In this document: positions 1 to 64,000 of the stretch, in pieces
How the letters are laid out: every line of letters starts with the position of its first letter
Numbering within the stretch: the first letter of the stretch is position 1
Assembly (NCBI RefSeq): GCF_030265065.1
Contig: NC_080410.1
Location: 29,762,661 to 29,826,660 of the forward strand
DNA length: 64,000 nt
DNA from: Corythoichthys intestinalis
Taxonomy: Eukaryota
Direction of reading: 5' to 3'
Made by a program: the position numbers and the translations under genes
Notes under the pieces: model-generated
Database searches by the model: none
What the model was told of the DNA's origin: nothing
Seen by the model: the letters and a program-made list of their open reading frames with translations, nothing else

Positions 1-1714
1 TCGCCCAGTGCCTCGGCGTTCTCCCTCAGGAGCAAGAAAATGGCCGCCAACTGCTCCTGTTGCACCCTGGGAGGACAACAGGATGGATGGACGCACGGAT
101 GGCAGATGGATGGACAGATGAGGGGGGGATTACAAAGTGGTCATATGATTTTTTGGTTTTTGTTTGTTTTTTTTTAACTCACTGGCTGCCATTGACGGCG
201 ATGGACGCCCAATCCATTTTGACCAAGAGAGGTCCCAGTCAAAACGTATTGGACGTCCATCCCTGCAATAGGACAGAATGATGCAAACTTTTCAATTTAG
301 CCATTTTTGTCCTGAAATGTCATATTTTGAACTCGCTACTGGTTTGAGATAGCGCAAGATTTTATTTTTATTTTTGCAGGTCATCGTTCAAAATCGCGTT
401 CTTTCGCAGACTCGTCTTCCATTGTTTTGCTCACAGTAGTGGATTAGCTGAAAGAAAAAAAAAAGAAAGTGAAAGCTCACCCTAAAGTGACATTCATGAG
501 GACAAGCACTAAAATGTTTTTTTCACCTTATTAATACTACAAAAAGTCATTAATTGGTCGACGAACAAACCTATTGGTACAGTTGGTGTCACATTTATGA
601 AGCTCTTATCAAATGACCCAATTAAAGGAAGGGTTTTTTTCTTAGGAGAATGACTGGCTATGGAGGACCAGGAGCGTGAAATGAAATCACTAAAAAGTGA
701 TAAACTAGTGCTGCAATGATTAATAGAAGAAATCGAGGAATTTGAATAACAAATCGAATTTTGCTGCTTTGATCATTTGTTTAATTCGAGTGACGTATTA
801 AAATGACTTATAAACTGCTGCTGCCTGAGATTGTTTTCGGCAAAAGACATCCATCCGTTCATCCATCATCTATCGCTTAATCCGGGGTCGGGCAGGCACA
901 AAGAAGCAGCAAATCAATCAATTGTTGTTCTTTAATAGTTTTTAGAAAATATTCTTTTGTAGTACCAGTAGTTAGATCCTCATAAATCTTTGTAGAGTTT
1001 CAGGCTATGCTCAGGTATTTTAATTTTGGGGGGGAATTTAGTGCTCGTAAATGAAAGTGCAATTCTGTTTGAAGAAACACTCGGGTATTTAATAATGTCT
1101 TTATTTAAGACATTTTTATTATTTATTTATTGTTTTGAAAATGCAATCTTGGCGCCAATAGATGTGCAAGTCAAAATAAATGTTATTGCAAGCATAAACA
1201 CTTCGTTTCTTTGTTTTACATATCCTAAAATTATTTTGCAACAGATCAAATGATTGTTATCCCATTTCTTGATTAATCAAACTAATTCATTTATAAATTG
1301 ATTACTTAAAGCAGCACTAAGTAACTTTTCAACCTTAAAAATTATTTTCATAACATTTGTGGTATGTTGACTGACATCTTGTTGAATGACACCACTTTTA
1401 AATCTTGAGGGGGTCTGCATCGCTACCACTGCAACTAATTAACTTTGAGACGGGTGGCAGGAACCCTGCCACACACAAAAAAAAAAAACTACAAATGTGC
1501 TGACTGCTTTACGGCATACGTCACTTCCCCCGTTCATTATAAAGACAGAAGTTGATGCCAACGCTTTTTATTGGCCCGGCTTTCACTCACTTGCATGGCG
1601 CCCCCCCCCCCCCCCCCAACAGAACTCGTCAGCACTGACCAGTTCGAGTGGGGTGGGGGGGTTAGCCACACGGTTGCTAACTGTCATATGCTATTGGTGA
1701 GCCCGTAGACTTCA

Positions 1715-2615
1715 TAATAGTATTGACAAATCAGATCGGTCATGCACTACGCCTCACCTTAAAGTAGGGGGCCGCCCACATCAAGAGGAGCTATTCACAA
1801 ACACGCACGCAGCGATCTAACGCCGGATTTCTGTTGAAAAAGTACAAAAGCTGTACCACATACAAACAGGAAGGATTGTCTCAGGAGTGATTTGTTCGAG
1901 GATTCAAGGTACTAATTATTATATTTTTCATACCATGCATGCATTTTGAAACGTTGTGGAAAAAAAAAATCAATGGGAGAAATTAGCCGCCACTGCATTG
2001 GCATCATATTTCGCAATATTTACGGAAAATAAATGCTGACTGCACTTTTTTTTTTTTTTGCTTTTACCCAAGAATCGAAACTGTTTTACCTCTATATCTA
2101 TAAAGAATTCAGGGATTTAAGCATTTATTCACAAGAATTTTCACCAGAAAAGCTCTGTTTACATAAGGCGGCCTTTAGCTACATTCAATAACAGACTAGC
2201 ATTGTACTTCGACATGTTTAAGTAAAATAAATGCTAACTGCACATTTTTTTTCTGCTTTTAACCAAGAACTGAGACTGTTTTACGTCCATATCTATAAAG
2301 AAATCAGGGATTTAAGCATTTATTCACAAGAATTTTCAACAGAAAAGCTCCGTTTACATGAGGCGGCTGCTAGCTACATTCACTAACAGACTAGCATTGT
2401 ACTTAGACATATTTACGTAAAATAAATGCTAACTGTACAATTTTTTTGCTTTTAACCAAGAATTGAGACTGTTTTACGTCCTTATCTATAAAGATTTCAG
2501 GGATTTAAGCATTTATTCACAACGAAACGAAAAAAAAAGCTTGTCTGTGATTCCACTCTGTCAGCTTTGAAAGCCTCGCCAACAATGCAGACCCCCTATT
2601 TAGCGGCCCTGCGTC
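1715..2615 (+). repeat. Composite interspersed repeat, copy 1: unique 5' module, then about 3 tandem 170-180-bp units, then a 3' module ending ...caatgcagaccccctatttagcggccctgcg
   Basis: The 5' module (1725..1915) is about 90% identical to 17745..17945. Tandem units start near 2040, 2220 and 2400 (core ...aaataaatgctaactgcac...ttttaaccaagaattgagactgttttacgtccatatctataaagaattcagggatttaagcatttattcacaagaattttcaacagaaaagctc...). The 3' module matches 18520..18600. Confidence 0.7.
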
Positions 2616-3376
2616 ATTTTAAGACACTATGTGGGTGTGCGCTGGTACTCATGGGAAATGCAGTCTTCCTTAAGGCAAAACACTCCCGCTTTTGTCCACA
2701 GGCGTCTAAAATCGACCAAAACCTAAAAGTTACCAAGTGTTTTGCTTAAATGATAAATAGCTGCAGCTCTAAAAACAAAAACTTAATTGAATTGTTGGAA
2801 TAAACTAATGTAATAAATGATAGAAATCTAGATGAACAAAAAACTAAGTCTATAAAAACGTAAATACTGTAGACATAATTAAAAAATGCTGACATAAATT
2901 CTGAAATAAAAAAATAATGAATAAAAATTGGGAAAAAAATGCATAACACTAAAATTATTTTATACGTTCCTGTCAATGTTGAAATAAATTTTAAACAATT
3001 GAAATAAATGCTGGAATAAATAAGTTATAAATGAATTAATAAGAATTTAAATAAATATAAAAATTGCTATACAAAAATCTCAATAAATCACAATTTTAAA
3101 TTTCAAAATTAACTATTTAATTTTGGCAGACCTGGTCCTCCATATTTGGCCTCAGAGGTCACTCACATGTGACATTTTCATTTAGGAATTTTCTCCTAAG
3201 ACCGGCACTGATGGGTTCTTCAGAAAAAACTCAAATACTTTGAATCCAAGTGTTACAGAGCCCCCCCAAACCCCGTAACGACCTCAGCAATGTGGTCGTG
3301 ACCAAGGGAACGCCAGTCTCACTTGACGTCAAACCAACTACATTTGAGTTTGTTGCTTTGGTTCCAATGTGCTGAC

Positions 3377-3476
3377 CTTTGCTCTTCCTCCAGTTCCTCC
3401 TTGCTCATCAGCGTCACCATCTTGTTGGCTTTCTTTCCAGGCGTGAATGTCACTTTTTCATCTTCTCCCGCCGCGC
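3377..3476 (-). CDS. mxra7: mxra7 coding exon 3. Acceptor ttgcag|GC at 3478/3477; candidate donor CAA AG|gtcagc at 3376/3375. Alternatively reads through to the stop at 3319.
   Basis: Phase 1 from exon 2 gives ...G AAGEDEKVTFTPGKKANKMVTLMSKEELEEEQR, matching human MXRA7 ...FSFKYSPGKLRGNQYKKMMTKEELEEEQR. Human continues with further exons (VQKEQLAAIFKLM...) that were not found in 1..3300, so they may lie beyond the window start. Confidence 0.6.
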
Positions 3477-3848
3477 CTGCAACGTAAGCAGGACATATCC
3501 CGGTAAGACATCGTGACACCGCTGTTGATCACGCGGATCTCCTAATAGAATTACAGCCGACTAATTCTTCGGCCTGGCAGGATGAGCTCAAAGGTTTTCT
3601 GGGAACAGAGGAGACGCACACGTGCTGGTAAGCTGCATTCAAGCGGCAGATGGCAGCTCCGCCCACAAACACGCCAACTTCCAAAATGCTCCAATGGAGA
3701 GCCCACACACACATTTCCTTCTGACAATCGCACAATTTTTCTGTAAAAATGTTTAGCAGACTGGCGTGATCCCGCATTAGGGTTGCCAACAGTCCCGGAT
3801 TGCGGCGGACACCCATTGTCCCGCCCAATCAGGGACTGTTGGCAGTTC

Positions 3849-5173
<1,325 letters not shown>

Positions 5174-5203
5174 ATCCACACATGTAAATGTGAGCATTTT
5201 TAC

Positions 5204-6185
5204 CATTTAGCTCCAGTTCCGCTTGCTCGTCCGCTGGCGCCACCACGTCAGCCGCCGGGAGTTTCTCCTGTTCGGATCTTAGCGACAGCACTTGCACAGG
5301 TTCACCCACGGTCCCTGGAAGTTGTTCAGGCACAGCCCTTAGGTCATTGTGAGGTTCTGGTTCTGACTGGACAAGAGGCTGTAGTTCTGAAACTGGTTTT
5401 ATGGACTGCTCTACTTCTGGGACCCCACGTGCCACTGAAGCAGGCATAGAAACTGGTGCGACAGCATCTAGTTTTGGTTCTGAAGAGGGTTCTGCATCCG
5501 GAAGTTGTTCCGGTACCGTTTCAACGGGATATTCAGAATCTTGTTCCAGAGTGTGACAGGATAATATGGCAGATTCGGGTTGGATAACCACTTCTGGTTT
5601 TGGTTTGGAGCACAATTCTGCATCCGGAAGTTGTTCTGGTACAGCGTTGACGGTGGATTTGTAGACTTGTTCCAGAGTACAACATGGTTCTATGGCAGAC
5701 TCTAGTTGAGTAACTGTTCCTGGAAGTGGCTCTGGTGCTAAAGGTGTTTCATGTAAAGATTCTGGCTGAGGGACAGGTTCTGGTGTTGAAAGAGGTTCTA
5801 GCTGAGGTTTAGTTTCTTGAACTGGATCTGGTGCTGAAAGCGTTTCAAGTACAGGTACTGGCTGAGAGACTGTTTCTGATGTTGAAGGTTGGTCAAGCAC
5901 AGGTTCTTGCTCTGGCTCTGATTCGGCGACAGCAGTTTCCTGCCCTGAAGGTGATGCTAAAACTAGCTCAGATTCAGAGCCAAATTCATCTGGCAAAAGC
6001 TCTGAAACTATGGGTTTTGTCTGTGCTTCTATAAGTGGGTCTGGCACTGAAACAGTTTCCTGGAAAGACGCAGATTGTGAGACAGGTTCTGATCTGCAAA
6101 CTGGTTCAACTAAGTTGTCTTCTGACTGGGATTCTTGAACAGGTTCTGAATCCTTTCTGGAAACCGCTTCAGGTTGTGGGCCCGC
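5204..6185 (-). CDS. mxra7: mxra7 coding exon 2: 327-codon Pro/Glu/Val-rich low-complexity exon. Acceptor cctag|GCG at 6187/6186; donor AAT G|gtaaaa at 5203/5202.
   Basis: Open frame of ORF 5127..6047(-) extends upstream to an AG acceptor. Phases match exon 1 (phase 0 in, phase 1 out into exon 3). Contains an internal tandem duplication of about 130 bp (repeated ESAI..C.TLEQ..VPEQLPDAE motif). Human MXRA7 has a short Pro/Glu-rich middle section in the equivalent place. Confidence 0.55.
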
Positions 6186-7154
6186 CTAGGAAGATTAAAT
6201 GTCAAACTCAGTCACAAATCGGCAGTGAAGGATAATAATTTGGAGCTATTAACAACGATAGACTTGAATGAGCAAACATGGGTGATCTGGGAAGCACAAC
6301 CTTCCCCGTCCTGTCAATTGCAGGTCTGGTTGTTGACAAGCTGCCACCACCTGCTGCTGACACACAACCACACATGGTACGTCCCCTACATATGAACACT
6401 GTCAAGTTTCTTGAAACTCAACACCCTCCCCCAACGCCACAGTGTACCCTAACAGACATGAACACCAGGTGTGAGCATCACCACCAAATACGGTCGCTGC
6501 TCATCTTTGCAAAATTGCCCATTGGACCGCAAGGAAACTTAAGCCTAAGTGCAAGCTGCCATTTTTATTGTGGAATTCGGCAAAATTCTATTTCTCATTG
6601 GTCGGTTTTAGTAATGTTTCATTCTGTTGAGATTTTTTTTTTTTTATTCTCACAAGATAATGTTCATTCTTTCAGAGCCCATATTCACAGTTTTGGAGAA
6701 TTTCGACAATTAAAATGACCCGTTTAAACTGTAAAAGCTCAAGATTTTGGTCAAATCCAAGTCCAAGTCAGTGGGGGACAATTAAGAACATGAGTGCAAT
6801 CACGAACCGATTCTTTTAATTTAGGGCTCATTTGTTCATGTTTCAAATCTCCATCCAAATGAGATTCTCTGCTTTAATAAAAAGGTTCTTTTATGTTTTG
6901 TAACATACCTCTAAATATGATCTGTTCCAAAGGCCCGTTTCATGAACTTTCAAACACACTTGTTGCAGTCAACTCGATCGAGTACTCGCAATGGGAGATT
7001 TATAATCAGGTTTTAACTTGTAAAGTCAATTAACGTAGAACCAACTGGCGAATAACAAACTGTGTCAGTTGCTTTCTCTTAACGTGAAACTAGTTAAAGT
7101 GATCTGAAAATTTGAAAAACAGATTATTCTTTTGGAAAGTTGCAAGAAGACAAC

Positions 7155-7349
7155 CTGAAGCTCAGCTGCCAAACGTCTGGACGGAGGCTCATCGTCTGCG
7201 CCGGCGTGCGTGACTGAGGCGGCGGTCAACGGGGACCGGACGACCGGGGAGTCGGTCTTTCTATTCCTTCGGCGGAGGAGAACGGCGGCGGCCACCAACA
7301 GGGCTAGCGCGGTGACAGCGACGACGCTCGGCTCCACTTGAAGCTCCAT
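7155..7349 (-). CDS. mxra7: mxra7 coding exon 1 (ATG at 7349 on minus; phase-0 donor CAG|gt at 7155/7154)
   Basis: Translation MELQVEPSVVAVTALALLVAAAVLLRRRNRKTDSPVVRSPLTAASVTHAGADDEPPSRRLAAELQ is a hydrophobic N-terminal TM/signal segment resembling the human MXRA7 N-terminus (MEAPAELLAALPALATALALLLAWLLVRRGAA...). In frame within ORF 7065..7448(-). Confidence 0.6.
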
Positions 7350-7624
7350 GACAGCCGAGCGCACGCACGCATTGACGACGCGCGCAAATTTATACTCCAG
7401 AGTCAAGCTTTGAAACGCCACTCGACAGGCATCCGGCAAACTTTTCAAAATAATGTCGCGTCATAATTTGTTACTTCCGGGAAACCAAAATGAAATAGCA
7501 AAATAAAAATGAAATGTTACCTTAAAAAAGTTGAATTTTAATGTCAAAACTGAAAAAAACGTACACTTAAATGTCAACAAATTCTAGAATGACGTTATTT
7601 AACATTACACTTTTGATTTTAGCA

Positions 7625-8775
7625 TTCCTGGTCTTCTGTATTAGCAGGGGTGAAAGTGGGCCAGAACGATCAGGAACGTAGTTCCGGTATAATATTCAGG
7701 GCCGGAACGTAGTTCCGGTATACGGACCTTTGATTCCGAAAATATGATGGCAACTGTCAAAACGCAATGTAGAAAAAAAAATACAAAGCAGCCACACATG
7801 CATTTCATCTCCAAGAAGAAAACAATATACCAACATCAGATTTACATACGCAAGTGTTAACAACAAGCATAATAAAGTGCTTGTGTAGCATAATCCATTT
7901 CCACCGATATTTATTATTTATTTTATTCCACGGACTGCATGGAGGTTTCCCCAGCTGCTGCAGTGAGTCTGAGTCTGACGATGACAAGTCAGGTCAATGT
8001 GCAAATGCAAGCAGCAAAGCAAAACACCTGGACTCATGTATCCGTTCAATTGGCTGACATACTGACATGTGATCACCAGAGATAGTTAGCTCTGATTGGT
8101 TCAAATGTGCATGTTTTCTGAAACAGCAAAAAAAAATAAAAAAGGTAAATGCAACAGAAAATGGATCAAATCTTTAAGAGCAAGGAAAGAGTTAAGGAAG
8201 CTTATTTATCATATTTAGTTTTATTTGCTCTGATCGGGAGGTTCAGAACACCTTAGCTGTCAATGTGCACTTTGGACTAATATTTGTTCCTTTATGTTAG
8301 GCTACTAATTTCCTTATGGTTTAAAAAAGTCAATGTTTGCCCAATCTTCAAAATATATTCCATTTCACTCTGCATACTATAAGTCATTTGTACTTATTTT
8401 TCTGAATGTATCTTACTTACATCTTTGTTTAAAACAACACAAAAAAAGCAAATGTTTCATTATCTTCAATTTTAATATACATCCTATATTCTTAGTAGTT
8501 AAAATTGAGATTTGGCATTTAGTATGTGAGGAAATGAGGGAAATGAAAATTAGGAGATGGAAGTTCCGGTTATAGCTGTTTAATTTTGCAAATCATTGAA
8601 AAAATAAAATTTTGAATGAAAATCAGTTTTTGTTTGTGTTCTAGAAATAATTGACCAAAACAGTTTTCTTTGCATTTCAGTAGTTTCGACCCCCCCCCCA
8701 AAAAATATATAAATGAATAAAATTTCTGGTTCCATGGCGACCTTCACGTCGGGGAGTTCCGGCAAGAAATTCTAA
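7625..8775 (+). repeat. Unclassified about 1.15-kb interspersed element, copy A (uninterrupted), between the mxra7 start and the jmjd6 3' end
   Basis: Collinear with about 85-90% identity to 55170..55390 + 57365..58123 + 59283..59480 (copy B). Termini caggggtgaaagtgggccagaacgatcaggaacgtagttccgg ... ggcgaccttcacgtcggggagttccggcaagaaattctaaccac. No ORF. Confidence 0.7.
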
Positions 8776-8969
8776 CCACATTAATATCACTCAGCATGAT
8801 TTCAGTCTTACAAAATATTTTATTGGTCAACACAAATGATATTTGACAAGGCACGAGGGTTTCCTAGTGAAAGTTTAAACATCTTCACTGCAGGAACGTC
8901 TTGACCACAGTTTAAAAAAAAAAAAAAAAGTTTGCGCCGACATGGCGCCTGTCACCGCGACGTCGGCTG

Positions 8970-9101
8970 TCACCGCGACGAACTCCTCTCTTTGCTGAGG
9001 CAGTCGTCGTTCCCGCGAGTGTCTCCGTTGGCCGCCGAGCCGCACGTGCGTCTCTTCTTCCTGCGGTGGGACGCCGCGTCCCCTTCTGAGCACGACTCAG
9101 C
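8970..9101 (-). CDS. jmjd6: jmjd6 coding exon 6, terminal (stop TGA at 8972..8970)
   Basis: Translation [43 protein letters not shown] matches the human JMJD6 C-terminus (...[35 protein letters not shown]). Acceptor ccacag| at 9103/9102. Confidence 0.9.
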
Positions 9102-9412
9102 CTGTGGCGAGGGGGCAACAAAATACGTCAGCAGCAGCCAAAAGCTAGCGATAGGGCTGCTACAAACTATTATTTTGGATAGTTGATTAATCACTGTTTT
9201 GTGATTTGTCAACTCGTATATGAATCATGCTATTTAATGTTATATTACTCTGGGCAAAACATTTTAGCTGGAAATGTGTATTGTAATCAAAAACCATGCG
9301 CTAAGAAAAATCTATTATTTACTATCATCATCTATTATTGTCAGTGGTACTGAAAGAGTTTTATCGTGGCAGCCCAAGTGAGCAAGGATGCGCCAGCGTC
9401 CGCATCACTTAC

Positions 9413-9548
9413 ATCGGAGTCTGAGTCGGAGGAGCTGGAGGATGACGAGGACGAGTCGCTGGAACTGTCGGACGCGATTCCCGTAGACTCCTGCAGGTCC
9501 ACTCGGTCCGCCAGCGCCGCCAGATCGGGTCGCTCCTGCTTTAAAATC
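9413..9548 (-). CDS. jmjd6: jmjd6 coding exon 5
   Basis: (R)[45 protein letters not shown], compared with human [46 protein letters not shown]. Acceptor ttttag| at 9550/9549; donor GAT|gtaagt at 9412/9411. Confidence 0.9.
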
Positions 9549-9606
9549 CTAAAACACATAGACATGTTTAAAATCTTGTTGCTGTGACGATGGCATGCGC
9601 TTCTTA

Positions 9607-9795
<189 letters not shown>

Positions 9796-9818
9796 TCATC
9801 ATCTTCAGCATGACATTA

Positions 9819-10136
<318 letters not shown>

Positions 10137-10183
10137 TCACGAACGGTACGGCACCCCGCATGATCTAAAGGTGGGTCACTGAC

Positions 10184-10572
10184 CTGTATGGCGGCCGACG
10201 CTTCTCTCCGGCGAACTGAAAGAGGTCATCAGTGAAAAAGACTGGCACTTCGTAGTCTTGCAGTAGTTTTCGACGTTTGGCGTGCTCGCCGTAGCTGCTG
10301 TCAAAGATGTAAAGCGGGCTATCGTCGCGGGTGCCCTCTAGGTACTCCACGTAGTATTTCATCTTCATCTTGACGGAGTAGCCGTCGTTGTCCTCTCCGC
10401 ATTTGAACTTCTGGTTGCGGTACTTGCGTTTCAAACGCTCCAGGGTCCATTTTTGCTGCGCGGGCCACGACTCCTGACAGCGGAGGAGAACCACGGGCTT
10501 GTAGGGCCTCTCGAAGCGCTCGATGAACTCTTCAGGGCTCAGACGTACCGCGTCCACGCGTTCCACATTGTC
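10184..10572 (-). CDS. jmjd6: jmjd6 coding exon 2
   Basis: [129 protein letters not shown](R) matches human JMJD6 residues ~45-185. Acceptor cacag| at 10574/10573; donor TAC AG|gtcagt at 10183/10182. Confidence 0.92.
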
Positions 10573-11388
10573 CTGTGGCGAAAAAAAGCACCTTTTCAAT
10601 TTCTTCCCCTTGGGAACTATCTTACAGACACGTCTGCTTTATGCATAGCAAATTGCTGTTCCACATTTGAATGAACTGGTTATGATTGGGCAATGGTTCA
10701 CTGGCAAGAGTGACCATGTTATGTACGATACAAAATCCAGATCACCAGCTGACTTTTTCTATTTCCGCCAAAATTTAGATTCCCATCAATTCACGCAAAG
10801 AAATCCTTGTCAAACTTGTTGATGACGTGGATTGTAAAACCAAGTAACAGTATTCAGAAAAGTTAAATTCAGTTGACATAGGTTTAGATCAATTTTGGTG
10901 TTCAAAATCTCGCATAGATCTTCAGAATGAGCTATTATTCTTGTTCTTGGTGAAATTTGATGTGATCAGTTTCCTGTCGCGTGATCAGCAATAAGATGAA
11001 TGAGCGGACGCACTCATTGAATAAGATGGAAATGGCCCATTTCATGCTTTTTTTTTTTTTTTTTTACCTAAAAACTAATTTCCTGATGACTAACTCATTC
11101 AATGACAGCAATCGGCGTCTAAATTCAGATGTACTGTTACGGCACGAAAGCAAAATTGATTTGGACGTCCATCGCTGTCATTGGCATTGAAATGTACTCA
11201 TTCAGAAACATGATCATTTAATACCAGCTCTCCAATTTTTTTGGTAACATATTCTGTAGTGTTGTAATTGAGTAAATGTTCGTTTAGATTACGTCGTCAC
11301 ATTGAGAATATTCTCGAAAGAGCGTCGATCGACGTGATACGTTAGCCACAGCTACCTAGCATTAGCTTATCCTAACGTGCCACATTAC

Positions 11389-11517
11389 CTTGACAGAGCT
11401 GTGCGACACGTTAAATGTATCGTGATAAGCGTGTTTTATCCAGTCTAGCGAGTCCTTCAACTCTGGCCTGGCACTGCGTTTGGCCTCTTTAATCCTCTTC
11501 TTGCTCTTGTGGTTCAT
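11389..11517 (-). CDS. jmjd6: jmjd6 coding exon 1 (ATG at 11517 on minus)
   Basis: The reverse-complement translates to [43 protein letters not shown], followed by gtaatg. Human JMJD6 begins [37 protein letters not shown]. The six exons sum to 1209 nt, 402 aa plus stop. Confidence 0.9.
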
Positions 11518-12002
11518 TCCTTCCGTTTCGTTCCCGTCGATACTTAAGCTAACCAGGGGCTAACGCTTTGTGTACTCATTCGCTTCTCAGCCGCATCGAA
11601 AGACAGCCGACCAAATATTTCCCTGATTAAGACGTCGAAACATGTCAAACACAATTCCGTAACAACTCTAAAGATGATTCTTATGACACTGAGGAGTACG
11701 TTTCACGTGTCTGCATGGCGTGTTGAGAAGCTTGATCTGTTAGCCGGCGACTCAGGTACACAAAACGCTTTCGCAAGTGCTTGTCACAGCGGGTCATGCC
11801 CCTAAAGCGATTATCGAATGCTCATTGGCCAGTACGTATAATAGCCCCGCCCATAAGAAACATACGCGGTCCTGATTGGCGGTTAGGTTTCCTTCCTCGA
11901 AAAGCGGAAGTGAAACGTATTGACGGGTTCAAAAATGTTTCTTTGACAACACTGCCGAAAAGTAAATGGTTTATTGAAAATGCTTTCGTATATTGAGAGG
12001 AT
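11518..12002. promoter_or_regulatory. Bidirectional TATA-less promoter shared by jmjd6 (-) and mettl23 (+)
   Basis: The two start codons are 485 bp apart and head-to-head. Inverted CCAAT boxes are at 11824..11828 and 11874..11879 (cattgg, gattgg). A GC box gccccgccc is at 11844..11852 and an ETS/GABP-like gcggaagtga at 11904..11913. The same head-to-head JMJD6/METTL23 arrangement exists in human. Confidence 0.6.
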
Positions 12003-12107
12003 ATGAACGACACAGAAGCAGAATCGTCCACTGTGACTCTCCGAGTTTTCACCTTTGAAGAAAGAAACAACAAGACGCACGAGTCGCTAACCGTGTCCAT
12101 ACCTGAG
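12003..12107 (+). CDS. mettl23: mettl23 coding exon 1 (first in-frame ATG after an upstream TGA; donor GAG|gtaagg)
   Basis: MNDTEAESSTVTLRVFTFEERNNKTHESLTVSIPE, compared with human METTL23 ...QKFTFEEKEHDVTLEFSIPE (by recollection). Phase-0 donor joins to exon 2, giving SIPE|VLDAHHGM, like human SIPEVLDPQYGM. Confidence 0.7.
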
Positions 12108-13254
12108 GTAAGGTTCACGGTGATCATGTCGAAGCCATAACACAAGGCATTGGACCTCCAATTCCAACTAGCTGTCAGGGGAACCCAAAGACTTCTGATC
12201 ATTTTTACATTCGTTGCGTAAATATTAGAAGGCCCACATTGTCAACTTTTTTCGCGTTTTTCACATCTGATTTTAAAACTCAACATTTAACGTTGCAATT
12301 TGCCCATTAGCGGTTCTTGTTGTATACATCCCAAGAGGGTTGTGTTTGAACAAAATCGTTTTTTTTTTTTTTTTGGTCATATTTTGTTTAAACTGACAGT
12401 TTTGTAATTGATTATTATCCATGGCTTCCATTGACAGCAACAGATGCCCAATCCATTTGAACCATGTTGGGCAGCCCAATGACTGTCGATAGCAACCAAT
12501 CAGTTTTAATTTGGAAAAAATAACCCTGGCTTATTCTTCTAATTTATGATTAATAAGTATTTGAAAAGTGACTCCGTGCGTGGGAAACTACCCATTCAAA
12601 GAGTGTAGGGACAGATGGCATGACTGAATAGTGTCACTCAATTTTGCTGTACATCTCTTGGATTTTACTCTTAACTTGCACTTTACAAAACAGGTTTATA
12701 TTTTACTTTATCCATAGGCTTCATAATATATTGACATGACACGGGGCGCAGGGCCGATCCATAGGGGGCCAACTTTAAAAAACTTCGAATATTTTCAAAA
12801 CCAAAGATGCTACCAACCTAAATCCAAATCAGGCACCTACCTTAGCGATATATGAGTCTCCTAGAGCAGCGGCATCAAAAAATTCTAAGTCGTTCCCTTA
12901 TAAAATCCAGATTATTTTTTATATAAGTATAACATAACTTAAAATGCTATAACATTCTCAGATTTTACACAAGATACACACAAATCATCAAATACAGAGA
13001 TAATCACCTATATTTTCATAATCAATAGCAATATTTAACATATCAAATAAGTTTTTTCCCAAAATAGCAACTTAATTTTTTTTCAACAGCTAATAAATCA
13101 CTCATTTTTCAAATCAAAAACTTAATACTTGAGGAAAACATGCAGAATCAATTATAAATCATTTATAAATAGATTATTAATTAATTCTATACGCAATCAC
13201 AACTTATTATAGAATAGAATAGCCCTTTATTGTCATTATACGGTTATATAGTTA

Positions 13255-13800
13255 GTTATATAGTTGCAGTGAATGAGGCTAGCTGCCGCCTGACATAAAC
13301 AGCTTTTCTGGCGAAAATTATTGTGAATAAATGCTTCGATCCCCAAATTCTTGATAGATACGGACGTAAAACAGCCTCGATTCTTAGTTAAAAGCAAAAA
13401 AACGTGCAGTTCGCATTTATTTTACGTAAATATGTCGAAGTACAATGCTAGCCTGTTAGTGAATGCAGCTAGCAGCCGCCTTATGTAAACAGAGCTATTC
13501 TGGCAAAAATTCTTGTGAATAAATGCTTAAATCCCTGAATTCTTCATAGATATGGATGTAAAACAGTCTCGATTCTTGGTTAAAAGCAAAAAAAAATGTG
13601 CAAATAGCGTTTATTTTACGTAAATATGGCGAACTATGATGCCAATGCAGTAGCGGCTGATTTCTCCCATTGATTTTTTTCACAACGTTTAAAAATGCAT
13701 GCATGGTACGAAAAATATAACAGTTACCTTGAATCCTCGAACGAATCACTCCTGAGACAATCCTTCCTGTTTGTATGCGGTACAGCTTTCGTATTTCTTC
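13255..13800 (-). repeat. Composite interspersed repeat, copy 2 (reverse orientation; 2 tandem units plus 5' module), in mettl23 intron 1
   Basis: Reverse complement of units and 5' module of copy 1 (for example 13700..13800 is the reverse complement of about 1800..1915). Confidence 0.65.
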
Positions 13801-14141
13801 AAAAATCCAAGCTTGAATCCGGCTTGGACATGAGCGGTTGCTGTCTTCAAATGACTATTACTAAATGAAGCTCAGCCCCCAGTGGTAAGGTGTGACGCAA
13901 AGAATGATGAAGTGTCAGGTCAACAGAGTTTTGAAGTCTATGATCTTATTTGGTTGCTTACGTTTTAAGAAATCTAACAACTGGCTAATGTCTGCTTATT
14001 TTCTGTGTAACACTCACGTTCATCAATCCGTGGAAGTATTCGACTAAAAAAACGGAAAATAGGAATGTTCTGAGGACGTGTCACATAAAATGCGAATGTC
14101 GATGTGAGTGATGAAGTGCTGCTTGTCCTGCTTGTTTTCAG

Positions 14142-14246
14142 GTCCTGGATGCACATCATGGCATGCACGTGTGGCCTTGCGCAGTGGTGTTGGCTCAGTA
14201 CATCTGGAGCAGAAGAACTCATGTGAAAGGCAAGAGGTGTCTGGAG
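14142..14246 (+). CDS. mettl23: mettl23 coding exon 2
   Basis: VLDAHHGMHVWPCAVVLAQYIWSRRTHVKGKRCLE, compared with human VLDPQYGMYVWPCAVVLAQYLWFHRRSLPGKAILE. Acceptor ttttcag| and donor GAG|gtgagg. Confidence 0.88.
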
Positions 14247-14315
14247 GTGAGGCCGGCAAACGCGCATTGACAGGCGGGAACACCGTCAATTCGATGACAC
14301 CTTCTGCTCCCGCAG

Positions 14316-14553
14316 CTGGGAGCGGGAGTGGCTCTTCCAGGCGTGCTTGCATCCCGCTGTGGTGCTGAGGTCATCCTGAGCGACGACGCCAATGCGCCGG
14401 CGTGCATGCGCAACTGCAGACGAAGCTGTGAGGCCAACGGTCTACACGACGTGCTGGTGGTTCCTCTTACCTGGGGAGAAATCTCCCCACATCTGCTCCG
14501 GCTTCCACATCTCGACCTTATTTTGGCGTCTGACGTTTTCTACGAGCCCGATG
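14316..14553 (+). CDS. mettl23: mettl23 coding exon 3 (methyltransferase-16 family fold, SAM-binding region)
   Basis: LGAGVALPGVLASRCGAEVILSDDANAPACMRNCRRSCEANGLHDVLVVPLTWGEISPHLLRLPHLDLILASDVFYEPD(D), compared with human IGAGVSLPGILAAKCGAEVILSDSSELPHCLEVCRQSCQMNNLPHLQVVGLTWGHISWDLLALPPQDIILASDVFFEPE. Acceptor cccgcag| and donor GAT G|gtagcc (phase 1). Confidence 0.88.
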
Positions 14554-14645
14554 GTAGCCAGCAGGCACTTGCTAGTATTGATTTCTGCTCTGAAGGGAGT
14601 AGAAAGTTGTACTTCCTCCTAACCACACATTGCTTTTGTCTCCAG

Positions 14646-14730
14646 ATTTTGAAGATATCCTGGTCACAGTTGCTTTTCTTCTGCGAAAAAACCCAGACGC
14701 GGAATGTTGGGTGACATACCAAGAACGAAG
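14646..14730 (+). CDS. mettl23: mettl23 coding exon 4
   Basis: (D)FEDILVTVAFLLRKNPDAECWVTYQER(S), compared with human DFEDILATIYFLMHKNPKVQLWSTYQVRS. Acceptor tctccag| and donor AG|gtgagg (phase 2). Confidence 0.88.
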
Positions 14731-15689
14731 GTGAGGCTTTCCTCTTTTTGCCAGTTCTGGCGTCACTGTGTGGAGGATCATGAGTGACAAAATTAAATAC
14801 ATCATTCAATAGATAAACATGTCGTTAAGTTTGTAATTATTTTCGTATTTATTTCAACAATTATTTTTATATTTTTAGTTCATTATTTATCTATGTAATC
14901 ATTTATTAATTTTAGTTCTTGTTAAGTTATTTCACTTTTTATTTCGATTGAGTTCTTTGTGCAGCATGAAATAATTGTATCTGTCAATTACCGGTAAGTA
15001 GATAAAAACTGAAATAAGTTTGTAATTAATCAGGCATGAAAATCTCTCACCTTTCGGCAAAATTCGCCGTTTTGAAGTCAAAAAGGGCGACTTGCGTGAA
15101 TTGCATAGATCCGAGGAGAAATTCCTTTTGGGGGGTCGGGAGATTTTATTTAATTATTATTATTGTCATCATGTGATTAACTTAGTGTGTAAACTGAGCA
15201 CTTCAGAAATCGGTCCTTTTAAAAAGTGACACTTGGACAGTCAGCAAATCCTTCTAGATGCTTCGCTGACGAGAACCAATCATCGGCCCAAACTGCGTTT
15301 CATTATTCCAATCGCGGTTAATGGGGACCAGAACCCACCGCAATAAGTGAAAACCGCGAAGTAGCGCCCCCCCCCCAAAATTTTTTTGCGTGTTCAATGT
15401 ATTTATTCAGATTTTACATTGGAAAAAAAGATACATATATATGATGTTTTTTCACTTTTTTCCCCCCAAAGTATCATCTATAAATGTTTTTAAGCACTTC
15501 AAAATGTAAGAATAATGATGAGTTTTAAACATGTCACTGCCCCACCTAATTATTTTTAAACAAGAATAAAGTAGTAAGAAAATGCTTGGCTTTATTAAAT
15601 GCTTCACACTGAGTCTCCTCAAACCCTCTCAGGCTGCTCACTTTGTTAAACGATGATTGACACATGTGCAAACTTTTTCTATGATTGAA

Positions 15690-15693
15690 TTTT

Positions 15694-15731
<38 letters not shown>
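15690..15731. repeat. Homopolymer T42 (further A/T-rich low complexity through 16160)
   Basis: Direct observation. Confidence 0.95.
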
Positions 15732-15732
<1 letters not shown>

Positions 15733-17108
15733 ATCAGAGGTTTTTTTTTTAATATATATATTTTGTAATATGTATTTTGTTTGAAGCAACTTATTTTTTG
15801 ATTGAATAATAAAGACACAAATGTCCTAGCCAAAATGTGGCCCAAACGCAAACAACATTACTTCAGTGGAAAAAGTTGTTTCAATCAAAAAAAATAATTT
15901 TCAAATGCTTTTTTTTGCCTCAAATATATTTTTGCAATCAAAAACATTTTTTTTATTGAAGTGACTTTTTGGGGATTAAAAATATATATTTTGATTAAAG
16001 CAACTTTGTTTTTGATTGAAGCAACTTTGTTTTTTGAGTGAATAATAAAGACACAAATCTACCTCCTTCGTTATTGAGAGAGAAATTACGAAAGCTTTAA
16101 AAATAAAAGCCACCGGGAGTCTGATTTTTTTTTTTATTTTATTTTTTTTTATTAAAGATTTCTATTTCATTCTGAGGAAAGGAGATTGAGGGATAAAAAA
16201 AGGAGTTGGATGAGGCTGCTAAAGGCAGGGAATACCTCATCAGCTGGGTGAATAGCACACTTGGCAAGAATAAGTTTGCAAGGATAGTCGGGTATAAAAT
16301 ACAATTATAAACACAATTACAATGTTATTTTTATATAAGATTTTATGTCATTGCTTTATTAATTATTAGGTGCTAGAGTTGTTAAGTATGGATAATAATG
16401 AAATAATAGTTTTGAGAAAACTGTGCTGTTGGTGGCTCAGTGACCATCTGATGTGGTTTGTTCTAAAATGAACAACTTGAGAAAGGTTTTGATGCAGAGG
16501 TTGAAGGAAGAGGCAGACTGACTGAGTCACAGCCAGAAAGTGTTGATGACAGTGTTGATTTCTATTCACTGTTGCCCCCTCCCAATTAAAGTATGTCACA
16601 GTCGCAGCCAATTATTATCTAAAGCTGGTTAAAATTGAAGTTATGTTGTTTTAAGGTGTATTAAATACTTGTTCAGGTGCTCCTTTTGATCTATGAGCAC
16701 CCGCTCTTCCACCGGTCTCTGCACGGCCCTGCTGAAACACTGTTGGTCGACAGAGCTCAATATTTTGTTGTTTGTACAGTGTCCCGGAACATATTTCCTC
16801 GGCACCCTTCTCACCTTTTTAACCCCTGACCCATTTTCATGCCTGAATTAATGTATAAATATTGAAAGAAAGATGTAAATAAATGTTAAATATAGAAATA
16901 AAAACTAAAATAACATTTGAAGTAAATCAATATTGAAATGGTAATTTCAATAAATATAGTTAAATATATAAATAAATACTACAATAATATTTAATCACAC
17001 ATTGAAGCATTGTTTGATGACATGCTTCTTTAATTGAATGTTGCAACTGATGACATATCCAAGCACAAACACGAGTTTATTCTGCAAATGTGTTTGCTTG
17101 TGTGGTAG

Positions 17109-17271
17109 TGGCGACTGGAGCATCGAGGCGCTGCTGCACAGATGGAAATTGGCCTGCGTGGACGTGGACCTGGAATCGTTTGACGCCAACAAATCGGAGT
17201 TGGCGGGCTCCAGTCTTCCCGGCAACCATGTCATTCAAATGATGATCATCACACTGGCGAAGGATACGTGA
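17109..17271 (+). CDS. mettl23: mettl23 coding exon 5, terminal (stop TGA 17269..17271)
   Basis: (S)GDWSIEALLHRWKLACVDVDLESFDANKSELAGSSLPGNHVIQMMIITLAKDT*, compared with human ADWSLEALLYKWDMKCVHIPLESFDADKEDIAESTLPGRHTVEMLVISFAKDSL. Acceptor gtggtag|. Confidence 0.88.
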
Positions 17272-17739
17272 GAGCTCACATACTTTTCCTCGCCAGTTTG
17301 GCGTTCATCTGCGGAGCTTCGTTGAACTCTTGAGAAGCAAGCCAAATCCAAAAAGGACGACCAGTTCATGAACACTCAGGACTGTGGTTTCTTTATCTCA
17401 CCCATTTTAAAGGACAGATTGATGGATGGAAATGTCAATAAAGGAAGACATTCACTCTGTGACACCTGATGTTTCTCTGATTTGTCTTCAGTGGCTCATG
17501 AGATGGAATTAAAATTCGTAAAAAGCCAGTGGTTGTGTTGTTTTTTGGAGCTAGGAACAGTATCAAGGCGGTCTGAGAAAGCACAATTTTCCTCAGTTGA
17601 ATATATTATAGATTTATACAATATTTAACCCTTTACAAATCACTTATTTAACTCATTGGCTGCTATTGACAGTTATAAATCTCAAATCAATTTCGATTAC
17701 ATAAAAATGGGAGCTAATGTTCGCTGATTGCAAAGGTAC

Positions 17740-18600
17740 CAACATAGACTTCATAATGGTATTGACGGGTCAGATTGGTCATGCACTGCGCCTCGCATTC
17801 AAGTAGGGGGCCGCCCACATCTAGAGGAGCTATTTACAAACACGCACGCAGCGATCTACCGCTGGATTTCTGCAAAAAAGCACAAAAGCTGTACCGCATA
17901 CAAACGGGAAGAATTGCCTCAGGAGTGATTTGTTCAAGGATTCAAGGTAATTATTATATTTTTCGTACCATGCATCCATTTTGAAACATTGTGAAAAAAA
18001 TCAATGGGAGAAATTGGCCGCTACTGCATTGGCATCATAGTTCGCAACATTTACGTAAAATAAATGCTGACTGCACGTTTTTTCTGCTTTTAACCAAAAA
18101 TCGAGACTTTTACTTCCATACATACATAGGGCGGCCGCTAGCTACATTCACTAACAGACTAGCATTGTACTTCGACATATGCACGTAAAATTAATGCTAA
18201 CTGCATGATTTTTTTTTATGGGGGGGGGGGTTTATAACCAAGAATTGGGACTGTTTTACGTCCATATATATAAATAATTTGGGGATTTAAGCATTTATTC
18301 ACAAGAATTTTCAACGGAAAAAGCTCTGTTTACATATGGCGGGCGCTAATTTCCTTACTGACTAGCCTCATATGTTGCAATATTTACGTGAAATAAATGC
18401 TACCTGCACGTTTTTTTTTTTTTACGTTTTAACAAAGAATCGAGACTGTTTTACATCCATATCTTTAAAGAATTCAGGGATTTAAGCATTTAATTACACA
18501 CATTTTCAGCGGAAAAAGCTCTTTGTCTGTGATTCCACTCGTTCAGCTTTAACGGTCTCGCCAACAATGCAGGCCCCCTATTTATCGGCTCCGCGCCCTG
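17740..18600 (+). repeat. Composite interspersed repeat, copy 3 (full architecture), in the mettl23-casc3 intergenic region
   Basis: Collinear with copy 1 from the 5' module through tandem units (17990..18500, with a G11 run at 18225) to the 3' module gcaggcccccctatttatcggctccgcgccctg. Confidence 0.7.
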
Positions 18601-21065
18601 TTTCCCGTCAATACATTATGAGGTCTATGGTACCAAATACGACGGAAACGGATGTAAAATTTTACCTCGAAGAAAGTGAGAAAAAAAATATCCAAAATAT
18701 ACTTTATCATTATGAAGGCATTTAGCAAAATTTTGCTAATCCTAAATGACTTAAAACAGGAGAGGTTTAGCCTGATTTAAAGCAAGACTTGGTAAGTTTT
18801 CAGTTATGGTCGATTTTAGCGACACCGGTGGACAAAAGCGGTAGTGTTTTTCCTTATGGAATACTGCGTTTCCCATGATGACCAGCGCACACCTGCTGTG
18901 TCGTAAAATTATCAATCAATCAAAAATCAATCTCTTTCGCCTGCAGATGGATTAACCCTTTAACACCGAACGTGTCTCAGCGATGCGTTTACGCATATCA
19001 TCTTTGAAGCTTCATCACGCTGTAATTACATCACCCACGTGCTGCTGGTTGGTCTCGTTTGAAAGTGCAGAAGTTGATGTCCACACCAGTTTTTATTTGA
19101 AGTCAATCGGCCAAGAAAAACGGGAGATAATGTCATTTGAGTTTTATATGGTAAATGGTAAATGGTGTTATACTTATATAGCATTGCACTCATAAATATG
19201 CATTAAAACGCTGCATGGACCATGTATCCATCTCCATATTTCCATCATTTCTTGTCCTTTTTCAAAAGCGAAAGCAGCACAAAAGACTACTTATCCCAAG
19301 AGTCGTTGTGATGTCAGGAAGGACGAACCGAATGTGATCATTTTTAATAAATTTCCGAGCGAGGCGCCAACTATTGAAAGGGAGGCATGCGAAGCAAGCA
19401 GCGGCCGGTGTCGTGCCGAAAAATGCACAACACCGGTTGGTTTGAGCGAGCGACTTTGAAACGTGCAGAATGAATCTAAAACTACATTTAGCACAAGCTA
19501 ATGCATTATTTCATTAACTCAAGGAAGAAGATGAGTCATATTTGTCGTTGTTTTCCTCTGATGAATCGGCGTCTCTGCGAGTAGAAGTGACAGTAGAGCG
19601 CAAACGGCGAAAGAGTAGGCTGTGTGACGTGTGTGACGCAGCTCCATGACCTGTTCAAGAAGCTTTATTGAGTGCGCAAAAAAAAAAAAAAAACTTTATT
19701 GGGTCGCATGCCTGAAAAATTTGAATTGAACTACTTGTCAATATTTTTTAAAATACTTTTTTTTCAATGTTATATATTTTTTTCTTCACTATAATCTTTT
19801 CGATTTTTATGTAGGTGTGTGCGAGAAGCTTGATTGCATGTACGTATATACTTTTGATAAGGTGATGGGTACAACACCTAACTTCACAAAGAGATATCTT
19901 CCTAACCCTTTTTGTGTTAGATGATATATATAAATTTTTTTCTCACTATTTTGCACACTATATAGACTGTTTTGACCATAGTATGTGTAAAGGCCAAAAA
20001 CGCCTTTGACCATACCTGCTGTTTGTGTTGAATTGTCAAACATACAACTATTCAATCTTATTTTTTCTATTGAATGTTTATCCTAACAAGTTGAATAAAT
20101 ATTATCAAGCTTCAAAACGGTTGGTCTAGCATGTTTGGTTGTCAATGGGACACCAACATTACAAATTTTGAAAAAAGATTTTGGGATTTTTTTGTCTTTT
20201 TGGGTCCAAAATGTGGATTATAATTGGTCAGTGAAGAAAACAACAGTTTAGACATGAAGTTCAAGGTGTCCTGAAAAAAGGGACCCAATTTGGCCATTGT
20301 AAACAATTTTTTCTTTGAAATATAAAGGCAACATCAAATGCATGCAAATTCGGCCAAAATAGGCTTAGGTGTTAAAGGGTTGAACAAAATTTCTCTATCC
20401 AGTGGCTGTGTGAAGGGTGAATAGTCATAATGTAATTAATCCAGTCGTGGCTAACCGTGTGGCTAGCCTACCCCAGCAGAACTCATCAGTGCTTACGCTT
20501 ACGCCAGTATGTGAATGGTTATTCGTGTTGTATGTTTATTTGTTATATCCTGGTAGCCTCCCTATTTTTTCATCGTCAGACAAAACTTTTTGTCTCATTT
20601 GTTCCTCTGCCATCCATGCAGAATTCCCAAAGCGTTCGCATCGACTTCCGTCTTTCTAATGAATGGGGAAAGGGGGAAGTTACGTATGCTGTAAAGCAGT
20701 CAGCACATTTGTATTTTTAGTTTTTGTATGGCAGGGTTCCTGCCACCATCCTCAAAGTTAATTAGTGCCGATGAGAGCGATACAGACCCCTTCAAGGTAT
20801 AAAAGAGGTGTCATTCAACTAGTTTTCAGTCAACATATTATCACAAATGTTATGAAAATATTTTATAAAGGTTCAAAACGTTACCTAGTTTTGCTTTAAC
20901 AGAAGACGGTGAGAAAATGTGTTTTGTGTGTTTTTGAACAGTCTTCTTTCTATTATCAAAATTGATCAATTACGCTATAAAGGGTTAATTTAATGCAAAG
21001 GTCCTCAAATCCAAGGTCAAGTTAGGGTATTTTATGTATCTTTCCAGTTAGAGGCGCTCTTGAGC

Positions 21066-21075
21066 AATATAAAAC
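21066..21075 (+). promoter_or_regulatory. Possible TATA-like element (aatataaaac) about 80 bp upstream of the casc3 ATG
   Basis: Sequence motif only. No support for its position relative to a transcription start site. Confidence 0.2.
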
Positions 21076-21151
21076 GGAAGATATTAGACAAAGAAGACTG
21101 CCGATTTTTCTCCCACAATGCAACAGTGCAGTGATTCCAGCAGAAGCTAAG

Positions 21152-21343
21152 ATGGCCGACCGGCGGCGCAGAAGGAGGCGCGCGTCCCAGGACAGCGACG
21201 ACGACGATGACGAGTCCGCTTCGGGCTCGGAGAGCCCCAAATCAGGCTCCCAGACAAGCAAGAGCCGCGGGGCCAGGGAGCCCGAACCGCCCGAAACTGC
21301 TTTTGACCGGACCGAGGCTAAGGAGGAAGTGCAGTCCGAGTGT
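21152..21343 (+). CDS. casc3: casc3 (MLN51/Barentsz, EJC component) coding exon 1
   Basis: MADRRRRRRRASQDSDDDDDESASGSESPKSGSQTSKSRGAREPEPPETAFDRTEAKEEVQSEC. Human CASC3 begins MADRRRQRASQD... with the junction after ESEC. Donor TGT|gtgagt. Confidence 0.9.
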
Positions 21344-21661
21344 GTGAGTAGTTAGCTCGGGGCTAATGTTAGTTTGCCCGCCAGCTAGGCGGCTTCCCTG
21401 CGACGAATGTCGTCGCAATTAATCAAATGGAATTTCTTCCAATTCCAGCTTTAATTGAAAGTAGCCCCTGTCGTTTAGGATTTAATCACAAAATGTCAAT
21501 CGTGTTAAATAAAGCATAAATCTGTTGGTGCGATCTTACTTTCGGGACTTCGTGGTCCTTCTGCGTGACGTCACACTTTGTTTACGGCCGCTTGCCGACT
21601 TACCTGCTTGATGTTTAGTCGTCATCTTGGGCGTAAAGGTTTGTTTGTGTCCTCTTTTCAG

Positions 21662-21686
21662 GAGAGTGAAGATGGCGTAGGAGAAG
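21662..21686 (+). CDS. casc3: casc3 coding exon 2 (25-nt micro-exon)
   Basis: ESEDGVGE(G), compared with human ESEDGIEGD. Acceptor ttttcag| and donor AAG|gtaagc; phases consistent (0 in, 1 out). Confidence 0.85.
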
Positions 21687-21751
21687 GTAAGCATCCCGAG
21701 GCGTCCTTTGCTTTGTGCTCCTGCAACACTTGACGCCTTTCACGTGTCCAG

Positions 21752-21807
21752 CCGTTCTCTCGGACTACGACAGTGCTGATCCGGAAGAAAACGCCTCCCG
21801 ATCAGAG
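21752..21807 (+). CDS. casc3: casc3 coding exon 3
   Basis: (A)VLSDYDSADPEENASRSE, compared with human AVLSDYESAEDSEGEEGEYSEEE. Acceptor gtccag| and donor GAG|gtaaag. Confidence 0.85.
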
Positions 21808-21876
21808 GTAAAGTAAATGCCGGAACGCCTTTGTGACCTCTTGTAAATGTTCACCTTGCTCTTCATCTTCCCATAG

Positions 21877-22074
21877 GGAGCGGAGGAGGAGGATGACGCC
21901 GACGGCTACAGTGACGACGAAACACCAGCGGCGGCTGCCGGCCGTTCGGAACATCCCGCCAATGCTCAACAAGTACAAGAGGATGACGAAGACGGGGATG
22001 AACCTCGTAAAGAGGGGAAGGAGTCTGAAGTGAAAGCCAAATCGGCGGGAGAGAGACAGAGCGGCGATGGGCAG
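21877..22074 (+). CDS. casc3: casc3 coding exon 4
   Basis: GAEEEDDADGYSDDETPAAAAGRSEHPANAQQVQEDDEDGDEPRKEGKESEVKAKSAGERQSGDGQ, compared with human ...KSTVTGERQSGDGQ. Acceptor cccatag| and donor CAG|gttagc. Confidence 0.88.
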
Positions 22075-22558
22075 GTTAGCCGTTCTTCAAATAAAGCAGT
22101 GAACTATTGGGGGGGGGGGGTCAAATTGCACAGAATTGAACCCTCACCATGATATCTGTTTGTTTACGATTATCGTTCTTACAGCTGAGCAGTGTTGTTA
22201 ATAACGGCGTTACTTTTTTCAGTAGTGAGTAATCTAATTCATTTTCTCATCTTTGCAATATCCACAATACCCCTGTGTTTAGGGTAAAGAATTGGGCTAG
22301 GGCCAACTGTCCCAAAAACCCTTTGAACTTCACATTGTATGACCTATGTTTTTTTTTTTTGTAATTTAAAAAAAAAAAACATGAAAAGTAACACCAGTTA
22401 CTTTGCCAAGTAACTAATTACTCTTACATTCAGGTAACTGAGTTACTAACTTAATTACTTTTTGGGAGAAGTAATTTGTAACTAATTTTTTAAAGTAAGA
22501 TTAACAACACTGCAACTTAGGCTGCCACAATGAAGTTTTGAAAGTCGATAAATCGCTT

Positions 22559-23638
22559 ACCGTATTTTTTGGACTATAAGTCGCACCAGAGTATAACTCC
22601 CACCAGCCCAAAAATGCGCAATGAAGAGGGGAAAAAAAACAAAACACACAAGTCGCACCGGAGTATAAGTCTCATTTTTGGGGGAAAATTTCCGTATTGG
22701 CCCGAATATAAGACGGCCCTGATTATAAGACGACCCCCTCTTTTTCAAGACTCAAGTTTGAAAAAAAGACTTTTTGAACACCAAAGTTTTATACAGAAAA
22801 TAATTACAGTACATCTGAAACAAATGATTATAAAAACATATTTGAGAGAAAAAGCATGTTATTTTGCCTCATTCAAATCTTAATATCTGAACATATAAAT
22901 ATGTAAACCAATGTGCAATCACATTCGTAAATGAATGGCTTCTGGTTTTTGAAATGTTAATAAACCAATCTATTGTGATAAAACAACAAAATTGCAATAA
23001 CTGCATAAGCCATCAAAGTGAGGTCTAACTGTAACTGTAGTCTTGAAACAAATCTGAATAAGGAAAAACATTGCATTAAAATAATGCAAACTGGTTAAAG
23101 TTGAGAGTAGCTGAGATCTGTCATGACAGAACATTACTCAAGTTCAGCGTTGGCTTCAATGATATCTGACGCCATCTAGCGTCATGAATGGGTATAATGT
23201 CTAGACCCCGAATATAAGAAGACTCCCACTTTTTCAGTCTTATTTCAATGCAAAAAAACACCGTCTTATATTCGGGCCAATACGGTACTTGATAAAATCC
23301 AACACATAAAACAGATATGTCATCTTGAAAGGCAATTTAAAATAAAAATACAATAGAGAACAACATGCTGAATAAGTGTACAGTATGATAAAGTTACATG
23401 ATGCATGAACAAAGAAATGTGAAAGTGCCCAGTATGTTAATGAAACATAGCTATTAAGAGTTATTCAGATAACTATAACAAAATAAACATGCTAAAAAGT
23501 TTACCAAACCATCAGTGTCACTCCAAAACAACATATGAAACGATATAATAATGTGTTAATAATTTCACATTTAGGTCGCACCCCCAGCCAAACTATGAAA
23601 AAAAAAACCTGCAACTTATAGTCCAAAAAATACGGTAC
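22559..23638 (+). mobile_element. Long-TIR MITE family 2, composite copy in casc3 intron 4
   Basis: Outer TIR gtaccgtattttttggactataagt(c/t)gca at 22559, and its reverse complement at 23590..23638. Inner inverted pair ccgtattggcccgaatataagacggccctgattataagacgaccccctctttttcaagact (22702) and its reverse complement (23200..23288). Confidence 0.65.
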
Positions 23639-23926
23639 ATTGTTGACCGTGGCCCCAGAAGTGTCCAAATTCTCTATTTTAAGCCTCTTCTTAATATATT
23701 TTGTCTGTCGTTTTTTAAACATTTCAGAATTAAATACTTAAGTATTTTTTAATTGTTTAAAAATATTTCTAAATATATTTCAGATTTTAAAAAAGGAAAT
23801 AACAGTAGATATTTGCTTCCTATAATTTTTTTCAATTTTTTAAAATAAATGAAACCTATTCACAAATGTAAAAAAATATATAGTAAATATCTCTCAAAAA
23901 TATTTTGAATAAAAAAATAGAAACTC

Positions 23927-23930
<4 letters not shown>

Positions 23931-23999
<69 letters not shown>
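23931..23999. repeat. (TA)16 microsatellite followed directly by T35
   Basis: Direct observation. Confidence 0.95.
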
Positions 24000-24001
<2 letters not shown>

Positions 24002-24184
24002 TGAAATCGAGGAAACCTACAGTAAATATCATCTGATTTCTTTGGTCCTTGCTGAAAGTGGACTGATTATCTTTGCAATGAGTCAAAATGAAATGCAGTT
24101 ATGAATACTTGCATCTCTTGTGATTTTGCAAGTTCACCCACTAAGAAAATAGGTAGAAGTCTGGAATTTCAATCATTGATGCGT

Positions 24185-24905
24185 TTCCACTCAGAGACAT
24201 AATCTAATCTCAAGAACACCATCCACACTGTGAAGTATGGTGGTGGAAACCTAATGCTTTGGGGCTGCTTATCGGCAAAAGGGACAGGACGACTGTACTG
24301 TCTAAAGCAGAGGATGAATGGTGAAATGTATCGTCAGATTTTGAGCCACAACGTCCTTTTCTCAGTCAGAGACTTGAAGATGAGTCGTGGCTAGATCTTC
24401 CAACATGACAATGATCCGAAGCACACAGCCAAACTGACCAAGGCTGCGTAAAAAGCATATCAAGGTTCTGGAGTGGCTTAGCCAGTCTCCAGACCTCAAT
24501 CCAATAGAAAATCTTTGGATGGAGCTGAAGCTTATTGTTTCTCAACGACAGCCCCAAAACCTGACAGATCTAGAGAAGATTTGTGTGAAGGAATGTGCCA
24601 AAATCCCTGTTTCCGTATGTGAAAACCTGGTGAAGAAATACAGAAAGCGTCTGACGTCTGTAATTGCAAACAAAGGCTTCTGCACTAAATATTAGCACTT
24701 ATTTTTTCAGATGTACACATATTTATGAACCCCAGTAAGTTACAAATAAACTATTTTTTTAAAAAATCATATAATGTGAGTTCTGGATTTTGTTATTTTT
24801 TTTTAGATTATCCCAATCCAAGTGGAAATGCATCTGTGATTGAAATTTCAGACCTCTAGCTATTTTCTAAGCGGGTGAACTTGCAAATACTTCTGCTCCT
24901 TACTT
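24185..24905 (+). mobile_element. Tc1 family C: C-terminal DDE-domain fragment plus 3' end, in casc3 intron 4
   Basis: Translation ...[152 protein letters not shown] aligns along its whole length to the Tc1 transposase C-terminal half, with in-frame stops and frameshifts. Confidence 0.75.
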
Positions 24906-24954
24906 TATGTGCCAAATTTGGAAAAATCTAGCATTTACATTAATATTTATTAGT

Positions 24955-25482
24955 GATGCACGATAATAAATTTTTCAACCGATATCGAGAACTGATAATT
25001 TCCTGCCCCTTCCACCCGATAACCGATAATGTCACGCCGATAAATCTATTCAAATATGTATGTAAAATGTTAAAGTATACAAAGATCAAACGTTACTGTG
25101 CAAAAATGTAATTTAGTGCTATTTTTTTCCACATCAAATGTGAACAAGTAGTTAATTCCAACATCTAAACAATGGCAATGACATTATGTAATGGTAAGCT
25201 TTTGGCAACAATTACTTAGAGAGTAAACACCCAAGTTGCACAAAAATGCCTTTAAAAGTAAGCCATTCCTAACATATATCACATTACTACACTGCAAAAA
25301 CACTTCCTTAAAACTAGCAGAATTGGACAAAACTGTTGATTGCGCACATTTGGAGGCTAAATCAAGTATATAATTATCGGATTGCATTATCGGTTGAATT
25401 TCGTTTTATCTGGATTATCTGTGTGACGTCATAATTGCCATTATCGGCCGATAATTATCGGTGACCGATATTATCGTGCATC
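24955..25482. mobile_element. MITE-like element with TIR GATGCACGATAATA and repeated CCGATAA motifs, in casc3 intron 4
   Basis: 5' gtgatgcacgataataaatttttcaaccgatatcgagaactgataatt; 3' cggccgataattatcggtgaccgatattatcgtgcatc (inverted). ORF 25184..25387(-) inside it is spurious. Confidence 0.5.
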
Positions 25483-25634
25483 TCTAATATTTATTGTCCA
25501 ACTTTTGTCCTTTTTGATTCCAACGCCTATTTACAGCTAAAATGTAAAGCCCAGTGCTAGATAAAAGTAAATGCTATGATTCATATGTAAACCGATTAGT
25601 ACCAACCTAACAATGGACCGTCCGTGATCCGCAG

Positions 25635-25783
25635 GAATCCACGGTGGACCCCGAAAGCAAGACGGGAGGACAGTCCGGGCAGCGGCTAGATGACGACGAG
25701 GACCGCAAGAACCCGGCTTACATCCCTCGCAAGGGTCTCTTCTTCGAGCATGACGTCAGAGGCCACGCCCAGGAGGACGAGAG
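25635..25783 (+). CDS. casc3: casc3 coding exon 5 (start of SELOR / eIF4A3-binding region)
   Basis: ESTVDPESKTGGQSGQRLDDDEDRKNPAYIPRKGLFFEHDVRGHAQEDE(R), compared with human HLDDDEDRKNPAYIPRKGLFFEHDLRGQTQEEEVR. Acceptor tccgcag| and donor AG|gtaacg (phase 2). Confidence 0.92.
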
Positions 25784-25853
25784 GTAACGTTGATCGGGTG
25801 GCCGCTCCTCCCACAGGGAAACGACCGGTCGCTCACTGCTGCGTGCCGCTCAG

Positions 25854-26009
25854 GCCCAAAGGCAGAAACAGGAAGCTGTGGAAAGACGAAGGGCGCTGGG
25901 AGCACGACAAATTCCGTGAGGAGGAGCAAGCACCCAAAAGCCGCGAGGAGATCATCTCCGTGTACGGCTACGACATCCGTAACGGCGAGCGTGGCCAGCG
26001 ACGACCTCG
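25854..26009 (+). CDS. casc3: casc3 coding exon 6 (SELOR region)
   Basis: (R)PKGRNRKLWKDEGRWEHDKFREEEQAPKSREEIISVYGYDIRNGERGQRRP(R) is near-identical to human PKGRQRKLWKDEGRWEHDKFREDEQAPKSRQELIALYGYDIR. Acceptor cgctcag| and donor CG|gtgagc. Confidence 0.92.
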
Positions 26010-26644
26010 GTGAGCATAGTCCTTCTGTTTTGCATTTCCCGATGCCACTTTAGTTTGATATTTTTAAACAGTTTTCTTTATGGAATTTATTGACTCTTGC
26101 AGGGAAAACTCAGCATGCAATGAAAATATTTTGAACTCGCAATAATGGTTTTGGTATGAGGGCCAGATGTGACGAGATCAAAGCGCAAGACAACAGTCAA
26201 TGATTAAATAGAATGTATTATTTAATTATTTATTTGCGTTCAGATGTTTATATGAAGAATTTTGTTTTTATTAGTTTTTATTCTTACCTATTATATATCA
26301 GGTTTTCAAATGAATTTTTTGTATGATTTACTTGTTTTAACATTAATTTTAATTAGTTATTAATATTTTCAGTTTATTTCCATTTTGAATTGCTTCACAT
26401 GTTGTTTCAACATTTATTTAAAATATTATGTAATTCAACATTTATTGAAGTCTTTAGTTTCAATTCATTGATTTCAACATTTATTTCCGTGTCTGTTTCA
26501 GGTTTGAGTCAATTTAGTTTTATTGTTTTACTTTTTATTTCACCGTTAATTTGTTCAGATTTTGTATTTAAGGTTTATTTATTTGAAATTATAATTTAGG
26601 TTTTTCTATTTATTTCAAAATTTGATGATAGAATTTAAATTTGT

Positions 26645-26772
26645 TTGTCACTAATGGACGTATAATCCATTTGAACCAGGGGGGACTGGGAGTGTCCCCT
26701 CAGAGTTCCTGGTTTAAATGGAATGTACGTCTTTTGCCGTCAGTGGCAGCCAATGAGTTCAGCATTTTCCCC
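26645..26772. mobile_element. Small palindromic MITE (about 125 bp), 180 bp upstream of casc3 exon 7. Related copies at about 150..285, 11085..11200, 12405..12500, and a partial one at 17640..17670.
   Basis: tgtcactaatggacgtataatccatttgaaccagg...cctggtttaaatggaatgtacgtcttttgccgtcagtggcagccaatgagt forms a near-perfect hairpin. The other copies share the gctgccattgacggc..atggacg..ccatt core. Confidence 0.55.
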
Positions 26773-26955
26773 AAACACTTCACGTTTTCCGATTCCATCT
26801 GGTGCTTTTTAGTTCAATGAAGCACCGTCACATTTGGCGGAGGATGAAAACTTGGATTTGATTGGAATCGGTTTGCCTAATTCAAGATGAAATGTGAAGG
26901 TTTTCTTGCATTCTGTAATAAGTTGTGTAATGTTGTGACATTCATTTGTGTGCAG

Positions 26956-27650
26956 GCCTGGCGTGTCCCCCAACAGAGAGCAGCAGCGATGGCGGGAAGG
27001 GGCAGAGCGAACGCCGCGCTCCTGGCAGAGCAGTCGAGGTGGAAGGGGTGGCGGGACACCCCGAGGCGGCCCCCCTCATCATGCGTCTCCTGCTTCCATC
27101 CCACAATCGTATGGCCAGCGGGGCGGAGGCGCCTCCCGCAGCCGAGGCCCCCGCCTTCCCGCCCGACACGTGCCAGAATCGCACGTTCATCAGCTTCATC
27201 CGAGGGAACGAGCGCTTCCCAAAGGCTCACCCGAGCCGGCGGCCGATGAGGGGAGAGCCATCGAAGACCCTCCGCCGGGCAAAATCGGTGACGAGGAGCG
27301 CGCCCAGAGTAGCTCCGGGCCATCCCTTGAGCAAGCGACATCGCCGGAGCAGCGAGGGGGCGCCTCTTCCACCCGCGTACAGCACGCGTCGGCATCCCCC
27401 CGGGAAGCCTCGCCTCCTGCCGAACGACCAATAGAGCGCAAGTCCTACTCGCTGGCCCGGAGGAGTCGCTCGCGGCCATCCGAGCCGGGCGGCAAGCGGA
27501 CCGTGTCGGTGGAGGAGGCGGCGGCCCCCGAAGATTCGGGGATGGGTGGGGGCGCGGAGGAGTTGGACCGGGACGTAGCTCGGCTGAGTCTTGTGTCCGG
27601 GCGGACTTGGAACCAGAGCCCAGCCTCGTACGTGCACCCGGAGATGAGAG
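26956..27650 (+). CDS. casc3: casc3 coding exon 7 (large GC-rich exon)
   Basis: Frame of ORF 26948..27733. Contains PIERKSYSLARRSRSRPSE (human PIEKKSYSRARRTRTKVGD) and ELDRDVARLSLVSGRTWNQSPASYVHPEMRG (human LEQDVAQLNIAEQNWSPGQPSFLQPRELRG). Acceptor tgtgtgcag| and donor AGA G|gtaaga. Confidence 0.88.
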
Positions 27651-28804
27651 GTAAGACTTGCACATTATTCAAAATGGGATCATTTGATGACGGAGTGCCA
27701 AAATTTTCTATTATATTGAAATACAGTATATAAAAGCATTCTTAAATCTATACAAAAATTTGGCACTCCTGGTCCTTAAAGGAACCTGTGTTTTAAATTA
27801 CCTGTTAACTCTTTAATCCTTAAAGTGCCTGTGACACGAAAAAGCATGTTTATTTCATAATACACGCGGTATTTTATGCTCCTGAATGATATGGACCGCT
27901 TGGATGTGTGTGGAAGCGATCGCTATATTTATTTAGTTTTTTGAATCCCGCGCCAGGAAAATGAGTGACTTCCGGCTTCGGTCTTGCACTGAGGAGGAGG
28001 GCGCTGTGACGTGTACGGTAGAAGACGTCCTCTTCACGCTACAGTGTACTGTTGTGTATGAGGACGAAAGATTCAGCGGATTTTGCGGATTAATACGTTT
28101 ATTTTTCGCATCACGCCAGCCAAACGGCTGCGGAAAAATCATTCTGTATGAGGGAGAGGCGTATGCGCCTTTTTGGAGTTTCAAAAGGTTCCCATTCACC
28201 GTGGATATTTACTGTGGGACCATTGGACTTACGATGAAGTGAGGAAACATCTTGTTTTGTATTATGTCAAATACGAATACAGCGATTACAAAGTAAACAC
28301 TACAAACTTCCTTTAAATGAAGGACTACTTACGTTTGATCATTGATAGGCATGTAAAAAGCTCTCCTAATGCATTAGCAGCAGCACGTTAGCTGCGTTAG
28401 CTCCAGCCACCCTCCTCCGGGGAACGAACTGTAAATTGAACTCCGCCGGGTGGTTTGCCGATCCGCTAAGACATTCGACAACCGGGTCGTCATGTCAAAT
28501 AATCCAGGATAGCTATGTGTGATTTTCCGCTTTGAAGACTTTGAAACATCACTCTGTTCGGGTTAGCATGTCGGCTAGCTGTCACGCCTTCTGGTTTGTT
28601 TACATTCTCCGAAGCCGGGGAAGGGAAATGACATATGTCCGATTTAGGTGTCATAAAATATTGTTCGGGAGGTGCGACAGTAAAGGTGAAGTCGACAGTT
28701 TTGACCATTATGGAGTAATTTTGCCATGTCGTCCTGAATAAATGCATTTTTATTATTTCATATTCCATTCAGCACAAGACTGTTATTTGTCATGACGATG
28801 CCAT

Positions 28805-30700
28805 TTATTTAGCAATTGGGGAAAATAATAATAATAATAATAACAATACATTTTATTTATAGCGCGCTTTTACCGGTGCTCAAAGGCGCTTTACAGTTGA
28901 GGAAGAAAATAAATAAAGCTCACACAATGTGGGCAGTAGACAATAGAGAAAGAATTACAAATTAAAAGCTAGTTTAAAAAGATGAGTTTTTAACAATTTT
29001 TTGAATGTGGAAATATTAGAACAGGTGCGGATGGTTTTAGGGAGTGCATTCCAAAGTGAGGGGGCAGCAACGGAGAAGGCTCTGTCCCCCCAAGTACGGT
29101 GTGTTATTTGTGGGGGCAGTGCGAAAATGTTTCCATTAGATGAGCGGAGGTGACGGGAGGGGGTGTGGGGACAGAGAAGGGCCGTGAGGTAAGGAGGAGC
29201 CAAGTTATTGAGTGCTTTGTATGTCAGAAGGATGATTTTGAAATGTATCCTGTGTGAGATGGGAAGCCAGTGCAGTTTGTGAAGGACGGGGGTAATGTGA
29301 TTCCTGTAGGGGGTACGGGTGAGAAGGCGTGCAGCGGAGTTCTGGATATATTGTAGTTTTTTGAGGAGTTTGGCTGGAGATCCAAAAAGAATGCTGTTAC
29401 AATAATCGAGTCTGGAGGTGACGAATGCATGTATGAGGGTTTCTGCAGCAGAGTAGGTGAGGGAGGGGCGGAGACGGGCTATGTTCTTGAGGTGGAAGAA
29501 GGTAGTTCTGGTTATGTGGTTGATGTGCTGGTCGAATCTTAGTTTATTGTCGAAAATGATACCTAGGTTGCGGGAGTGTGTTGAGAGAGGGAGGGTGCAG
29601 TTGTCGATGGTGAGGGTGAATTGACTGTTATTTATGTGAGCTGTAGGGTCTATGATGATTATGTCCGATTTGTTGCTGTTAAGTTGAAGATAGTTAAGTT
29701 GCATCCAGGATTTGATTTCGCTGAGGCATTTGTGAAGTGTAGATTTGGTGCTGTGTGAGATGGTTTTAGTGGAGATGTATATTTGTATGTCATCGGCGTA
29801 GCAGTGGAATTGCAGTCCAAATTTTCGGATGATCTGACCAAGGGGGAGGATGTAAAGAATGAAGAGGAGGGGGCCAAGAACTGAACCTTGGGGGACACCT
29901 TGTGCTATGGAAATAGCAGGGGACGTGCAGTTGTTAATGCTGATGAATTGTTGTCGGCCGGTGAGGTAGGAGTGGAACCAGGAAAGTGCAGTGCCAGTGA
30001 TGTGTAGAGACTCTAGTCGGGAGAGCAGAATGGTGTGGTTGATTGTGTCAAAAGCAGCAGTGAGGTCCAGGAGGATGAGGATGGTGAGTTGTCCGGAGTC
30101 CGCGGAGAGTAGGATGTCGTTGGTTACTTTGAGAAGTGCTGTTTCTGTGCTGTGTTGTGAGCGGAAGCCAGATTGGAGAAGTTCAAATAGCTTATTGTCG
30201 GTAAGGTGGGTTCGGAGTTGTGACGCAACTGCCCTTTCCAGAATTTTTGATAGAAAAGGCAGATTTGAAATGGGTCGGTAGTTGGTCGGGATATCGGGGT
30301 CTAGACCAGTTTTCTTTATGATCGGCGTGATGGCAGCCAGTTTGAGAAGTTGGGGGACAGAGCCAGAGCGGCGGGAGGTGTTAATGATATCAGTGATAAG
30401 TGAGGAGATGACGAGGAGACAGTCTTTTATTAGAGCAGAGGGAATGGGATCTAGGGTGCAGGTGGCAGTTTTCATTCCAGACATAATGGTTTCAAGTTGA
30501 GTGGATGTTATTGGAGAAAGCTCAGTGAGTTCCTGGATAGTTGTGGGCGTAGAGGCAGATGGCGGGGAAGGGGAAGGTGGAGCAGTAAACTGGATCCTGG
30601 AGGTGTTTAGGTTACTGTAAATGTTGTCTATTTTTGTTTGGAAAGATGAGAGAAATAATAAACACTTTTCAGGAGTGAATGAAGTAGAATACTTCAAATA
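28805..30700 (-). mobile_element. L2/CR1-like non-LTR retrotransposon (LINE), 5'-truncated, in casc3 intron 7, antisense to casc3
   Basis: ORF 28955..30697(-) of 580 aa has reverse-transcriptase motifs (LLDLTAAFDTI, FHCYADDIQIYIS, SRNLGIIFDN). The 3' end on minus is a short microsatellite (rc of aataataataataataataacaat at 28825..28850), typical of L2-clade tails. Confidence 0.8.
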
Positions 30701-30990
30701 CTTGGATAAAAAGAGTATCCTGTAAAAATATTGAAGTAAAGAGACAGAAACAATGACATTTTGCCGCTCTCTTCGTCGCGTTTTCCTCGTTGTGAATAGT
30801 TCCCCCTCAACGGGCTGACTGGTCCTTCTGAAGCCATTTATATAGCTATTGGGGAAAAATACTTGGGTAAAAAGAATATCCTGTAAAAATATTGGAGTAG
30901 AGAGACTGAAACAATGACATTTTGCGGCTTTCTTCGTCGCGTTTTCCTCGTTCTGAATAATTTCCCCTCAATGGGCTGAATAGTAAAATC
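30700..30990. repeat. Tandem duplication, 2 x 140 bp, immediately flanking the 5'-truncation point of the L2-like LINE
   Basis: tacttggataaaaagagtatcctgtaaaaatattgaagtaaagagacagaaacaatgacattttgccgctctcttcgtcgcgttttcctcgttgtgaatagttccccctcaacgggctga is repeated at about 30860 with a few substitutions. Confidence 0.75.
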
Positions 30991-31816
30991 GATGAGCCAA
31001 GTCTACCGCTGACGTCATCCACCTGTTGGGGACGCTAAAGCCCTATAATGGTAGGCGTGGCTAACCGGCAGATTAAAAGACTAATTTCTTGTCATCTGTG
31101 CTTTGCTAAATTGTTGTATATAGTCGAATCGTCTCAAAATATGTTTCTAATTCAAATAATAATGACATTTTAGACTTTTTTTCTCGTGTCATGCTCTTTA
31201 AAGTTCCCTGTTTTTGTAAAAGGACCCTAATAACAACAGCACATTCAGAGCCACCAGTTTATTGCCGCATTCCTGACAGAGGAGTTAAACAGTATGCTGG
31301 GTCAGAGAGCTACTCTTGTCCTGACCCTACACAAGCTCGGTGTAGACTGACCAAGACTATCTGATTTACAAGCCATATTATAAAAGTTAGAAAACTGAGG
31401 ATATGCTTCTTGTGATTGGTTGAATGCCCATGAAATTCCTAGCCATTATTGCCAGATAGGGGAGAATGTTGTTCTAGACATCTGCTGTCTGCTTGGCCCG
31501 ATTGCTGGACATCCTTGCGCTGTCCTCAGGCCTTTGCTCTCCTCTTCTCGGGGCTCCCCAAAGCGAATGTCCTCGTTATGGCATGTTTTCTTTTGCGGCC
31601 TTTTCGCTCTTCTGGTATTCATCACGGGTCCGAATTGATATGTTATTGAAAGGGCCCCACTGCTTAAACAGCATCAACTTTCTTGTAGCAAATACATTTT
31701 AGTGTTTGATTCTTCTTAATGTAAAGTAATAAAATGGTTATTAAATGATATTTCCATCATTATGGACGGCCCATTTTTGCAAAGCAGCTCACCTACAAGT
31801 TAACTGTTCTCCTTAG

Positions 31817-31993
31817 GCCTGAGTGGCGGCTTGCACGTTGCCAGCGCTCCTCCGCCGTCCTTCTCCGGCTTGGATGAGATGTCGAGCGGCGCCAACCGTG
31901 CCAAGCGCTACTCGTCCCAGCGGCAAAGAGGAGTGGCCGAGGCGGCTCCACCCCTGCACGTGGGCGTCATGGAGGGACACTTCTATGAGCCCA
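31817..31993 (+). CDS. casc3: casc3 coding exon 8
   Basis: (G)LSGGLHVASAPPPSFSGLDEMSSGANRAKRYSSQRQRGVAEAAPPLHVGVMEGHFYEP, compared with human MGVQGGRAKRYSSQRQRPVPEPPAPPVHISIMEGHYYDP. Acceptor ctccttag|. The donor CCC A|gttagg at 31994 is weak but phase-consistent. Confidence 0.8.
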
Positions 31994-32075
31994 GTTAGGA
32001 TTGCTCTTTTTTTTTTTTTTTCCTTCTTTTGTCGGCTTTTGACATGTGGCTGATGAATGTTTGGGCCTTTGCCAG

Positions 32076-32174
32076 TGACATACCCGGGACCCATCTACAC
32101 GCACAGCGACGCCTCGGCCCCCATCGCGCCCCAAGGCATGCTGGTCCAGCCTGAGATGCACATCCCCCATCCGG
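32076..32174 (+). CDS. casc3: casc3 coding exon 9
   Basis: (M)TYPGPIYTHSDASAPIAPQGMLVQPEMHIPHP(G), compared with human LQFQGPIYTHGDSPAPLPPQGMLVQPGMNLPHPG. Acceptor tttgccag| and donor CCG G|gtcagt. Confidence 0.88.
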
Positions 32175-32523
32175 GTCAGTCTCCATTAAAGCTGCTTTAG
32201 TTGATTATTTTGATAGTCAATAAATTGTTGACCTCAAAATTGATTTCCAAGCATGTGATCGGATCGAGGACATCAGTAATATATATCATCAGTAATTATA
32301 TTATATAAAATGTAAAGGGGGAAAAAAAGGTGGAAAATGTACTTATTAAAAAAAAAATTTGCTAAGAAGGGGCTCAAAAAGGATTTGGGCAATTCTAAGT
32401 CAGCATATTTGTCAAATAGATGCTGACATAGTGGATTAATTTGCCTTGGTCTCCAGCCAAAATTGTCCTATTATCAGTTGTTGATTTTTTTAATTGTTTT
32501 TTTTATGGGCGTGGCCTCCACAG

Positions 32524-32690
32524 GTCTTCATGCCCACCAGTCGGGAGGCCCAATTGCTAACCCCGCTCTCTACGGAGGCCCGCCTGTGTCTCTGTCGCCA
32601 GGGCAACCGCAGCAACTCCTGCCATCGCCTTTCTACCCGCCGCCAGGGGTCATGACCTTCCCTTACCCCACTATGTACCCCAGTCCACAG
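32524..32690 (+). CDS. casc3: casc3 coding exon 10
   Basis: (G)LHAHQSGGPIANPALYGGPPVSLSPGQPQQLLPSPFYPPPGVMTFPYPTMYPSPQ, compared with human LHPHQTPAPLPNPGLYPPPVSMSPGQPPPQQLLAPTYFSAPGVMNFGNPSYPYAPG. Acceptor tccacag| and donor CAG|gtaagc. Confidence 0.88.
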
Positions 32691-34308
32691 GTAAGCCCAT
32701 GAGGATCGGGGGCCAAAATGTTAAAGGGTATGTCTTGCCCTGGGAAAATGTTAATATTCCATCATTTATCCATAAACGCATGCCTTTTGTATTCATATCA
32801 TGCCACTTCGTGTAATTACACACAAGAAAATGAGAGAAATTTGGCTCGATTGTCAAGCTAAAACGACCGGCACCCGATCTGGCAGATTGTGTGTGTGACG
32901 TCATGACAAGTGAAGAGAGTGCCACCGGCCACTAGGGGGGCAGCGCCTGTCTGCATCAATATAATTCCTTCTAGTGAGGGGAGAATTAGGGGTGTTTTGA
33001 GCTGTTTATGCTGATGCATTGTGTTCGTCCTGCACATATTCCAGGTTCCCTCATGAAGAAACACCCCTCGTTGGTAATAAAAAAATTCAGAATTGACAGT
33101 GAGGGGTGTTTCTTCACCCCTCACTGTGAAGAAAAAGGCTCAGTGCTTTAATACTGAATGGCGGCGATGATGGCAGACAATTTCGTTTCTAGTTTCAGCG
33201 ACGAATCCGACGTAGAAGGACGTAACGAATGTTCATCTAATGGTGACGAGGAGAGTTACGAAGCTTTAATCGGTGTTTTAGGTTACCAATTTGAGCCCAA
33301 ACGAACGCCAATGCAGCGTAATGAAACGGTCATTGAGGGGAGCAATGACACTGATGAAACATTGGCAGCAGATCGTGTGGGAAACACCAATGATTTGTTT
33401 TGCATTTCTTTTTGTGAAGCTGATACACCGTGACTGCAAAATAAAGGAATGCTTAGAACAATTATCATTTATTGCGCTATCATAGCTTTTCGCTCTGCCA
33501 ACAGACACAAATATGAATGGGATCAGAGGATTTGTTCTATATATTTTACGAACGATAATTTATACATGTGTCCAGTCCTGTATCCAATGCGTGACATTTT
33601 TTTATTATAAAAGAGTACTCACTCTGGCCATTTCGAGCTTGGCTGCTCCCCTCCTTTGCTTAGCCTTAGCCTCCTTTGCCACTCATCGTCCTCTTTCTTG
33701 ATATCTCGGGACATTTAGGTAGCTGCGCGTGTATGGTCGGCACCGCATCTCCTTTGAGCAGCAATCTTTTAGCAAAATCCGATTTCACTTGTCCATAGTT
33801 CGAGAAGCTTTCAGGTGGAAAATGCGCACCACAGAAAAGCGTGCCGGAGGCTGTGTCTAGAAAATTAGCCCTCCTTGCACGGACGAACTTTACCCATTGT
33901 CTGCGTAGTCCAGCTTTTTTTTTCGCGTTCGGGAACTCATGGATACTATATTCCGATAAATATTTGTACACCACATAGCACAGCAGTTTTGAACCATTTT
34001 TGTGATGTTTTTGTCAAACAAACCCCAACGCTAATCTCTCGTCGTTAAAAAACAATGGCACCTGGCTCCGCCTCGACTGTCAATCACTTGTCGTGACGTC
34101 CCCGCCCCATTCGGCTGTTTCCGGAACACTTTCGGGAATGTTTGTCATTTTCAATCTATTTTCGATAATTGCTCATTAATGTGATTGATTTTTTTTTGTT
34201 AACTTTATCAATATTTGTTATCTTGGCACATAACGGTTCTATTGATGTCTTACACCCCCTTTGCCGCTACATACCCTTTAAGATGATGACGTCCTTTTCT
34301 ACATTTAG

Positions 34309-34455
34309 GGCCAATCACAGGTGACGTACGGGGGCGTGACCTATTACGACACAGTGCAGCAGCAGGCGCAGCCCAAACCTTCGCCGCCCCGCCGCACATC
34401 TCAACCAGTTACCGTCAAGCCGCCCCCTCCGGAAGTGCCCTTTGCCTCAGAGTGA
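34309..34455 (+). CDS. casc3: casc3 coding exon 11, terminal (stop TGA 34453..34455)
   Basis: GQSQVTYGGVTYYDTVQQQAQPKPSPPRRTSQPVTVKPPPPEVPFASE*, compared with the human C-terminus APSQVYGGVTYYNPAQQQVQPKPSPPRRTPQPVTIKPPPPEVVSRGSS*. Acceptor acatttag|. Confidence 0.9.
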   Translation, partial: GQSQVTYGGVTYYDTVQQQAQPKPSPPRRTSQPVTVKPPPPEVPFASE

Positions 34456-34511
34456 TTACACTTCCTTCCGCAGGTGAGCTAGTATGGCTAGTAGAACCCG
34501 CTAGATGTAAT

Positions 34512-34512
<1 letters not shown>

Positions 34513-34544
<32 letters not shown>
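34513..34544. repeat. Homopolymer T32 in the casc3 3' UTR/flank
   Basis: Direct observation. Confidence 0.95.
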
Positions 34545-34545
<1 letters not shown>

Positions 34546-34735
34546 GAGTGGGACATTTTCCAACAATTTACTAATAAACCCTCGCCTCAGAAACTTTCAC
34601 TTTATGGCTTGTGATTTTTGGCCCAAGTGTTAGTTTCAATGGGGTACTAGAAGCGCCAAAATTAAATGGATACATAAATTAGTCATTTAAAATTTTTATT
34701 TCAGTATTTTAATTTTTTTTTTTATATATATATAC

Positions 34736-36262
34736 AGTGGTACCACTACATCACACAGATTAAAAATTTGTCAGATTTATCTAAAACCACACAAACATTT
34801 AATAGGTTGTCATATTTTAATGAGGATAGCATTCAAACAAAGACAGAAGGGGGGGAAATTAAACTAAACCCTCTGCCTAATTAGACTTAAAGAGCAATTG
34901 AAACCAATTTTTACCAAACTTTTTAAGTCAGGTGTGTACCCAATCACTGATGAGTGGTTTAAAGCTGCCCTGCCCACTATAAAACACACTGGTAAGAAAT
35001 GTCTTGATGAGAGGCATTGTGTGATGTGCATCATGGCTTGGTCAAAAGACATGTCTAAAGACCTGCGATCAAGGATTCTTGATTTGTATAAAGCTTGGAA
35101 AGGATACAGAACTATCTCTAAAAGTCTGGATGTTCATCAATCGGCAGTCAGAGAAGTTGTCTACGAATGGAGAGAGTTTGGCACTGTTGCTTCTCTCCAA
35201 AGGAGTGGCCGTCCACCAAAGATGACGCCGAGAGTTCAGTGCAGAATACTCAACAAAGAACCTCAGAGTGTCTGCCAAAAAGAGACTTCCAGAAATCACT
35301 GGCACAGTCCAATATCTGTGCACACATTATCTATATGTAAAACTATGGCCAATAATGGTGTTCATGGGAGGACTCCACGGAGGAAGCCACTGCTATCTTA
35401 AAAAACAACAACAAAAACATAGTTGCTCGTTTTAATGTTCGCAGAAATGCACTTGGACACTCCAAGTTTTGGCAAAATATTTTGTGGACTGATGAGACCA
35501 AAGTTGAATTGTTTGGGAGTAACACACAATGTCATGTGTGGAGGAAAAATGAAACAGCCCAACACCTCATCCCCACCGTGAGCATGGTGGCGGGAGCATC
35601 ATATTTTGGGGCTGTTTACTGCCTCAGAGTCTGGACAACTTGCAATCATTGATGGAAAAATGAATTCAGAAGTTCATCAGGATGTTTTGCAGGAAAACCT
35701 GAGGCCGTCTGTCAGACAGTTGAAGCTAAAAAGAGGATGGATGCTGCAACAAGACAATGATCCAAAGCACAGAAGTAAATCAACTTCAGAATGGTTTCAG
35801 AAGAAAAATACTCATTCTGGAGTGGCCAAGTCAAAGTCCAGACTTGAACCCCATTGAGATGCTGTGGCGTGGCATGACCTAAAGACAGCGATTCATGCCA
35901 GACATCCCAGTAATCTGACTGATCTACATCTGTTTTGTAGAGAAGAATGAGCCAAGATTAGTTCCAATCAATGGGCCAGCATTATCTGCAGCTACAGGAA
36001 GTGTCTGAAGTTATTGCCGCCAAAGCGGGGGCCACAAAATATTGTGATGGTTCATTTATATTTTTCCCCCTTCCATCATTGTTTGCATACTATCCTCATT
36101 AAAATATGAAAACCTATAAATGTTTGGGTGATTTTAGTAAAAGCAGTTTTTTCATCTGTGTAATTTTGACAAAGATCAGCTCACATTTGATGTTTTTATG
36201 CAGAAATATGAGAAATACCAAAAGGTTTAGATACTTTTTCATACCACTGTAAATAAAATCTA
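34736..36262 (+). mobile_element. Tc1/mariner family B, near full-length but frameshifted, immediately 3' of casc3
   Basis: TIRs tacagtggtaccac... at 34736 and as reverse complement at about 36245..36262. Transposase pieces 34898..35401 (paired HTH region, ...YKAWKGYRTISKSLDVHQSAVREVVYEWREFGTV...) and 35606..35857 (DDE region, ...[20 protein letters not shown]...). Confidence 0.8.
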
Positions 36263-36329
36263 GTCAACTATTTCAGTGCTATTCACGACAACAGAGCTCT
36301 AATCATGTGGCTTTCCATTTGTTGATTCA

Positions 36330-36420
36330 GACTTTAAATCACACTTTGACATGGTCATCGGAGGAAATCGAACCCAGAACCTCTGGGTTGAAGAACGAAT
36401 ACCATACTCCACCATGGCAC
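36330..36420 (-). ncRNA. tRNA-related sequence (SINE head or tRNA pseudogene), not a functional tRNA
   Basis: The minus strand reads ...tggtggagtatggtattcgttcttcaacccagaggttctgggttcgatttcctccgatgacca. It has box A-like (TGGTGGAGTATGG) and box B-like (GGTTCGATTTCC) motifs, but the acceptor stem does not pair. Confidence 0.25.
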
Positions 36421-37576
36421 CCTACAAGTGCCATAGATGATGAGAGATGTTCAATAATGTGCTCTTTTCATCCATTTGCCGTTAATTTTAATTGGTTGAT
36501 CGCTTGTAGACATCCAATCATTTAAACTGGGAGATTGGCAGTAGGGCTTAACGATATTGGGAAAAAAACTTGCATTGTGACATTTTATGAGTTTGTGATA
36601 CATTGGGATATATATTGCAATATTAAAACTAGAAAAATATTCACCAGATAACTTGAATAGTTCTGGGAAGACCGTATTCCGTTTAATTTAAGCTAATGTT
36701 GTACATCTGCGAATTATGAAGATTGCTGTATATAAAAGGGATCTAGGGGGCATGTCTCTGCACACTTGCTTCGTTTATGAAACAAAACAAGCGTTTAGGT
36801 GTTCAAAAAATAATAATAAAAAAAAAAACCGTCACATCCCACATGCTGCGATGTGACTATTGCAAGGGCGCACATCGCGATGGTGATGTTCAAACTTTAT
36901 TTTGTGGAGGTACTACACATTTGAGTGCAATAGCTTTTTGTTAGTAAACCATTGTTTGATGTCGAATGCTCGGTTTTGTCAGGTTGCTGCGAGGTGCTCG
37001 GGTCTTGACGCGCGGGCGACGTCCATCTGGAGGAGCATGTCACGTGACCCTCTGCCGGATTCCCCCTCGGGTCGCGGTGACAGCGCTACTTTCCGCCTGT
37101 TCGGTCACATGACCGCGGCCGCCAGATGGCAGAGTTCACCCTACTCGGCCCGCCCATGTTCAGGGCAAAAAAAAAGTTGAGAGAATATAGTTTGAAGGTT
37201 CCCGTCCGATCCCGAGAGGTAGGATGGAAAAGGTCCACTTTTGTTCTTTGTTTTTTGCTTGTTGGTCAAAGAAAAGTTGAGAAACTTATAGTCGGAGATG
37301 TTGCTACTGTAATTCTGCATTGTTTTTTTTTCCTTATTTCATTTCTAGAATATTTTTCTATGTTTGCTGTATTTTCTGCTCTTCAAGCAGTTACATGTGA
37401 CCCCAATAAACACTTTTCAACTGTTCTTCCTTCTCATTTCATGCGAATCGCAACAGAAAATACATCAAAAGCTACTATTTCCAGGAAGTCGGCAAAGTAG
37501 CTGTAAGACATTTTTAAATGCCAGTACAGTACTATTTTTACCAATCAAACGCATTAATTTCAGATATGCATATATA

Positions 37577-38013
37577 TATGGGGTGTCAAACGATTACAAT
37601 TTTTAATTGAGTTAATTACAGCTTAAAAATTAATCGTAATCGCAATTCAAACCATCTATAAAATATTTTTCTTTAAATTATTGTTGGAAGTAATAGAAAT
37701 TTTATATTAAAACCCCTCTTCATGTTTTCGTTTTAATAAAATTTGTAAAATTTTCAATCAAAAAATTAACTAGTAGCCCGCCATTGTTGTCAATTACACA
37801 GTGCTCATGGGTGCTGAAGCCTATAAAATCAGGCGCACCCAAGCGCCAGCAGAGGGCGGCAAAACTCCGAAAAACACAACAAGTACACCTTTCACTGTGC
37901 TGTCATTTTAATCTGTTTGAGCGGGGCATTTGTGCGTTAATTGCGTCAGATATTTTAACGGGATTAATTACCGCTCGTTAACTAGATAATTTTGACAGCC
38001 CTAATATATATAT
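37577..38013 (+). mobile_element. MITE family 1 (TIR CAGGGCTGTCAAACGATTA...), copy 1, about 440 bp
   Basis: Ends gggtgtcaaacgattacaatttttaattgagttaattacagcttaaaaattaat... and ...taattaccgctcgttaactagataattttgacagccc are inverted repeats. No coding capacity. Confidence 0.7.
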
Positions 38014-38532
38014 GACGTCTTGGAGAAACAACCAGGCTTTGCTCAACTCATTTACATGGTCATATATACAGTACTAGCTTAGCAAAAATGCTTTTTATTC
38101 ACCTATAATACCATGTTTGGAGGTAGTCAGGTCTTATTTTAGTGCTAAACGAGGCGTTCAACTAGCACAATGTCAGAGCAGCCACATCCAAGATGGCCTA
38201 TACCTGACGTATACCTTTTATGAAATGACGTCAAGTTCAAGAAGCATTCGGAAAAGTTTTATCCCGCAGATCAACAATTAGCTAATCGATCGATAGAAAA
38301 ACTGAACTTTGCTCAACACACAGTCAACATGAAATACTCTGAAACACTGAGGACACAGCTTCTTGTAAGTGATATGTTTTTTTTTTTGTTTTTTTTTTGA
38401 GTGACGTTTCAGCAACACTATGACAAGTGAACATTTTGGACACATCTAACTTACAAAGCATTGTTCTACTTTTGACCAATACTGCCACAATTATTTTTAA
38501 AACTAATTGGTCAACTAATCAGATGATATAAA

Positions 38533-39783
38533 GTGCTGGCCAAATATATTGGCACCCCTGCAATTCTGTCAGATAATGCTCAATTTCTCCCAGAAAATGT
38601 TAGCAATTACAAAAAGTGCCATCAATCAAAAACCAAAGAATGAAAAAAAAAATCATGATCAGTTTTACACAAAACTCAAAAAATGGGCCTGGCACCCTTT
38701 TTTTGGCACCCTTTGAAAAATCGTGATGCCTCCCTAATTTGTTTAATTACCAACACTGGTGGCATTAACTAAATCACACTTGCAGTCAGTTAAAATGGAT
38801 TAAAGTTGACTCAACCCGTGTCCTTGTGTGTACCACATTGAGAATGGAGAAAAGCAAGAAGACCAAAGAACTGTCAGAGGACTTAAGCAAAACTGAGGAA
38901 GCATGGGCATTCTCAAGGCTACAAGTTCATCTCCAAAGACCTCAATGTTCCTGTGTCTACCGTGGGCAGTGTCATCAATAAGTGTAAAGCCCATGGCACT
39001 GTGGCTAACCTCCCTAGATGTGAACGGAAAAGAAAAATTGAGAGATTTCAACGAAAGATCGTGCGGATGGTGGATAAAGAACCTCAACCTACATCCAAAC
39101 AAGTTGCGTAGGTTCCCTGATGTTTTGGGGTTGCTTTGCTACCTCTGGCACTGAACTGCTTGACCATGTGCATGGCATTATGAAGTCTGAAGACTACCAA
39201 CCAATTTTGCAGCATAATGTAGGGCCCAGTGTGAGAAAGCTGGGTCTTCCCCAGAGGTCATGGGTATTCATTCCAGCAGGACAATGACCCAAAACACACT
39301 TCAAAAAGCACAACAAATGGTTTGAGAGAAAGCACTGGAGACTTCTAAAGTGGCCAGCAATGAGTCCAGAGCTGAATCTCATAGAACACCTGTGGAGAGA
39401 TCTGAAAAGGCACCCTTCAAATCTGAGACCTGGAGCAGTTGGCCAAAGAAGAATGGTCTAAAATTCCCGCAGAGCATTTTCAGAAACCCACTGTTGGATA
39501 CCGGAAGCGGTTGTTCGAAGTTATTTTGTCTAAAGGTTGTGCTACCAAGTATTAGGCTGAGGGTGCCAATGCTTTTGTCTCGCCCATTTTTGGGGTTTTG
39601 TGTAAAATGATAATGATTTAATTTTTTAAAAAAATTTTAAATTTTAAATTTTGTGTTTTATCATTGCAAGCAAAATAAATGAAGACATTACTACCAAAGC
39701 ATATGTAATTGCAATAATTTTCTGGGAGAAATTGAGCATTATCTGACAGAACTGCAGAGGTGCCGATACTTTTGGCCAGCACT
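38533..39783 (+). mobile_element. Tc1/mariner family A, second internally deleted copy
   Basis: Same TIRs as 3849..5173 (ctggccaaatatattggcacccctgcaattctgtcagataatgctcaatttctcc ... gcagaggtgccgatacttttggccagcact). Transposase fragments at 38903..39154 and 39350..39610. Confidence 0.85.
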
Positions 39784-40194
39784 ATAAATCATGTTACTTG
39801 ATATTATGTGTCTGGGCTTAACATTTTAGCTGTAAAAATGCTTTGAAACCAAATGTTAGATGCAGAGAAATACAGTTGTACCTCAACATACGAATTTAGT
39901 TTCGGGACGTGGTTTATCTATTGAAATAGTATGTCAAGACTGATAAGAATAATTCGTTGAACAGCCCAAAAAACAAATTCTTAATAAATAATGCAGGTAC
40001 AATTGCACGTAGCTAAAAAAAATAAATTATAAATAGGGAATTAAAAAAGCGTTTTTATTGTCACTGTAACTTGTTGCTGACAGTGACAGCGGGTGTGGAG
40101 GTAGCTGTTACGATGAGCCGTGTTCCAATTCCAGTTCTCACTCGTACATCACGCATGTGTTCGATGATTTCTCATAGATTTCATCACGTATTGA

Positions 40195-40597
40195 CTGGAA
40201 ACGGGGCCGATAAATAGGGGGCCTGCATTGTTGGCGAGGCCGTCAAAGCTGACCAAATGGAATCACAGACGAAGAGCTTTTTTTTGTTGAAAATTCTTTT
40301 GAATAAATGCTTAAATCCTTGAATTCTAGATATGGAGGTGAAAGTCTTGATTCTTGGTTAAAAGCACACACACACACACAAAAAAGTTGCAGGTAGCATT
40401 TATTTTACGTGAATATGTCGAAGTACAATGCTAGCCTGTTAGTCAATATAGCTAGCGGCTGCCTTATGTAAACAGAGCTTTTCCAGTGAAAATTCTTGTG
40501 AAAAAATGCTTAAAGCCCCGAATTCTTCATAGATATGGACGTAAAACAGTCTCGATTCTTGGTTAAAAATAAAAAACGTATAGTTAGTACAGTGTAT
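40195..40597 (-). repeat. Composite interspersed repeat, copy 4 (reverse; 3' module plus 2 units), truncated by the Tc1 family D mini-copy at 40598
   Basis: ccgataaatagggggcctgcattgttggcgaggccgtcaaagctgaccaaatggaatcacagac is the reverse complement of the 3' module. It is followed by two reversed tandem units and a short (CA)8 run. Confidence 0.65.
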
Positions 40598-41008
40598 CAC
40601 AAAAGTGAGTACACTCCTCGCATTTTTGCCCCAAAACATCACTGCTCTAGAGGAGATCTGCATGGAGGAATGGGCCAAAATACCAGCAACAGTGTGTGAA
40701 AAGCTTGTGTAGAGTTACGGGAAACGTTTGGCCTCCGTTATTGCCAACAAAGGGTACATAACAAAGTATTGAGATGAACTTTATGTATAGACCAAATACT
40801 TATTTTCCACCATGATTTGCAAAAAAAAAAAAAATTCTTTAAAAATCAAAAATGTGATTTTCCTGTTTTTTTTCCACATTGTCTCTTATGGTTGAGGTTT
40901 ACCCATGTTGACAATTACAGGCCTCTCTCATAATTTCAAGTGGGAGAACTGCACAATTAGTGGTTCACTAAATACTTATTTGTCCCACTGAAGCTAACAT
41001 TGCTACGT
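40598..41008 (+). mobile_element. Tc1 family D, internally deleted mini-copy (5' TIR joined to 3' end)
   Basis: 5' tacagtgtatcacaaaagtgagtacactcctcgcattttt, then the C-terminal transposase tail (...[24 protein letters not shown]...ANKGYITKY), then 3' TIR ...cactgaagctaacattgctacgttcc. Same family as 45377.. and 52225.. Confidence 0.75.
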
Positions 41009-41100
41009 TCCAAAGTGCATTGAAGGAAAAATGGTTGGCAGTGAAAAGGACCCAGCCCGTAGTCAGCACACAATCCAACAGCGCCTGAAAATGGTGATCA

Positions 41101-41507
41101 TCAGGCTCCGAAACGGCCGACGTCGGCAAGTCCGTCTTCCACCTTGCGGTGCGTGCGTGCATGTTTCTTGAGTGTGTCGCCATCGCTGAAGGTGCGGCGA
41201 CACACGCCGCAGCGGTACGGACGTTCGCCCGTGTGGATGCGCACGTGGCGCCGTAGGTTACCTCTCTGGCTGAAGCTCTTGGTGCAGAAGGTGCAGCGGT
41301 GCGGCCGCTCGCCCGTGTGCGTGCGTACGTGTCGCCGCAGGTCTGCCGACTGCGCGAATGATTTGCAGCACCAGTCGCACGCGTAGGTTTTGCGCTTCTG
41401 TTCCAGGTGTAGGCAAAGACGAGATGCCTGGGAGAAGACTTCGCTGCAGCGGGGGCACTCGTACACCGAGGCGCCTGCCGCCGCTGCTGCCGTCTCGCCA
41501 AAATGCC
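41101..41507 (-). CDS. Terminal exon of the same ZNF gene: 4 C2H2 fingers, stop at 41103..41101. Acceptor follows a T18 tract: ttttacccgcag|GG.
   Basis: (G)HFGETAAAAAGASVYECPRCSEVFSQASRLCLHLEQKRKTYACDWCCKSFAQSADLRRHVRTHTGERPHRCTFCTKSFSQRGNLRRHVRIHTGERPYRCGVCRRTFSDGDTLKKHARTHRKVEDGLADVGRFGA*. Has canonical C-x2-C-x12-H-x3-H spacing and TGERP linkers. Acceptor phase (needs 1 nt) matches the phase-1 donor of the 50243..50465 exon, so the predicted protein is about 210 aa. Confidence 0.5.
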
Positions 41508-41698
41508 CTGCGGGTAAAAAAAAAAAAAAAAAAGTCAGGAAATGATAATAGCGGCTGCCATTTACGGCGCTAGACATCCAATTCACTGTCTATCGTCGTC
41601 AATGGTAGTGAATGAGTCAAGAACATGAAATGCAATCAAACATTTTTGATTCAGCTAATAGAGGTGTATTGATTTATTTGTATCGATTAATCTATTAC

Positions 41699-42105
41699 AC
41701 TGCTGGCCAAAAGTATTGGCATGCCTGCAATTCTGTCAGATAATGCTCAATATCTCCCAGAAATTGATTGCAATTACAAATGCTTTGGTAGTAATATCTT
41801 CATTCCATTATTTTTGCTTGCAATGAAAAAACACAAAAGAGAATGGGAAAAAAATAATAATCATTATCATTTTACAAAAAACTCCAAAAATGGACCGGAC
41901 AAAAGTATTAGCACCCTTTGAAAAATCATGTGATGCTTCTCTAATTTGTGTAATTAACAGCACCTGTTACTTGCCTGTGGCACTTAACAGGTGGTGGCAA
42001 TAACTAAATCACACTTGCAGCCAGTTAAAATGGATTAAAGTTGACTCAACCTCTGTCCTGTGTCCTTGTTTGTACCATATTGAGCATGGAGAAAAGGGGG
42101 CTAAG
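41699..42105 (+). mobile_element. Tc1/mariner family A, 5' fragment only (TIR plus about 350 bp)
   Basis: ctggccaaaagtattggcatgcctgcaattctgtcagataatgctcaatatctcccagaaattgattgcaattacaaatgc aligns to the 5' ends of the other two family A copies. Confidence 0.7.
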
Positions 42106-43734
42106 GGGGCCAGCCCCCCCGTGGTGGCCTAAAAGTGTAATTGCATGTTTTTGACTTTCCTATATATATATATATAAAAGTTGTAAAGCAATAAAACTGC
42201 AACAAAAATGAAATGAACAAAAACACATATTTTTATAATGGGTCGAAATTATTTTTCAAGCACCTTTGTCATTTGCTTTGCATATAATTTAAAATATATA
42301 CTAGAGAAAAAAATATTTTTTTAAATGATTTTTTTCTCTAATTTTTTTTTTTTTTTTGATTGAAGCAACTTTTTGGGGGATTGAATGATTTAGACACAAA
42401 TGTCTTAATCATAATATGGCCCAAACAAAAAAAAGAATTGCTTCAATCAAAGAAAACTTTTTCAATGAAAAATTAAGTGTTCAAATGCAAATTTTTCAAT
42501 CTCAAATATTTTTTCGCATTCAAAAACTTTTTCTATGGTTGAAATTGTTCATTTTTTGATTGAATTGATTTTTCTTTTTGAAAATATTTTTTTAAGCAAC
42601 TTATTTTTTGATTGAATAATAAAAAGGGGATATAATTTTTTACCGTGGTAACTACATTGGCACGACACTGGCGTGCGTACCAAATTCAATGGATGATGAT
42701 CTTGGCGATAAGTATTGCCTAAGCAGCCTGATTTAGAATTCCCCTCAAGAATGATGGGAAACAAAAAACGTTCGTTGTCAACTTATTATTTTAAATATTC
42801 TTGTAAGTTAATTTGATTGCTGACACTGTGTTTTGGGTTCATCAACATGCTGTGCCCCCTCCGGCCCCAAAAGTCAAACTCCGCCTGTACAAAGAACTGT
42901 CTGAGGACTTGAGAAGCAAAATTGTGAGGAAGCATGGGCAATCTCAAGGCTACAAATCCATCTCCAAAGACCTGAATGTTCCTCTGTCTAACGTGTGCAG
43001 TGTCATCAATAAGTGTAACGCCCATGGCATTGTGGCTAACCTCCCTAGATGTGACATATTTGTCCAGTGGTTTGATTTACAGCAACTGAAAAACACAATG
43101 GTATTGAAATCACGCCACGACTGAATCGGATCCGATCTTGTGACCAAATAAGATAATTTCCGATACTCCACAATAGCCGTCTCGGGTAAAATTATCGCAG
43201 TTAAGGTGAAATGTCAAAGATCCGCAGGCATTTTGTGTAGGAAGGTGACTTTTTGGAATTGTTTGGGGATAGTGACTTGGAATTTTGAAAGAACTTAACG
43301 ACATAGACAAGCTCAGTTTTAGCTAACAGCGCAGCCTCGACTTGAGTCGGTTCATTTCCGTCCATTACCGTTTCGTTCCAGTTCCTCTCGCCCACCGCTC
43401 CGGACATCCTTCAAGGAACTGACTTGCGCCTCACGTTTGAGGGGCGTGACCTGGGGGTCCACCTTTTCACTTTTGATGACAGGAAGGGGCGGGACTGCGG
43501 GTTCATTTCGGAGCGCCGGAAGAATGAGCGTATGTTTGGGAGGGGTCTGGTCTGGACGGGTGAGAGGAGACGTCAAGACAGACACCGACACCCGCTCGGG
43601 CGTGCTTGGCGGGGGCGCTTTCACGATGTCGGGAACGCGGGCTTCCTCCGGGTTCCCAACGACCAGACGCTTGCTAGTACCTGAAAGAATAGGAGAGCAT
43701 CAAAAGTCACAAAACGTGACTATTGCAAACATAC

Positions 43735-45046
43735 CGTATTGGCCCGAATATAAGACGGTGTATTTTGCATTAAAATAAGACTGAAAAAGAGGGGGTTGTC
43801 TTATATTCAGGGTCTAGACATTATACCCATTCACGACGCTAGATGGCGCCAGATATCATTGAAGCGATGTTCTTTCATGACAGATCTCAGCTACTCTCCC
43901 CATTCACGATGCTTGATGGCGGCAGATATCATTGAAGCGATGTTCTGTCATGACAGATCTCAGCTACTCTCAAGTTTAACCAGTTTGCATTATTTTATTG
44001 CAATGTTTTTCCTTATTCACATTTGTTTCAAGAATACAGTTACAGTCAGACTTCACTTTGATGGTTTATGTAGTTATTGCAATTTTCTTGTTTTGTCACA
44101 ATAGATTGGTTTATTTTAGGGCTGTCAAACGATTAAAATTTTTAATCGAGTTAATTACAGCTTAAAAATTAATTAATCGCAATTAATCGCAATTCAAACC
44201 ATCTATAAAATATGCCATATTTTTCTGTATATTATTGTTGGAATGGAAAGATAAGACACAAGATGGATATATACATTCAACATACGGTACACAAGTACTG
44301 TATTTGTTTACAATAAATCAACAAGATGGCAATAACATTATTAACATTCTGTTAAAGTGATCCATGGATAGAAAGACTTGTAGTTGTTAAAGATGAATAT
44401 TAGTATAGTATAGTATAGTTATAGAAATTTTATATTAAAACCCCTCTTAATGTTTTCGTTTTAATAAAATTTGTAAAATTTTCAATCCAAAAATAAACTA
44501 GTAGCCCGCCATTGTTGATGTCAATAACTACTTACACAATGGTAATGGATGCTGAAGCCAATAAAAGCAGTCGCACCCGAGCGCCAGCAGAGGGCGGAAA
44601 AACTCCATAAAACACAATTAACAAGTTGGCCTTTCACTATACTGACATTTAAATCTGTCTGAGCGGGGCTAGTGCGTTAATTGCGTCAAATATTTTAACG
44701 TGATTAATTTAAAAAATTAATTACCGCCCGTTAACGCGATAATTTTGACAGCCCTAGTTTATTTACATTTCAAAAACCAGGAGCCATTCATTTACGAATG
44801 TGATTGCACTTTAGTTTACAGATTTAAATGTGCAGATATTAAGATTTAAATGAGGCAAAATGACATGCTTTTTCTCTCAAATATATTGTTATAATCATTT
44901 GTTTCGGATGTACTGTAATTATTTTCTGTATAAAAATTAATTTGATGTTCAAAAAGTCTTTTTTTCAAACTTGAGTCTTGAAAAAGAGGGGGTCGTCTTA
45001 TAGTCAGAGCTGTCTTATATTCTGGCCAGTATGGTACTTCACCCAT
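43735..45046 (-). mobile_element. Long-TIR MITE family 2, second copy (opposite orientation), carrying nested MITE family 1 copy 2
   Basis: Termini taccgtattggcccgaatataagacgg... and ...cttatattctggccagtatggta. Internal sequence is collinear (reverse complement) with 22700..23290, including the duplicated cattcacgacgctagatggcgccagatatcattgaagcgatgttct block. Confidence 0.7.
44119..44755 (+). mobile_element. MITE family 1, copy 2 (about 640 bp), nested inside the long-TIR MITE at 43735..45046
   Basis: Same termini as copy 1 (gggctgtcaaacgattaaaatttttaatcgagttaattacagc ... taattaccgcccgttaacgcgataattttgacagccc). Internal sequence is collinear with copies 1 and 3. Confidence 0.75.
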
Positions 45047-45376
45047 TGGCTGCCTCTGACGTCACTGGAGGTCCAGTCCATTTTGACTGGGAGGGCTGGC
45101 AGGATCTTGGACCTCTAGTGATGTCACTGGCCGTGAAACATGATCATTTAATGCCGTGGTTTGGAGGACACAGAATGTCTCCTTCACGTTCAATTTAGCG
45201 ACGTGTTTAGCCTGCTTGTCACCACAATAGTAACAGTTTCGCCATCGCCGAAGGCAAATTACCGTGTTAAACTTGTAGAAAGGCATTCAAAGTAAGGCTG
45301 TTCGATTAATCGATTTTGAAGGATATTCAGCCTTGAAACATTCACCACTTCTTCATTTTTGTCGGCAGACTTTGAT

Positions 45377-46215
45377 GTACAGTGTATCACAAAAGTGAGT
45401 ACACCCCTTGCATTTCTGCAGATATTTAAGTATATCTTTTCATGGGACAACACTGACAAAATGACACTTTGACTGTCTGTGTGCAGCTTATATAATAAGA
45501 GTTAATTTATTTTTCCCTCAAAAAATTGTCATTGGCTTGTCATTTTCCCTCCAAAATGTCATGTGACTCCTTACAGGAGTGCTGTCAGCATTGCTGCAGA
45601 GATTGAAGAGGTGGGGGGTCAGCCTGTTAGTGCTCAAAGCATACACTGCCCTCTACATCAAATTGGTGTGCGTGGCTGTCACCCCAGGAGGAAGCCTCTT
45701 CTGAAGACGGTACACAAGAAAGCCCGCAAACAGTTTACTGAAGACATGTAAACAAAGCACATGGATTACTGGAACCATGTCCTAAGGTCTGATGAGACAG
45801 GTAATGACTATTCTAGCTGGAAACGTCCGGTTTTAATGCAATATCTACGTAGTTTTGTACAGAGGCCCATTTACAGCAAACATCACGCCAGTGTTTTAAA
45901 GGTACATTGTGGTTGCTAGTTGCCTTAGAAGGATAATAGATGATTAGAAAACCCTGTACAATTATGTTAGCACAGCTCAAAACACTTTAGGTGGTTAGAG
46001 AAGCTATTAAAACTGATCTTCCTTTGAGCTAGTTGGGTATTTGGAGCATCACCTTTGTGGGTTTGATTAAACTCTCAAAATGGCCAGAAAAAGACAACTT
46101 TCATGTGAAACTGAAGTGAAGGCTATTCCATAAGAGAAATTGCCAAGAAACTGAAGATTCCCTATAACGCTGTGTACCACTCCCTTCAGAGAGCAGCACA
46201 AACAAGATCTAACCA
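45377..46215 (+). mobile_element. Tc1 family D, 5' half (TIR plus transposase N-terminal region)
   Basis: TIR tacagtgtatcacaaaagtgagtacaccccttgcatttctg matches 40598. ORF 45563..45751 and the HTH-region fragment near 46100..46210. Confidence 0.65.
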
Positions 46216-46306
46216 GTAGAGCTGGGAATCTTTGGGCACCTAACGATTCGATTACGATTCAGAGGCTCCGATTCGATTATAAAACGATTATTGATGCACC
46301 CCCCTC

Positions 46307-46337
<31 letters not shown>

Positions 46338-47084
46338 GTTTTGTACATTAGTTCCATAATTGTTCAAAAATACTCTCAGGCTAAACCAAATTACTATTTC
46401 AGTATCACGTTAACATATAGCAGTAAACAAATATACAAAAATAACAGTAAATAAAAAACTCCAGTCCCCATTCTGTATCAGCAGCTTTAAACTACATTCA
46501 ATTAATTTAATGTTGTGAATCAACCGTTAAAGTTGTTAAAATTGCTCCCGTTATTCCATAATTTCCCTTTTGTCTACTTTCGACATGTGAAAGTTTTAAA
46601 ACTATTTTAAAGATAGATTTAAGTCAATATTTTACCGATTTGGGAGTATTTTAGATAAAAAGTTAATTAGGTTCGCTTGGAAGGTTCGCTACAACAGCCT
46701 TGCACGGAAGTGTACTGCTTTAAGATGGCGGCTGTTTGCTAACGCTCGCATCTAGCTTTTTGTAGATGTTCTGCTAACGCTATCGAATCTATAATGCATC
46801 TAGTCCTATATAAATGATACCTACCGTAACATTATGTGGATGTACTTTGTAGCAGCTTTTCGGCAGCAGTCAGGTATGTTGTTGTGTTTTTTATCTCGTG
46901 GCATGAGTTGAGCTAGAGCCGTGAGTTGAGCATTGGCATTACCCGAGGGGCCGGGTAATGAGAAGCATGATGTTTAGCTACTCTCGCTCCGTTCTTCATT
47001 GTGCCGAAGACCGCGCGGCGCGCTGAGTGTGTTGTACTTTCGCTTTACTTGGCATATTTCAATAATCGGAATTTGGATGTTTGT

Positions 47085-47560
47085 GAATCAATTCAATTCA
47101 ATTCAATTTTATTTGTATAGCCCTAAATCACAACAACAATGTCTCAAAGGGCTTTACAGAAATGAAGCAACAAAAATGAATAGATACAGTTCAAGTCCTG
47201 GGTATCCCCTATCCTTAAGACCCTCCATGCCGGCAAGGAAAAACTCCAAAAACTCCAGAGTCAATTGGGAGAAAAATGAGAAACCTCGGGGAGTACCACA
47301 GTCAGGAGAGATCCACTCCCAGGACGGATAGACAGGAACCCCAGAAGTGCTAGTGGGAATTAGCAGGCGAAGTTACAGTCCGTAAAAATACAGTTGAATA
47401 AAGGAGCAAGAAGAGGTCCATCTAGCCAGATGAGACAGGGGAAGCAGCGAGGACGTCTATCCAGCCAGAGGTCCGGACAGTCAGGAGGCTGCAGCTGAAA
47501 AATAGCCCCTCCCCAGAGGGGAATCGTTCTCGAATCTTCCACGGCTGAATCGCAAATAAT
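47085..47560 (-). mobile_element. Possible 5'-truncated LINE 3'-end fragment or SINE, with an (aattg)4 tail
   Basis: caattcaattcaattcaattttatttgtatagccctaaatcacaacaacaatgtctcaaagggctttacag is similar over about 50 bp to the 3' terminus of the L2-like LINE at 28850..28880 (ttatttatagcgcgcttttaccggtgctcaaaggcgctttacag). Confidence 0.3.
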
Positions 47561-48876
47561 CTAAGAATCGGAAATTTTGCACACCTCTACTAACCAGAGT
47601 AGGAAGAGAAGCGGGAGGCCCCGCTGCACAACCGAGCAAGAAGACAAGTACGTTAACGTCTCGATTTTGACAAATAGATGCCTCGCTTGTCCTCATCTAG
47701 CAGCTTCATTAAATAGTACCCATAAAACGCTAGTGTCAATGTCGACAGTGAAGAGACGACTCTAGGTGCTGGTTTTCAGGGTTGCGTGGCAGAGGAAAAA
47801 GCTTTATCTGAGACTGGATAATAAAACGAAACAAATGTTTTGTATTCATAAACGTGTCCTCAGTTGATCTGGAAATAATGATCCTATTGCGTGTTATTAT
47901 TGACATATCTTTTTGCCACAAGATGGCAGGATGGGACTTAATGGTCTAAAGTGCTACTTATAGTGCTTCATTTTTTGTTTGACTTCGATTACTTTGATTT
48001 GTGGGACTGCCTGTGAAGACAGCATGAGAGATGGATGTATCCGCATGTCGGTGGAAATTAAACGCTGAGTTTTGGCTGAAAGAAAACGTATTCTCCGTCA
48101 ATTATTCCTATGAATGCGTCGTTAACCTGCAACCACCTCAACAATTTCCAACCTTGCAATGTCTTGACTATATTTTCTATTCATTTTGAAACTCATTTTA
48201 AAAATAAAAGTGTGGCTTTTGAAGGAAAACACAAAATTGTCTCGGTGACCCCAAACTTTTTAACGGTAGTGTATATAAATTATCAGTTTTTGTTAGCTGT
48301 TTGTGAAGTTTTGTGTTTGCACGTTACTTTCACTTACACCCTGTGTGACTCCTGGGGGCTAAGCCCACACTGTTTTCAAAACCTTGTGACGCCCCTAATT
48401 TTCTTGTTAAACAAAATCGAACAGCCCTAGCAAAGTTCCGGCTGAGCAGCGGTTTCTCCACCCTGGCTGCAAAAGCGAGGGAGCTTAAAGCTGGAATGTG
48501 AAGTAATTTCATAACATGCCAACTAGGGTCACAATTAAAGTAATTAAACATTGTCCAACAAATAAAGCAGATCCTGCAGCGCTCATACATATAAAATAAT
48601 AATATAAAAACGTTGGGGGGGGGGGGGGGGGTCGTTGATGGCTTTCTCCACTTTATTGTGGCAACAATAAGAAAACAATATAGTGTCTTGTTATGAGCGT
48701 TTTGTTGACAAAGGTATCGAACACACGACGTGCTTACAACTTTGTTGCTTTATTAACACATGGAGCTAACAATAGCCGGGGCTTTCGGCAGTAAGTGGCG
48801 TCTAATGACGTGAGGAAATGTAGTTTTTTCACACAAGCGAACGGATTACAAAGCACCACTTCAGTGTTGTCCCGAG

Positions 48877-48901
48877 ACTACATTTCCCATGATTCACTGC
48901 G
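48877..48901 (+). promoter_or_regulatory. Near-consensus ZNF143 (Staf) SBS motif ACTACATTTCCCATGATTCACTGCG
   Basis: Matches the extended SBS consensus (ACTACAaTTCCCAgnAtGCatTGCG) at almost every conserved position. An inverted CCAAT (gccgtcattggggcg, about 49610) and a GT-donor-terminated untranslated stretch (about 49150..49257, ...ttttcg|gtgagg) lie downstream. Confidence 0.45.
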
Positions 48902-50242
48902 TGACTTGAGCCGCTCTCTGATTCGCTGCGAGATTGACTCACTGCCAACACGCTTGCTGTCACCTGTCAGCGGCTCTCGCGAAACATAAACTAGAAGGCT
49001 ATCAAGCGATCACCGTGAAAGAAACGCCGCTACAAATGCAATGCAATGCTTGAAGCATGAAGGTGGAAATACATAATACAAATACAAATACAAATAAATG
49101 TGCACAAACTCACCGGCGGTGTAAACCTGCTGCTGTCAACGCTCTAGTAGGTCGCATTTCACAGCATTCTGCAGCGGTCTTCCTCGCCAGCTGTTTGCTC
49201 GCCATTCACGCTCGTTTGCATTTGATCGCTAGTCCGATACACTCCCGCTTTTTCGGTGAGGTCTTTTGTGTTTATTCGTTATTGGATCGTTTTTGTTCAC
49301 CGCTGTAAATAAGAGCACTGAAGTAATAGGTGTAAGTCGCCATTTCTGTTCAACCCGTTTTCTCCTGCTTTGTTTAGCGTAAGAAGCTAGGTTAGTGGCA
49401 GTCTTTTCTTTGTTCTTTTTCATGATCAGGGTTTAGTTAGCGGGTGGGGTTCAAGTGTAGATTCCTTTTGTTTGTTGTTTTGGCCTGGGCTTACCCTGAA
49501 GCCGCGCTTCATCTCCATTTTGTACATATTCATTGCAAGTTTGATTGTTGTGTAAATAAATTTGTGCCACTTGTGAAATTGTGTGGCTCGTTTTATGTTA
49601 CGCCCTTCGCGAGCCGTCATTGGGGCGTAACACTAGCGAACATAACAACAACTATGATCGATGATTGCCACGAGTTGGCTTTCGGCTAACGTCTAGCTTC
49701 TACTGTACATTTCACAACAGTTGGCAGCTCTGCTTGACAAAGTCATCAGTCATCTATCCAAAAATCACACTTACTTTTTGGCAAATACTTGATCATAAGC
49801 AGACCGGTTAAGGAAGCAGGCATCTTCGAAGTGTTTGCAGCAGAGAAGACTACTTGATGATGGCGTGAAATTCATTCGCTTCGTGCGAACGAAAGATGTC
49901 CATTTACGAGCCCTGCTATCCTTTGGCCACTCATACAACTTTTCGTTTTAGTGAGAACAAAACATCGCCACACACCGCCGTGGCATCTTACCGAGAAGCA
50001 ATGCAACAAACAATACTGTTCTATGGCGGACTTCCCTCGCACGTCTAGGTGTGACGTAATTTCCGAAGATTGCCGAAGAAAAGCATTTTCGTTGTCAAGG
50101 GCGTTGCTATGGGTTAAACAAAGAATCTGGAAGGGTTGCGTTAAAAAAAAAATGAAAATATGCTTAGCCATTGATATTATTCAAAAACATGGTTGGCCAA
50201 CCTTACTTCACATTAATGCTTTAGGTGTTTGCTGTCCCTTAC

Positions 50243-50465
50243 CGGGAGACGGAGGCCGAACCCGAGGTTCGTCTGGCAGCCTGAGGAAGTCGCCGAGCTG
50301 CCGTCGCAATTTCTCGTTCTCCAGCCGCGTCCGTAGCGTCTCGTCTCGGTACTCGCTGACAGCGTCTTCCACCACGTCCACGATATCCCGCAGCAGCTGC
50401 GTAAGGCGCTCTGTCAGGTAACCGCTCAGCACATCACCTTTGTTCAATTGCCTTATTTTGCTCAT
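50243..50465 (-). CDS. Exon 1 of a teleost-type C2H2 zinc-finger gene (ATG at 50465 on minus; donor CCC G|gtaagg, phase 1)
   Basis: MSKIRQLNKGDVLSGYLTERLTQLLRDIVDVVEDAVSEYRDETLRTRLENEKLRRQLGDFLRLPDEPRVRPPSP(G). This resembles the conserved roughly 60-aa N-terminal exon seen on many teleost ZNF genes (L..ERL..A.EEI....E.TI.EYE.E..R...EN.RQR.LL), by recollection. Clean GT donor. Confidence 0.5.
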
Positions 50466-50689
50466 CTTGCTCACTCGCGGTGCTCGGCATCCAGGAAATG
50501 ACGGCAAAACTCACCGGAAGTCGCCCAAATATTTAGTCTTAAAAATTCTGACGAGACATTTTGCTCCGACAAGGAACTTGTTTTTTTTTCCCTTAATGTG
50601 GCAGATTAGTTGAGCAAAACCAACTCAAGAACTATGGAGGACCAGGAGTGCAAAAATTCAATATATAAATACACAATTAAATAAATAAT

Positions 50690-50995
50690 TAAAAGTGTCA
50701 TTAAAATGCTTCTATTTCAATATTTATTTATTTCTTTCAATATTTATTTCAAATTTTATTTATTTATTTCAATTTTTATTTATTTATTTCAATTTTTATT
50801 TATTTATTTCGATTTTTATTTATTTCAATTTTTATTTATTTCGATTTATATTTATTTATTTCAATTTATATTTATTTATTTCAATTTTCATTTATTTATT
50901 TCAATTTTTATTTATTTATTTCAACTTTTATTTATTTATTTATTTCGATTTTTATTTTTTTATTTCAACATTTATTCATTTCACTTTTTATTTAT
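50690..50995. repeat. AT-rich minisatellite, about 12 copies of a roughly 26-bp unit (tttatttatttcaatttttatttatt), 225-530 bp upstream of the ZNF exon-1 ATG
   Basis: Direct tandem periodicity visible in the sequence. ORFs 50695..51051 and 50706..51092 are artefacts of it. Confidence 0.85.
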
Positions 50996-52224
50996 TTCAT
51001 TCTTGCACTCTTGTTCCTCCGGAGAGAACAAGAGTGAGAGAACCTTATTGACAAAGGAAGCAGGTGGTTGCAATTACTGTTTTGTCCACTAAGTGGTAGC
51101 AAAAGAGTAATTTGCAGCTAGAATACGACAAAAAGTCACTTGTTTATTACTAATACCTACCACTTTGTCCCTATATGCCCAAAGTACCCCTTTTGACTGT
51201 TTTTATTTAATTTATTTATTTATTTTGCATATGTGTGTGCTGGCCTACTGTGCAGGCACGCCACTGAGTACTTTACTTGAACACCGAAAACACCTTTAAA
51301 AAAATAATTAATTAATAAATAAATAAAAGACGCTTTACACATTAGAGGTGTGCATCGGCACTGCCCTCACGATTCGATTCGTTTACGATTCGGAGGGCCA
51401 CGATTCGATTCGATTCAATTCAGAGGGTCACGATTCGATTCGGTTCGACTCGGCAATGCATCGCGATGCCTTAAAGCCTGGGACGCATTTAAATTCTAAA
51501 GCAAAGCATATTTTTCGTGAATCATGAGGCAACACAAGCGGTCAGACATTAAACAACTTTTTATTGGCTCTTGTGTCACTCCTGGTTGAAGTCAAATGAA
51601 AATACTTTCAGATATATATTTAAAAAAAACAACTGATCACAGCATTTAATTGGTGCTTTGAATGAGACCAGGGCTTTGTCTTTTTTTTTTTTTTTTTACA
51701 CACAGTAGCAGCCTTTCACACAGTGCAACATCTGAACTCCTGTGCAAAATCAGTAATAACAGTCACTGTATTTTAGTCACAGCGACCCATCAATAAAAAT
51801 ATTCAAGTAAATATTAAAGAAAACGACAAAGAAAATATTGTAGTGCAGCAGCATCTTTATCGCAATATTAATCCAGGGATCAGTTCAGTTGCAACAAAAC
51901 ATCAACTAAATTGCAATGTAGAACAAAAGTAAAATGTAGGCCTAACCCACTATATATGTGCAATCAACTTAGAAATGCAATCAGTAACTACCACATAACA
52001 ATAAAAAATAACGAATTAAAATGAAGTGCAGCATTTTAGCAGCCATAACAATCTGTTTCAACATGAGGAAATATCAGTTTTTTGCAATCGAGAGAGCAGA
52101 GAGATAGTAGAGGTTAGATCGGGCCTAAAAAATCCAGCCCGACCTGACACGGCCCGCTGGTATTGAAGCCCGACCCGGCGTGTCCTCCTGCTGAAGAAAG
52201 TACACGTCGAGGCCTGTCTGCGGT

Positions 52225-53310
52225 TCGCTAGACGCAGGGGTTTTCAACCCAGTCCTCAAGGCACACTGTGGGTCCTGGTTTTTGTTCCAGCCGATCCAGC
52301 AGAGACAGTTGAACCAATGAGGCTTCTGCTAAAACAAGCCACACCTGACTGCAATCAACTGATTGCACTTGTAAAACACCAGATTGGGGAAAAAGTGTTG
52401 TCATCTTGTTTGGTAAGAATGAAATCCTGCACCCACAGTGTGCCTTAGTGGAATAGGTTGGGAACCCCTGCGCTAGAGAGCATTTGGATGATCCAGAGGA
52501 GGACTGGGAGAATGTGTTATGGTCAGATGAAACCAAAATACTTTTTGGTAGAAACACAGGTTCTCTTGTTTGAAGGAAAAAGAATACTGAATTGCACCAT
52601 ACCCACTGTGAAGCATGGGGGTGGAAAAATTATGCTTTGGGGCTGTTTTTCTGCAAATGGATGACTGATCTGTGTAAAGGAAAGAATGAATGGGGCCATG
52701 TATCGAGAGATTTTGAGTGAAAATCTCCTTCCATCAGCAAGGGCATTGAAGATGAGATGTGGCTGGGTCTTTCAGCATGGCAATGATCCCAAACACACAG
52801 CCAGGGCAACAAAGGAGTGGCTTCGTAAGAAGCATTTCAAGGTCCTGGAGTGGCCTAGCCACTCTCTAGGTCTCAACCCCATAGAAAATCTGCGGAGGGA
52901 GTTGAAAGTCCATATTGCCCAACGGCAGCCCCAAAACATCACTGCTCTAGAGGAGATCTGTATGGAGGAATGGGCCAAAATACCAGCAACAGTGTGTGAA
53001 AAGCTTGTGAAGAGTTACAGTAAACATTTGGCCTCCGTTATTGCCAACAAAGGGTACATAACAAAGTATTGAGATGAACTTTTGGTATCGACCAAATACT
53101 TATTTTCACCCATGATTTGCAAATAAATTCTTTAAAAATCAAACAATGTGATTTTCTATTTTTTTTCACATTCTGTCTCTCATGGTTGAGATTTCCCCAT
53201 GTTGACAATTACGGGCCTCTCTAATATTTTCAAGTGAAAGAACTTGCACAATTAGTGGTTGACTAAATACTTATTTGCCCCACTGAAGCTAACATTGCTA
53301 CGTTCCTTAA
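52225..53310 (+). mobile_element. Tc1 family D, 3' half, with a roughly 230-bp palindromic insertion at 52228..52460
   Basis: Transposase C-terminus in ORFs 52458..52664 and 52686..53072 (...[72 protein letters not shown]...ANKGYITKY). 3' TIR ...cactgaagctaacattgctacgttcc at about 53283..53310. The inserted segment has inverted ends ggttttcaacccagtcctcaaggcacactgtgggtcc / ggacccacagtgtgccttagtggaataggttgggaacccc. Confidence 0.7.
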
Positions 53311-53465
53311 GTTATGATATTTGCCATTTATTTTATATTTGGTACATTAGAGTAATACAGTCAAACAGTAAATACGAGAAAAGATACTATTCCCTGGTTG
53401 ATTATATTAAGTGTTCAAGTAATACAAAAAGTCGAACGGTAAATACGAGAAAAGACACTATTACG

Positions 53466-53499
<34 letters not shown>

Positions 53500-55390
53500 C
53501 ACCATATTCCTTCATAATACACGGGCGCTTTTATTTCCAATACAAAAACTCACTCAGATTCAGATTCAGATTCAGAATATTTATTGTCATTGTTACAAAA
53601 AAAGCACAACGAAACTTTGTTTGGAGCATCCATCCAGCTCATACAGCTAAGTTGGTAAAGTGCAAAGTGCAAACCCATAAAATAAATACCCATCAGTACC
53701 AAGTGTAAACATTGACACAGTTTTGGACATATGTACAGCAAAGATTCAACAGCAGCATGAGGTCGTGTCAGTGCTAAAGTGCAGAGCAAAAATATACCAG
53801 TTGAAAACAGGCAAAAATCAGTGCAAAACCCAGATAAGTTAATCAAGTATAATCAAGTACAGCCTACTGGTTGTCAACCAATGGGTAAGTGTCAGGGAGG
53901 AGGAAATTGTGGACTGTAGTTCACTGTAGGTGAACTAGAATGCTGTCTTTGTAGTAGCCTAGTAGTAGTACGTAAGCTATTCACTATGCGTGTGTATTGC
54001 CATTGTGCACCCCTTGTGTGGAGAAAACGCGTGAGCATGACAAATTTGGACGGCTGTTTTTGGATCGGAAAAACAAAATGAGATCCTCAGCACCCCCTGC
54101 TGTGCGTGACTTCCAGCGCCCCCTGCTGATGATGATGAAGATGTTGATGGTGACAATGAAAAGTAGCAATGATAATGACGACAGTAATGATGACCAGATG
54201 ATGATGATGACGATGCTGACAATAAATAGTGTTAATTGTGCTTGTGCGGCGAACCTGCCGTAAGTCAGCGTGCAACCCGCCAACATCAAACTTAGCTGCG
54301 CTCTGCAAACATAGGCGGATCTACTATTCAGGCGAAGTAGGCCATCGCCTTAGGCACCCAACCAGTAGTGGGCCCACAACCAGCTGCCTTTGCCCCAACT
54401 AGCAAGGGCTTGGGCCACTGGAGCCGGCAGCACCCCCAACTATTCGTCATGTATAATTATGTCAACATACCAAACAAACAAATAACAAAACAAAAAGAAA
54501 GCCATTTGAATGCTGCATTTATATTATCTCTCCCCCACACACATGCACTACAATGGACTGTTCCACGACGACAAACTGAGTATCAGTCACTTAGCTTCAT
54601 TTAGCGCCGTTTAGCTTCGCTTAGCTCCGCTTAGCTGTTCGTTAGCTTCACTTGGCTTTCCCGCGTTTTTCACGCCACTAAGCTCGCTATTTTTACAGCT
54701 CATTTGCTACTTTGCACGTCTGCTATCGTTTATTTCGAACACATGAGCGAACATGCTCTCCATGAGAGCCAAAGTGCAGTGAGGGAGACATTGAGAACAG
54801 GCCGCTAATGCCTCTCAATTTTCTTCTTCACACCGAACATAAAATACATGACAGCACACCCTGTGGCGAAACAATGCAGTACAAGCAATGACGAAGAATG
54901 TTTTTTTACGGAGTGTAAAGCTTTCGGTTAGCGGTTTAGCGAACGTACCTCCGGTGAACATTTCAAAATAAAAGCACATCATGTTCGTCATATAAATAAC
55001 GATTTCCGGAGTTAATCCCACATATTTCAGAATTAATATTATAATATGTAGAGTAAATACTACAGAATACAGATTCTACACTAAGAATAGCTTTCAAATG
55101 ACGCTATGACAAATCTGATTGGTAATGAATAATTATTATAATTATTATACTACTATTATATATAGTCAGGGGTGAAAGTGGGCCAGAACGATCAGGAACG
55201 CAGTTCCGGTATAAGATTCAGGTCAGGAACGCTGTTCCGGTACAAGGTGCTTTGATTCCAAAAATTTGACGGCAACTGTAAAAACGCTATGTAAAAAAAA
55301 AATAAATAAATAAAAATGCTAAGCTGCCACACATGCATTTCATCTCCAAGAAGAAAACAATCTACCAACATAAGATTTACATACACAATA

Positions 55391-57365
55391 GTGACGAGAT
55401 TTGTCGTTCACTTGAGTAAACGAATCCATTCCGGTTCGTTCAGTAAAAAGATTCGTTCAAACAAATCGTTCAACGAATCGTTCGCCCCCCTCATCTCCCT
55501 CCCCGCCCAAACGAATCGTTCGGTTACTGAACGGGAAGTGACGTTGCCGAACGAATCACCAAAGACCGCTTCGCAGTATAACTGAACGGGAAGTGACATT
55601 GCTTGGTCCCTCCCTCTCTTCCACATTGACCACTCGTCGTAGTTTCAGAAATGAGTGACAGGCGGTATCATTCTGCTTTCACAGACAGCCTCGTCTCCCT
55701 CCTGCTGCTGCAAAAGCGAGGGAGAACTTCCGCGTCGTCTGTCCTAGTTCTATGGGCTCAAAGTCATGGCTCGTGCTTGCATTTCGATTTAGGACACGGT
55801 TAAACATTTTCCTTTTGTGAGGGGAGTAGGGGGCGGGGGCGCAAGGACTTTCTTTAGCTGGTTCTTGATCACACATACAATCACATATACAGCATGTTTG
55901 CTGTCACGAAACTAAAAATACATCGAAAGTTTAATTTCTGAATATGGAACGACCAACACATCATATTTACATCTCGCTCTGTTGTATTTTTGTTTTTTAG
56001 TATTAAGATGATCGTGTTGAATTTTTGCACTGGTATTAATAAATAATCCGGTCAGCTCCCCTGTCGTCCCCGCATCTCAGATCGTCAAATGCTGACGAGA
56101 AATAATTGTTTGCTCTTTACGATGTCGCCTTTCTACTCTCATTAGTCTGTTAAGAAAAATGTAGACATATTGCGACATCTCCCGTGTCCGCGTGCTTTGT
56201 TTTTGGGCGCTTGAGTAGCACATGATGGACGGATTGACATAATTTGTCAAACCAACCAACACCTGACACGAAAAAAAAAAAAAAACACTCGGAAAAAAAT
56301 TACATGTATATACAGTTTCATTGCAAATCAGTATTATGGTGATCATATTGTTTTTTTGCACTGGTATTAATAAATAAAATAATCCGGTCAGCTCCCCTGT
56401 CGTCCCCGCATCTCAGATCGTCAAATGCTGACGAGAAATAATTGTTAGCGCTTTACGATGTCGCCTTTCTACTCTCATTAGTCTGTTAAGAAAAATGTAG
56501 ACATATTGCGACATCTCCCGTGTCTGCGTGCGTTGTTTTGGGCGCTTGAGTAGCACATGATGGACGGATTGACATAATTTGTCAAACCAACCAACACCCG
56601 ACACGCTGACACGAAAAAAAAAATAAAACACTCGGGAAAAAATTGACATGTATATAGTTTCATTGCAAATCAGTATTATGGTGATCATACTAAATATTTT
56701 TTTCTGTGCACATATGAGGTAAATATCGCTGCCATGAAGCCTCCATATAGTGACAGTTCTCTGCCCGCTTCACTGCCGTCACGCGACCGCAGCTCAGCTT
56801 TTGCTTGCCTCGTAGCTACCCGTGTTTTAAATTACTGTAAATTTGATAGTATGTCGTCATAGGCAGTCACGAGTTTGTTGAGAAAAGTACTACTCTAAAC
56901 AATGCTCGCTAGATTTGTGTGGTGTTTTTGTCTGTTTGAGCAGCATTTGATAGGCTCCACGTTAACAATTATGTGACAAAGTCATTTCCTTTCATTTTCT
57001 GATTCGTTCACCTCATAGTCATTACTGGAAAATCAAGTTAGCAGCAAGCTAGGTCAGGAACCGGAGGACCGAGTCACTGAACGGGAAGTGACAAAACTCA
57101 GTCTTGCCCCCCTGCCTGCACGCTGGCTGCTTATTGGCCACACGTGGACGTGAGTGACAAACGCCCTGATTCTGTTTCCGCTCCCTCCCCTGCCCGCGAT
57201 GAGGCTGGCGTCTGATTGGTCGTGTGCGATGTCAGAAGACGCTGCCGCTTGCTCAACGCCCTCCCACGCAGCGAACAAGCACCACCTTCATAGAACGAAT
57301 CAGTGCAGATGATTAGTTCGGTCTCGTTCACCAAAACAATTCGTTCAAAAAGAACGAATCGTTCG
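55391..57365. mobile_element. About 2-kb non-autonomous TIR element (termini rich in the palindrome GAACGAATCGTTCG) nested inside copy B of the 1.15-kb repeat. Contains a 2 x 330-bp internal tandem duplication (56030..56690).
   Basis: Absent from copy A at the equivalent site (7845). The 5' end cgttcaacgaatcgttcgcc and 3' end gaacgaatcgttcgcgacc are inverted. Internal units 56030..56360 and 56370..56690 are about 95% identical. ORFs 56077..56361 and 56413..56688 are repeat-derived artefacts. Confidence 0.5.
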
Positions 57366-58123
57366 CGACCGATACAACACTAATACACAAGTGTTAATAA
57401 CAAGCATAATAAAGTGTTTGTGTTGCGTAATCCGTTTCCACCGATATTTATTATTTATTTTATTCCACGGACGGCATGGAGGTTTCCCCAGGTGCTGCAG
57501 TTATCTGAGTCTGACGATGATGAGTCACCCCAATGCACACAGCAAAGCAAAACGGACTCATTAATTTGTTCAAGTGGCTGACATACTGACATGTGATCAG
57601 CAAAGATAGTTAGCTCTGATTGGTTCAAATGTTTTCTGGAACAGCAAAAAAAAAAAGTTTGTTGAATTGATGCGGCCAAAAAGGGCAATGCAACAGAAAA
57701 TGGATCAAATCTTTAAGAGCAAGGAAAGAGTTGAGGAGGCCTATTTATCATATTTAGTTTTTTTTGCTCAGATGGGGAGGTTCAGAACATCTTAGCTGTC
57801 AATGTGCAGTTTGGACTTATATTTTTTAATTTATGTTAGGCTACTTATTCATTCCCTTATGATTTAAAAAGTCAATGTTTGCGCAATCTTCAAAATATAT
57901 TCCATTTCACTCAGCATAATACAAGTCATTTGTACTTATTTTTCTGAATGTACGTTACTTATATCTTTATTATTGAAAAAGGAAAGCACAAGTAAATGTT
58001 TACGTTAACTTCAATTTTGATATACACCCTATGTTCTTAAGTAGTTAAAATTTAGATTTGGCATTTAATATGTGAGGAAATGAGGGAAAATAAAAATTAG
58101 GAGATGGAGGTTGGGGTTATTGC

Positions 58124-59282
58124 TGTTTTTGTTTTAGCTCAGATAATGGAACAGTATGACATATCCTATCACGCCTATGCAGATGACACACAACTGTACA
58201 TTTCTGTGTCCCCACATGATTATAGTCCCTTAGTCTCCCTGAGTAAATGCATTCATCAAATCAATGAATGGATGTGTCAGAATTTTCTCCAGTTAAATGT
58301 GGAGAAGACAGGTGATCATTTTTGGGCCAAAAAAGGAAAGGTCAAAGATAAGCAGGCAACTTAGCACAATGTCACTTACAGCTACAAATCAAGTCAGAAA
58401 TCTTGGCGTAATTATTGACTCAGACCTAAAATTTGATAGCCACCTAAAGTCCGTCACTAAATCCGCTTATTACCACCTAAAAAATATAACCAGAATTATT
58501 GGGCAGCTGACTCAACAAGACATGGAAAAACGTATGCATGCATTCATTTTCAGCAGATTGGACTATTGCAACGGTATATTTACGGGTCTTGATAAAAAAT
58601 CAGTCAGGAAGCTGCAGCTAGTACAGAATGCTGCAGCCAGAGTCCTCGCAAATACAAGGAAGCTGGACCACATTACACCGGTTTTGAAATCGCTACACTG
58701 GCTTCCAGTGAGTCAAAGGATAGACTATAAAATACTACTGCTCGTCTACAAAACACTTAATGGCCTTGGACCAAAATACATGCTTGACTTGTTAGATTCC
58801 TATGAGACATCTAGATCCCTAAGGTCGTCTGGAACCGGTCTTCTGCATGTTCCAAGAACAAGAACCAAGCAAGGTGAGGCAGCATTTAGTTATTATGCTC
58901 CTCACCTCTGGAACAAGTTACCTGAACGTCTGAAGTATGCTCAAACTGTTAGCTCTTTTAAATCAGGGCTAAAAACGCTTTTGTTTAGCACTGCATATCC
59001 ATAACTGGCTATATATTTCAATCTACCTGCTTTCTATTCCTCTTGTGCTTATCTCCATTGTTGATTTCAATTTTTATTAGTAGTAGTAGTTTTTGTTTTA
59101 TTTTTTGTTTTATTTTTATTTATTTATTTTTATTCTATTTGTGATTAAATGCGATCTTTTGTCTTGGTTTTTACGTTGTATTGATTTAAATGTGATTTTT
59201 ATGATCTTCATGTGATGTAAAGCACTTTGAATTGCCTTGTGTTGAATTGTGCTATATAAATAAATTTGCCTTGCCTTTGCCT
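58124..59282 (+). mobile_element. L2-like LINE 3' fragment (RT C-terminal part plus 3' UTR), inserted into copy B of the 1.15-kb repeat family
   Basis: ORFs 58104..58364 and 58297..59004 contain YADDTQLYIS and downstream RT/thumb motifs (ISRQLSTMSLTATNQVRNLGVIIDSDLKFDSHL). Insertion boundaries are defined by comparison with uninterrupted copy A (about 8530/8580). Confidence 0.75.
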
Positions 59283-60928
59283 TACAAATCATTGAAAAAA
59301 TAAAATTTTGAATGAAAATCAGTTTTTCTATGTGTTATAGAAATAACTGTGCCAAAACAGTTTTATTTGCATTTCAGTAGTTTTAGGAGGTTAGGGTAAA
59401 ATGAAAAAATAAACAAAATTTCTGGCTTCGTGGCGATCTTCACGTCGGGGAGTTCCGGCAAGAAATTCTAGCCACTTTCACTCCTGTATATAGTAGTATA
59501 CTATAATGATAATGCTAGATTTTTTTTTTTTTTTTCAAGAATTGTTTTGAATAATGTTGGAAAGGCAAAGTCAGTGTTCTGAATGTTTACTTTCCATTCT
59601 TTTGCACTAGTAAATGCTATCAGCATTTAACCTAATTGTTTATTTGTGATTAATTATTGTTATTTTCATGATTATTTGTATTTTAATAAAGAATTTAAGT
59701 GTTCCAAAATAGTTTTGTGAATTAACAAAAATTTCATTGCTAAATTAGTGAAAAAAAAAAGAAAATTATTAGATTAGTCGACTAATCGTAAAACTAGTCG
59801 GCTGACTAATCAGGAGAAAATTTGTCGTTTAGGACAGCCCTAGTGTACCGGAACATATTTCCTCCACACCCTTCTCACCATTTTAACCCCTGACCCATGA
59901 AGAGGGCCCCTGGATATGATCGCCTTAGGCCCCAAAATTGCCAAATCTGCCACTGTCTGCAAAGTTGGCGTTTCTGCACTCCGCTCACAAATAAAACAAC
60001 ATCATTACAATGACATTCACTAACAAACCAAAGAACAAGGTGGACAAACTGAAACGTGGTTGACACCCTTTTATTTTGAAAGGTAAAACCCAAGCAGACT
60101 GTCACGGAATGGGAAGAGTCTCACGCACACGCACACCCCTCCCTTGCAGTGGTTGCAGTGAAGCTGCAGCAGCCTTCATCATCATCATCACTACTCCGAA
60201 CTCACCATCATCACACACGAAGAAGAATGCTCATTATCATCACCATGAACGATAACTGCTATTGATCATCTTTTATTTTTTTAATACGTCGCCAGATTGT
60301 GGCCTTTTGTTCTTCTGCTGGCAAAAAACAAACAATGAAAACGCTGCAGCGTCCTTTTTGTTAGACCAGGTAAGAAGTACCGCGTCCGTCTCATGTCAAG
60401 TCTGTGCGTGCTTGTGTAGAATTGCAGACTGAAATCGTGCCTTACCGATAAATCAAGTTATAACGTGAGGTTTGCTTAATAGCTTTATATCTTGATGGCT
60501 GACCAAAATGAAAAAGGAAGTGGTGCAGTTGGTGGTGACCTCACAATTGGGCAGGGAGCTTGTTTTAAATCGTAGGTTGCCACTGACGCTGAGGGACGTC
60601 CAATCCGATCGAACGATTGTTGCCAGCCCCTCCCAGTCTAAATGGATCGGACGTCCCTCGCCGTCAATGGCACTGAATGAGTTAATTTATGAAATAACAT
60701 TAAAATGAATGGAACTGGAGGGAGGTTGTTAATTTGTTTTCTTAGTTTGAGTGTCATGAGCGGTATTATACCAAAGTTACTGCATGGTCAATTTAAAAAC
60801 AGTTCATTTTTAGAGCAACTCAGCTTCGTCTATCACACCAATGAAAAATGGAAGTTTTTTTTTTTTTTTTTTTTTTTTTTCCAGCAGCGGACTTTTTTGT
60901 ATCTGCGTTGCCCAGCCCCTCCAGCAGC

Positions 60929-61028
60929 ATGGACGAATCGCAGCTTCCGGGAGGCCCGGATGACAAAGGCCACGCGGCAGTACCACAAGACTTGACCACG
61001 GACCACCTGGCAGTGGGCGGTGAGACCG
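60929..61028 (+). CDS. PRRT2/TRARG1(TUSC5)-like CD225/dispanin family gene, coding exon 1 (ATG 60929; donor ACC G|gtaggt)
   Basis: MDESQLPGGPDDKGHAAVPQDLTTDHLAVGGET(G). Phase-1 donor matches the following exon. Preceded by a T26 tract in the 5' UTR. Confidence 0.5.
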
Positions 61029-61100
61029 GTAGGTAGATCCCGCCCACTGGACACTTGGCATAATCCAATAAGAAATGGATGGTCTGATCTGCGCCCCCAG

Positions 61101-61354
61101 GTAACGGTCCCGCCCCGTCCAGCCCGTCCAAAGGGGGTCACGCCAACGGGCGGCCTCGTTCGCGTTCCAACTCTCCAAGGCCTTCACTCAACTCCCCGCG
61201 ACCGTCAATCGGCCGCCGCCCCAGTGCCGTCGTAGAGGGTACGGAGGGCCCCACCGGTGAGTCGAAACCTCGAGACTTCCTGATGTTGGCCATCCTGTCC
61301 TGCTTCTGCCCACTGTGGCCCATCAACATCGTGGCCCTCACCTTCTCCGTCATG
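61101..61354 (+). CDS. PRRT2/TRARG1-like CD225 family gene, coding exon 2 (Pro/Ser-rich linker plus first half of the CD225 domain; donor ATG|gtaggt)
   Basis: (G)[84 protein letters not shown]. The tail closely matches human PRRT2 [30 protein letters not shown]. The remaining exon(s) were not located within the window. Confidence 0.55.
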
Positions 61355-62295
61355 GTAGGTGGTAGCAAGCTATTGCTAGCCATACTTCTGATTTTGCGTA
61401 TTTGAAGAACAACAGACCGAGTGTACATTTCGATTTCATGACGATACGATATCGATTATTTGGATAACAACACGTTATTTGCCGATACAGTGATCCCACG
61501 CTACTTCACACTTCAAACTTTGCGCCCTCAGTCCATCGCAGATATTTTTTCAATTAAAAATACAATATATATACTAGTCCTTCTAAAAAAAATTAGCATA
61601 TTGTGATAAAGTTCATTATTTCCTGTAATGTACTGATAAACATTAGACTCATATTTTAGATTCATTACACACAACTGAAGTAGTTCAAGCCTTTTATTGT
61701 TTTAATATTGATGATTTTGGCAAAAAAGTCAAGAAAAACCAAAAATCCCTATCTAAAAAAATTAGCATATCATGAAAAGGTACTCTAAAGCAAGGGAGTA
61801 TGTTTGGTCTTAATATTGGTAGTTACGATATCACAGTATAACCTGCATGTACATTTTGTTGCTGGGGACGGGACATTAATAAGACCAAACATATTTGGTG
61901 AATGGGGGGTCAGGGCTACATTTCTCACCAATATGAACCTAATTAATTGATAGACTAAATTATTAATGCAAAATAAATCTGTATTGACCTATACTAACTT
62001 CAACTAACAAACTGCAAATTTATAACATTTTAATCTGATATTTTTGGTTAAATCTAGTCAAATAATTTTCTCCATCTTTTTTTGAGTGTGAAAGGCTAGT
62101 TAACAGATTAATGCGTTGGATTGTTCCACTTACTTTAAGTAAACATTTCTATTTGTTCATATTAAGCCCATACATCTAAAAGTTGGTCATTTTTCACCTA
62201 AATCAAGAAAAACATTTTTTAAATAATGTTTTGAACAATATTCTTGAATTAAGAACATTTCTGATGAACAAGTTTTTCTTTTAAGGTTAAATATT

Positions 62296-62942
62296 AGGGC
62301 TGTCAAAATTATCGCGTTAACGGGCGGTAATTAATTTTTTTAATTAATCACGTTAAAATATTTGACGCAATTAACGCACTAGCCCCGCTCAGACAGATTT
62401 AAATGTCAGTATAGTGAAAGGCCAACTTGTTAATTGTGTTTTATGGAGTTTTTCCGCCCTCTGCTGGCGCTCGGGTGCGACTGCTTTTATTGGCTTCAGC
62501 ATCCATTACCATTGTGTAAGTAGTTATTGACATCAACAATGGCGGGCTACTAGTTTATTTTTGGATTGAAAATTTTACAAATTTTATTAAAACGAAAACA
62601 TTGAGAGGGGTTTTAATATAAAATTTCTATAACTATACGTACTATACTATACTATACTAATATTCATCTTTAACAACTACAAGTCTTTCTATCCATGGAT
62701 CACTTTAACAGAATGTTAATAATGTTATTGCCATCTTGTTGATTTATTGTAAACAAATACAGTACTTGTGTACCGTATGTTGAATGTATATATCCATCTT
62801 GTGTCTTATCTTTCCATTCCAACAATAATATACTGAAAAATATGGCATATTTTATAGATGGTTTGAATTGCGATTAATTGCGATTAATTAATTTTTAAGC
62901 TGTAATTAACTCGATTAAAAATTTTAATCGTTTGACAGCCCT
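62296..62942 (-). mobile_element. MITE family 1, copy 3 (reverse orientation), downstream of the PRRT2-like exons
   Basis: Reverse complement of copy 2 almost base for base (gggctgtcaaaattatcgcgttaacgggcggtaatta ... gattaaaaattttaatcgtttgacagccc). Confidence 0.75.
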
Positions 62943-63203
62943 ATTAAATATACAATTTTTTTGCTTAAAATAAGTCTGTTAAGCTTATTTTCAGCTAGCT
63001 GTTTTTCTCATTTCAAGAAATCTAAGTGAGTAAAATCAACTTGAAGCACTGTAACAGTAGCAAAATTAGTGGAGTGTCCCCCACCTCCACAACATTGATG
63101 TCTTTTTACATTTTACATTACTTACAGTGGCTGCTGCTGGCGGAAAAAAACTTCTAATATCCCTCGTCTTTGAAGGGGGCGGGGGAAGCGGCATCTGTCA
63201 GGC

Positions 63204-63236
63204 TGTGAATGCGTGTGTGTGTGTGTGTGTGTGTGT
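63204..63236. repeat. (GT)n microsatellite, about 16 repeats
   Basis: Direct observation. Confidence 0.95.
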
Positions 63237-63329
63237 GGGTTCAAGTCATCAGCCAATCAAACATGTGTTTAAGGGAAAAAATGGACTGGCACATTCAGTG
63301 AGTGAAAAGGGGTCAGTGTAAGTCTGAAC

Positions 63330-64000
63330 ATAATGAAAGTACTGTAATCCACTTAATAATGGTAGGATCAATTATATCCTTACAACATATAGGAAGACAA
63401 TCTAAATGACCTATATAACTGAAGTCATTAAATAATGCAAATAAGGCTGCTTAAAAGTTGGTGGGGATAATTTGATCATCCTGAAAAGTTGGTAGTGTTA
63501 TGTCCCTACCGTCCCTATGCAAACCTACGCCCTTGCTCTAAAGAAGCTACAAACCTAATCATCTGAATCAACGAATTAACTCAAAACCCCTGCGAAAGAT
63601 TTCTGAGGCTTTTAAAAACTCCCAGCCTGGTTCATTACTCAAAACCGTAATCATGGGCAAGACTGCCGACCTGACTGCTGTCCGGAAGGCCATCATAGAC
63701 ACCCTCAAGCAAGAGGCTAAGACACAGAAAGAAATTTCTGCGTGAATAGGCTGTTCCCAGAGTGCTGTATCAAGGCACCTCTGGGGAAGGAAAAAGTGTG
63801 GCAGGAAACGCTGCACAACCACAAGAGGTGACCGCACCCTGAGAAAGAGTGTGGAGAAGAGCCGGATCCAGACCTTGGGGGACCTGCAGAAACCTGGAAA
63901 TGGGCTAGAGGTGCTGCATTCCCCAGGTCAAGCCACTTTTGAACCTGAAACAGCGGCAGAAGTGCCTGACCTGGGCTACAGAGAAGCAGCACTGGACTGT
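63330..64000 (+). mobile_element. Tc1 family E, 5' portion running off the window end
   Basis: From 63652: MGKTADLTAVRKAIIDTLKQEAKTQKEISA*IGCSQSAVSRHLWGRKKCGRKRCTTTRGDRTLRKSVEKSRIQTLGDLQKPGNGLEVL is a canonical Tc1 transposase N-terminus with one in-frame stop. The 5' element boundary is uncertain. Confidence 0.7.

Follow-up and report, generated by a model that had tools for sequence, protein, structure and literature searches.

A probable non-autonomous TIR transposon family with an internal tandem duplication in a fish-like genome

Four related repeats in the window, the whole 64-kb stretch of DNA analysed, are very probably old, damaged copies of a single family of non-autonomous class II DNA transposons (elements with terminal inverted repeats, or TIRs, that move by cut and paste) in a ray-finned-fish-like genome. 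The ancestral element was, in all likelihood, about 0.9 kb long and non-coding. Its kind is ordinary and well known: a TIR transposon with an internal tandem duplication. At the superfamily level, the probable 7-8-bp target duplication makes P and hAT the candidates. Because copies 1 and 3 measure about 890-910 bp, which exceeds the strict MITE criterion used here (length below about 600-800 bp, together with high copy number), "non-autonomous element" is a better label than MITE.

Copies of the element and their structure

The four copies are dispersed in both orientations and have unrelated flanks. With copy 3 as the query, BLAST within the window returns E-values of 1e-133 to 1e-93, self-comparison of the window recovers the same four copies, and all four can be aligned, with a divergence of 8-22% between alignable modules. 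Their common order runs from the 5' module through the tandem units to the 3' module. An earlier sequence-only reading of this DNA had proposed four copies, both orientations and one module order, all of which is borne out. The extents that it gave were too narrow and are corrected as follows.

1704..2613, plus strand: copy 1; 5' end intact (CGTAGACTTCATAATAGTATTGAC), 3' TIR deleted with the rest of the last ~34 bp
12713..13942, minus strand: copy 2; both termini kept, 5' end at 13942 and 3' end at 12713
~12771..13267, minus strand: unrelated AT-rich DNA of ~500 bp inside copy 2; no second copy in the window
17743..18629, plus strand: copy 3, 887 bp; no other copy is structurally complete
40173..40587, minus strand: copy 4; 3' end intact (CATAGATTTCATCACGTATTGAC inward from 40173)

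Copy 3 comprises the 5' TIR, the 5' module, units A, B and a partial C, the 3' module and the 3' TIR; its unit A carries a 62-bp deletion. The tandem region of copy 1 (2001-2522) holds full units A and B and a partial C. Copy 2 represents a variant subfamily, and its first ~130 bp are just 53-55% identical to copies 1 and 3. Its unit A is complete and its unit B is broken at ~13268, beyond which the AT-rich DNA has taken the place of the rest of that unit, of unit C and of the initial half of the 3' module. Both this DNA and the 3' terminus beyond it (12713-12770) had been left out of the earlier extent of copy 2. The 3' module, previously thought to end in ...ggccctgcg, runs ~34 bp further in copies 2, 3 and 4, to ...GTCAATACATTATGAGGTCTATG.

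Copy 4 begins inside unit B and keeps most of that unit, the partial unit C and the 3' module. Where its 5' part should follow, a Tc1-like terminus begins instead, at 40588 (TACAGTG). The proposal that a Tc1 insertion cut this copy is right about the position, since the break falls exactly at that terminus. However, what is there of the Tc1 element is a fragment that has undergone rearrangement, and copy 4 does not resume with its 5' half on the far side, so simple insertion alone does not account for the truncation.

BLAST at word size 7 finds no module or unit apart from the four copies. Within the 64-kb window, modules and units are thus not independent of each other, as the sequence-only reading had required of a single element.

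Termini and target-site duplication

The ends of the element provide the main evidence for its mode of movement. They are best seen in copy 3, whose terminal features are listed below.

17736..17742, no strand: left target-site duplication, GTACCAA, read from the sequence
17743..17769, plus strand: 5' TIR, CATAGACTTCATAATGGTATTGACGGG; pattern match and DNA fold
17801..17812, plus strand: subterminal motif, AAGTAGGGGGCC, inverted relative to GGCCCCCTATTT
18572..18583, plus strand: subterminal partner motif, GGCCCCCTATTT
18604..18629, plus strand: 3' TIR, CCCGTCAATACATTATGAGGTCTATG; 25 of 27 aligned positions agree with the 5' arm
18630..18636, no strand: right target-site duplication, GTACCAA, read from the sequence

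The 27-nt TIR can be recognised at each of the six termini that the window contains and at no other place in it; no chance match of the full pattern is expected in the window. In copy 3, the arms at 17743-17758 and 18614-18629 are 94% complementary, the extended pairing covers 25 of 27 aligned positions, and the DNA fold pairs the two ends. The element therefore has a terminal inverted repeat of 26/27 nt, where none had been obvious before, and its ends read CATAGAC...GTCTATG. Some 50-60 nt inward of each end lies an inverted TAGGGGGCC motif, found as (A/G)TAGGGGGCC at 6 of 6 termini in the window. The ends also differ in pairs: copy 2 has TGACAC after TTGAC at both ends, whereas copy 3 has GGG there at both ends, which indicates that TIR arms co-vary by subfamily.

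Copy 3 is flanked by a perfect GTACCAA duplication, whose chance probability at a fixed position is ~6e-5. A symmetrical reading of the two ends gives 7 bp, and moving one end a base inward gives 8 bp (GGTACCAA); the length comes from this one copy, in which 7 bp and 8 bp are inseparable. The flanks of copy 2 (…AATAAGAT / GATAAAGT…) show no duplication, though it is the sole other copy with both ends.

Relation to repeat W

Copy 1 is nested in a MITE-like repeat, W1 (1306-2749). A second copy of this repeat, W2, lacks the element at the matching point. As an empty paralogous site it is imperfect: W2 has a different insertion ~12 bp away, and W1 is deleted at the 3' junction. Repeat X (2616-2741, matching 18784-18909) seemed non-randomly tied to the element and is instead the 3' arm of W, which is a separate MITE-like family. 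Two of the four copies sit in or adjoin copies of W.

This association, together with the placement of all four copies within 39 kb, would fit a non-mobile origin, in which one ancestral block underwent local segmental duplication and inversion, leaving the four repeats as remnants whose inverted termini are incidental. Such an origin is very unlikely. In every copy the similarity stops exactly at the inverted termini, W1 and W2 bear TIRs of their own with the element in W1 only, and a perfect duplication flanks copy 3.

Class and superfamily

The sequence-only reading had described a non-autonomous mobile element with its own tandem array, perhaps a Helitron- or SINE-like carrier. Its dispersed and non-coding nature stands; the two carriers do not. 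Spread by rolling-circle transposition or retroposition has nothing in its favour except the lack of an ORF, and is hardly credible for an element with CATAG...CTATG ends, a 26/27-nt TIR and a 7-bp duplication. Helitron hallmarks had been proposed for inspection at the termini, where neither a 5' TC nor a 3' CTRR hairpin is present, and the insertion is not between A and T. A SINE is rejected as well: the element has no tRNA, 7SL, 5S or pol III-like head and no A-rich or simple-repeat tail.

Among TIR transposons, Tc1/mariner, piggyBac and PIF/Harbinger are rejected since no TA, TTAA or TWA duplication is seen; the flanks of copy 3 read GTACCAA|CATAG and CTATG|GTACCAA. The hAT superfamily, judged by an 8-bp duplication and by TIRs that typically begin with YARNG (CAG.. 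or TAG..), does not fit the element. The TIR here begins with CATAG, with T rather than R as its third base, and the duplication is 8 bp only with the offset. The P superfamily was judged by a 7-8-bp duplication, a TIR starting with CAT(G/A) and subterminal inverted repeats. The element has compatible features, namely a 7-8-bp duplication in one copy, a TIR start of CATA and subterminal inverted repeats, and the TIR sequence shared with P is CATA only. Dada elements have 6-7-bp duplications and no TIRs and insert into snRNA or tRNA genes (PMC3706591); they are ruled out by the TIRs and by flanks with no Rfam or tRNA match.

Internal tandem array

TRF and the spacing of unit starts (198, 195, 194 and 203 bp) put the period of the internal repeat at about 195 bp rather than the 170-180 bp given before. 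TRF reports 2.6 copies at 88% in 2016-2522 and 1.9 copies in 13268-13633. The ancestral layout is a 5' module of ~310 bp, a ~195-bp unit repeated ~2.7 times and a 3' module of ~110 bp. The array is central in the element and not part of the TIRs.

Because all internal junctions (5' module-A, A-B, B-C and C-3' module) are common to the copies, an array of ~2.7 units was probably already present in the ancestral element. Variants shared between units comprise 7 of position type, 3 of copy type and 17 mixed, about what chance would produce (27%, 18% and 55%), and so give no independent sign of an ancestral array.

A different account of the array is that the element is a proto-satellite carrier, in which the 195-bp unit actively expands and contracts and either seeded or derives from long satellite arrays elsewhere. 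The unit is AT-rich and satellite-like in length, and satellites are documented to arise from repeats borne by transposable elements (PMC12628747, PMC3879986, PMC4079207); proto-satellite-like behaviour is known for Xenopus miDNA4/Xstir and bivalve pearl/DTC84 (PMC12628747, PMC3879986). This account is nevertheless unlikely. Unit number had been thought to vary from two to four, yet A, B and a partial C (~2.7 units) make up the array of copy 1 and of copy 3 alike, every scorable copy fits this array and none has four units or any other larger number. The long head-to-tail arrays of a satellite are absent from the 64-kb window, where the maximum is 2.6-2.7 units, always within the element; nor does the window hold free units or near-complete copies with variable repeat number. 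Differences in unit number are the result of truncation or deletion, not of array dynamics, and are explained by the 62-bp deletion in copy 3, the replacement in copy 2 and the truncation of copy 4.

Coding capacity and outside searches

The longest stop-free frames of the copies are at most 72 aa, except one of 119 aa, and none has a Pfam match at E<=1. The element has no transposase coding capacity, in agreement with the earlier statement that it contains no ORF. No autonomous partner or transposase is seen in the window, and no THAP9/P-type transposase ORF occurs in its 64 kb. Rfam and ARAGORN find no RNA or tRNA match in the element.

Searches outside the window returned no relatives. The most conserved 22-mer of the unit has no exact match in the metagenome, viral and prokaryotic genome contigs scanned, and a 30-mer from the 5' module has no match in the metagenome contigs scanned. 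A chimeric protein query built from the long stop-free frames of the four copies, designed to pick up further copies through ORFs wrongly annotated on them in public assemblies, gave 5709 word candidates, none significant. Six sequence strings of the element were not found in a full-text paper search. The family may already be catalogued in Repbase or Dfam.

The window also contains a JMJD6-like exon, whose best protein matches are fish-like (88-91% identical, against 79-83% for tetrapods). The element is absent from the contigs encoding two of these fish-like matches, which have only exons in common with the window, at 74-83% nucleotide identity.

Proposed history of the family

The family may have arisen and decayed in a few steps. 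A transposase encoded elsewhere would have bound the TIR and the subterminal motifs, and the element would have been excised and then reinserted via a 7-8-bp staggered cut, a length that would suit a P- or hAT-like enzyme. Slippage or unequal exchange in a master copy probably produced the tandem duplication, once only, and later copies presumably carried it passively. The differences among the present copies would reflect decay through divergence, deletions, nested insertions and truncations. The element is expected to have no cellular function of its own.

The value of the family lies mainly in annotation, as a well-bounded transposable element with defined termini, a probable target-site duplication and a described internal structure helps repeat masking of the genome. 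It also adds one more vertebrate TIR element with an internal tandem duplication. There is a slim chance that the element is a mobile carrier of a 195-bp repeat grown into a true satellite elsewhere, or a P-like (THAP9-related) non-autonomous family. Either would be of modest interest if true, whether through a unit that is a satellite elsewhere in the genome or through a tie to a P-like transposase; P-like non-autonomous families are poorly documented outside zebrafish.

Comparison with known systems

Zebrafish Pdre2 and its internally deleted derivatives resemble the present element in a TIR starting with CATA and in separate subterminal inverted repeats (PMC10983969). Both have non-autonomous copies, and the Pdre2 duplication is 8 bp, compared with 7, possibly 8, here (PMC10983969). 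However, the Pdre2 TIR is 13 bp long (CATACCTGTCAAC), with its first four bases alone matching, and its subterminal repeats are TGTTTAAACCAA rather than TAGGGGGCC (PMC10983969). On this comparison, the resemblance would be a lead, not evidence of P membership. hAT-derived non-autonomous elements and MITEs, which are abundant in fish genomes, likewise have short TIRs, subterminal motifs and a ~8-bp duplication. They differ from the present element, whose TIR begins with CATAG and whose duplication comes to 7 bp on a symmetrical reading of the ends.

Internal tandem repeats have been described in TIR elements before, including those of vertebrates (PMC3879986; PMC12628747). Tetris, a foldback element of Drosophila virilis, is also a DNA transposon, with internal tandem repeats related to a satellite (PMC4079207). 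In Tetris the long foldback-type inverted arms contain the repeats, and the existence of a derived satellite has been shown (PMC4079207), whereas the array described here is central and has no known satellite counterpart. The tandem-repeat-containing MITEs, represented by DTC84 of Donax trunculus and oyster pearl (PMC3879986) and by Xenopus miDNA4/Xstir (reviewed in PMC12628747), resemble the present element in structure but have no sequence similarity to it. In DTC84 and pearl the putative duplication is AA (2 bp), one end of the array carries a microsatellite, the number of repeats varies up to five and the diagnostic variants are ordered (PMC3879986); miDNA4 derives from Tc1/mariner and has a TA duplication (PMC12628747). 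In contrast, the present element has a 7-8-bp duplication and a 27-nt TIR, without a microsatellite or demonstrated variation in repeat number. Despite these differences, DTC84, pearl, miDNA4 and Xstir are non-coding like the present element, and all share its design: arms that bear inverted repeats and enclose, like a cassette, a short tandem array of satellite-length units in the centre, in copies dispersed through the genome.

Copies and extents of the repeat

Four copies of one non-coding repeat of about 0.9 kb (the element) lie in the window, as the sequence-only reading had proposed.

1704-2613, + strand: copy 1
12713-13942, - strand: copy 2
17743-18629, + strand: copy 3, the sole structurally complete copy
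40173-40587, - strand: copy 4

When copy 3 was used as the BLAST query, copy 1 was recovered at E = 1e-133, copy 2 at 1e-89, and copy 4 at 1e-93. Self-comparison of the window returned the same four copies, and a four-way alignment displays the anticipated common order of 5' module, tandem units, and 3' module. Modules and unit have no match beyond the four copies (word size 7, 64-kb window), and within the window they always occur together. No further copies were found in the searched collections, which include neither the species nor close relatives. The extents of the copies required revision: the true 3' end of the element lies 34 bp further out than initially placed, and copy 2 is far larger than initially read, its 3' terminus (12713-12770) being parted from its units by ~500 bp of unrelated AT-rich DNA.

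Termini and probable target-site duplication

The best-supported identity of the element is a non-autonomous class II transposon of ~0.9 kb with terminal inverted repeats (TIRs). Although no obvious TIR had been noted, such repeats are present at the copy ends. In copy 3, the arm CATAGACTTCATAATGGTATTGACGGG (17743-17769) stands opposite CCCGTCAATACATTATGAGGTCTATG (18604-18629), with 25 of 27 aligned positions matching, and both ends pair in a single-strand DNA fold. Across the window the terminus pattern has exactly six occurrences, each at the end of a copy.

1704, + strand: end of copy 1
12713, + strand: end of copy 2
13942, - strand: end of copy 2
17743, + strand: end of copy 3
18629, - strand: end of copy 3
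40173, + strand: end of copy 4

An inverted subterminal motif, (A/G)TAGGGGGCC, is found 50-60 nt from each of the six ends. After TTGAC, both ends of copy 2 read TGACAC, whereas both ends of copy 3 read GGG. The two arms thus vary together by subfamily, as would be expected of a functional transposase-binding end.

A perfect GTACCAA borders copy 3 on either side (17736-17742 and 18630-18636), extending to the 8-bp GGTACCAA when one of the ends is shifted inward by a base. Only copies 2 and 3 retain both ends, and the duplication length comes from a single case, copy 3. The flanks of copy 2 (…AATAAGAT and GATAAAGT…) carry no recognizable duplication, which is unsurprising given its divergence. 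A transposase acting in trans would recognize the 27-nt TIR, with the subterminal motif a probable second recognition site, and would cut the target with a 7-8-bp stagger. The copies encode no evident protein, in keeping with the initial reading: stop-free frames reach at most 72 aa, except one of 119 aa, and none of the copies' frames matches Pfam at E<=1.

Internal tandem array

Unit starts were placed in every copy before the units were aligned. Their spacing (198, 195, 194, and 203 bp) and TRF (2016-2522, 2.6 copies, 88%; 13268-13633, 1.9 copies) correct the period from 170-180 bp to ~195 bp. Copies 1 and 3 alike contain unit A, unit B, and a partial unit C that passes in phase into the 3' module; the last ~20 bp of the 5' module are also homologous to the unit, for a total of ~2.7 units. 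The differences in unit number reported between copies reflect damage rather than array dynamics. Copy 3 has lost 62 bp from its unit A, copy 2 is interrupted within unit B, and copy 4 starts within unit B, at a Tc1-like terminus. Comparable junctions (5' module-A, A-B, B-C, and C-3' module) occupy the same position across copies in the four-way alignment. Consequently, the ancestral element already possessed the array, which travelled with it as it spread. Substitutions common to units sort 7 by position, 3 by copy, and 17 mixed, a split that matches random expectation and is uninformative. The simplest origin for the tandem duplication would be slippage or unequal exchange, occurring once in a master copy.

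Divergence and damage of the copies

Between copies 1 and 3, identity is 87-92% over the 5' part and 78-83% over the units and 3' module. Copy 2 matches these two at only 53-55% over its first ~130 bp (13810-13942, - strand), compared with 82-93% for the remainder. It probably represents a subfamily of its own; its divergent 5' end, together with its own TIR bases (TGACAC), points to either a distinct subfamily or a recombinant.

Copy 4 ends at the exact start of the Tc1-like terminus TACAGTG (40588). The Tc1 piece is no more than a fragment and has itself been rearranged, and the lost half of copy 4 does not lie beyond it. The later Tc1 insertion proposed previously does not, by itself, account for the truncation. 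Tc1-like debris occurs at 40588-41011, 45378-45404, and 52500-53306, and the 27-nt terminus TACAGTGTATCACAAAAGTGAGTACAC is present on the + strand at both 40588 and 45378. After ~38 bp, the 40588 terminus is joined to the 3'-most third of another Tc1-like family, which recurs at 52928-53306 (91%); this similarity extends ~20 bp beyond the Tc1 end (aagctaacattgctacgttcc). A 161-aa ORF with three or four C2H2 zinc fingers (41101-41586, - strand; zf-H2C2_2 E=7e-23) directly adjoins the Tc1-like fragment.

Copy 1 is nested in one of two copies of a second, MITE-like repeat, W.

1306-2749, + strand: W1, host of copy 1
18777-20899, - strand: W2, second W copy

All four W termini read TTAAAGCAARACTWGGTAAC(T)TTT, and the 126-bp repeat at 2616-2741, matching 18784-18909, is the 3' arm of W. 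At the matching point, W2 lacks the element and thus provides an imperfect paralogous empty site for copy 1: W2 bears a different insertion ~12 bp away, and a deletion in W1 has removed the element's last 34 bp with 60-70 bp of W. The end of copy 3 lies 147 bp from W2. The ~1.4-kb insert within W2 (~18953-20383), bounded by inverted CAACCCTTTAACACC and GGTGTTAAAGGGTT, is probably another TIR element. A similar string, TAACCCTTTAC, lies just upstream of copy 3 (~17627).

Other features of the window

The sequence is vertebrate, and a ray-finned fish is its most likely source. JMJD6-like exons (~9410-11529, - strand) have best protein matches of 88-91% identity, on fish-like contigs. Identity is 87-90% over ~70% of the query for named UniRef fish entries (Xiphophorus, Gadus) and 79-83% for tetrapods. 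Contigs carrying two of the best matches have exons alone in common with the window, the nucleotide identity there being 74-83%. Copy 2 sits upstream of this gene, ~1.2 kb past its most 5' conserved exon.

Besides Tc1-like debris, the window contains LINE reverse-transcriptase ORFs. One of these (28955-30697, - strand; RVT_1 E=2.6e-38) falls within 28001-32000, where GC skew is strongly positive (+0.32, then +0.16). At 55999-56689, a 336-bp unit present in 2.1 copies (92% identity, TRF score 1153) forms a further short tandem duplication, possibly TE-borne. Of the repeat pairs in the window, the youngest is the inverted pair 44109-44756 / 62295-62953, at 97.7% identity over 659 bp; older related fragments lie at 37567-38012.

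Comparison with known elements

Two carriers suggested for the repeat are not borne out. Against a SINE-like carrier, the whole window gave no Rfam hit at gathering thresholds, copy 3 gave none at E<=1, and no tRNA-like sequences were found. As for a Helitron-like carrier, the termini lack the 5' TC, the 3' CTRR with hairpin, and insertion between A and T. Tc1/mariner, piggyBac, and Harbinger are ruled out by the lack of a TA, TTAA, or TWA duplication. hAT TIRs usually start YARNG, whereas the element's TIR starts CATAG. Dada elements, which lack TIRs and target small-RNA genes (PMC3706591), are ruled out because the element has TIRs. Zebrafish Pdre2, a P-like element, resembles it in a CATA... 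TIR start, separate subterminal inverted repeats, and a flanking duplication of comparable length, 8 bp in Pdre2 (PMC10983969). However, the TIR match to Pdre2 is four bases only and therefore fixes no superfamily.

Short internal tandem arrays occur in the TIR elements DTC84 and pearl of bivalves (PMC3879986), miDNA4 and Xstir of Xenopus (reviewed in PMC12628747), and Tetris of Drosophila virilis (PMC4079207). The element shares their general architecture but differs in target duplication and TIR, and, within the window, displays neither variable array length nor a derived satellite. Repbase or Dfam may already list it. TIR elements with internal tandem arrays are well documented, and the element is at most one more.

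Follow-up and report, generated by a model that had tools for sequence, protein, structure and literature searches.

The window analyzed here is a stretch of 64,000 nucleotides from the genome of Corythoichthys intestinalis, the scribbled pipefish. Near its start, on the minus strand, lies most of a gene of the MXRA7 family, the second coding exon of which (exon 2) is our main concern (Table 1). The bases ...aatcttcctAG lead into exon 2, and GTAAAA comes directly after it. Its frame 1 has no stop in 327 codons, and each of the remaining five frames has 6 to 30. The exon begins in phase 0, ends with one additional base (982 = 327 x 3 + 1), and joins exons 1 and 3 in frame. Exon 1, whose CAG|gttg donor is also present in Phycodurus and Syngnathoides, encodes MELQVEPSVVAVTALALLVAAAVLLRRRNRK..., with a putative membrane-anchor helix, SVVAVTALALLVAAAVLL, followed by RRRNRK. 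Exon 3, which occupies the same position in orthologous gene models, codes for ...TFTPGKKANKMVTLMSKEELEEEQ(R). Over its whole length, the spliced product is identical (100%) to the beginning of RefSeq XP_057716586.1 (isoform X1, 463 aa) from the same species, which goes on past the window edge as EVTEGDMEEQLKLYSL; use of the alternative exon at position 447 reproduces isoform X2 (XP_057716587.1, 426 aa). Given the open frame, the AG/GT flanks, and the identity to both isoforms, the limits, strand, frame, and splice phases that an initial annotation had assigned to the exon were right. Inclusion of the exon at full length in the transcript, which is probable, rests on the RefSeq models and on conservation of the frame.

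Table 1. Features of the MXRA7-family gene and its neighbors in the window
Feature	Position	Strand	Evidence or remarks
Exon 1, coding part	7155..7349	minus	ATG at 7349; donor CAG|GTTGTC; phase 0
Exon 2 (982 nt, 327 codons + 1 base)	5204..6185	minus	open frame, AG/GT flanks
Degenerate third copy of 96-nt unit	6010..6105	minus	64% identity to reference copy
96-nt (32-codon) tandem pair	5701-5796 / 5797-5892	minus	TRF: period 96, 76% matches
126-nt duplication, copy 1 (5' in mRNA): PGTVTQLESAIEPCCTLEQVYKSTVNAVPEQLPDAELCSKPK	5598..5723	minus	self-match, codon shuffles
126-nt duplication, copy 2: PEVVIQPESAILSCHTLEQDSEYPVETVPEQLPDAEPSSEPK	5472..5597	minus	self-match, codon shuffles
Exon 3 (100 nt): (G)AAGEDEKVTFTPGKKANKMVTLMSKEELEEEQ(R)	3377..3476	minus	acceptor ttgcAG, donor GTCAGC, ends phase 2
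Alternative exon start (cag|C TAA)	444..447	minus	completes Ser, then stop; isoform X2 ends ...EEEQS
Canonical last coding exon, first 66 nt (VQQEQLAAIFLLLRENAEALG...)	1..66	minus	MXRA7 helical domain, cut by window start
JmjC (jmjd6) exons	9816-10599
Methyltransf_16 (mettl23-like) exon	14328-14714

The product of exon 2 consists of 327 residues rich in proline (15%), glutamate (15%), valine (11%), and serine (11%), which make up 52% of the total, a bias that the initial annotation had described. It has a net charge of -49, a pI of 4.05, and 4 aromatic residues among the 327. The G+C content of the exon is 49%, compared with 39 to 43% in the flanking introns. Coding on the plus strand across this region was considered and rejected, the longest plus-strand ORFs being 66 to 67 aa and the reverse frames containing 6 to 30 stops. 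Derivation of the exon from the adjoining Tc1 element was rejected as well: the element stops at 5174, short of the exon, and orthologs of the exon occur in species with compact loci where no such element was seen.

Family membership and paralog type

Several features place the gene in the MXRA7 family. The Pfam domain MXRA7_helical (PF25473) was detected in the spliced product at residues 406-447 (E=5.2e-12; 46.1 bits against a gathering cutoff of 22); the window edge cuts this domain, which is complete in RefSeq X1. As in other members of the family, a single N-terminal hydrophobic membrane-anchor helix is predicted. Finally, the block ...PGK...(L/M)M(T/S)KEELEEEQR|VQxEQLAAIF is present, with the exon junction falling within the Arg codon.

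Family-wide searches returned two types of teleost sequences, which we call A and B. Because a profile of the C terminus retrieved only proteins of at most 123 aa, near the length of the query and of no use for full lengths, full-length comparisons relied on an exhaustive representative search and a 254-aa profile. Type A carries the signature F.PGKK..K(F/M)..LM(T/S)KEE (also read as F.PGKK..KFETLMTKEE, with IFLLLRENQEALGEVTEGDMEEQLKLYSL) together with IFLLLRENxEALG, and type B carries LKY.PG.R..Q.E.MM.K and IFQLLK.N.ETFG. The nearest non-syngnathid match of the C-terminal profile was Lates 'Si:ch73-366l1.5', at 88% identity. A JmjC gene (jmjd6) and a mettl23-like gene share the window with the pipefish gene (Table 1), and a JmjC gene lies immediately upstream of the type A ortholog in Dissostichus, Syngnathus scovelli, and Syngnathoides. 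The type B gene of Stigmatopora adjoins an RNF157-like gene, and the type B protein of Esox bears the source name srsf2a. By its sequence signatures and its neighbors, the pipefish gene is the jmjd6-linked teleost type A (the type of zebrafish si:ch73-366l1.5) and not type B, to which several sources give the name mxra7. The name mxra7 first given to it was therefore apt for the family, as PF25473, the membrane helix, and KK..T.KEELEEEQR attest, and misplaced the paralog.

In humans the gene order is MXRA7-JMJD6-METTL23-SRSF2. Together with the neighbors just described, this order suggests that types A and B are both duplicates of the ancestral MXRA7 region. Tetrapod MXRA7 shares with the pipefish gene the N-terminal membrane helix, the acidic low-complexity middle, the C-terminal ...PGK...M(T/S)KEELEEEQRVQxEQLAAIF... 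helical domain, and, in human, a neighborhood containing JMJD6 and METTL23. Yet the tetrapod motif before the helix is FKYSPGKLRGNQYK where the pipefish gene has TFTPGKKANK, and it is type B that comes closer to tetrapods in the motif preceding the KEELEEEQ block (LKY.PG / FKYSPGK). Furthermore, the mammalian and other tetrapod representatives that we found measure ~150-330 aa; the pipefish linker is two to three times the length of theirs and is made of a PEPV-type 20-residue unit. Other type A genes match the pipefish gene in signature, exon layout, jmjd6 adjacency, and a Pro/Glu/Val-rich middle exon, whereas type B proteins (Stigmatopora, Esox, Symphorus), similar in family and overall architecture, have a middle rich in Ser rather than PEPV, measure 245-270 aa, and are encoded away from jmjd6.

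Tandem repeats within exon 2

The strongest self-match of exon 2 occurs at an offset of exactly 126 nt (42 codons). The two copies agree at 89 of 126 bases (71%); among 200 codon shuffles the mean was 59.7 (sd 1.8) and the highest value 66. The encoded peptides are 60% identical and have in common ESAI..C.TLEQ and VPEQLPDAE. An internal duplication had been noted before with a period of about 130 bp at 5616-5740 and 5486-5610; the duplication is real, its period is 126 nt, and those coordinates are off by about 15 nt (Table 1). Directly upstream, in the mRNA sense, lies a 96-nt tandem pair that had gone unrecorded, in which 72 of 96 positions match (codon-shuffle mean 48.5, sd 1.6, max 54). 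Both periods are multiples of 3, and both matches stand ~15 standard deviations above the codon-shuffle mean. In decayed form (20+12 codons), the 96-nt pair represents a 20-codon unit found across the family, PEPVxETLxAPEPVPETxTQ.

Short motifs also recur. EPV, SEP, and the combined pattern PEPV/PEPL/PDPV/PDPL were more frequent than in all of 1000 residue shuffles of the exon 2 product, and PEQ equaled the shuffle maximum. The PEP and VPE motifs singled out earlier do exceed their shuffle means but fall inside the shuffle range (VPE: 4, mean 0.8, max 5; PEP: 3, mean 1.1, max 5).

Length of the linker across teleosts

At the DNA level, exon 2 was measured in four syngnathids: Corythoichthys (982 nt), Phycodurus (988 nt), Syngnathoides (907 nt), and S. 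scovelli (1078 nt). All four exons are open (302-359 codons), have lengths equal to 1 mod 3, and share their ends (AG|GC. at the start, ..N G|gt at the end); frame and phases have thus been kept despite changes in length, as had been proposed. In the Phycodurus and Syngnathoides genomes the exon mapped as a single intact exon. Eleven syngnathids with usable protein models, in a sample that includes Nerophis, Dunckerocampus, Doryrhamphus, Hippocampus, Vanacampus, Festucalex, and seadragons and spans both subfamilies, all have a long linker that aligns along the whole exon, with 293-446 aa separating the membrane helix from the KEELEEEQ motif. For the type A proteins of Channa striata, Pseudoliparis, Anarhichas, and Salvelinus and for three more derived from transcripts, seven in all, the same spacing measured 163-219 aa; for Hoplias it was 411 aa. 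By rough hand estimates, it is ~197-286 aa in Monopterus, Channa argus, Archocentrus, and Muraenolepis and ~372 aa in Lates japonicus.

The middle exon of Dissostichus is ~423 nt (~141 codons) and ends in PTN G|gtgaga, and that of Salvelinus is 232 nt (77 codons), accompanied by an extended exon 1; both retain '..N G|gt' at the 3' end. In other percomorphs, protein sequences imply a middle exon of ~110-200 codons. Across type A, then, most species have ~77-200 codons, compared with the 302-359 of the four syngnathids. A Pro/Glu/Val-rich middle exon of ~77-200 codons, longer in a few lineages, is ancestral in teleosts, and the human protein of ~200 aa, against which the exon was originally judged, is the wrong baseline because the type A middle exon is long in other teleosts too, as in Dissostichus.

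Long linkers have also arisen elsewhere. Hoplias has a protein of 485 aa with 12 copies of the 8-aa SEPTPGPV, Lates japonicus one of 439 aa, Muraenolepis four 14-residue repeats, and Paramormyrops, whose motif is type B-like, five 14-residue repeats in 402-444 aa. Within type A the repeat unit varies with the lineage, measuring 8 aa in Hoplias, 14 in Muraenolepis, and 20 in syngnathids. The expansions in these four genera, comparable to the syngnathid one or larger, arose independently of it. For the syngnathids, we read the data as one ancestral lengthening, ~1.5-2.3-fold relative to most type A proteins of other percomorphs and of salmonids, because the sequences can be aligned over the whole exon; the branch on which it occurred is placed only roughly.

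Age of the duplications

All 11 other syngnathids compared have a single 42-codon unit, and Corythoichthys alone has two, as counted by iterated local alignment of ESAI-type units (a stricter regular expression missed true copies). In the four-species exon alignment, copy 2 aligns with the single unit of the other three. VPEQLPDAE is derived, being common to both Corythoichthys copies and missing from the orthologs. Single-copy orthologs and a derived motif in both copies indicate that the duplication is private to the Corythoichthys lineage.

Private does not mean young. The dS between the 126-nt copies is ~0.79 (from 42 codons only), about equal to the whole-exon dS of 0.77 between Corythoichthys and Phycodurus, and copy 1 agrees with the single Festucalex unit at 20 of 30 residues and with copy 2 at 19 of 30. 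The 96-nt pair has a dS of 0.20 and a dN of 0.35, which at 32 codons are too noisy for dating; the exon-wide dN/dS of 0.42-0.78, like all of these rates, comes from short, repeat-rich alignments and is noisy. In the one assembly examined, copy pairs within exon 2 are 71-76% identical and none is near-identical. With 71% identity and a dS of ~0.79, the 126-nt duplication is old and gives no evidence of the ongoing replication slippage that had been suggested. Arrays of the 60-nt unit encoding PEPVxETLxAPEPVPETxTQ comprise 3.9 copies with 86% matches in Phycodurus, 3.6 copies with 72% matches in Syngnathoides, and 7.1 copies with 94% matches in Syngnathus scovelli; the last is the only recent expansion that we saw.

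Predicted structure

An AlphaFold model built on a 10-sequence alignment places a helix at residues 7-32 (pLDDT 90-95) and a C-terminal helix from residue 418. Between them, the residues encoded by exon 2 (66-392) have a pLDDT of ~36-53 and no secondary structure, in line with the disordered spacer that had been proposed. The exon 2 product is thus predicted to be an intrinsically disordered acidic linker. The basic RRRNRK that follows the membrane helix and the acidic residues before it suggest, by the positive-inside rule, a cytosolic location for linker and helical domain alike, with the N terminus outside.

Discussion

Our analysis makes it very probable that positions 5204-6185 of the window are the constitutive second coding exon of a jmjd6-adjacent gene of the MXRA7 family, and that this exon is a length-labile array encoding a disordered linker. 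The protein consists of a short, predicted N-terminal membrane-anchor helix, an acidic linker of ~390 residues (327 of them from exon 2), and the C-terminal MXRA7 helical domain. Within the linker, in-frame duplication has multiplied the 20-codon unit PEPVxETLxAPEPVPETxTQ and larger blocks, with replication slippage or unequal recombination as the probable mechanism, and teleost lineages differ in the copy numbers that they retain. The ancestor of crown Syngnathidae probably had most of the extra length already; Corythoichthys afterwards gained its private 42-codon duplication, since diverged to 71% identity. Selection preserves the reading frame, a composition that is acidic and rich in Pro, and a small number of anchor motifs, and it tolerates changes in length and sequence (dN/dS 0.4-0.8).

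An argument can be made that exon 2 is not wholly coding and that an internal intron, or an internal donor or acceptor, leaves a much shorter linker. One public model points in this direction: S. scovelli XP_068509546.1 (185 aa) is spliced from an upstream donor within exon 1 to the exon 2 acceptor, reads only 149 nt of the exon, in the +1 frame, and then exits at an internal donor. In addition, Phyllopteryx has a shorter X2 isoform (356 vs 414 aa). Yet the S. scovelli model looks like an annotation artifact because its donors are weak (GTCTGG, GTCGAT) and its out-of-frame peptide is rich in Q, N, and L. Internal splicing is also at odds with a frame that runs open through 302-359 codons in each of four species, the other frames being rich in stops, with exon lengths that always equal 1 mod 3, with the long linker in protein models of 11 syngnathid species, and with a single, intact exon in the genomic mapping of Phycodurus and Syngnathoides. 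We consider such a shortened linker improbable. That the duplication is an artifact of assembly is less credible still, and we regard it as almost certainly wrong. Low-complexity DNA rich in repeats is prone to misassembly, and the Dissostichus assembly and the protein model of Lates japonicus both show apparent frameshifts in the exon; nevertheless, 37 of 126 positions differ between the 126-nt copies and 24 of 96 between the 96-nt copies, with the frame intact throughout, a divergence too great for collapsed or duplicated reads.

A more serious alternative concerns the history of the exon rather than its coding status. If the linker drifts in length everywhere, syngnathids could simply represent the upper end of a continuous teleost distribution, and no event of their own would need to be invoked. 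The full-length proteins of Hoplias, Lates japonicus, and Paramormyrops speak for this view, as do those of Channa argus, Archocentrus, and Muraenolepis, which reach 318-323 aa despite short C termini, and the PEEPRQ repeats of birds. Given the independent expansions, a reading of pure drift is partly true. As a complete account we find it possible but rather unlikely. The spacing is at least 293 aa in 11 of 11 syngnathids from both subfamilies, whereas, measured or estimated, it is at most 286 aa in 10 of the 11 type A proteins from salmonids and from percomorphs outside the family (the exception being Lates japonicus), and the syngnathid exon can be aligned throughout, which argues for one ancestral lengthening. 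With this lengthening as the preferred reading, the 'lineage-specific explosion' once attributed to the pipefish takes a different form. The length is shared by all 11 syngnathids and has independent counterparts elsewhere, and what is private to Corythoichthys is the 126-nt duplication; the one recent expansion seen is that of S. scovelli. The 'explosion' is a family-level shift in a generally length-variable linker, neither specific to the species nor ongoing, and represents ordinary, tandem-repeat-driven evolution of a disordered region.

In this respect the exon resembles coding minisatellites and other length-variable disordered linkers, with which it shares in-frame head-to-tail units, a Pro/Glu/Val bias, predicted disorder, and a copy number that varies among related species. 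Unlike in typical coding minisatellites, the Corythoichthys copies are few and old (71-76% identity). The PEVK segment of titin, which the exon 2 product may resemble, and mucin-type tandem repeats are examples of such sequences.

The biological significance of these findings is modest; their practical value for annotation is larger. Orthologs of type A carry at least six unrelated RefSeq names, among them 'mxra7-like', 'TsetseEP-like', 'FILIA-N KH-like', and 'RNF12-B-like', which we attribute to low-complexity similarity. In addition, at least three public models are damaged at exon 2: that of S. scovelli is out of frame, that of D. mawsoni skips the exon, and that of Lates japonicus switches frame within it. 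The exon boundaries and frame given here allow such damaged models and inconsistent names to be corrected. For Corythoichthys itself, exon 2 is already in public annotation, as part of a gene that RefSeq names 'cell surface glycoprotein 1-like'.

The literature on MXRA7 that we found covers expression and knockout phenotypes only and offers no molecular mechanism, and our searches found nothing on the evolution of its linker or on MXRA7 in Syngnathidae. The name si:ch73-366l1.5 came up only in papers on different subjects, judging by title and abstract. The dN/dS values suggest weak constraint on the sequence of exon 2, while its frame is kept across the family. Furthermore, the middle of the protein ranges over ~160-450 residues across teleosts while the helices stay fixed, which suggests a spacer of little sequence importance. 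We infer that the linker is a flexible spacer and determines how far the membrane-tethered helical domain can reach. It is a long shot that the roughly twofold lengthening in the ancestor of pipefishes and seahorses was adaptive and that changes in copy number, such as the seven units of Syngnathus, reflect functional tuning and not drift. If it were so, the longer linker would have changed the reach or valency of the helical domain in a form of tissue remodeling particular to the family, for example in the biology of the brood pouch or the dermal armor.

Gene models and names of MXRA7-like orthologues

Several gene models of the Pro/Glu/Val-rich exon 2 are probably damaged. The RefSeq protein of Syngnathus scovelli, XP_068509546.1 (185 aa; locus 5001-8606), translates exon 2 in the +1 frame and depends on two internal donors, GTCTGG within exon 1 and GTCGAT within exon 2. 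The genomic DNA of this species contains an intact exon 2 of 359 codons (locus 6150-7227), including a 60-nt repeat present in 7.1 copies with 94% matches. Real alternative splicing could possibly account for XP_068509546.1, but this model is probably a mis-annotation. In Dissostichus mawsoni, exon 2 (locus 28650-29072) carries an apparent 1-nt frameshift: its first codons are in frame 0, whereas its end, PTN G|gtgaga, is in frame 2. The exon is absent from the model deposited for this gene. The protein model of Lates japonicus switches back and forth between PEPV-type and QNQYQ-type reading frames. Both the frameshift in Dissostichus and the frame-switching in Lates probably reflect indel errors in repeat-rich sequence.

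From the syngnathids Stigmatopora argus and S. nigra, only the type B copy (the one usually annotated mxra7) was recovered, at 264-270 aa and adjoining an RNF157-like gene. Across all searches, no long protein of type A, the jmjd6-linked copy, was found for either species; their type A copy could have been lost, or it could be missing from the annotation or wrongly modelled.

The orthologues of this single gene go under the names "cell surface glycoprotein 1-like," "FILIA-N KH-like domain-containing," "protein TsetseEP-like," "cytadherence high molecular weight protein 1-like," "E3 ubiquitin-protein ligase RNF12-B-like," and "matrix-remodeling-associated protein 7-like." These assorted names are driven by low-complexity similarity.

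Gene structure and genomic surroundings

Intron 2 of the Corythoichthys gene holds a Tc1-like element, one end of which is just 29 nt away from the splice donor of exon 2. Its terminal inverted repeats are nested (3849-3897/5126-5174, 96%; 3902-4001/5029-5128, 91%) and enclose a decayed DDE_3 transposase ORF at 4629-4868.

Features in and around the MXRA7-like gene (window coordinates)
Feature	Position	Strand	Details
Alternative exon	444-447	minus	cag|C TAA
Tandem repeat	2016-2522		intron 3; AT-rich 195-nt unit x 2.6, 88% matches
Tc1-like DNA transposon	3849-5174		intron 2; ~1.3 kb; terminal inverted repeats and transposase ORF
jmjd6 exons	9816-10599	minus	JmjC/Cupin_8
mettl23-like exon	14328-14714	plus	Methyltransf_16
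Reverse-transcriptase ORF	28955-30697	minus	580 aa, LINE-like
Sleeping-Beauty/Tc1 transposase remnant	34898-35401	plus	
C2H2 zinc-finger exon	41101-41586	minus	
Sleeping-Beauty/Tc1 transposase remnant	52686-53072	plus	
ORF	58297-59004	plus	235 aa

Farther along the window, a G+C-rich stretch (26877-27733) has long overlapping open frames, the longest of 262 aa, on the two strands. The single frame scanned there (26948-27733, plus strand) had no Pfam match, and the stretch could represent a CpG-island or first-exon region. The 235-aa ORF likewise had no Pfam match; by eye, it resembles the C-terminal part of the reverse-transcriptase ORF.

Directly upstream of the MXRA7-like gene are the jmjd6 exons, with the mettl23-like exon farther out, which is the conserved vertebrate MXRA7-JMJD6-METTL23 neighbourhood. 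Through the alternative exon, the protein stops directly after ...EEEQS, yielding RefSeq isoform X2, which lacks the MXRA7 helical domain. Comparable short C-termini (RVPE, RVAE, RAEE, RSSEY) recur in other teleost models of both type A and type B.

Follow-up and report, generated by a model that had tools for sequence, protein, structure and literature searches.

A three-exon C2H2 zinc-finger gene very probably accounts for the whole minus-strand locus studied here, its product being a 313-aa protein of the transcription-factor type and its introns and promoter having been swollen by insertions. The locus lies in a 64,000-nt stretch of the Corythoichthys intestinalis genome (NC_080410.1, positions 29,762,661 to 29,826,660; hereafter the window, to whose first letter all coordinates refer). 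It is an ordinary C2H2 zinc-finger transcription-factor gene that is already present in RefSeq. A search of a collection of about 15 billion protein sequences revealed that the three-exon translation is the same as XP_057716628.1 over its full length. The RefSeq gene and the locus are one and the same, with no difference in either product (313 of 313 and 255 of 255 aa identical for XP_057716628.1 and XP_057716629.1, respectively). An earlier note on this DNA had proposed that the minus strand carries a spliced gene for a C2H2 zinc-finger protein, which is real and matched by the RefSeq model, but had considered it unannotatable by ORF and missed by ORF-based gene finding, whereas two isoforms were already on record. 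RefSeq names these isoforms 'zinc finger protein 79-like isoform X1' (XP_057716628.1) and 'protein glass-like isoform X2' (XP_057716629.1); such automatic '-like' names do not show the gene to be an orthologue of human ZNF79 or Drosophila glass.

Gene structure

Coding exon 1 (50465..50243, minus strand; 223 nt) runs from the ATG to a phase-1 donor, CCCG/gtaagg, and encodes aa 1-74, which comprise the N-terminal helical module. A tblastx comparison with Stigmatopora argus gave a conserved block over this region (50543-50283). Coding exon 2 (43680..43369, minus strand; 312 nt, phase 1/phase 1) encodes aa 75-178 and lies between the acceptor ttctttcag/GT and the donor AACG/gtaatg. Its acceptor at 43681/43680, in the context ctcctattctttcag/GT, is good and in phase, the exon coincides with a conserved tblastx block (43690-43394) and a local GC peak of 0.52-0.54, and it is included in both RefSeq isoforms. 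Coding exon 3 (41507..41101, minus strand; 407 nt including the TGA stop at 41103..41101) follows the acceptor T18-acccgcag/GG at 41508/41507. All junctions are of the canonical GT-AG type with polypyrimidine tracts, and both junctions of the main isoform are in phase 1. Exon usage was assigned from the RefSeq models together with cross-species conservation.

The first exon as given in the earlier note (its 223 nt, its peptide and its phase-1 donor at 50243) and the acceptor at 41508 with a frame open to the stop at 41101 can all be read in the DNA. What had been taken for a single intron of 8.7 kb is in fact two, intron 1 (50242..43681, minus strand; 6,562 nt, expanded by transposons) and intron 2 (43368..41508, minus strand; 1,861 nt, carrying a Tc1/Sleeping-Beauty-type HTH fragment). 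Rfam and tRNA scans of positions 40000-52000 returned no matches and hence gave no hint that an RNA gene lies in the introns.

An alternative first coding exon

Isoform X2 starts from a different first coding exon within intron 1 (49775..49823, minus strand; MPASLTGLLMIKYLPK), which ends in a phase-1 donor, AAAAA/gtaagt. Joined to exons 2 and 3, it gives exactly the 255 aa of XP_057716629.1. The exon sits within a fragment of a THAP domain (Pfam THAP, 49774-49947, minus strand; E = 2e-5, 25.7 bits against a cutoff of 23.9), and its 16 aa are out of frame relative to that fragment. The THAP-bearing insertion of C. intestinalis may be the origin of this additional first exon and, with it, of an isoform that lacks the helix.

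It might be asked whether this 255-aa isoform, started at 49823 in the THAP-derived exon and devoid of the N-terminal helix, is the main product, with the exon at 50.4 kb little used. The RefSeq entry speaks for such a reading, as do the exon, ATG and AAAAA/gtaagt donor in the window, which reproduce the protein exactly. Nevertheless, we regard it as improbable: the insertion that contains the alternative exon is lineage-specific (the corresponding intron of S. argus has only 300 nt, and no THAP-like similarity was detected in it), its residues are read out of frame from the THAP fragment, and the exon for the N-terminal module is strongly conserved together with its promoter block.

Orthologues, synteny and the middle exon

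Orthologues of 294-353 aa were found in eight other syngnathid species, all with the N-terminal module, the middle region and the fingers. The gene is a conserved single-locus orthologue, flanked in pipefish by a CD225 gene on one side and CASC3 (Btz) on the other, the collinear order being CD225, ZNF, CASC3 (Btz) and Methyltransf_16. CD225 and Btz were both seen beside the gene in S. argus, Btz in Syngnathus scovelli, and CD225 only in the locus retrieved from the pufferfish Takifugu rubripes. In S. argus (LOC144088356) the exons measure 205, 276 and 404 nt and the introns 300 and 111 nt; in S. scovelli, where the gene is named 'adult enhancer factor 1', the exons measure 328, 321 and 413 nt and the introns 467 and 104 nt. 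The junctions are in phase 1 in both. In the T. rubripes model ('ZNF397-like') a single exon covers both the middle region and the fingers and intron 2 is lacking, so this intron is not universal. Syngnathid and other percomorph orthologues have in common the N-terminal module, a linker with an IKxE motif and the finger block, and the exon phases are the same among pipefish. By contrast, an extra C-terminal finger is found in the non-syngnathid orthologues but in none of the pipefish and seahorse proteins. Within the interval of the gene, tblastx gave the three exons and conserved upstream blocks, plus one 14-aa fragment of 21.7 bits elsewhere.

These comparisons bear directly on the two-exon gene put forward earlier, in which the donor at 50243 is spliced straight to 41507. 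That join is in frame, since exon 2 is symmetric (312 nt, phase 1/phase 1), and gives 209 aa; both of its splice sites are strong, and skipping of exon 2 is possible as a minor isoform. It leaves out the conserved middle exon at 43680..43369, however, and 41508 is not the nearest strong in-phase acceptor, as had been thought, because a nearer one lies at 43681/43680. The 209-aa product is absent from the protein collection in which the 313-aa product is present; exon 2 recurs in other pipefish with conserved sequence, position and phase; and the middle region, which holds the K144/E146 motif, is kept in 20 of 20 aligned orthologues. We therefore consider it very unlikely that the 209-aa protein is the main product, and retain the three-exon gene.

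Protein architecture

An AlphaFold2 (AF2) model of the 313-aa protein revealed three parts. At the N-terminus, residues 9-61 form one helix (pLDDT >90); residues 62-190 have pLDDT <50; and the C-terminal part contains four beta-beta-alpha units (pLDDT 84-93). For the N-terminal segment of about 55 aa the prediction is one long amphipathic helix, whose heptad pattern is imperfect, the best register placing hydrophobic residues at 53% of the a/d positions. The linker that follows (about 120 aa) is disordered and rich in Pro and Ser, most of it being contributed by exon 2. It contains a psi-K-x-E motif, I143-K144-S145-E146 (IKSE), in which K144 and E146 are shared by at least 90% of the 20 aligned orthologues.

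The finger exon matched Pfam zf-C2H2 (PF00096; 72.8 bits against a cutoff of 25.2; E = 1.5e-20) and zf-H2C2_2 (PF13465; 81.7 bits against a cutoff of 40; E = 2.1e-23), in agreement with the assignment made from the letters alone. Four fingers with perfect TGERP linkers had been described; there are three canonical fingers, starting at C222, C250 and C278 (regular expression C-x2-4-C-x12-H-x3-5-H), with two TGERP linkers, preceded by an incomplete finger 1. This first unit, C196-x2-C199-x12-H212-LEQ-K216, is degenerate and lacks the last His, the fourth ligand. Its degeneracy is conserved across orthologues, and AF2 still models it as a beta-beta-alpha unit. Fingers F2 and F3 are invariant in the 20 aligned orthologues.

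Taken together, this architecture would fit a sequence-specific transcription factor in which the invariant fingers F2 and F3 may read a conserved DNA target and the N-terminal helix may mediate a protein-protein contact, either dimerization or the recruitment of a co-factor. The psi-K-x-E motif of the linker might serve as a SUMO acceptor.

A family of teleost proteins with the N-terminal module

The leader peptide had been proposed to be a module of fish ZNF proteins, and homology searching bears this out. When the 74-aa peptide was used as a phmmer query, 114 representative clusters matched at E ≤ 1e-3, of which 21 were at E ≤ 1e-10, the match lying mostly at the protein N-terminus. All 18 clusters whose source was named are from teleosts, ranging from eels and a mormyrid to percomorphs. 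C2H2 fingers occur in 30 of the 53 family members of at least 250 aa, and Pfam zf-C2H2 was matched in 32 of 112 members. The consensus of the module is M[ST]KLxxLNxxLTERLxxAxxEIxxVVExTVxEYxEExxRxxxENxxLRRxL, and in C. intestinalis, S. argus, S. scovelli and Takifugu it is encoded by a separate first coding exon with a phase-1 end. Proteins such as zinc finger protein 250-like of C. intestinalis and ZNF665 of Kryptolebias show a homologous helix at the very N-terminus, followed by a linker and then a C2H2 array. Many of the paralogues, with their 6-11 fingers, resemble members of expanded families; here, by contrast, the fingers are few and invariant and the syntenic position is fixed, which is what a conserved regulator would be expected to show.

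The module belongs to no Pfam family, and a profile search of the PDB with it gave no significant relative (best E = 0.024), the top matches being dimeric coiled coils at E = 0.02-0.3. Several known N-terminal domains were considered and set aside. The TSC22/leucine-zipper family (PF01166) is not matched by this protein and only weakly by 6 of 25 family segments (best E = 2.7e-5), which amounts to a resemblance only. For KRAB, PF01352 was matched neither by the peptide at E ≤ 1 nor by 25 N-module segments at E ≤ 0.01, and KRAB is not among the 25 commonest Pfam families of the 112 family members. FiNZ, as described by Wells et al. (2023; PMC10547256), is a 28-aa Glu-rich sequence unique to cyprinids; the present protein, with a helix of about 55 aa and a syngnathid host, is set apart from the FiNZ-ZNFs by that description. 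FiNZ-ZNFs and tetrapod KRAB-ZNFs do share with this gene a general plan in which a short N-terminal effector module on its own exon stands upstream of the finger-array exon, but the present gene shows nothing to suggest rapid finger turnover. In actinopterygians, 'KRAB-like' ZNFs have been reported with an N-terminal region proposed to bind TRIM33, as presented with Figure 5B of Carotti et al. (2022; PMC9101882), to which the present module could correspond.

A broader reading can be offered tentatively, and we judge it possible rather than probable: the N-terminal helix would be an undescribed, teleost-specific effector or dimerization domain of C2H2 proteins, and the gene a slow-evolving member of a family that has expanded elsewhere, with a THAP-derived, helix-less isoform gained in C. 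intestinalis.

Insertions in the introns and the promoter

Tc1, MITE-like and THAP-bearing insertions into both introns and the promoter have stretched the gene, which spans 9.4 kb in C. intestinalis as against 1.3-1.6 kb in other species; intron 1 is 14- to 22-fold, and intron 2 about 17-fold, longer than in related pipefish. A Pfam scan of ten stop-to-stop ORFs from the introns found three Tc1-type fragments, the number given in the earlier note, each on the plus strand. Intron 2 holds a Tc1/Sleeping Beauty transposase HTH fragment (42807..43121; HTH_SB, 4e-16), part of which (42890-43054) is 90% identical to 38864-39023 in a self-BLAST of the window. Intron 1 holds a Tc1/Tc3 transposase HTH fragment (45506..45748; HTH_Tnp_Tc3_2, 7.5e-12) and a weak Tc1/mariner-like one (47565..47762; HTH_32, 3.8e-4, below the gathering score). 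Neither a reverse-transcriptase nor a LINE domain turned up in the ten ORFs.

Self-BLAST also confirmed the nested repeats that had been noticed in the intron (43732..45034), which are non-autonomous and whose near end lies some 50 nt upstream of the acceptor of exon 2. Positions 43732-44115 and 44757-45034 are the halves of one outer element, a further copy of which lies at 22692-23287. They are split by an inner repeat (44109-44756) that is 97.7% identical to 62295-62953, and a 73-nt tandem duplication occupies 43826-43971. An inverted-repeat scan of the introns returned low-complexity A/T arms only.

Upstream of the coding region, pairwise alignment with S. argus revealed two conserved blocks on the minus strand. 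The proximal promoter/5'UTR block (50466..50543; TATTTGGGCGACTTCCGGTG..TTTTGCC..ATTTCC) contains ACTTCCGG, which we take to be a putative ETS-type core. The distal block (51050..51101) reads GTGGACAAAAC..TGCAA.CACCTGCTT.C.TTGTC. The two blocks directly adjoin in S. argus. In C. intestinalis they are split by about 505 nt of sequence (50544-51049) missing in S. argus, which includes a MITE-like insertion (50636..51020) with 18-nt inverted termini, GGAGGAMCARGAGTGCAA (two matches against 0.02 expected). An AT-rich minisatellite upstream of the gene had been reported with a period of 26 nt. Such an array is indeed present inside the MITE-like insertion (50713-51004; 13.2 copies, 83% matches), 248-539 nt upstream of the exon 1 ATG, but its period is about 20 nt. 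Judged from the comparison with S. argus, the promoter minisatellite is part of a lineage-specific insertion.

The heavy transposon load of both introns, the repeat ending so close to the exon 2 acceptor and the insertion splitting the promoter might suggest a decaying, unexpressed pseudogene broken by transposons, but this is scarcely credible given that the reading frames of all three exons are intact, the splice sites are canonical, the fingers agree with those of orthologues at invariant positions, the coding sequence is untouched by any insertion and the gene is protein-coding in RefSeq.

Significance

The finding carries little biological weight, since RefSeq has the gene already and it behaves as a conserved transcription factor would. 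It does hold a lesson of method: joining a donor to the first strong-looking in-phase acceptor can silently skip a symmetric exon, and in this case exon 2 would have stood out by its conservation across species or its GC content. Two points are of minor interest for the biology of the gene and its family. A ZNF N-terminal module that occurs across teleosts still awaits a Pfam family, and in C. intestinalis long introns and a promoter-splitting insertion have been tolerated with the coding sequence undamaged.

Gene structure and annotation

Inspection of the minus strand confirmed, at the coordinates given, both exons that the earlier note had proposed as a complete C2H2 zinc-finger gene. Exon 1 (50465..50243, 223 nt) starts with an ATG at 50465, encodes the peptide MSKIRQLNKGDVLSGYLTERL...PPSP and ends in the consensus donor CCCG|gtaagg. 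Exon 3 (41507..41101) follows a T18 tract and the acceptor acccgcag|GG at 41508/41507, is open to the TGA at 41103..41101, and matches the Pfam families zf-C2H2 (1.5e-20) and zf-H2C2_2 (2.1e-23). Joined directly, the two are in frame and give a product of 209 aa. Besides the GC-rich islands at exons 1 and 3, however, the composition profile shows another at 43.2-43.8 kb (GC 0.52-0.54), and a further exon of 312 nt lies at 43680..43369 on the minus strand, phase 1 at both ends, with well-formed splice sites (acceptor ctcctattctttcag|GT, donor AACG|gtaatg). The premise that no strong in-phase acceptor lies closer than 41508 fails because the one at 43680 is nearer to the exon 1 donor and in phase. 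The two-exon join had looked clean because exon 2 is symmetric, so that skipping it preserves the frame; a transcript skipping exon 2 may exist as a minor isoform.

A homology search with the 209-aa product retrieved syngnathid proteins of 294-353 aa and one C. intestinalis protein of 255 aa that is 100% identical across the finger part. An alternative first exon (49823..49775) joined to 43680..43369 and 41507..41101 encodes exactly the latter protein, XP_057716629.1 ('protein glass-like isoform X2'). The three-exon product starting from exon 1 is 313 aa long and by exact look-up is the C. intestinalis XP_057716628.1 ('zinc finger protein 79-like isoform X1'), while an exact look-up of the 209-aa sequence found it absent from the protein collection. 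Because both translations match RefSeq exactly, the gene with its middle exon is already in the public annotation. Thus the two exons and the family assignment of the earlier note stand; its two-exon architecture, 209-aa product, single 8.7-kb intron (exon 2 divides that span into introns of 6,562 and 1,861 nt) and view that the gene escapes annotation do not.

Comparison with other fishes and expansion of the locus

The coding exons of 223, 312 and 407 nt span 9,365 bp in C. intestinalis, against only 1,296 bp in Stigmatopora argus (exons 205, 276 and 404 nt; introns 300 and 111 nt) and 1,633 bp in Syngnathus scovelli (exons 328, 321 and 413 nt; introns 467 and 104 nt), with both junctions in phase 1 in all three species. 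In Takifugu rubripes the gene spans 1,422 bp (positions 3001-4422 of the locus examined), with exons of 235 and 833 nt and one phase 1 intron of 354 nt. Since the 833-nt exon carries the middle and finger regions together, intron 2 was either gained toward the syngnathids or lost in the pufferfish. The middle region is retained in 20 of 20 aligned orthologues.

Gene order is the same in S. argus and in the window, running collinearly from the CD225 gene through the zinc-finger gene and CASC3 (Btz; window ~37491-21006, minus strand) to the Methyltransf_16 gene (window ~17513-14127), and the acceptor context preceding the S. argus finger exon (...tacccgcag|G) matches that of the window. Apart from one 14-aa, 21.7-bit fragment, translated similarity in the zinc-finger interval is confined to 50543-50283, 43690-43394 and 41527-41107, corresponding to the three exons, and to conserved upstream blocks. 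About 8.7 kb in S. argus (4433-13169 of its locus, L001) corresponds to about 47 kb here (14127-61409), which is ~5.4 times longer, and the sequence comparison points to locus-wide expansion of introns and intergenic DNA by repeats.

The earlier description of the intron contents was largely right in its Tc1-type fragments and nested repeats. Pfam detected HTH fragments of Sleeping-Beauty type at 42807-43121 (4e-16) and of Tc3 type at 45506-45748 (7.5e-12), and gave a weak HTH match at 47565-47762. An outer repeat (43732-44115 and 44757-45034, with a further copy at 22692-23287) is interrupted by an inner one (44109-44756) that is 97.7% identical to 62295-62953. Within the repeat that lies shortly before the exon 2 acceptor, a 73-nt unit occurs as a tandem duplicate (43826-43971, 94% identical). 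No Rfam family or tRNA was found in the region 40000-52000. A repeat at 40902-41011, 92.8% identical to 53196-53306 and with Tc1-like terminal sequence (CAGTGGGACAAATAAGTATTTAGTGAACCAC...), starts ~90 nt past the TGA; the 3'-UTR probably runs into a transposon end.

Intron 1 also contains a THAP-domain fragment (49774-49947, minus strand; Pfam 2e-5, above the gathering score), which holds, in a different frame, the first exon of isoform X2 (49775-49823; ATG, 16 codons, gtaagt donor). No THAP-like similarity was detected in the orthologous S. argus intron, which is just 300 nt. The X2 first exon looks like a transposon-derived alternative exon, whose product would be without the N-terminal helix.

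Upstream of exon 1 lies an AT-rich tandem array (50713-51004; 13.2 copies, 83% matches) whose computed period is ~20 nt and not the 26 bp first reported. Two conserved upstream blocks that adjoin in S. argus are ~505 nt apart in C. intestinalis (insert 50544-51049). The insert contains an element of ~385 nt that has the minisatellite as its interior and is bounded by inverted termini of 18 nt (GGAGGAMCARGAGTGCAA; 50636-50653 and 51003-51020; two matches versus 0.02 expected by chance). Because these termini bracket the array within an insert that splits conserved blocks, the minisatellite is cargo of a MITE-like insertion and not a conserved promoter element. Weakly similar AT-rich arrays occur at ~2975-3084, 14846-14944 and 16846-16939. 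The proximal conserved block includes ACTTCCGG, a putative ETS-type core.

Protein domains and conservation

The N-terminal module, a predicted helix of ~55 aa, matches no Pfam family. Searched exhaustively with phmmer, 1.84 billion representatives yielded 114 clusters that match it at E<=1e-3, of which 21 reach E<=1e-10; the matches mostly cover residues 3-60 of the target. Pfam zf-C2H2 is present in 32 of 112 proteins carrying the module, and C2H2 patterns in 30 of the 53 with a length of 250 aa or more. All 18 matches with a source name are from teleosts (Elopomorpha, Osteoglossomorpha, Otophysi, Esociformes, Osmeriformes and percomorphs). These data support its assignment as a fish zinc-finger leader exon. 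AlphaFold2, run with 20 orthologues, predicted that residues 9-61 form a single unbroken helix (pLDDT above 90) and that residues 62-190 are disordered (pLDDT below 50); it also modelled four beta-beta-alpha units with pLDDT of 84-93. The module may serve in dimerisation or co-factor docking; this role is put tentatively because its similarities, limited to dimeric coiled-coil helices (TSC22 zipper, XRCC4 coiled coil, geminin-family proteins and YabA), are weak and its heptad pattern is imperfect. Takifugu exon 1 shows an internal duplication within the helix (YRDEAARYREEAARYREEN).

Among known families, the product belongs to the C2H2 proteins. It is neither a KRAB zinc-finger protein, as no PF01352 match was found, nor one of the FiNZ zinc-finger proteins, whose domain is described as 28 aa long and cyprinid-specific (Wells et al., 2023, PMC10547256). 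A 'KRAB-like' domain has been reported in actinopterygians (Carotti et al., 2022, PMC9101882).

In the linker, a psi-K-x-E motif (I143-K144-S145-E146) that the two-exon model would remove is nearly invariant in the 20 orthologues; it fits the SUMOylation consensus. The first finger unit (residues 196-216, window ~41455-41393, minus strand) is without its fourth ligand (H212-LEQ-K216, the last His missing). This absence is kept in the orthologues, and the unit is nearly invariant across the 20 percomorph sequences; despite the missing His, the model gives it a beta-beta-alpha fold with high confidence. It is thus a conserved 'finger' that has three ligands or binds no zinc. The other three fingers (2-4) are of canonical form and include two TGERP linkers. 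All orthologues from pipefish and seahorses end soon after finger 4, whereas other percomorph orthologues carry an extra C-terminal finger (GEKPYRC..C.K.F.SASGLQIH.KKD.C), which, judging from the alignment, was lost specifically in Syngnathidae.

In summary, this is an ordinary, conserved and already annotated zinc-finger gene whose introns are swollen by transposable elements, and the invariance of fingers 2 and 3 in 20 of 20 orthologues fits a fixed DNA target, not an arms-race repressor.

Follow-up and report, generated by a model that had tools for sequence, protein, structure and literature searches.

A near-consensus SBS2 motif in a zinc-finger gene intron of Corythoichthys intestinalis is probably cargo of a Kolobok-like DNA transposon

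An SBS2-type ZNF143/THAP11 composite site in Corythoichthys intestinalis is situated inside a decayed DNA transposon in intron 1 of a zinc-finger gene, and for this reason it is probably transposon cargo rather than ancestral intron sequence or an old conserved regulatory element. The site was found in a window of 64,000 nucleotides, which is the whole stretch of DNA analyzed here. The original prediction had placed a cryptic promoter at 48840–49700, in non-repetitive sequence with no recognizable coding gene. The whole of this interval is contained in a 1732-bp non-autonomous THAP-bearing element (48489..50220, minus strand) that is bounded by inverted repeats, and a THAP-domain exon is located about 0.9 kb from the motif on the minus strand. 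The motif had been called correctly, but the context on which the promoter interpretation depended, unique sequence without a gene, fails.

The motif, ACTACATTTCCCATGATTCACTGCG, is situated on the forward strand at 48877..48901, exactly where it had been predicted. When compared with the consensus ACTACANTTCCCANNATGCANNGCG, which was derived from the SBS2 probe ACTACAATTCCCATTATGCACCGCG (PMC3627581), it matches 19 of the 20 specified positions, with ATTCA for ATGCA as the single mismatch, in agreement with the extended Staf/ZNF143 match proposed before. It is the sole match to this consensus in the window, even when up to three mismatches are allowed, and none of 100 dinucleotide-shuffled windows contained one. 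The match is far better than chance, and the motif is a genuine SBS2-type site. The 13-bp THAP11 half-site ACTACANNTCCCA is perfect at 48877–48889 and is the only one in the window, and the 3′ half of the 18-bp SBS1 (..ATGCANNGCG) is present as ATTCACTGCG, in which a single G is replaced by T. The 11-mer ACTACATTTCC, which covers the THAP11-site half only, recurs in inverted orientation on the minus strand at 48814..48824, 52 bp leftward of the SBS2 motif (inverted repeat 11/11). The ACTACA extension had been taken as a mark of functional sites, but it is weak in this respect, as ACTACAN is the THAP11 half-site and is dispensable for ZNF143 binding (PMC3627581).

The transposon ends in 18-nucleotide inverted repeats, AGCTGGAATGTGAAGTAA at 48489..48506 on the forward strand and AGCATTAATGTGAAGTAA at 50203..50220 on the minus strand. 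The two arms agree at 15 of 18 positions, start with AG and form AG...GTGAAGTAA. They are flanked by target-site duplications, TTAA at 48485..48488 on the 3′ side of the element and TTAG on the forward strand (CTAA on the minus strand), with one mismatch to TTAA, at 50221..50224. A TTAA-flanked inverted-repeat pair of this quality was found in 7 of 200 shuffles. The repeats are homologous to those of copies from Hippocampus comes (L006) and Festucalex cinctus (L007), in which the homology is bounded exactly by TTAA plus AGGCCAARTGTGAAGTAA at both ends. Both of these copies carry TTAA on either side, and the inverted repeat of the H. comes copy, AGGCCAAGTGTGAAGTAA, is perfect (18/18). An empty insertion site would be expected to read GGAGC, TTAA/TTAG and then GTGTTTGC. 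A possible third inverted-repeat-like match, at 21427–21454, was judged to be due to chance.

Between the repeats, a family-conserved 5′ part (49656..50202, minus strand) is followed by a copy-specific internal segment of 1.08 kb (48576..49655), which holds the SBS2 site, and by a family-conserved 3′ subterminal part (48507..48575, minus strand). The 5′ part consists of a promoter-like region (TGACGTAA at 50052), a THAP-domain first exon and the start of an intron. The exon (49775..49986, minus strand) encodes MPRRCVAMFCSH, a stop and then NEKLYEWPKD...FAKK; the in-frame stop TAA is at 49950–49948, and a GTAAGT donor is present at 49774–49769 on the minus strand. Pfam recognizes the exon as PF05485 (27.5 bits, cut-off 23.9; E 5.3e-6). 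A full HMMER search showed that it is 75–89% identical to the N termini of four proteins, P0121–P0124 (89% for P0121), whereas a word-indexed protein search with the same exon yielded no relatives. PF05485 is also found in P0121–P0124 and in P0135, and syngnathid names are attached to P0124 (232 amino acids), P0144 and four further relatives. An AVPTIH box in exon 2 of the relatives is missing from the window copy, where exon 1 alone remains. Pfam detected no DDE or other transposase domain in the relatives examined, and the window copy has no identifiable DDE or H2CH region. A second THAP element is present in the window at 32.7–34.3 kb; it has no DNA-level similarity to the SBS2-bearing element, and the two are 35% alike at the protein level only.

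Kolobok transposons are described as having a TTAA target, AG termini and a THAP-containing transposase (PMC6004289). The element has a TTAA/TTAG duplication in the window and TTAA/TTAA in L006 and L007, AG (RR) termini, and PF05485 in the window exon as well as in relatives, and it is best read as Kolobok-like. Since the relatives yielded no DDE transposase, this assignment is based on the termini, the target site and the THAP domain. The piggyBac superfamily was rejected: its TTAA target fits, but the termini are AG...CT and not CCC...GGG, and the protein has a THAP domain in place of a piggyBac domain, for which there was no hit.

The H. comes and F. cinctus copies share the first ~550 bp and the last ~80 bp of the element, up to the TTAA. 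Over the 5′ part the H. comes copy is 85% identical to the element and the F. cinctus copies are 81% and 73% identical; over the 3′ part the values are 92% for H. comes and 88% for F. cinctus. The middle 1.08 kb is missing from these copies, and neither ACTACANNTCCC nor the SBS2 motif occurs in the three other copies L005–L007. No second copy of the segment was found by self-blastn in the 64-kb window or in ~100 kb of loci of other fish species, of which 57 kb are syngnathid. Scans of JGI metagenomes for the 25-mer and for a degenerate pattern of the inverted repeats gave no match. Copies of the family occur at no fewer than, that is at least, four named F. cinctus loci and in H. comes, Corythoichthys and Logan contigs; the contigs L008 and L009 contain only downstream exons, of another copy.

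The multi-copy nature of the family in relatives favors a different origin of the interior: it would be the normal internal sequence of a non-autonomous subfamily with many copies in the source species, and the SBS2 site would be part of a dispersed repeat. Unrelated interiors are frequent among non-autonomous subfamilies, the Kolobok T2-MITEs being an example (PMC6004289), and the interior has short, weak similarities to the element's own intron region (D1, D3, D4 and D6). However, these similarities are not significant by blastn, the fetched fish loci and the window hold no second copy, and the three sequenced copies that have both ends or the 5′ end contain an interior other than that of the window copy. 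A subfamily origin is a possibility that we hold to be doubtful.

In the reading that we prefer, with the SBS2 site as cargo, a 1732-bp non-autonomous cut-and-paste element has inserted at a TTAA, 20 bp into host intron 1 and in the same orientation as the host gene. It has kept the family ends, the 5′ region and the stop-broken THAP exon, and its interior has been exchanged for 1.08 kb of unrelated DNA including the SBS2 site. The replacement most likely came about in the way usual for internally deleted DNA transposons, through template switching during interrupted gap repair. The near-perfect SBS2 site, the second ACTACATTTCC, TCTCGCGA at 48975, a CRE half-site (TGACGT) at 48806, CCAAT boxes and several strong splice donors suggest that the likeliest source is a piece of another genomic locus, comprising a promoter of the housekeeping type and its first exon. 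Judged by motif content only, the interior is possibly promoter DNA captured elsewhere, and the same motifs could fit a subfamily of the element that has not been sampled. Between the repeat arms 3 of 18 positions have diverged, and between the two target-site copies 1 of 4. With a few per cent of change since insertion, a single deviation among the 20 motif positions is nothing unusual, and the state of the motif appears compatible with neutral drift over that time. Chromatin permitting, ZNF143 or THAP11 could still bind the site and give rise to a weak bidirectional start site in the intron.

The host gene is encoded on the minus strand. Its coding exon 1 (50243..50465) ends with the donor CCCG/GTAAGG, 20 bp from the transposon end, and the zinc-finger-encoding part of its last exon is located at 41149..41466. 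The SBS2 site is situated between the two, ~1.3 kb downstream of the first exon, and is thus intronic, as had been proposed. The distance from exon 1 to the last exon is 1.3–2.2 kb in three other fish (L001–L003), which leaves no space for the inserted block there, versus 8.8 kb in the window, which suggests a lineage-specific expansion. The zinc-finger loci of these three fish, which are perhaps too distant for an empty-site test, contain no SBS, and because of this distance the missing conservation of the motif is weak negative evidence.

As the SBS2 match is too good for chance, the site could be bound by ZNF143 and act as a cryptic promoter, from which an unannotated non-coding RNA or alternative first exon would be transcribed, irrespective of where the DNA came from. 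We consider such activity conceivable, though rather unlikely. It is favored by the near-perfect site with the inverted ACTACATTTCC 52 bp away, by TCTCGCGA and TGACGT nearby, and by four GTRAGT donors on both strands within 1.1 kb, for which our own estimate of the chance number is about one. Candidate splice donors are located at 48790, 49255 and 49331 on the forward strand and at 48943 and 49114 on the minus strand. SBS2 is also occupied in vivo in human MLT1J elements (PMC3627581). In contrast, the site is conserved in no comparison sequence, and the proposed exon is ambiguous in strand. The GT-terminated stretch predicted at 49150–49257 does have a GTGAGG donor at 49256, but an equal donor, GTGAGT, is present on the opposite strand at 49113–49108, and the stretch shows no unusual folding. 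The predicted inverted CCAAT box exists, as ATTGG at 49619 (another is at 49281), but at ~720 bp from the motif it is too far away to belong to the same core promoter. Intronic transposon insertions are, moreover, commonly silenced. The observed/expected CpG ratio is 1.04 in the interior versus 0.80 in the whole window, and since the whole window is weakly CpG-depleted, this ratio is uninformative as an indicator of a promoter. It is unlikely that the THAP-encoding transposon acquired a working SBS2 promoter module that now provides this lineage with a bidirectional promoter in the intron or with a ZNF143 anchor.

That no snRNA is recognizable next to the motif was confirmed by searches for RNA genes, which also weigh against promoter activity. 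Rfam returned no family for 48.3–50.7 kb at E values up to 10 or for the whole window at gathering thresholds, and ARAGORN detected no tRNA, including tRNA-Sec. For structured RNA in 49113–49260, the folding z-scores on the two strands were +0.39 and -1.37, neither of them significant. A scan for bacterial promoters and terminators gave background levels and is irrelevant to this DNA. An snRNA-type gene (Pol III type 3 or Pol II) would use the SBS as its distal element, and its RNA would end at the T-run 49249–49253. The SBS is indeed ~240 bp upstream of a stretch of ~130 nucleotides ending in TTTTT, and TCACCGTGAAAG at 49010 is, by our own reading, loosely PSE-like. But there is no TATA box at the required distance from the PSE-like sequence, the Rfam and tRNA searches were negative, the z-score of +0.39 indicates no folding, and the stretch is unconserved in the comparison sequences. 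The snRNA-type reading is largely refuted, and we regard it as extremely improbable.

The SBS2 site might instead serve the transposon, as a candidate binding site for its THAP protein or as an internal or antisense promoter. In favor of this, a THAP domain is encoded in the element, ACTACANNTCCCA is a THAP11 binding site (PMC3627581), and the 11-mer ACTACATTTCC occurs twice in inverted orientation. On the other hand, the site is missing from the three other family copies, and at ~390 bp from the nearest transposon end it is not subterminal. The solved structures closest to the element's THAP domain are those of THAP2 and THAP1, with THAP11 not among the matches, so that a THAP11-like nature of this domain is unsupported. 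A role for the site in the transposon is very unlikely.

For annotation, 48489–50220 should be masked as a transposon, and neither the THAP exon nor the GT-terminated stretch can be called as a host exon without RNA evidence. If the site is active, it would be a clean, datable case in which a DNA transposon brought a promoter module of the housekeeping type to a place beside a host exon. If the cargo-bearing subfamily is multi-copy or abundant, it could provide a route by which ZNF143/THAP11 SBS2 sites spread through syngnathid genomes.

Pack-MULEs and Helitrons are DNA transposons that capture gene fragments and promoters. The element resembles them in having intact transposon ends around unrelated DNA with promoter and first-exon features, but differs in that the donor locus was not found, so that capture is an inference here. 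Capture by Kolobok-type elements is, to our knowledge, undocumented.

With Kolobok elements, including the Xenopus T2-MITEs (PMC6004289), the element shares the TTAA duplication, repeats that begin with AG (TTAAAG...), an N-terminal THAP domain and the occurrence of internally deleted non-autonomous derivatives. It differs in size, as the sequenced copies are 1.7–3.6 kb whereas full-length Xenopus elements are 7–14 kb, and in that neither the window copy nor the relatives examined have an identifiable DDE/H2CH region.

The motif itself is of the SBS2 type (25-bp ZNF143/Staf site extended by ACTACAN; THAP11/Ronin, the HCF-1 "M4" motif), with a perfect ACTACANNTCCCA followed by the 3′ half ATNCANNGCG, and it is identical to the SBS2 probe of PMC3627581 at 21 of 25 positions. 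In contrast to SBS2, the G of the ATGC core is changed to T, and the motif is located inside a DNA transposon, at no annotated or conserved promoter and without conservation across the compared species. SBS2 is also found in human MLT1J retroelements, so that in both systems a full SBS2 is embedded in a mobile element (PMC3627581). MLT1J is an LTR element that carries the motif in its repeat consensus, whereas the motif of the window belongs to copy-specific DNA inside a cut-and-paste element, other copies of which lack it. The delivery of transcription factor sites by mobile elements is a well-known route of regulatory turnover, of which this motif would be one more case.

The 25-mer ACTACATTTCCCATGATTCACTGCG at 48877-48901 on the plus strand was examined against the known binding sites of ZNF143. 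Two motifs have been described for this factor, an 18-bp SBS1 and a 25-bp SBS2 in which SBS1 is preceded by ACTACAN; the SBS2 probe of that study was ACTACAATTCCCATTATGCACCGCG, and the THAP11 site is ACTACANNTCCCA (PMC3627581). Scoring was done with the pattern ACTACANTTCCCANNATGCANNGCG, which has 20 specified positions, allowing up to three mismatches. The window 25-mer agrees at 19 of these positions, the exception being ATGCA, which reads ATTCA. Because it is the sole match in 64 kb even at three mismatches, because none of 100 dinucleotide shuffles of the window gave a match, and because the window has no perfect ACTACANNTCCCA other than the one within it, the SBS2 motif of the original prediction is genuine at the level of sequence and cannot be explained by chance. 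On the minus strand, GACTGCATTTCCCATGAGTACCAGCG at 2640-2666 is a weaker SBS-like site, with a poor 3' half and one mismatch in its 13-mer; a real promoter could lie here, close to the window's left end.

The motif lies between coding exon 1 (ATG at 50465 to 50243, donor CCCG/GTAAGG) and the last exon (about 41149-41466) of a minus-strand C2H2 zinc-finger gene, and it is therefore intronic in that gene, as had been proposed. Orthologs in Xenoophorus, Oryzias and Oreochromis are 80–88% identical. Orthologs run on into a fifth finger (containing HSGEKPYRCARCARTF), whereas the protein encoded here stops after four (ending in HARTHRKVEDGLADVGRFGA; 41101-41200, minus strand), which may reflect loss or a frameshift of the last finger. 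An AT-rich tandem array of a 20-nt unit in about 13 copies (50741-50997) is found a few hundred bases upstream of exon 1. The window is teleost and also holds exons of JMJD6 and METTL23, recognized by reading translations. About 5 kb apart, 13523-13540 and 18472-18489 form an 18-nt inverted pair, ATGCTTAAATCCCTGAAT, that matches perfectly and has TTAA on its flanks; more matching pairs lie nearby, and a further large DNA transposon probably overlaps the METTL23 region here.

The distance from exon 1 to the last exon is 8.8 kb in the window, compared with 1.3–2.2 kb in three other fish. The comparison loci (Xenoophorus, an ENA contig and a Logan contig) contain no match to window 43.7–50.2 kb and no SBS. 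The host intron is swollen by insertions. One is a 1.3-kb element at 43732-45036 with 25-nt inverted repeats (TACCGTATTGGCCCGAATATAAGAC) and an internal 73-bp tandem duplication (43826-43971). Another is a Tc1-like composite at 45378-48275 with the left end TACAGTGTATCACAAAAGTGAGTACACCCC and transposase fragments at 45563-45919 and 47577-47765; a nested insert carries a 26-T run (46308-46333) and promoter-like GCTAACG/AAGATGGCGGC motifs at 46.68–46.87 kb. Outside the intron, a 580-residue LINE reverse-transcriptase ORF (28955-30697, minus strand; GC skew about 0.5) adjoins a 58%-GC block (26800-27800) where both strands carry long overlapping ORFs.

The third insertion, on the minus strand at 48489-50220 (1732 bp), bears the motif. 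Its inverted repeat arms, AGCTGGAATGTGAAGTAA (48489-48506) and AGCATTAATGTGAAGTAA (50220-50203), match at 15 of 18 positions and are flanked by TTAA (48485-48488) and TTAG (50221-50224); a comparable TTAA-flanked pair arose in 7 of 200 shuffles of the intron. The region 49986-49775 (minus strand) reads MPRRCVAMFCSH, a stop (an in-frame TAA) and NEKLYEWPKDSRARKWTSFVRTKRMNFTPSSSSLLCCKHFEDACFLNRSAYDQVFAKK, followed by GTAAGT; it encodes a THAP domain that scores 27.5 bits (E 5.3e-6) with PF05485, whose cut-off is 23.9. The candidate promoter interval, 48840-49700, had been described as non-repetitive and without a gene nearby; it instead falls within this transposon, and the THAP exon sits in the same block. 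The element starts in the host intron, 20 bp past the exon-1 donor, and has the orientation of the host gene. Its promoter-like region and THAP exon (49775-50220), with the strong GTAAGT donor, thus adjoin host exon 1 (50243) and could act as an alternative first exon of the zinc-finger gene or disturb its splicing. A second THAP-bearing element (32725-34277, minus strand, 1553 bp), unrelated to the first, has TTAA on both sides, ends in AGGGTATGT, and contains a CCAAT/Sp1/CRE-type promoter and a frameshifted THAP ORF (33666-33974, ATG at about 33996); the two THAP domains are 35% identical.

Searched with full HMMER, the exon matched the N-termini of four THAP proteins (P0121-P0124) at 75–89% identity, and the window encodes no part of these proteins beyond exon 1. 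A follow-up search gave six named relatives, all syngnathid: four loci in Festucalex cinctus and one each in Hippocampus comes and Corythoichthys intestinalis. A pipefish or seahorse is therefore the probable source of the window. Three genomic copies were compared, L006 from H. comes and L005 and L007 from F. cinctus. The 5' part of the element (50212-49671) matches L006 9657-10209 at 85%, L007 10041-10632 at 81% and L005 5834-6346 at 73%; the 3' end (48569-48497) matches L006 12734-12806 at 92% and L007 13600-13672 at 88%, with no match in L005. Because homology in L006 and L007 starts and stops exactly at the TTAA-bounded ends (TTAA directly before AGGCCAARTGTGAAGTAA and directly after TTACTTCACAYTTGGCCT), the copies form a true mobile-element family. 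The terminal repeat of L006 matches at 18 of 18 positions. These other copies are 3.2–3.6 kb long and have further exons of the THAP protein. Since a CRE-plus-ETS-like cluster (TGTGACGTATCAC…TTCGG) is conserved just inside the 3' end of the longer copies (L006 12590-12733, L007 13455-13600), the comparison suggests an intact element with promoter-like sequence at both ends.

Homology between the window copy and the others breaks off near 49655 and picks up again near 48576. The intervening 1.08 kb contains all but the last ~45 bp of the candidate promoter interval, and it matches the other copies, all fetched loci and the rest of the window only in a poly-G run and a few short words of no significance. 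ACTACANNTCCC does not occur in the three other copies. Because of this, the predicted SBS2 site is cargo of this copy or of an unsampled subfamily, and neither a family feature nor ancestral intron. Within the interior, ACTACATTTCC recurs perfectly in inverted orientation at 48814-48824, 52 bp left of SBS2; TCTCGCGA at 48975, TGACGT at 48806 and two ATTGG boxes are also present. Four GTRAGT donors occur across both strands (including GTAAGT at 48791), where we estimate about one by chance, and short ATG-plus-donor units are found on both strands, for example one on the minus strand with its ATG at about 49207 (MASKQLARK...) and its GTGAGT donor at 49113. The CpG observed/expected ratio is 1.04, compared with 0.80 window-wide, and is not discriminating. 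The interior is similar in content to part of a housekeeping-type promoter and first exon. Filler in internally deleted DNA transposons is often gained by template switching during gap repair. On both grounds we favor capture of the interior from elsewhere in the genome by such switching, and promoter capture and mobilization by a THAP transposon is a possibility.

The earlier promoter-exon picture stood in part. GTGAGG (49256) and an inverted CCAAT (49619) are present, but the CCAAT is ~720 bp from the motif, and the proposed exon has no assignable strand because the opposite strand has an equally good donor, GTGAGT, at 49113-49108. An snRNA-type gene is not supported: Rfam gave no match, whether E values up to 10 were allowed or gathering thresholds applied, the tRNA search gave none, folding of the candidate RNA stretch gave z-scores of +0.39 and -1.37 on the two strands, and no PSE and TATA occur at the correct spacing.

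A cryptic promoter at the SBS2 site is possible but unsupported. Present function, as predicted from sequence, is possible: the motif is a strong one, and within MLT1J elements of the human genome SBS2 sites are bound in vivo (PMC3627581), although here the site is not conserved in the comparison loci or family copies and lies within a decayed transposon. The decay comprises the THAP-exon stop, 3 of 18 differing arm positions and 1 of 4 in the target-site copies; since drift of this size alone would predict about one change per 20 motif positions, motif quality does not imply selection. The site is unlikely to serve the element's own THAP protein, as it is missing from the other copies and, of the solved structures, those of THAP2 and THAP1 rather than THAP11 are the nearest to the element's THAP domain.

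The termini and encoded protein of the element rule out piggyBac. The family described here shares three features with the Kolobok superfamily (PMC6004289): a THAP-containing protein, termini that begin with AG, and TTAA as the target. Because a DDE or H2CH region was not found in the window element or the relatives examined, Kolobok-like is the safe label. Both the motif type and this kind of transposon are already known; what is new is this copy.
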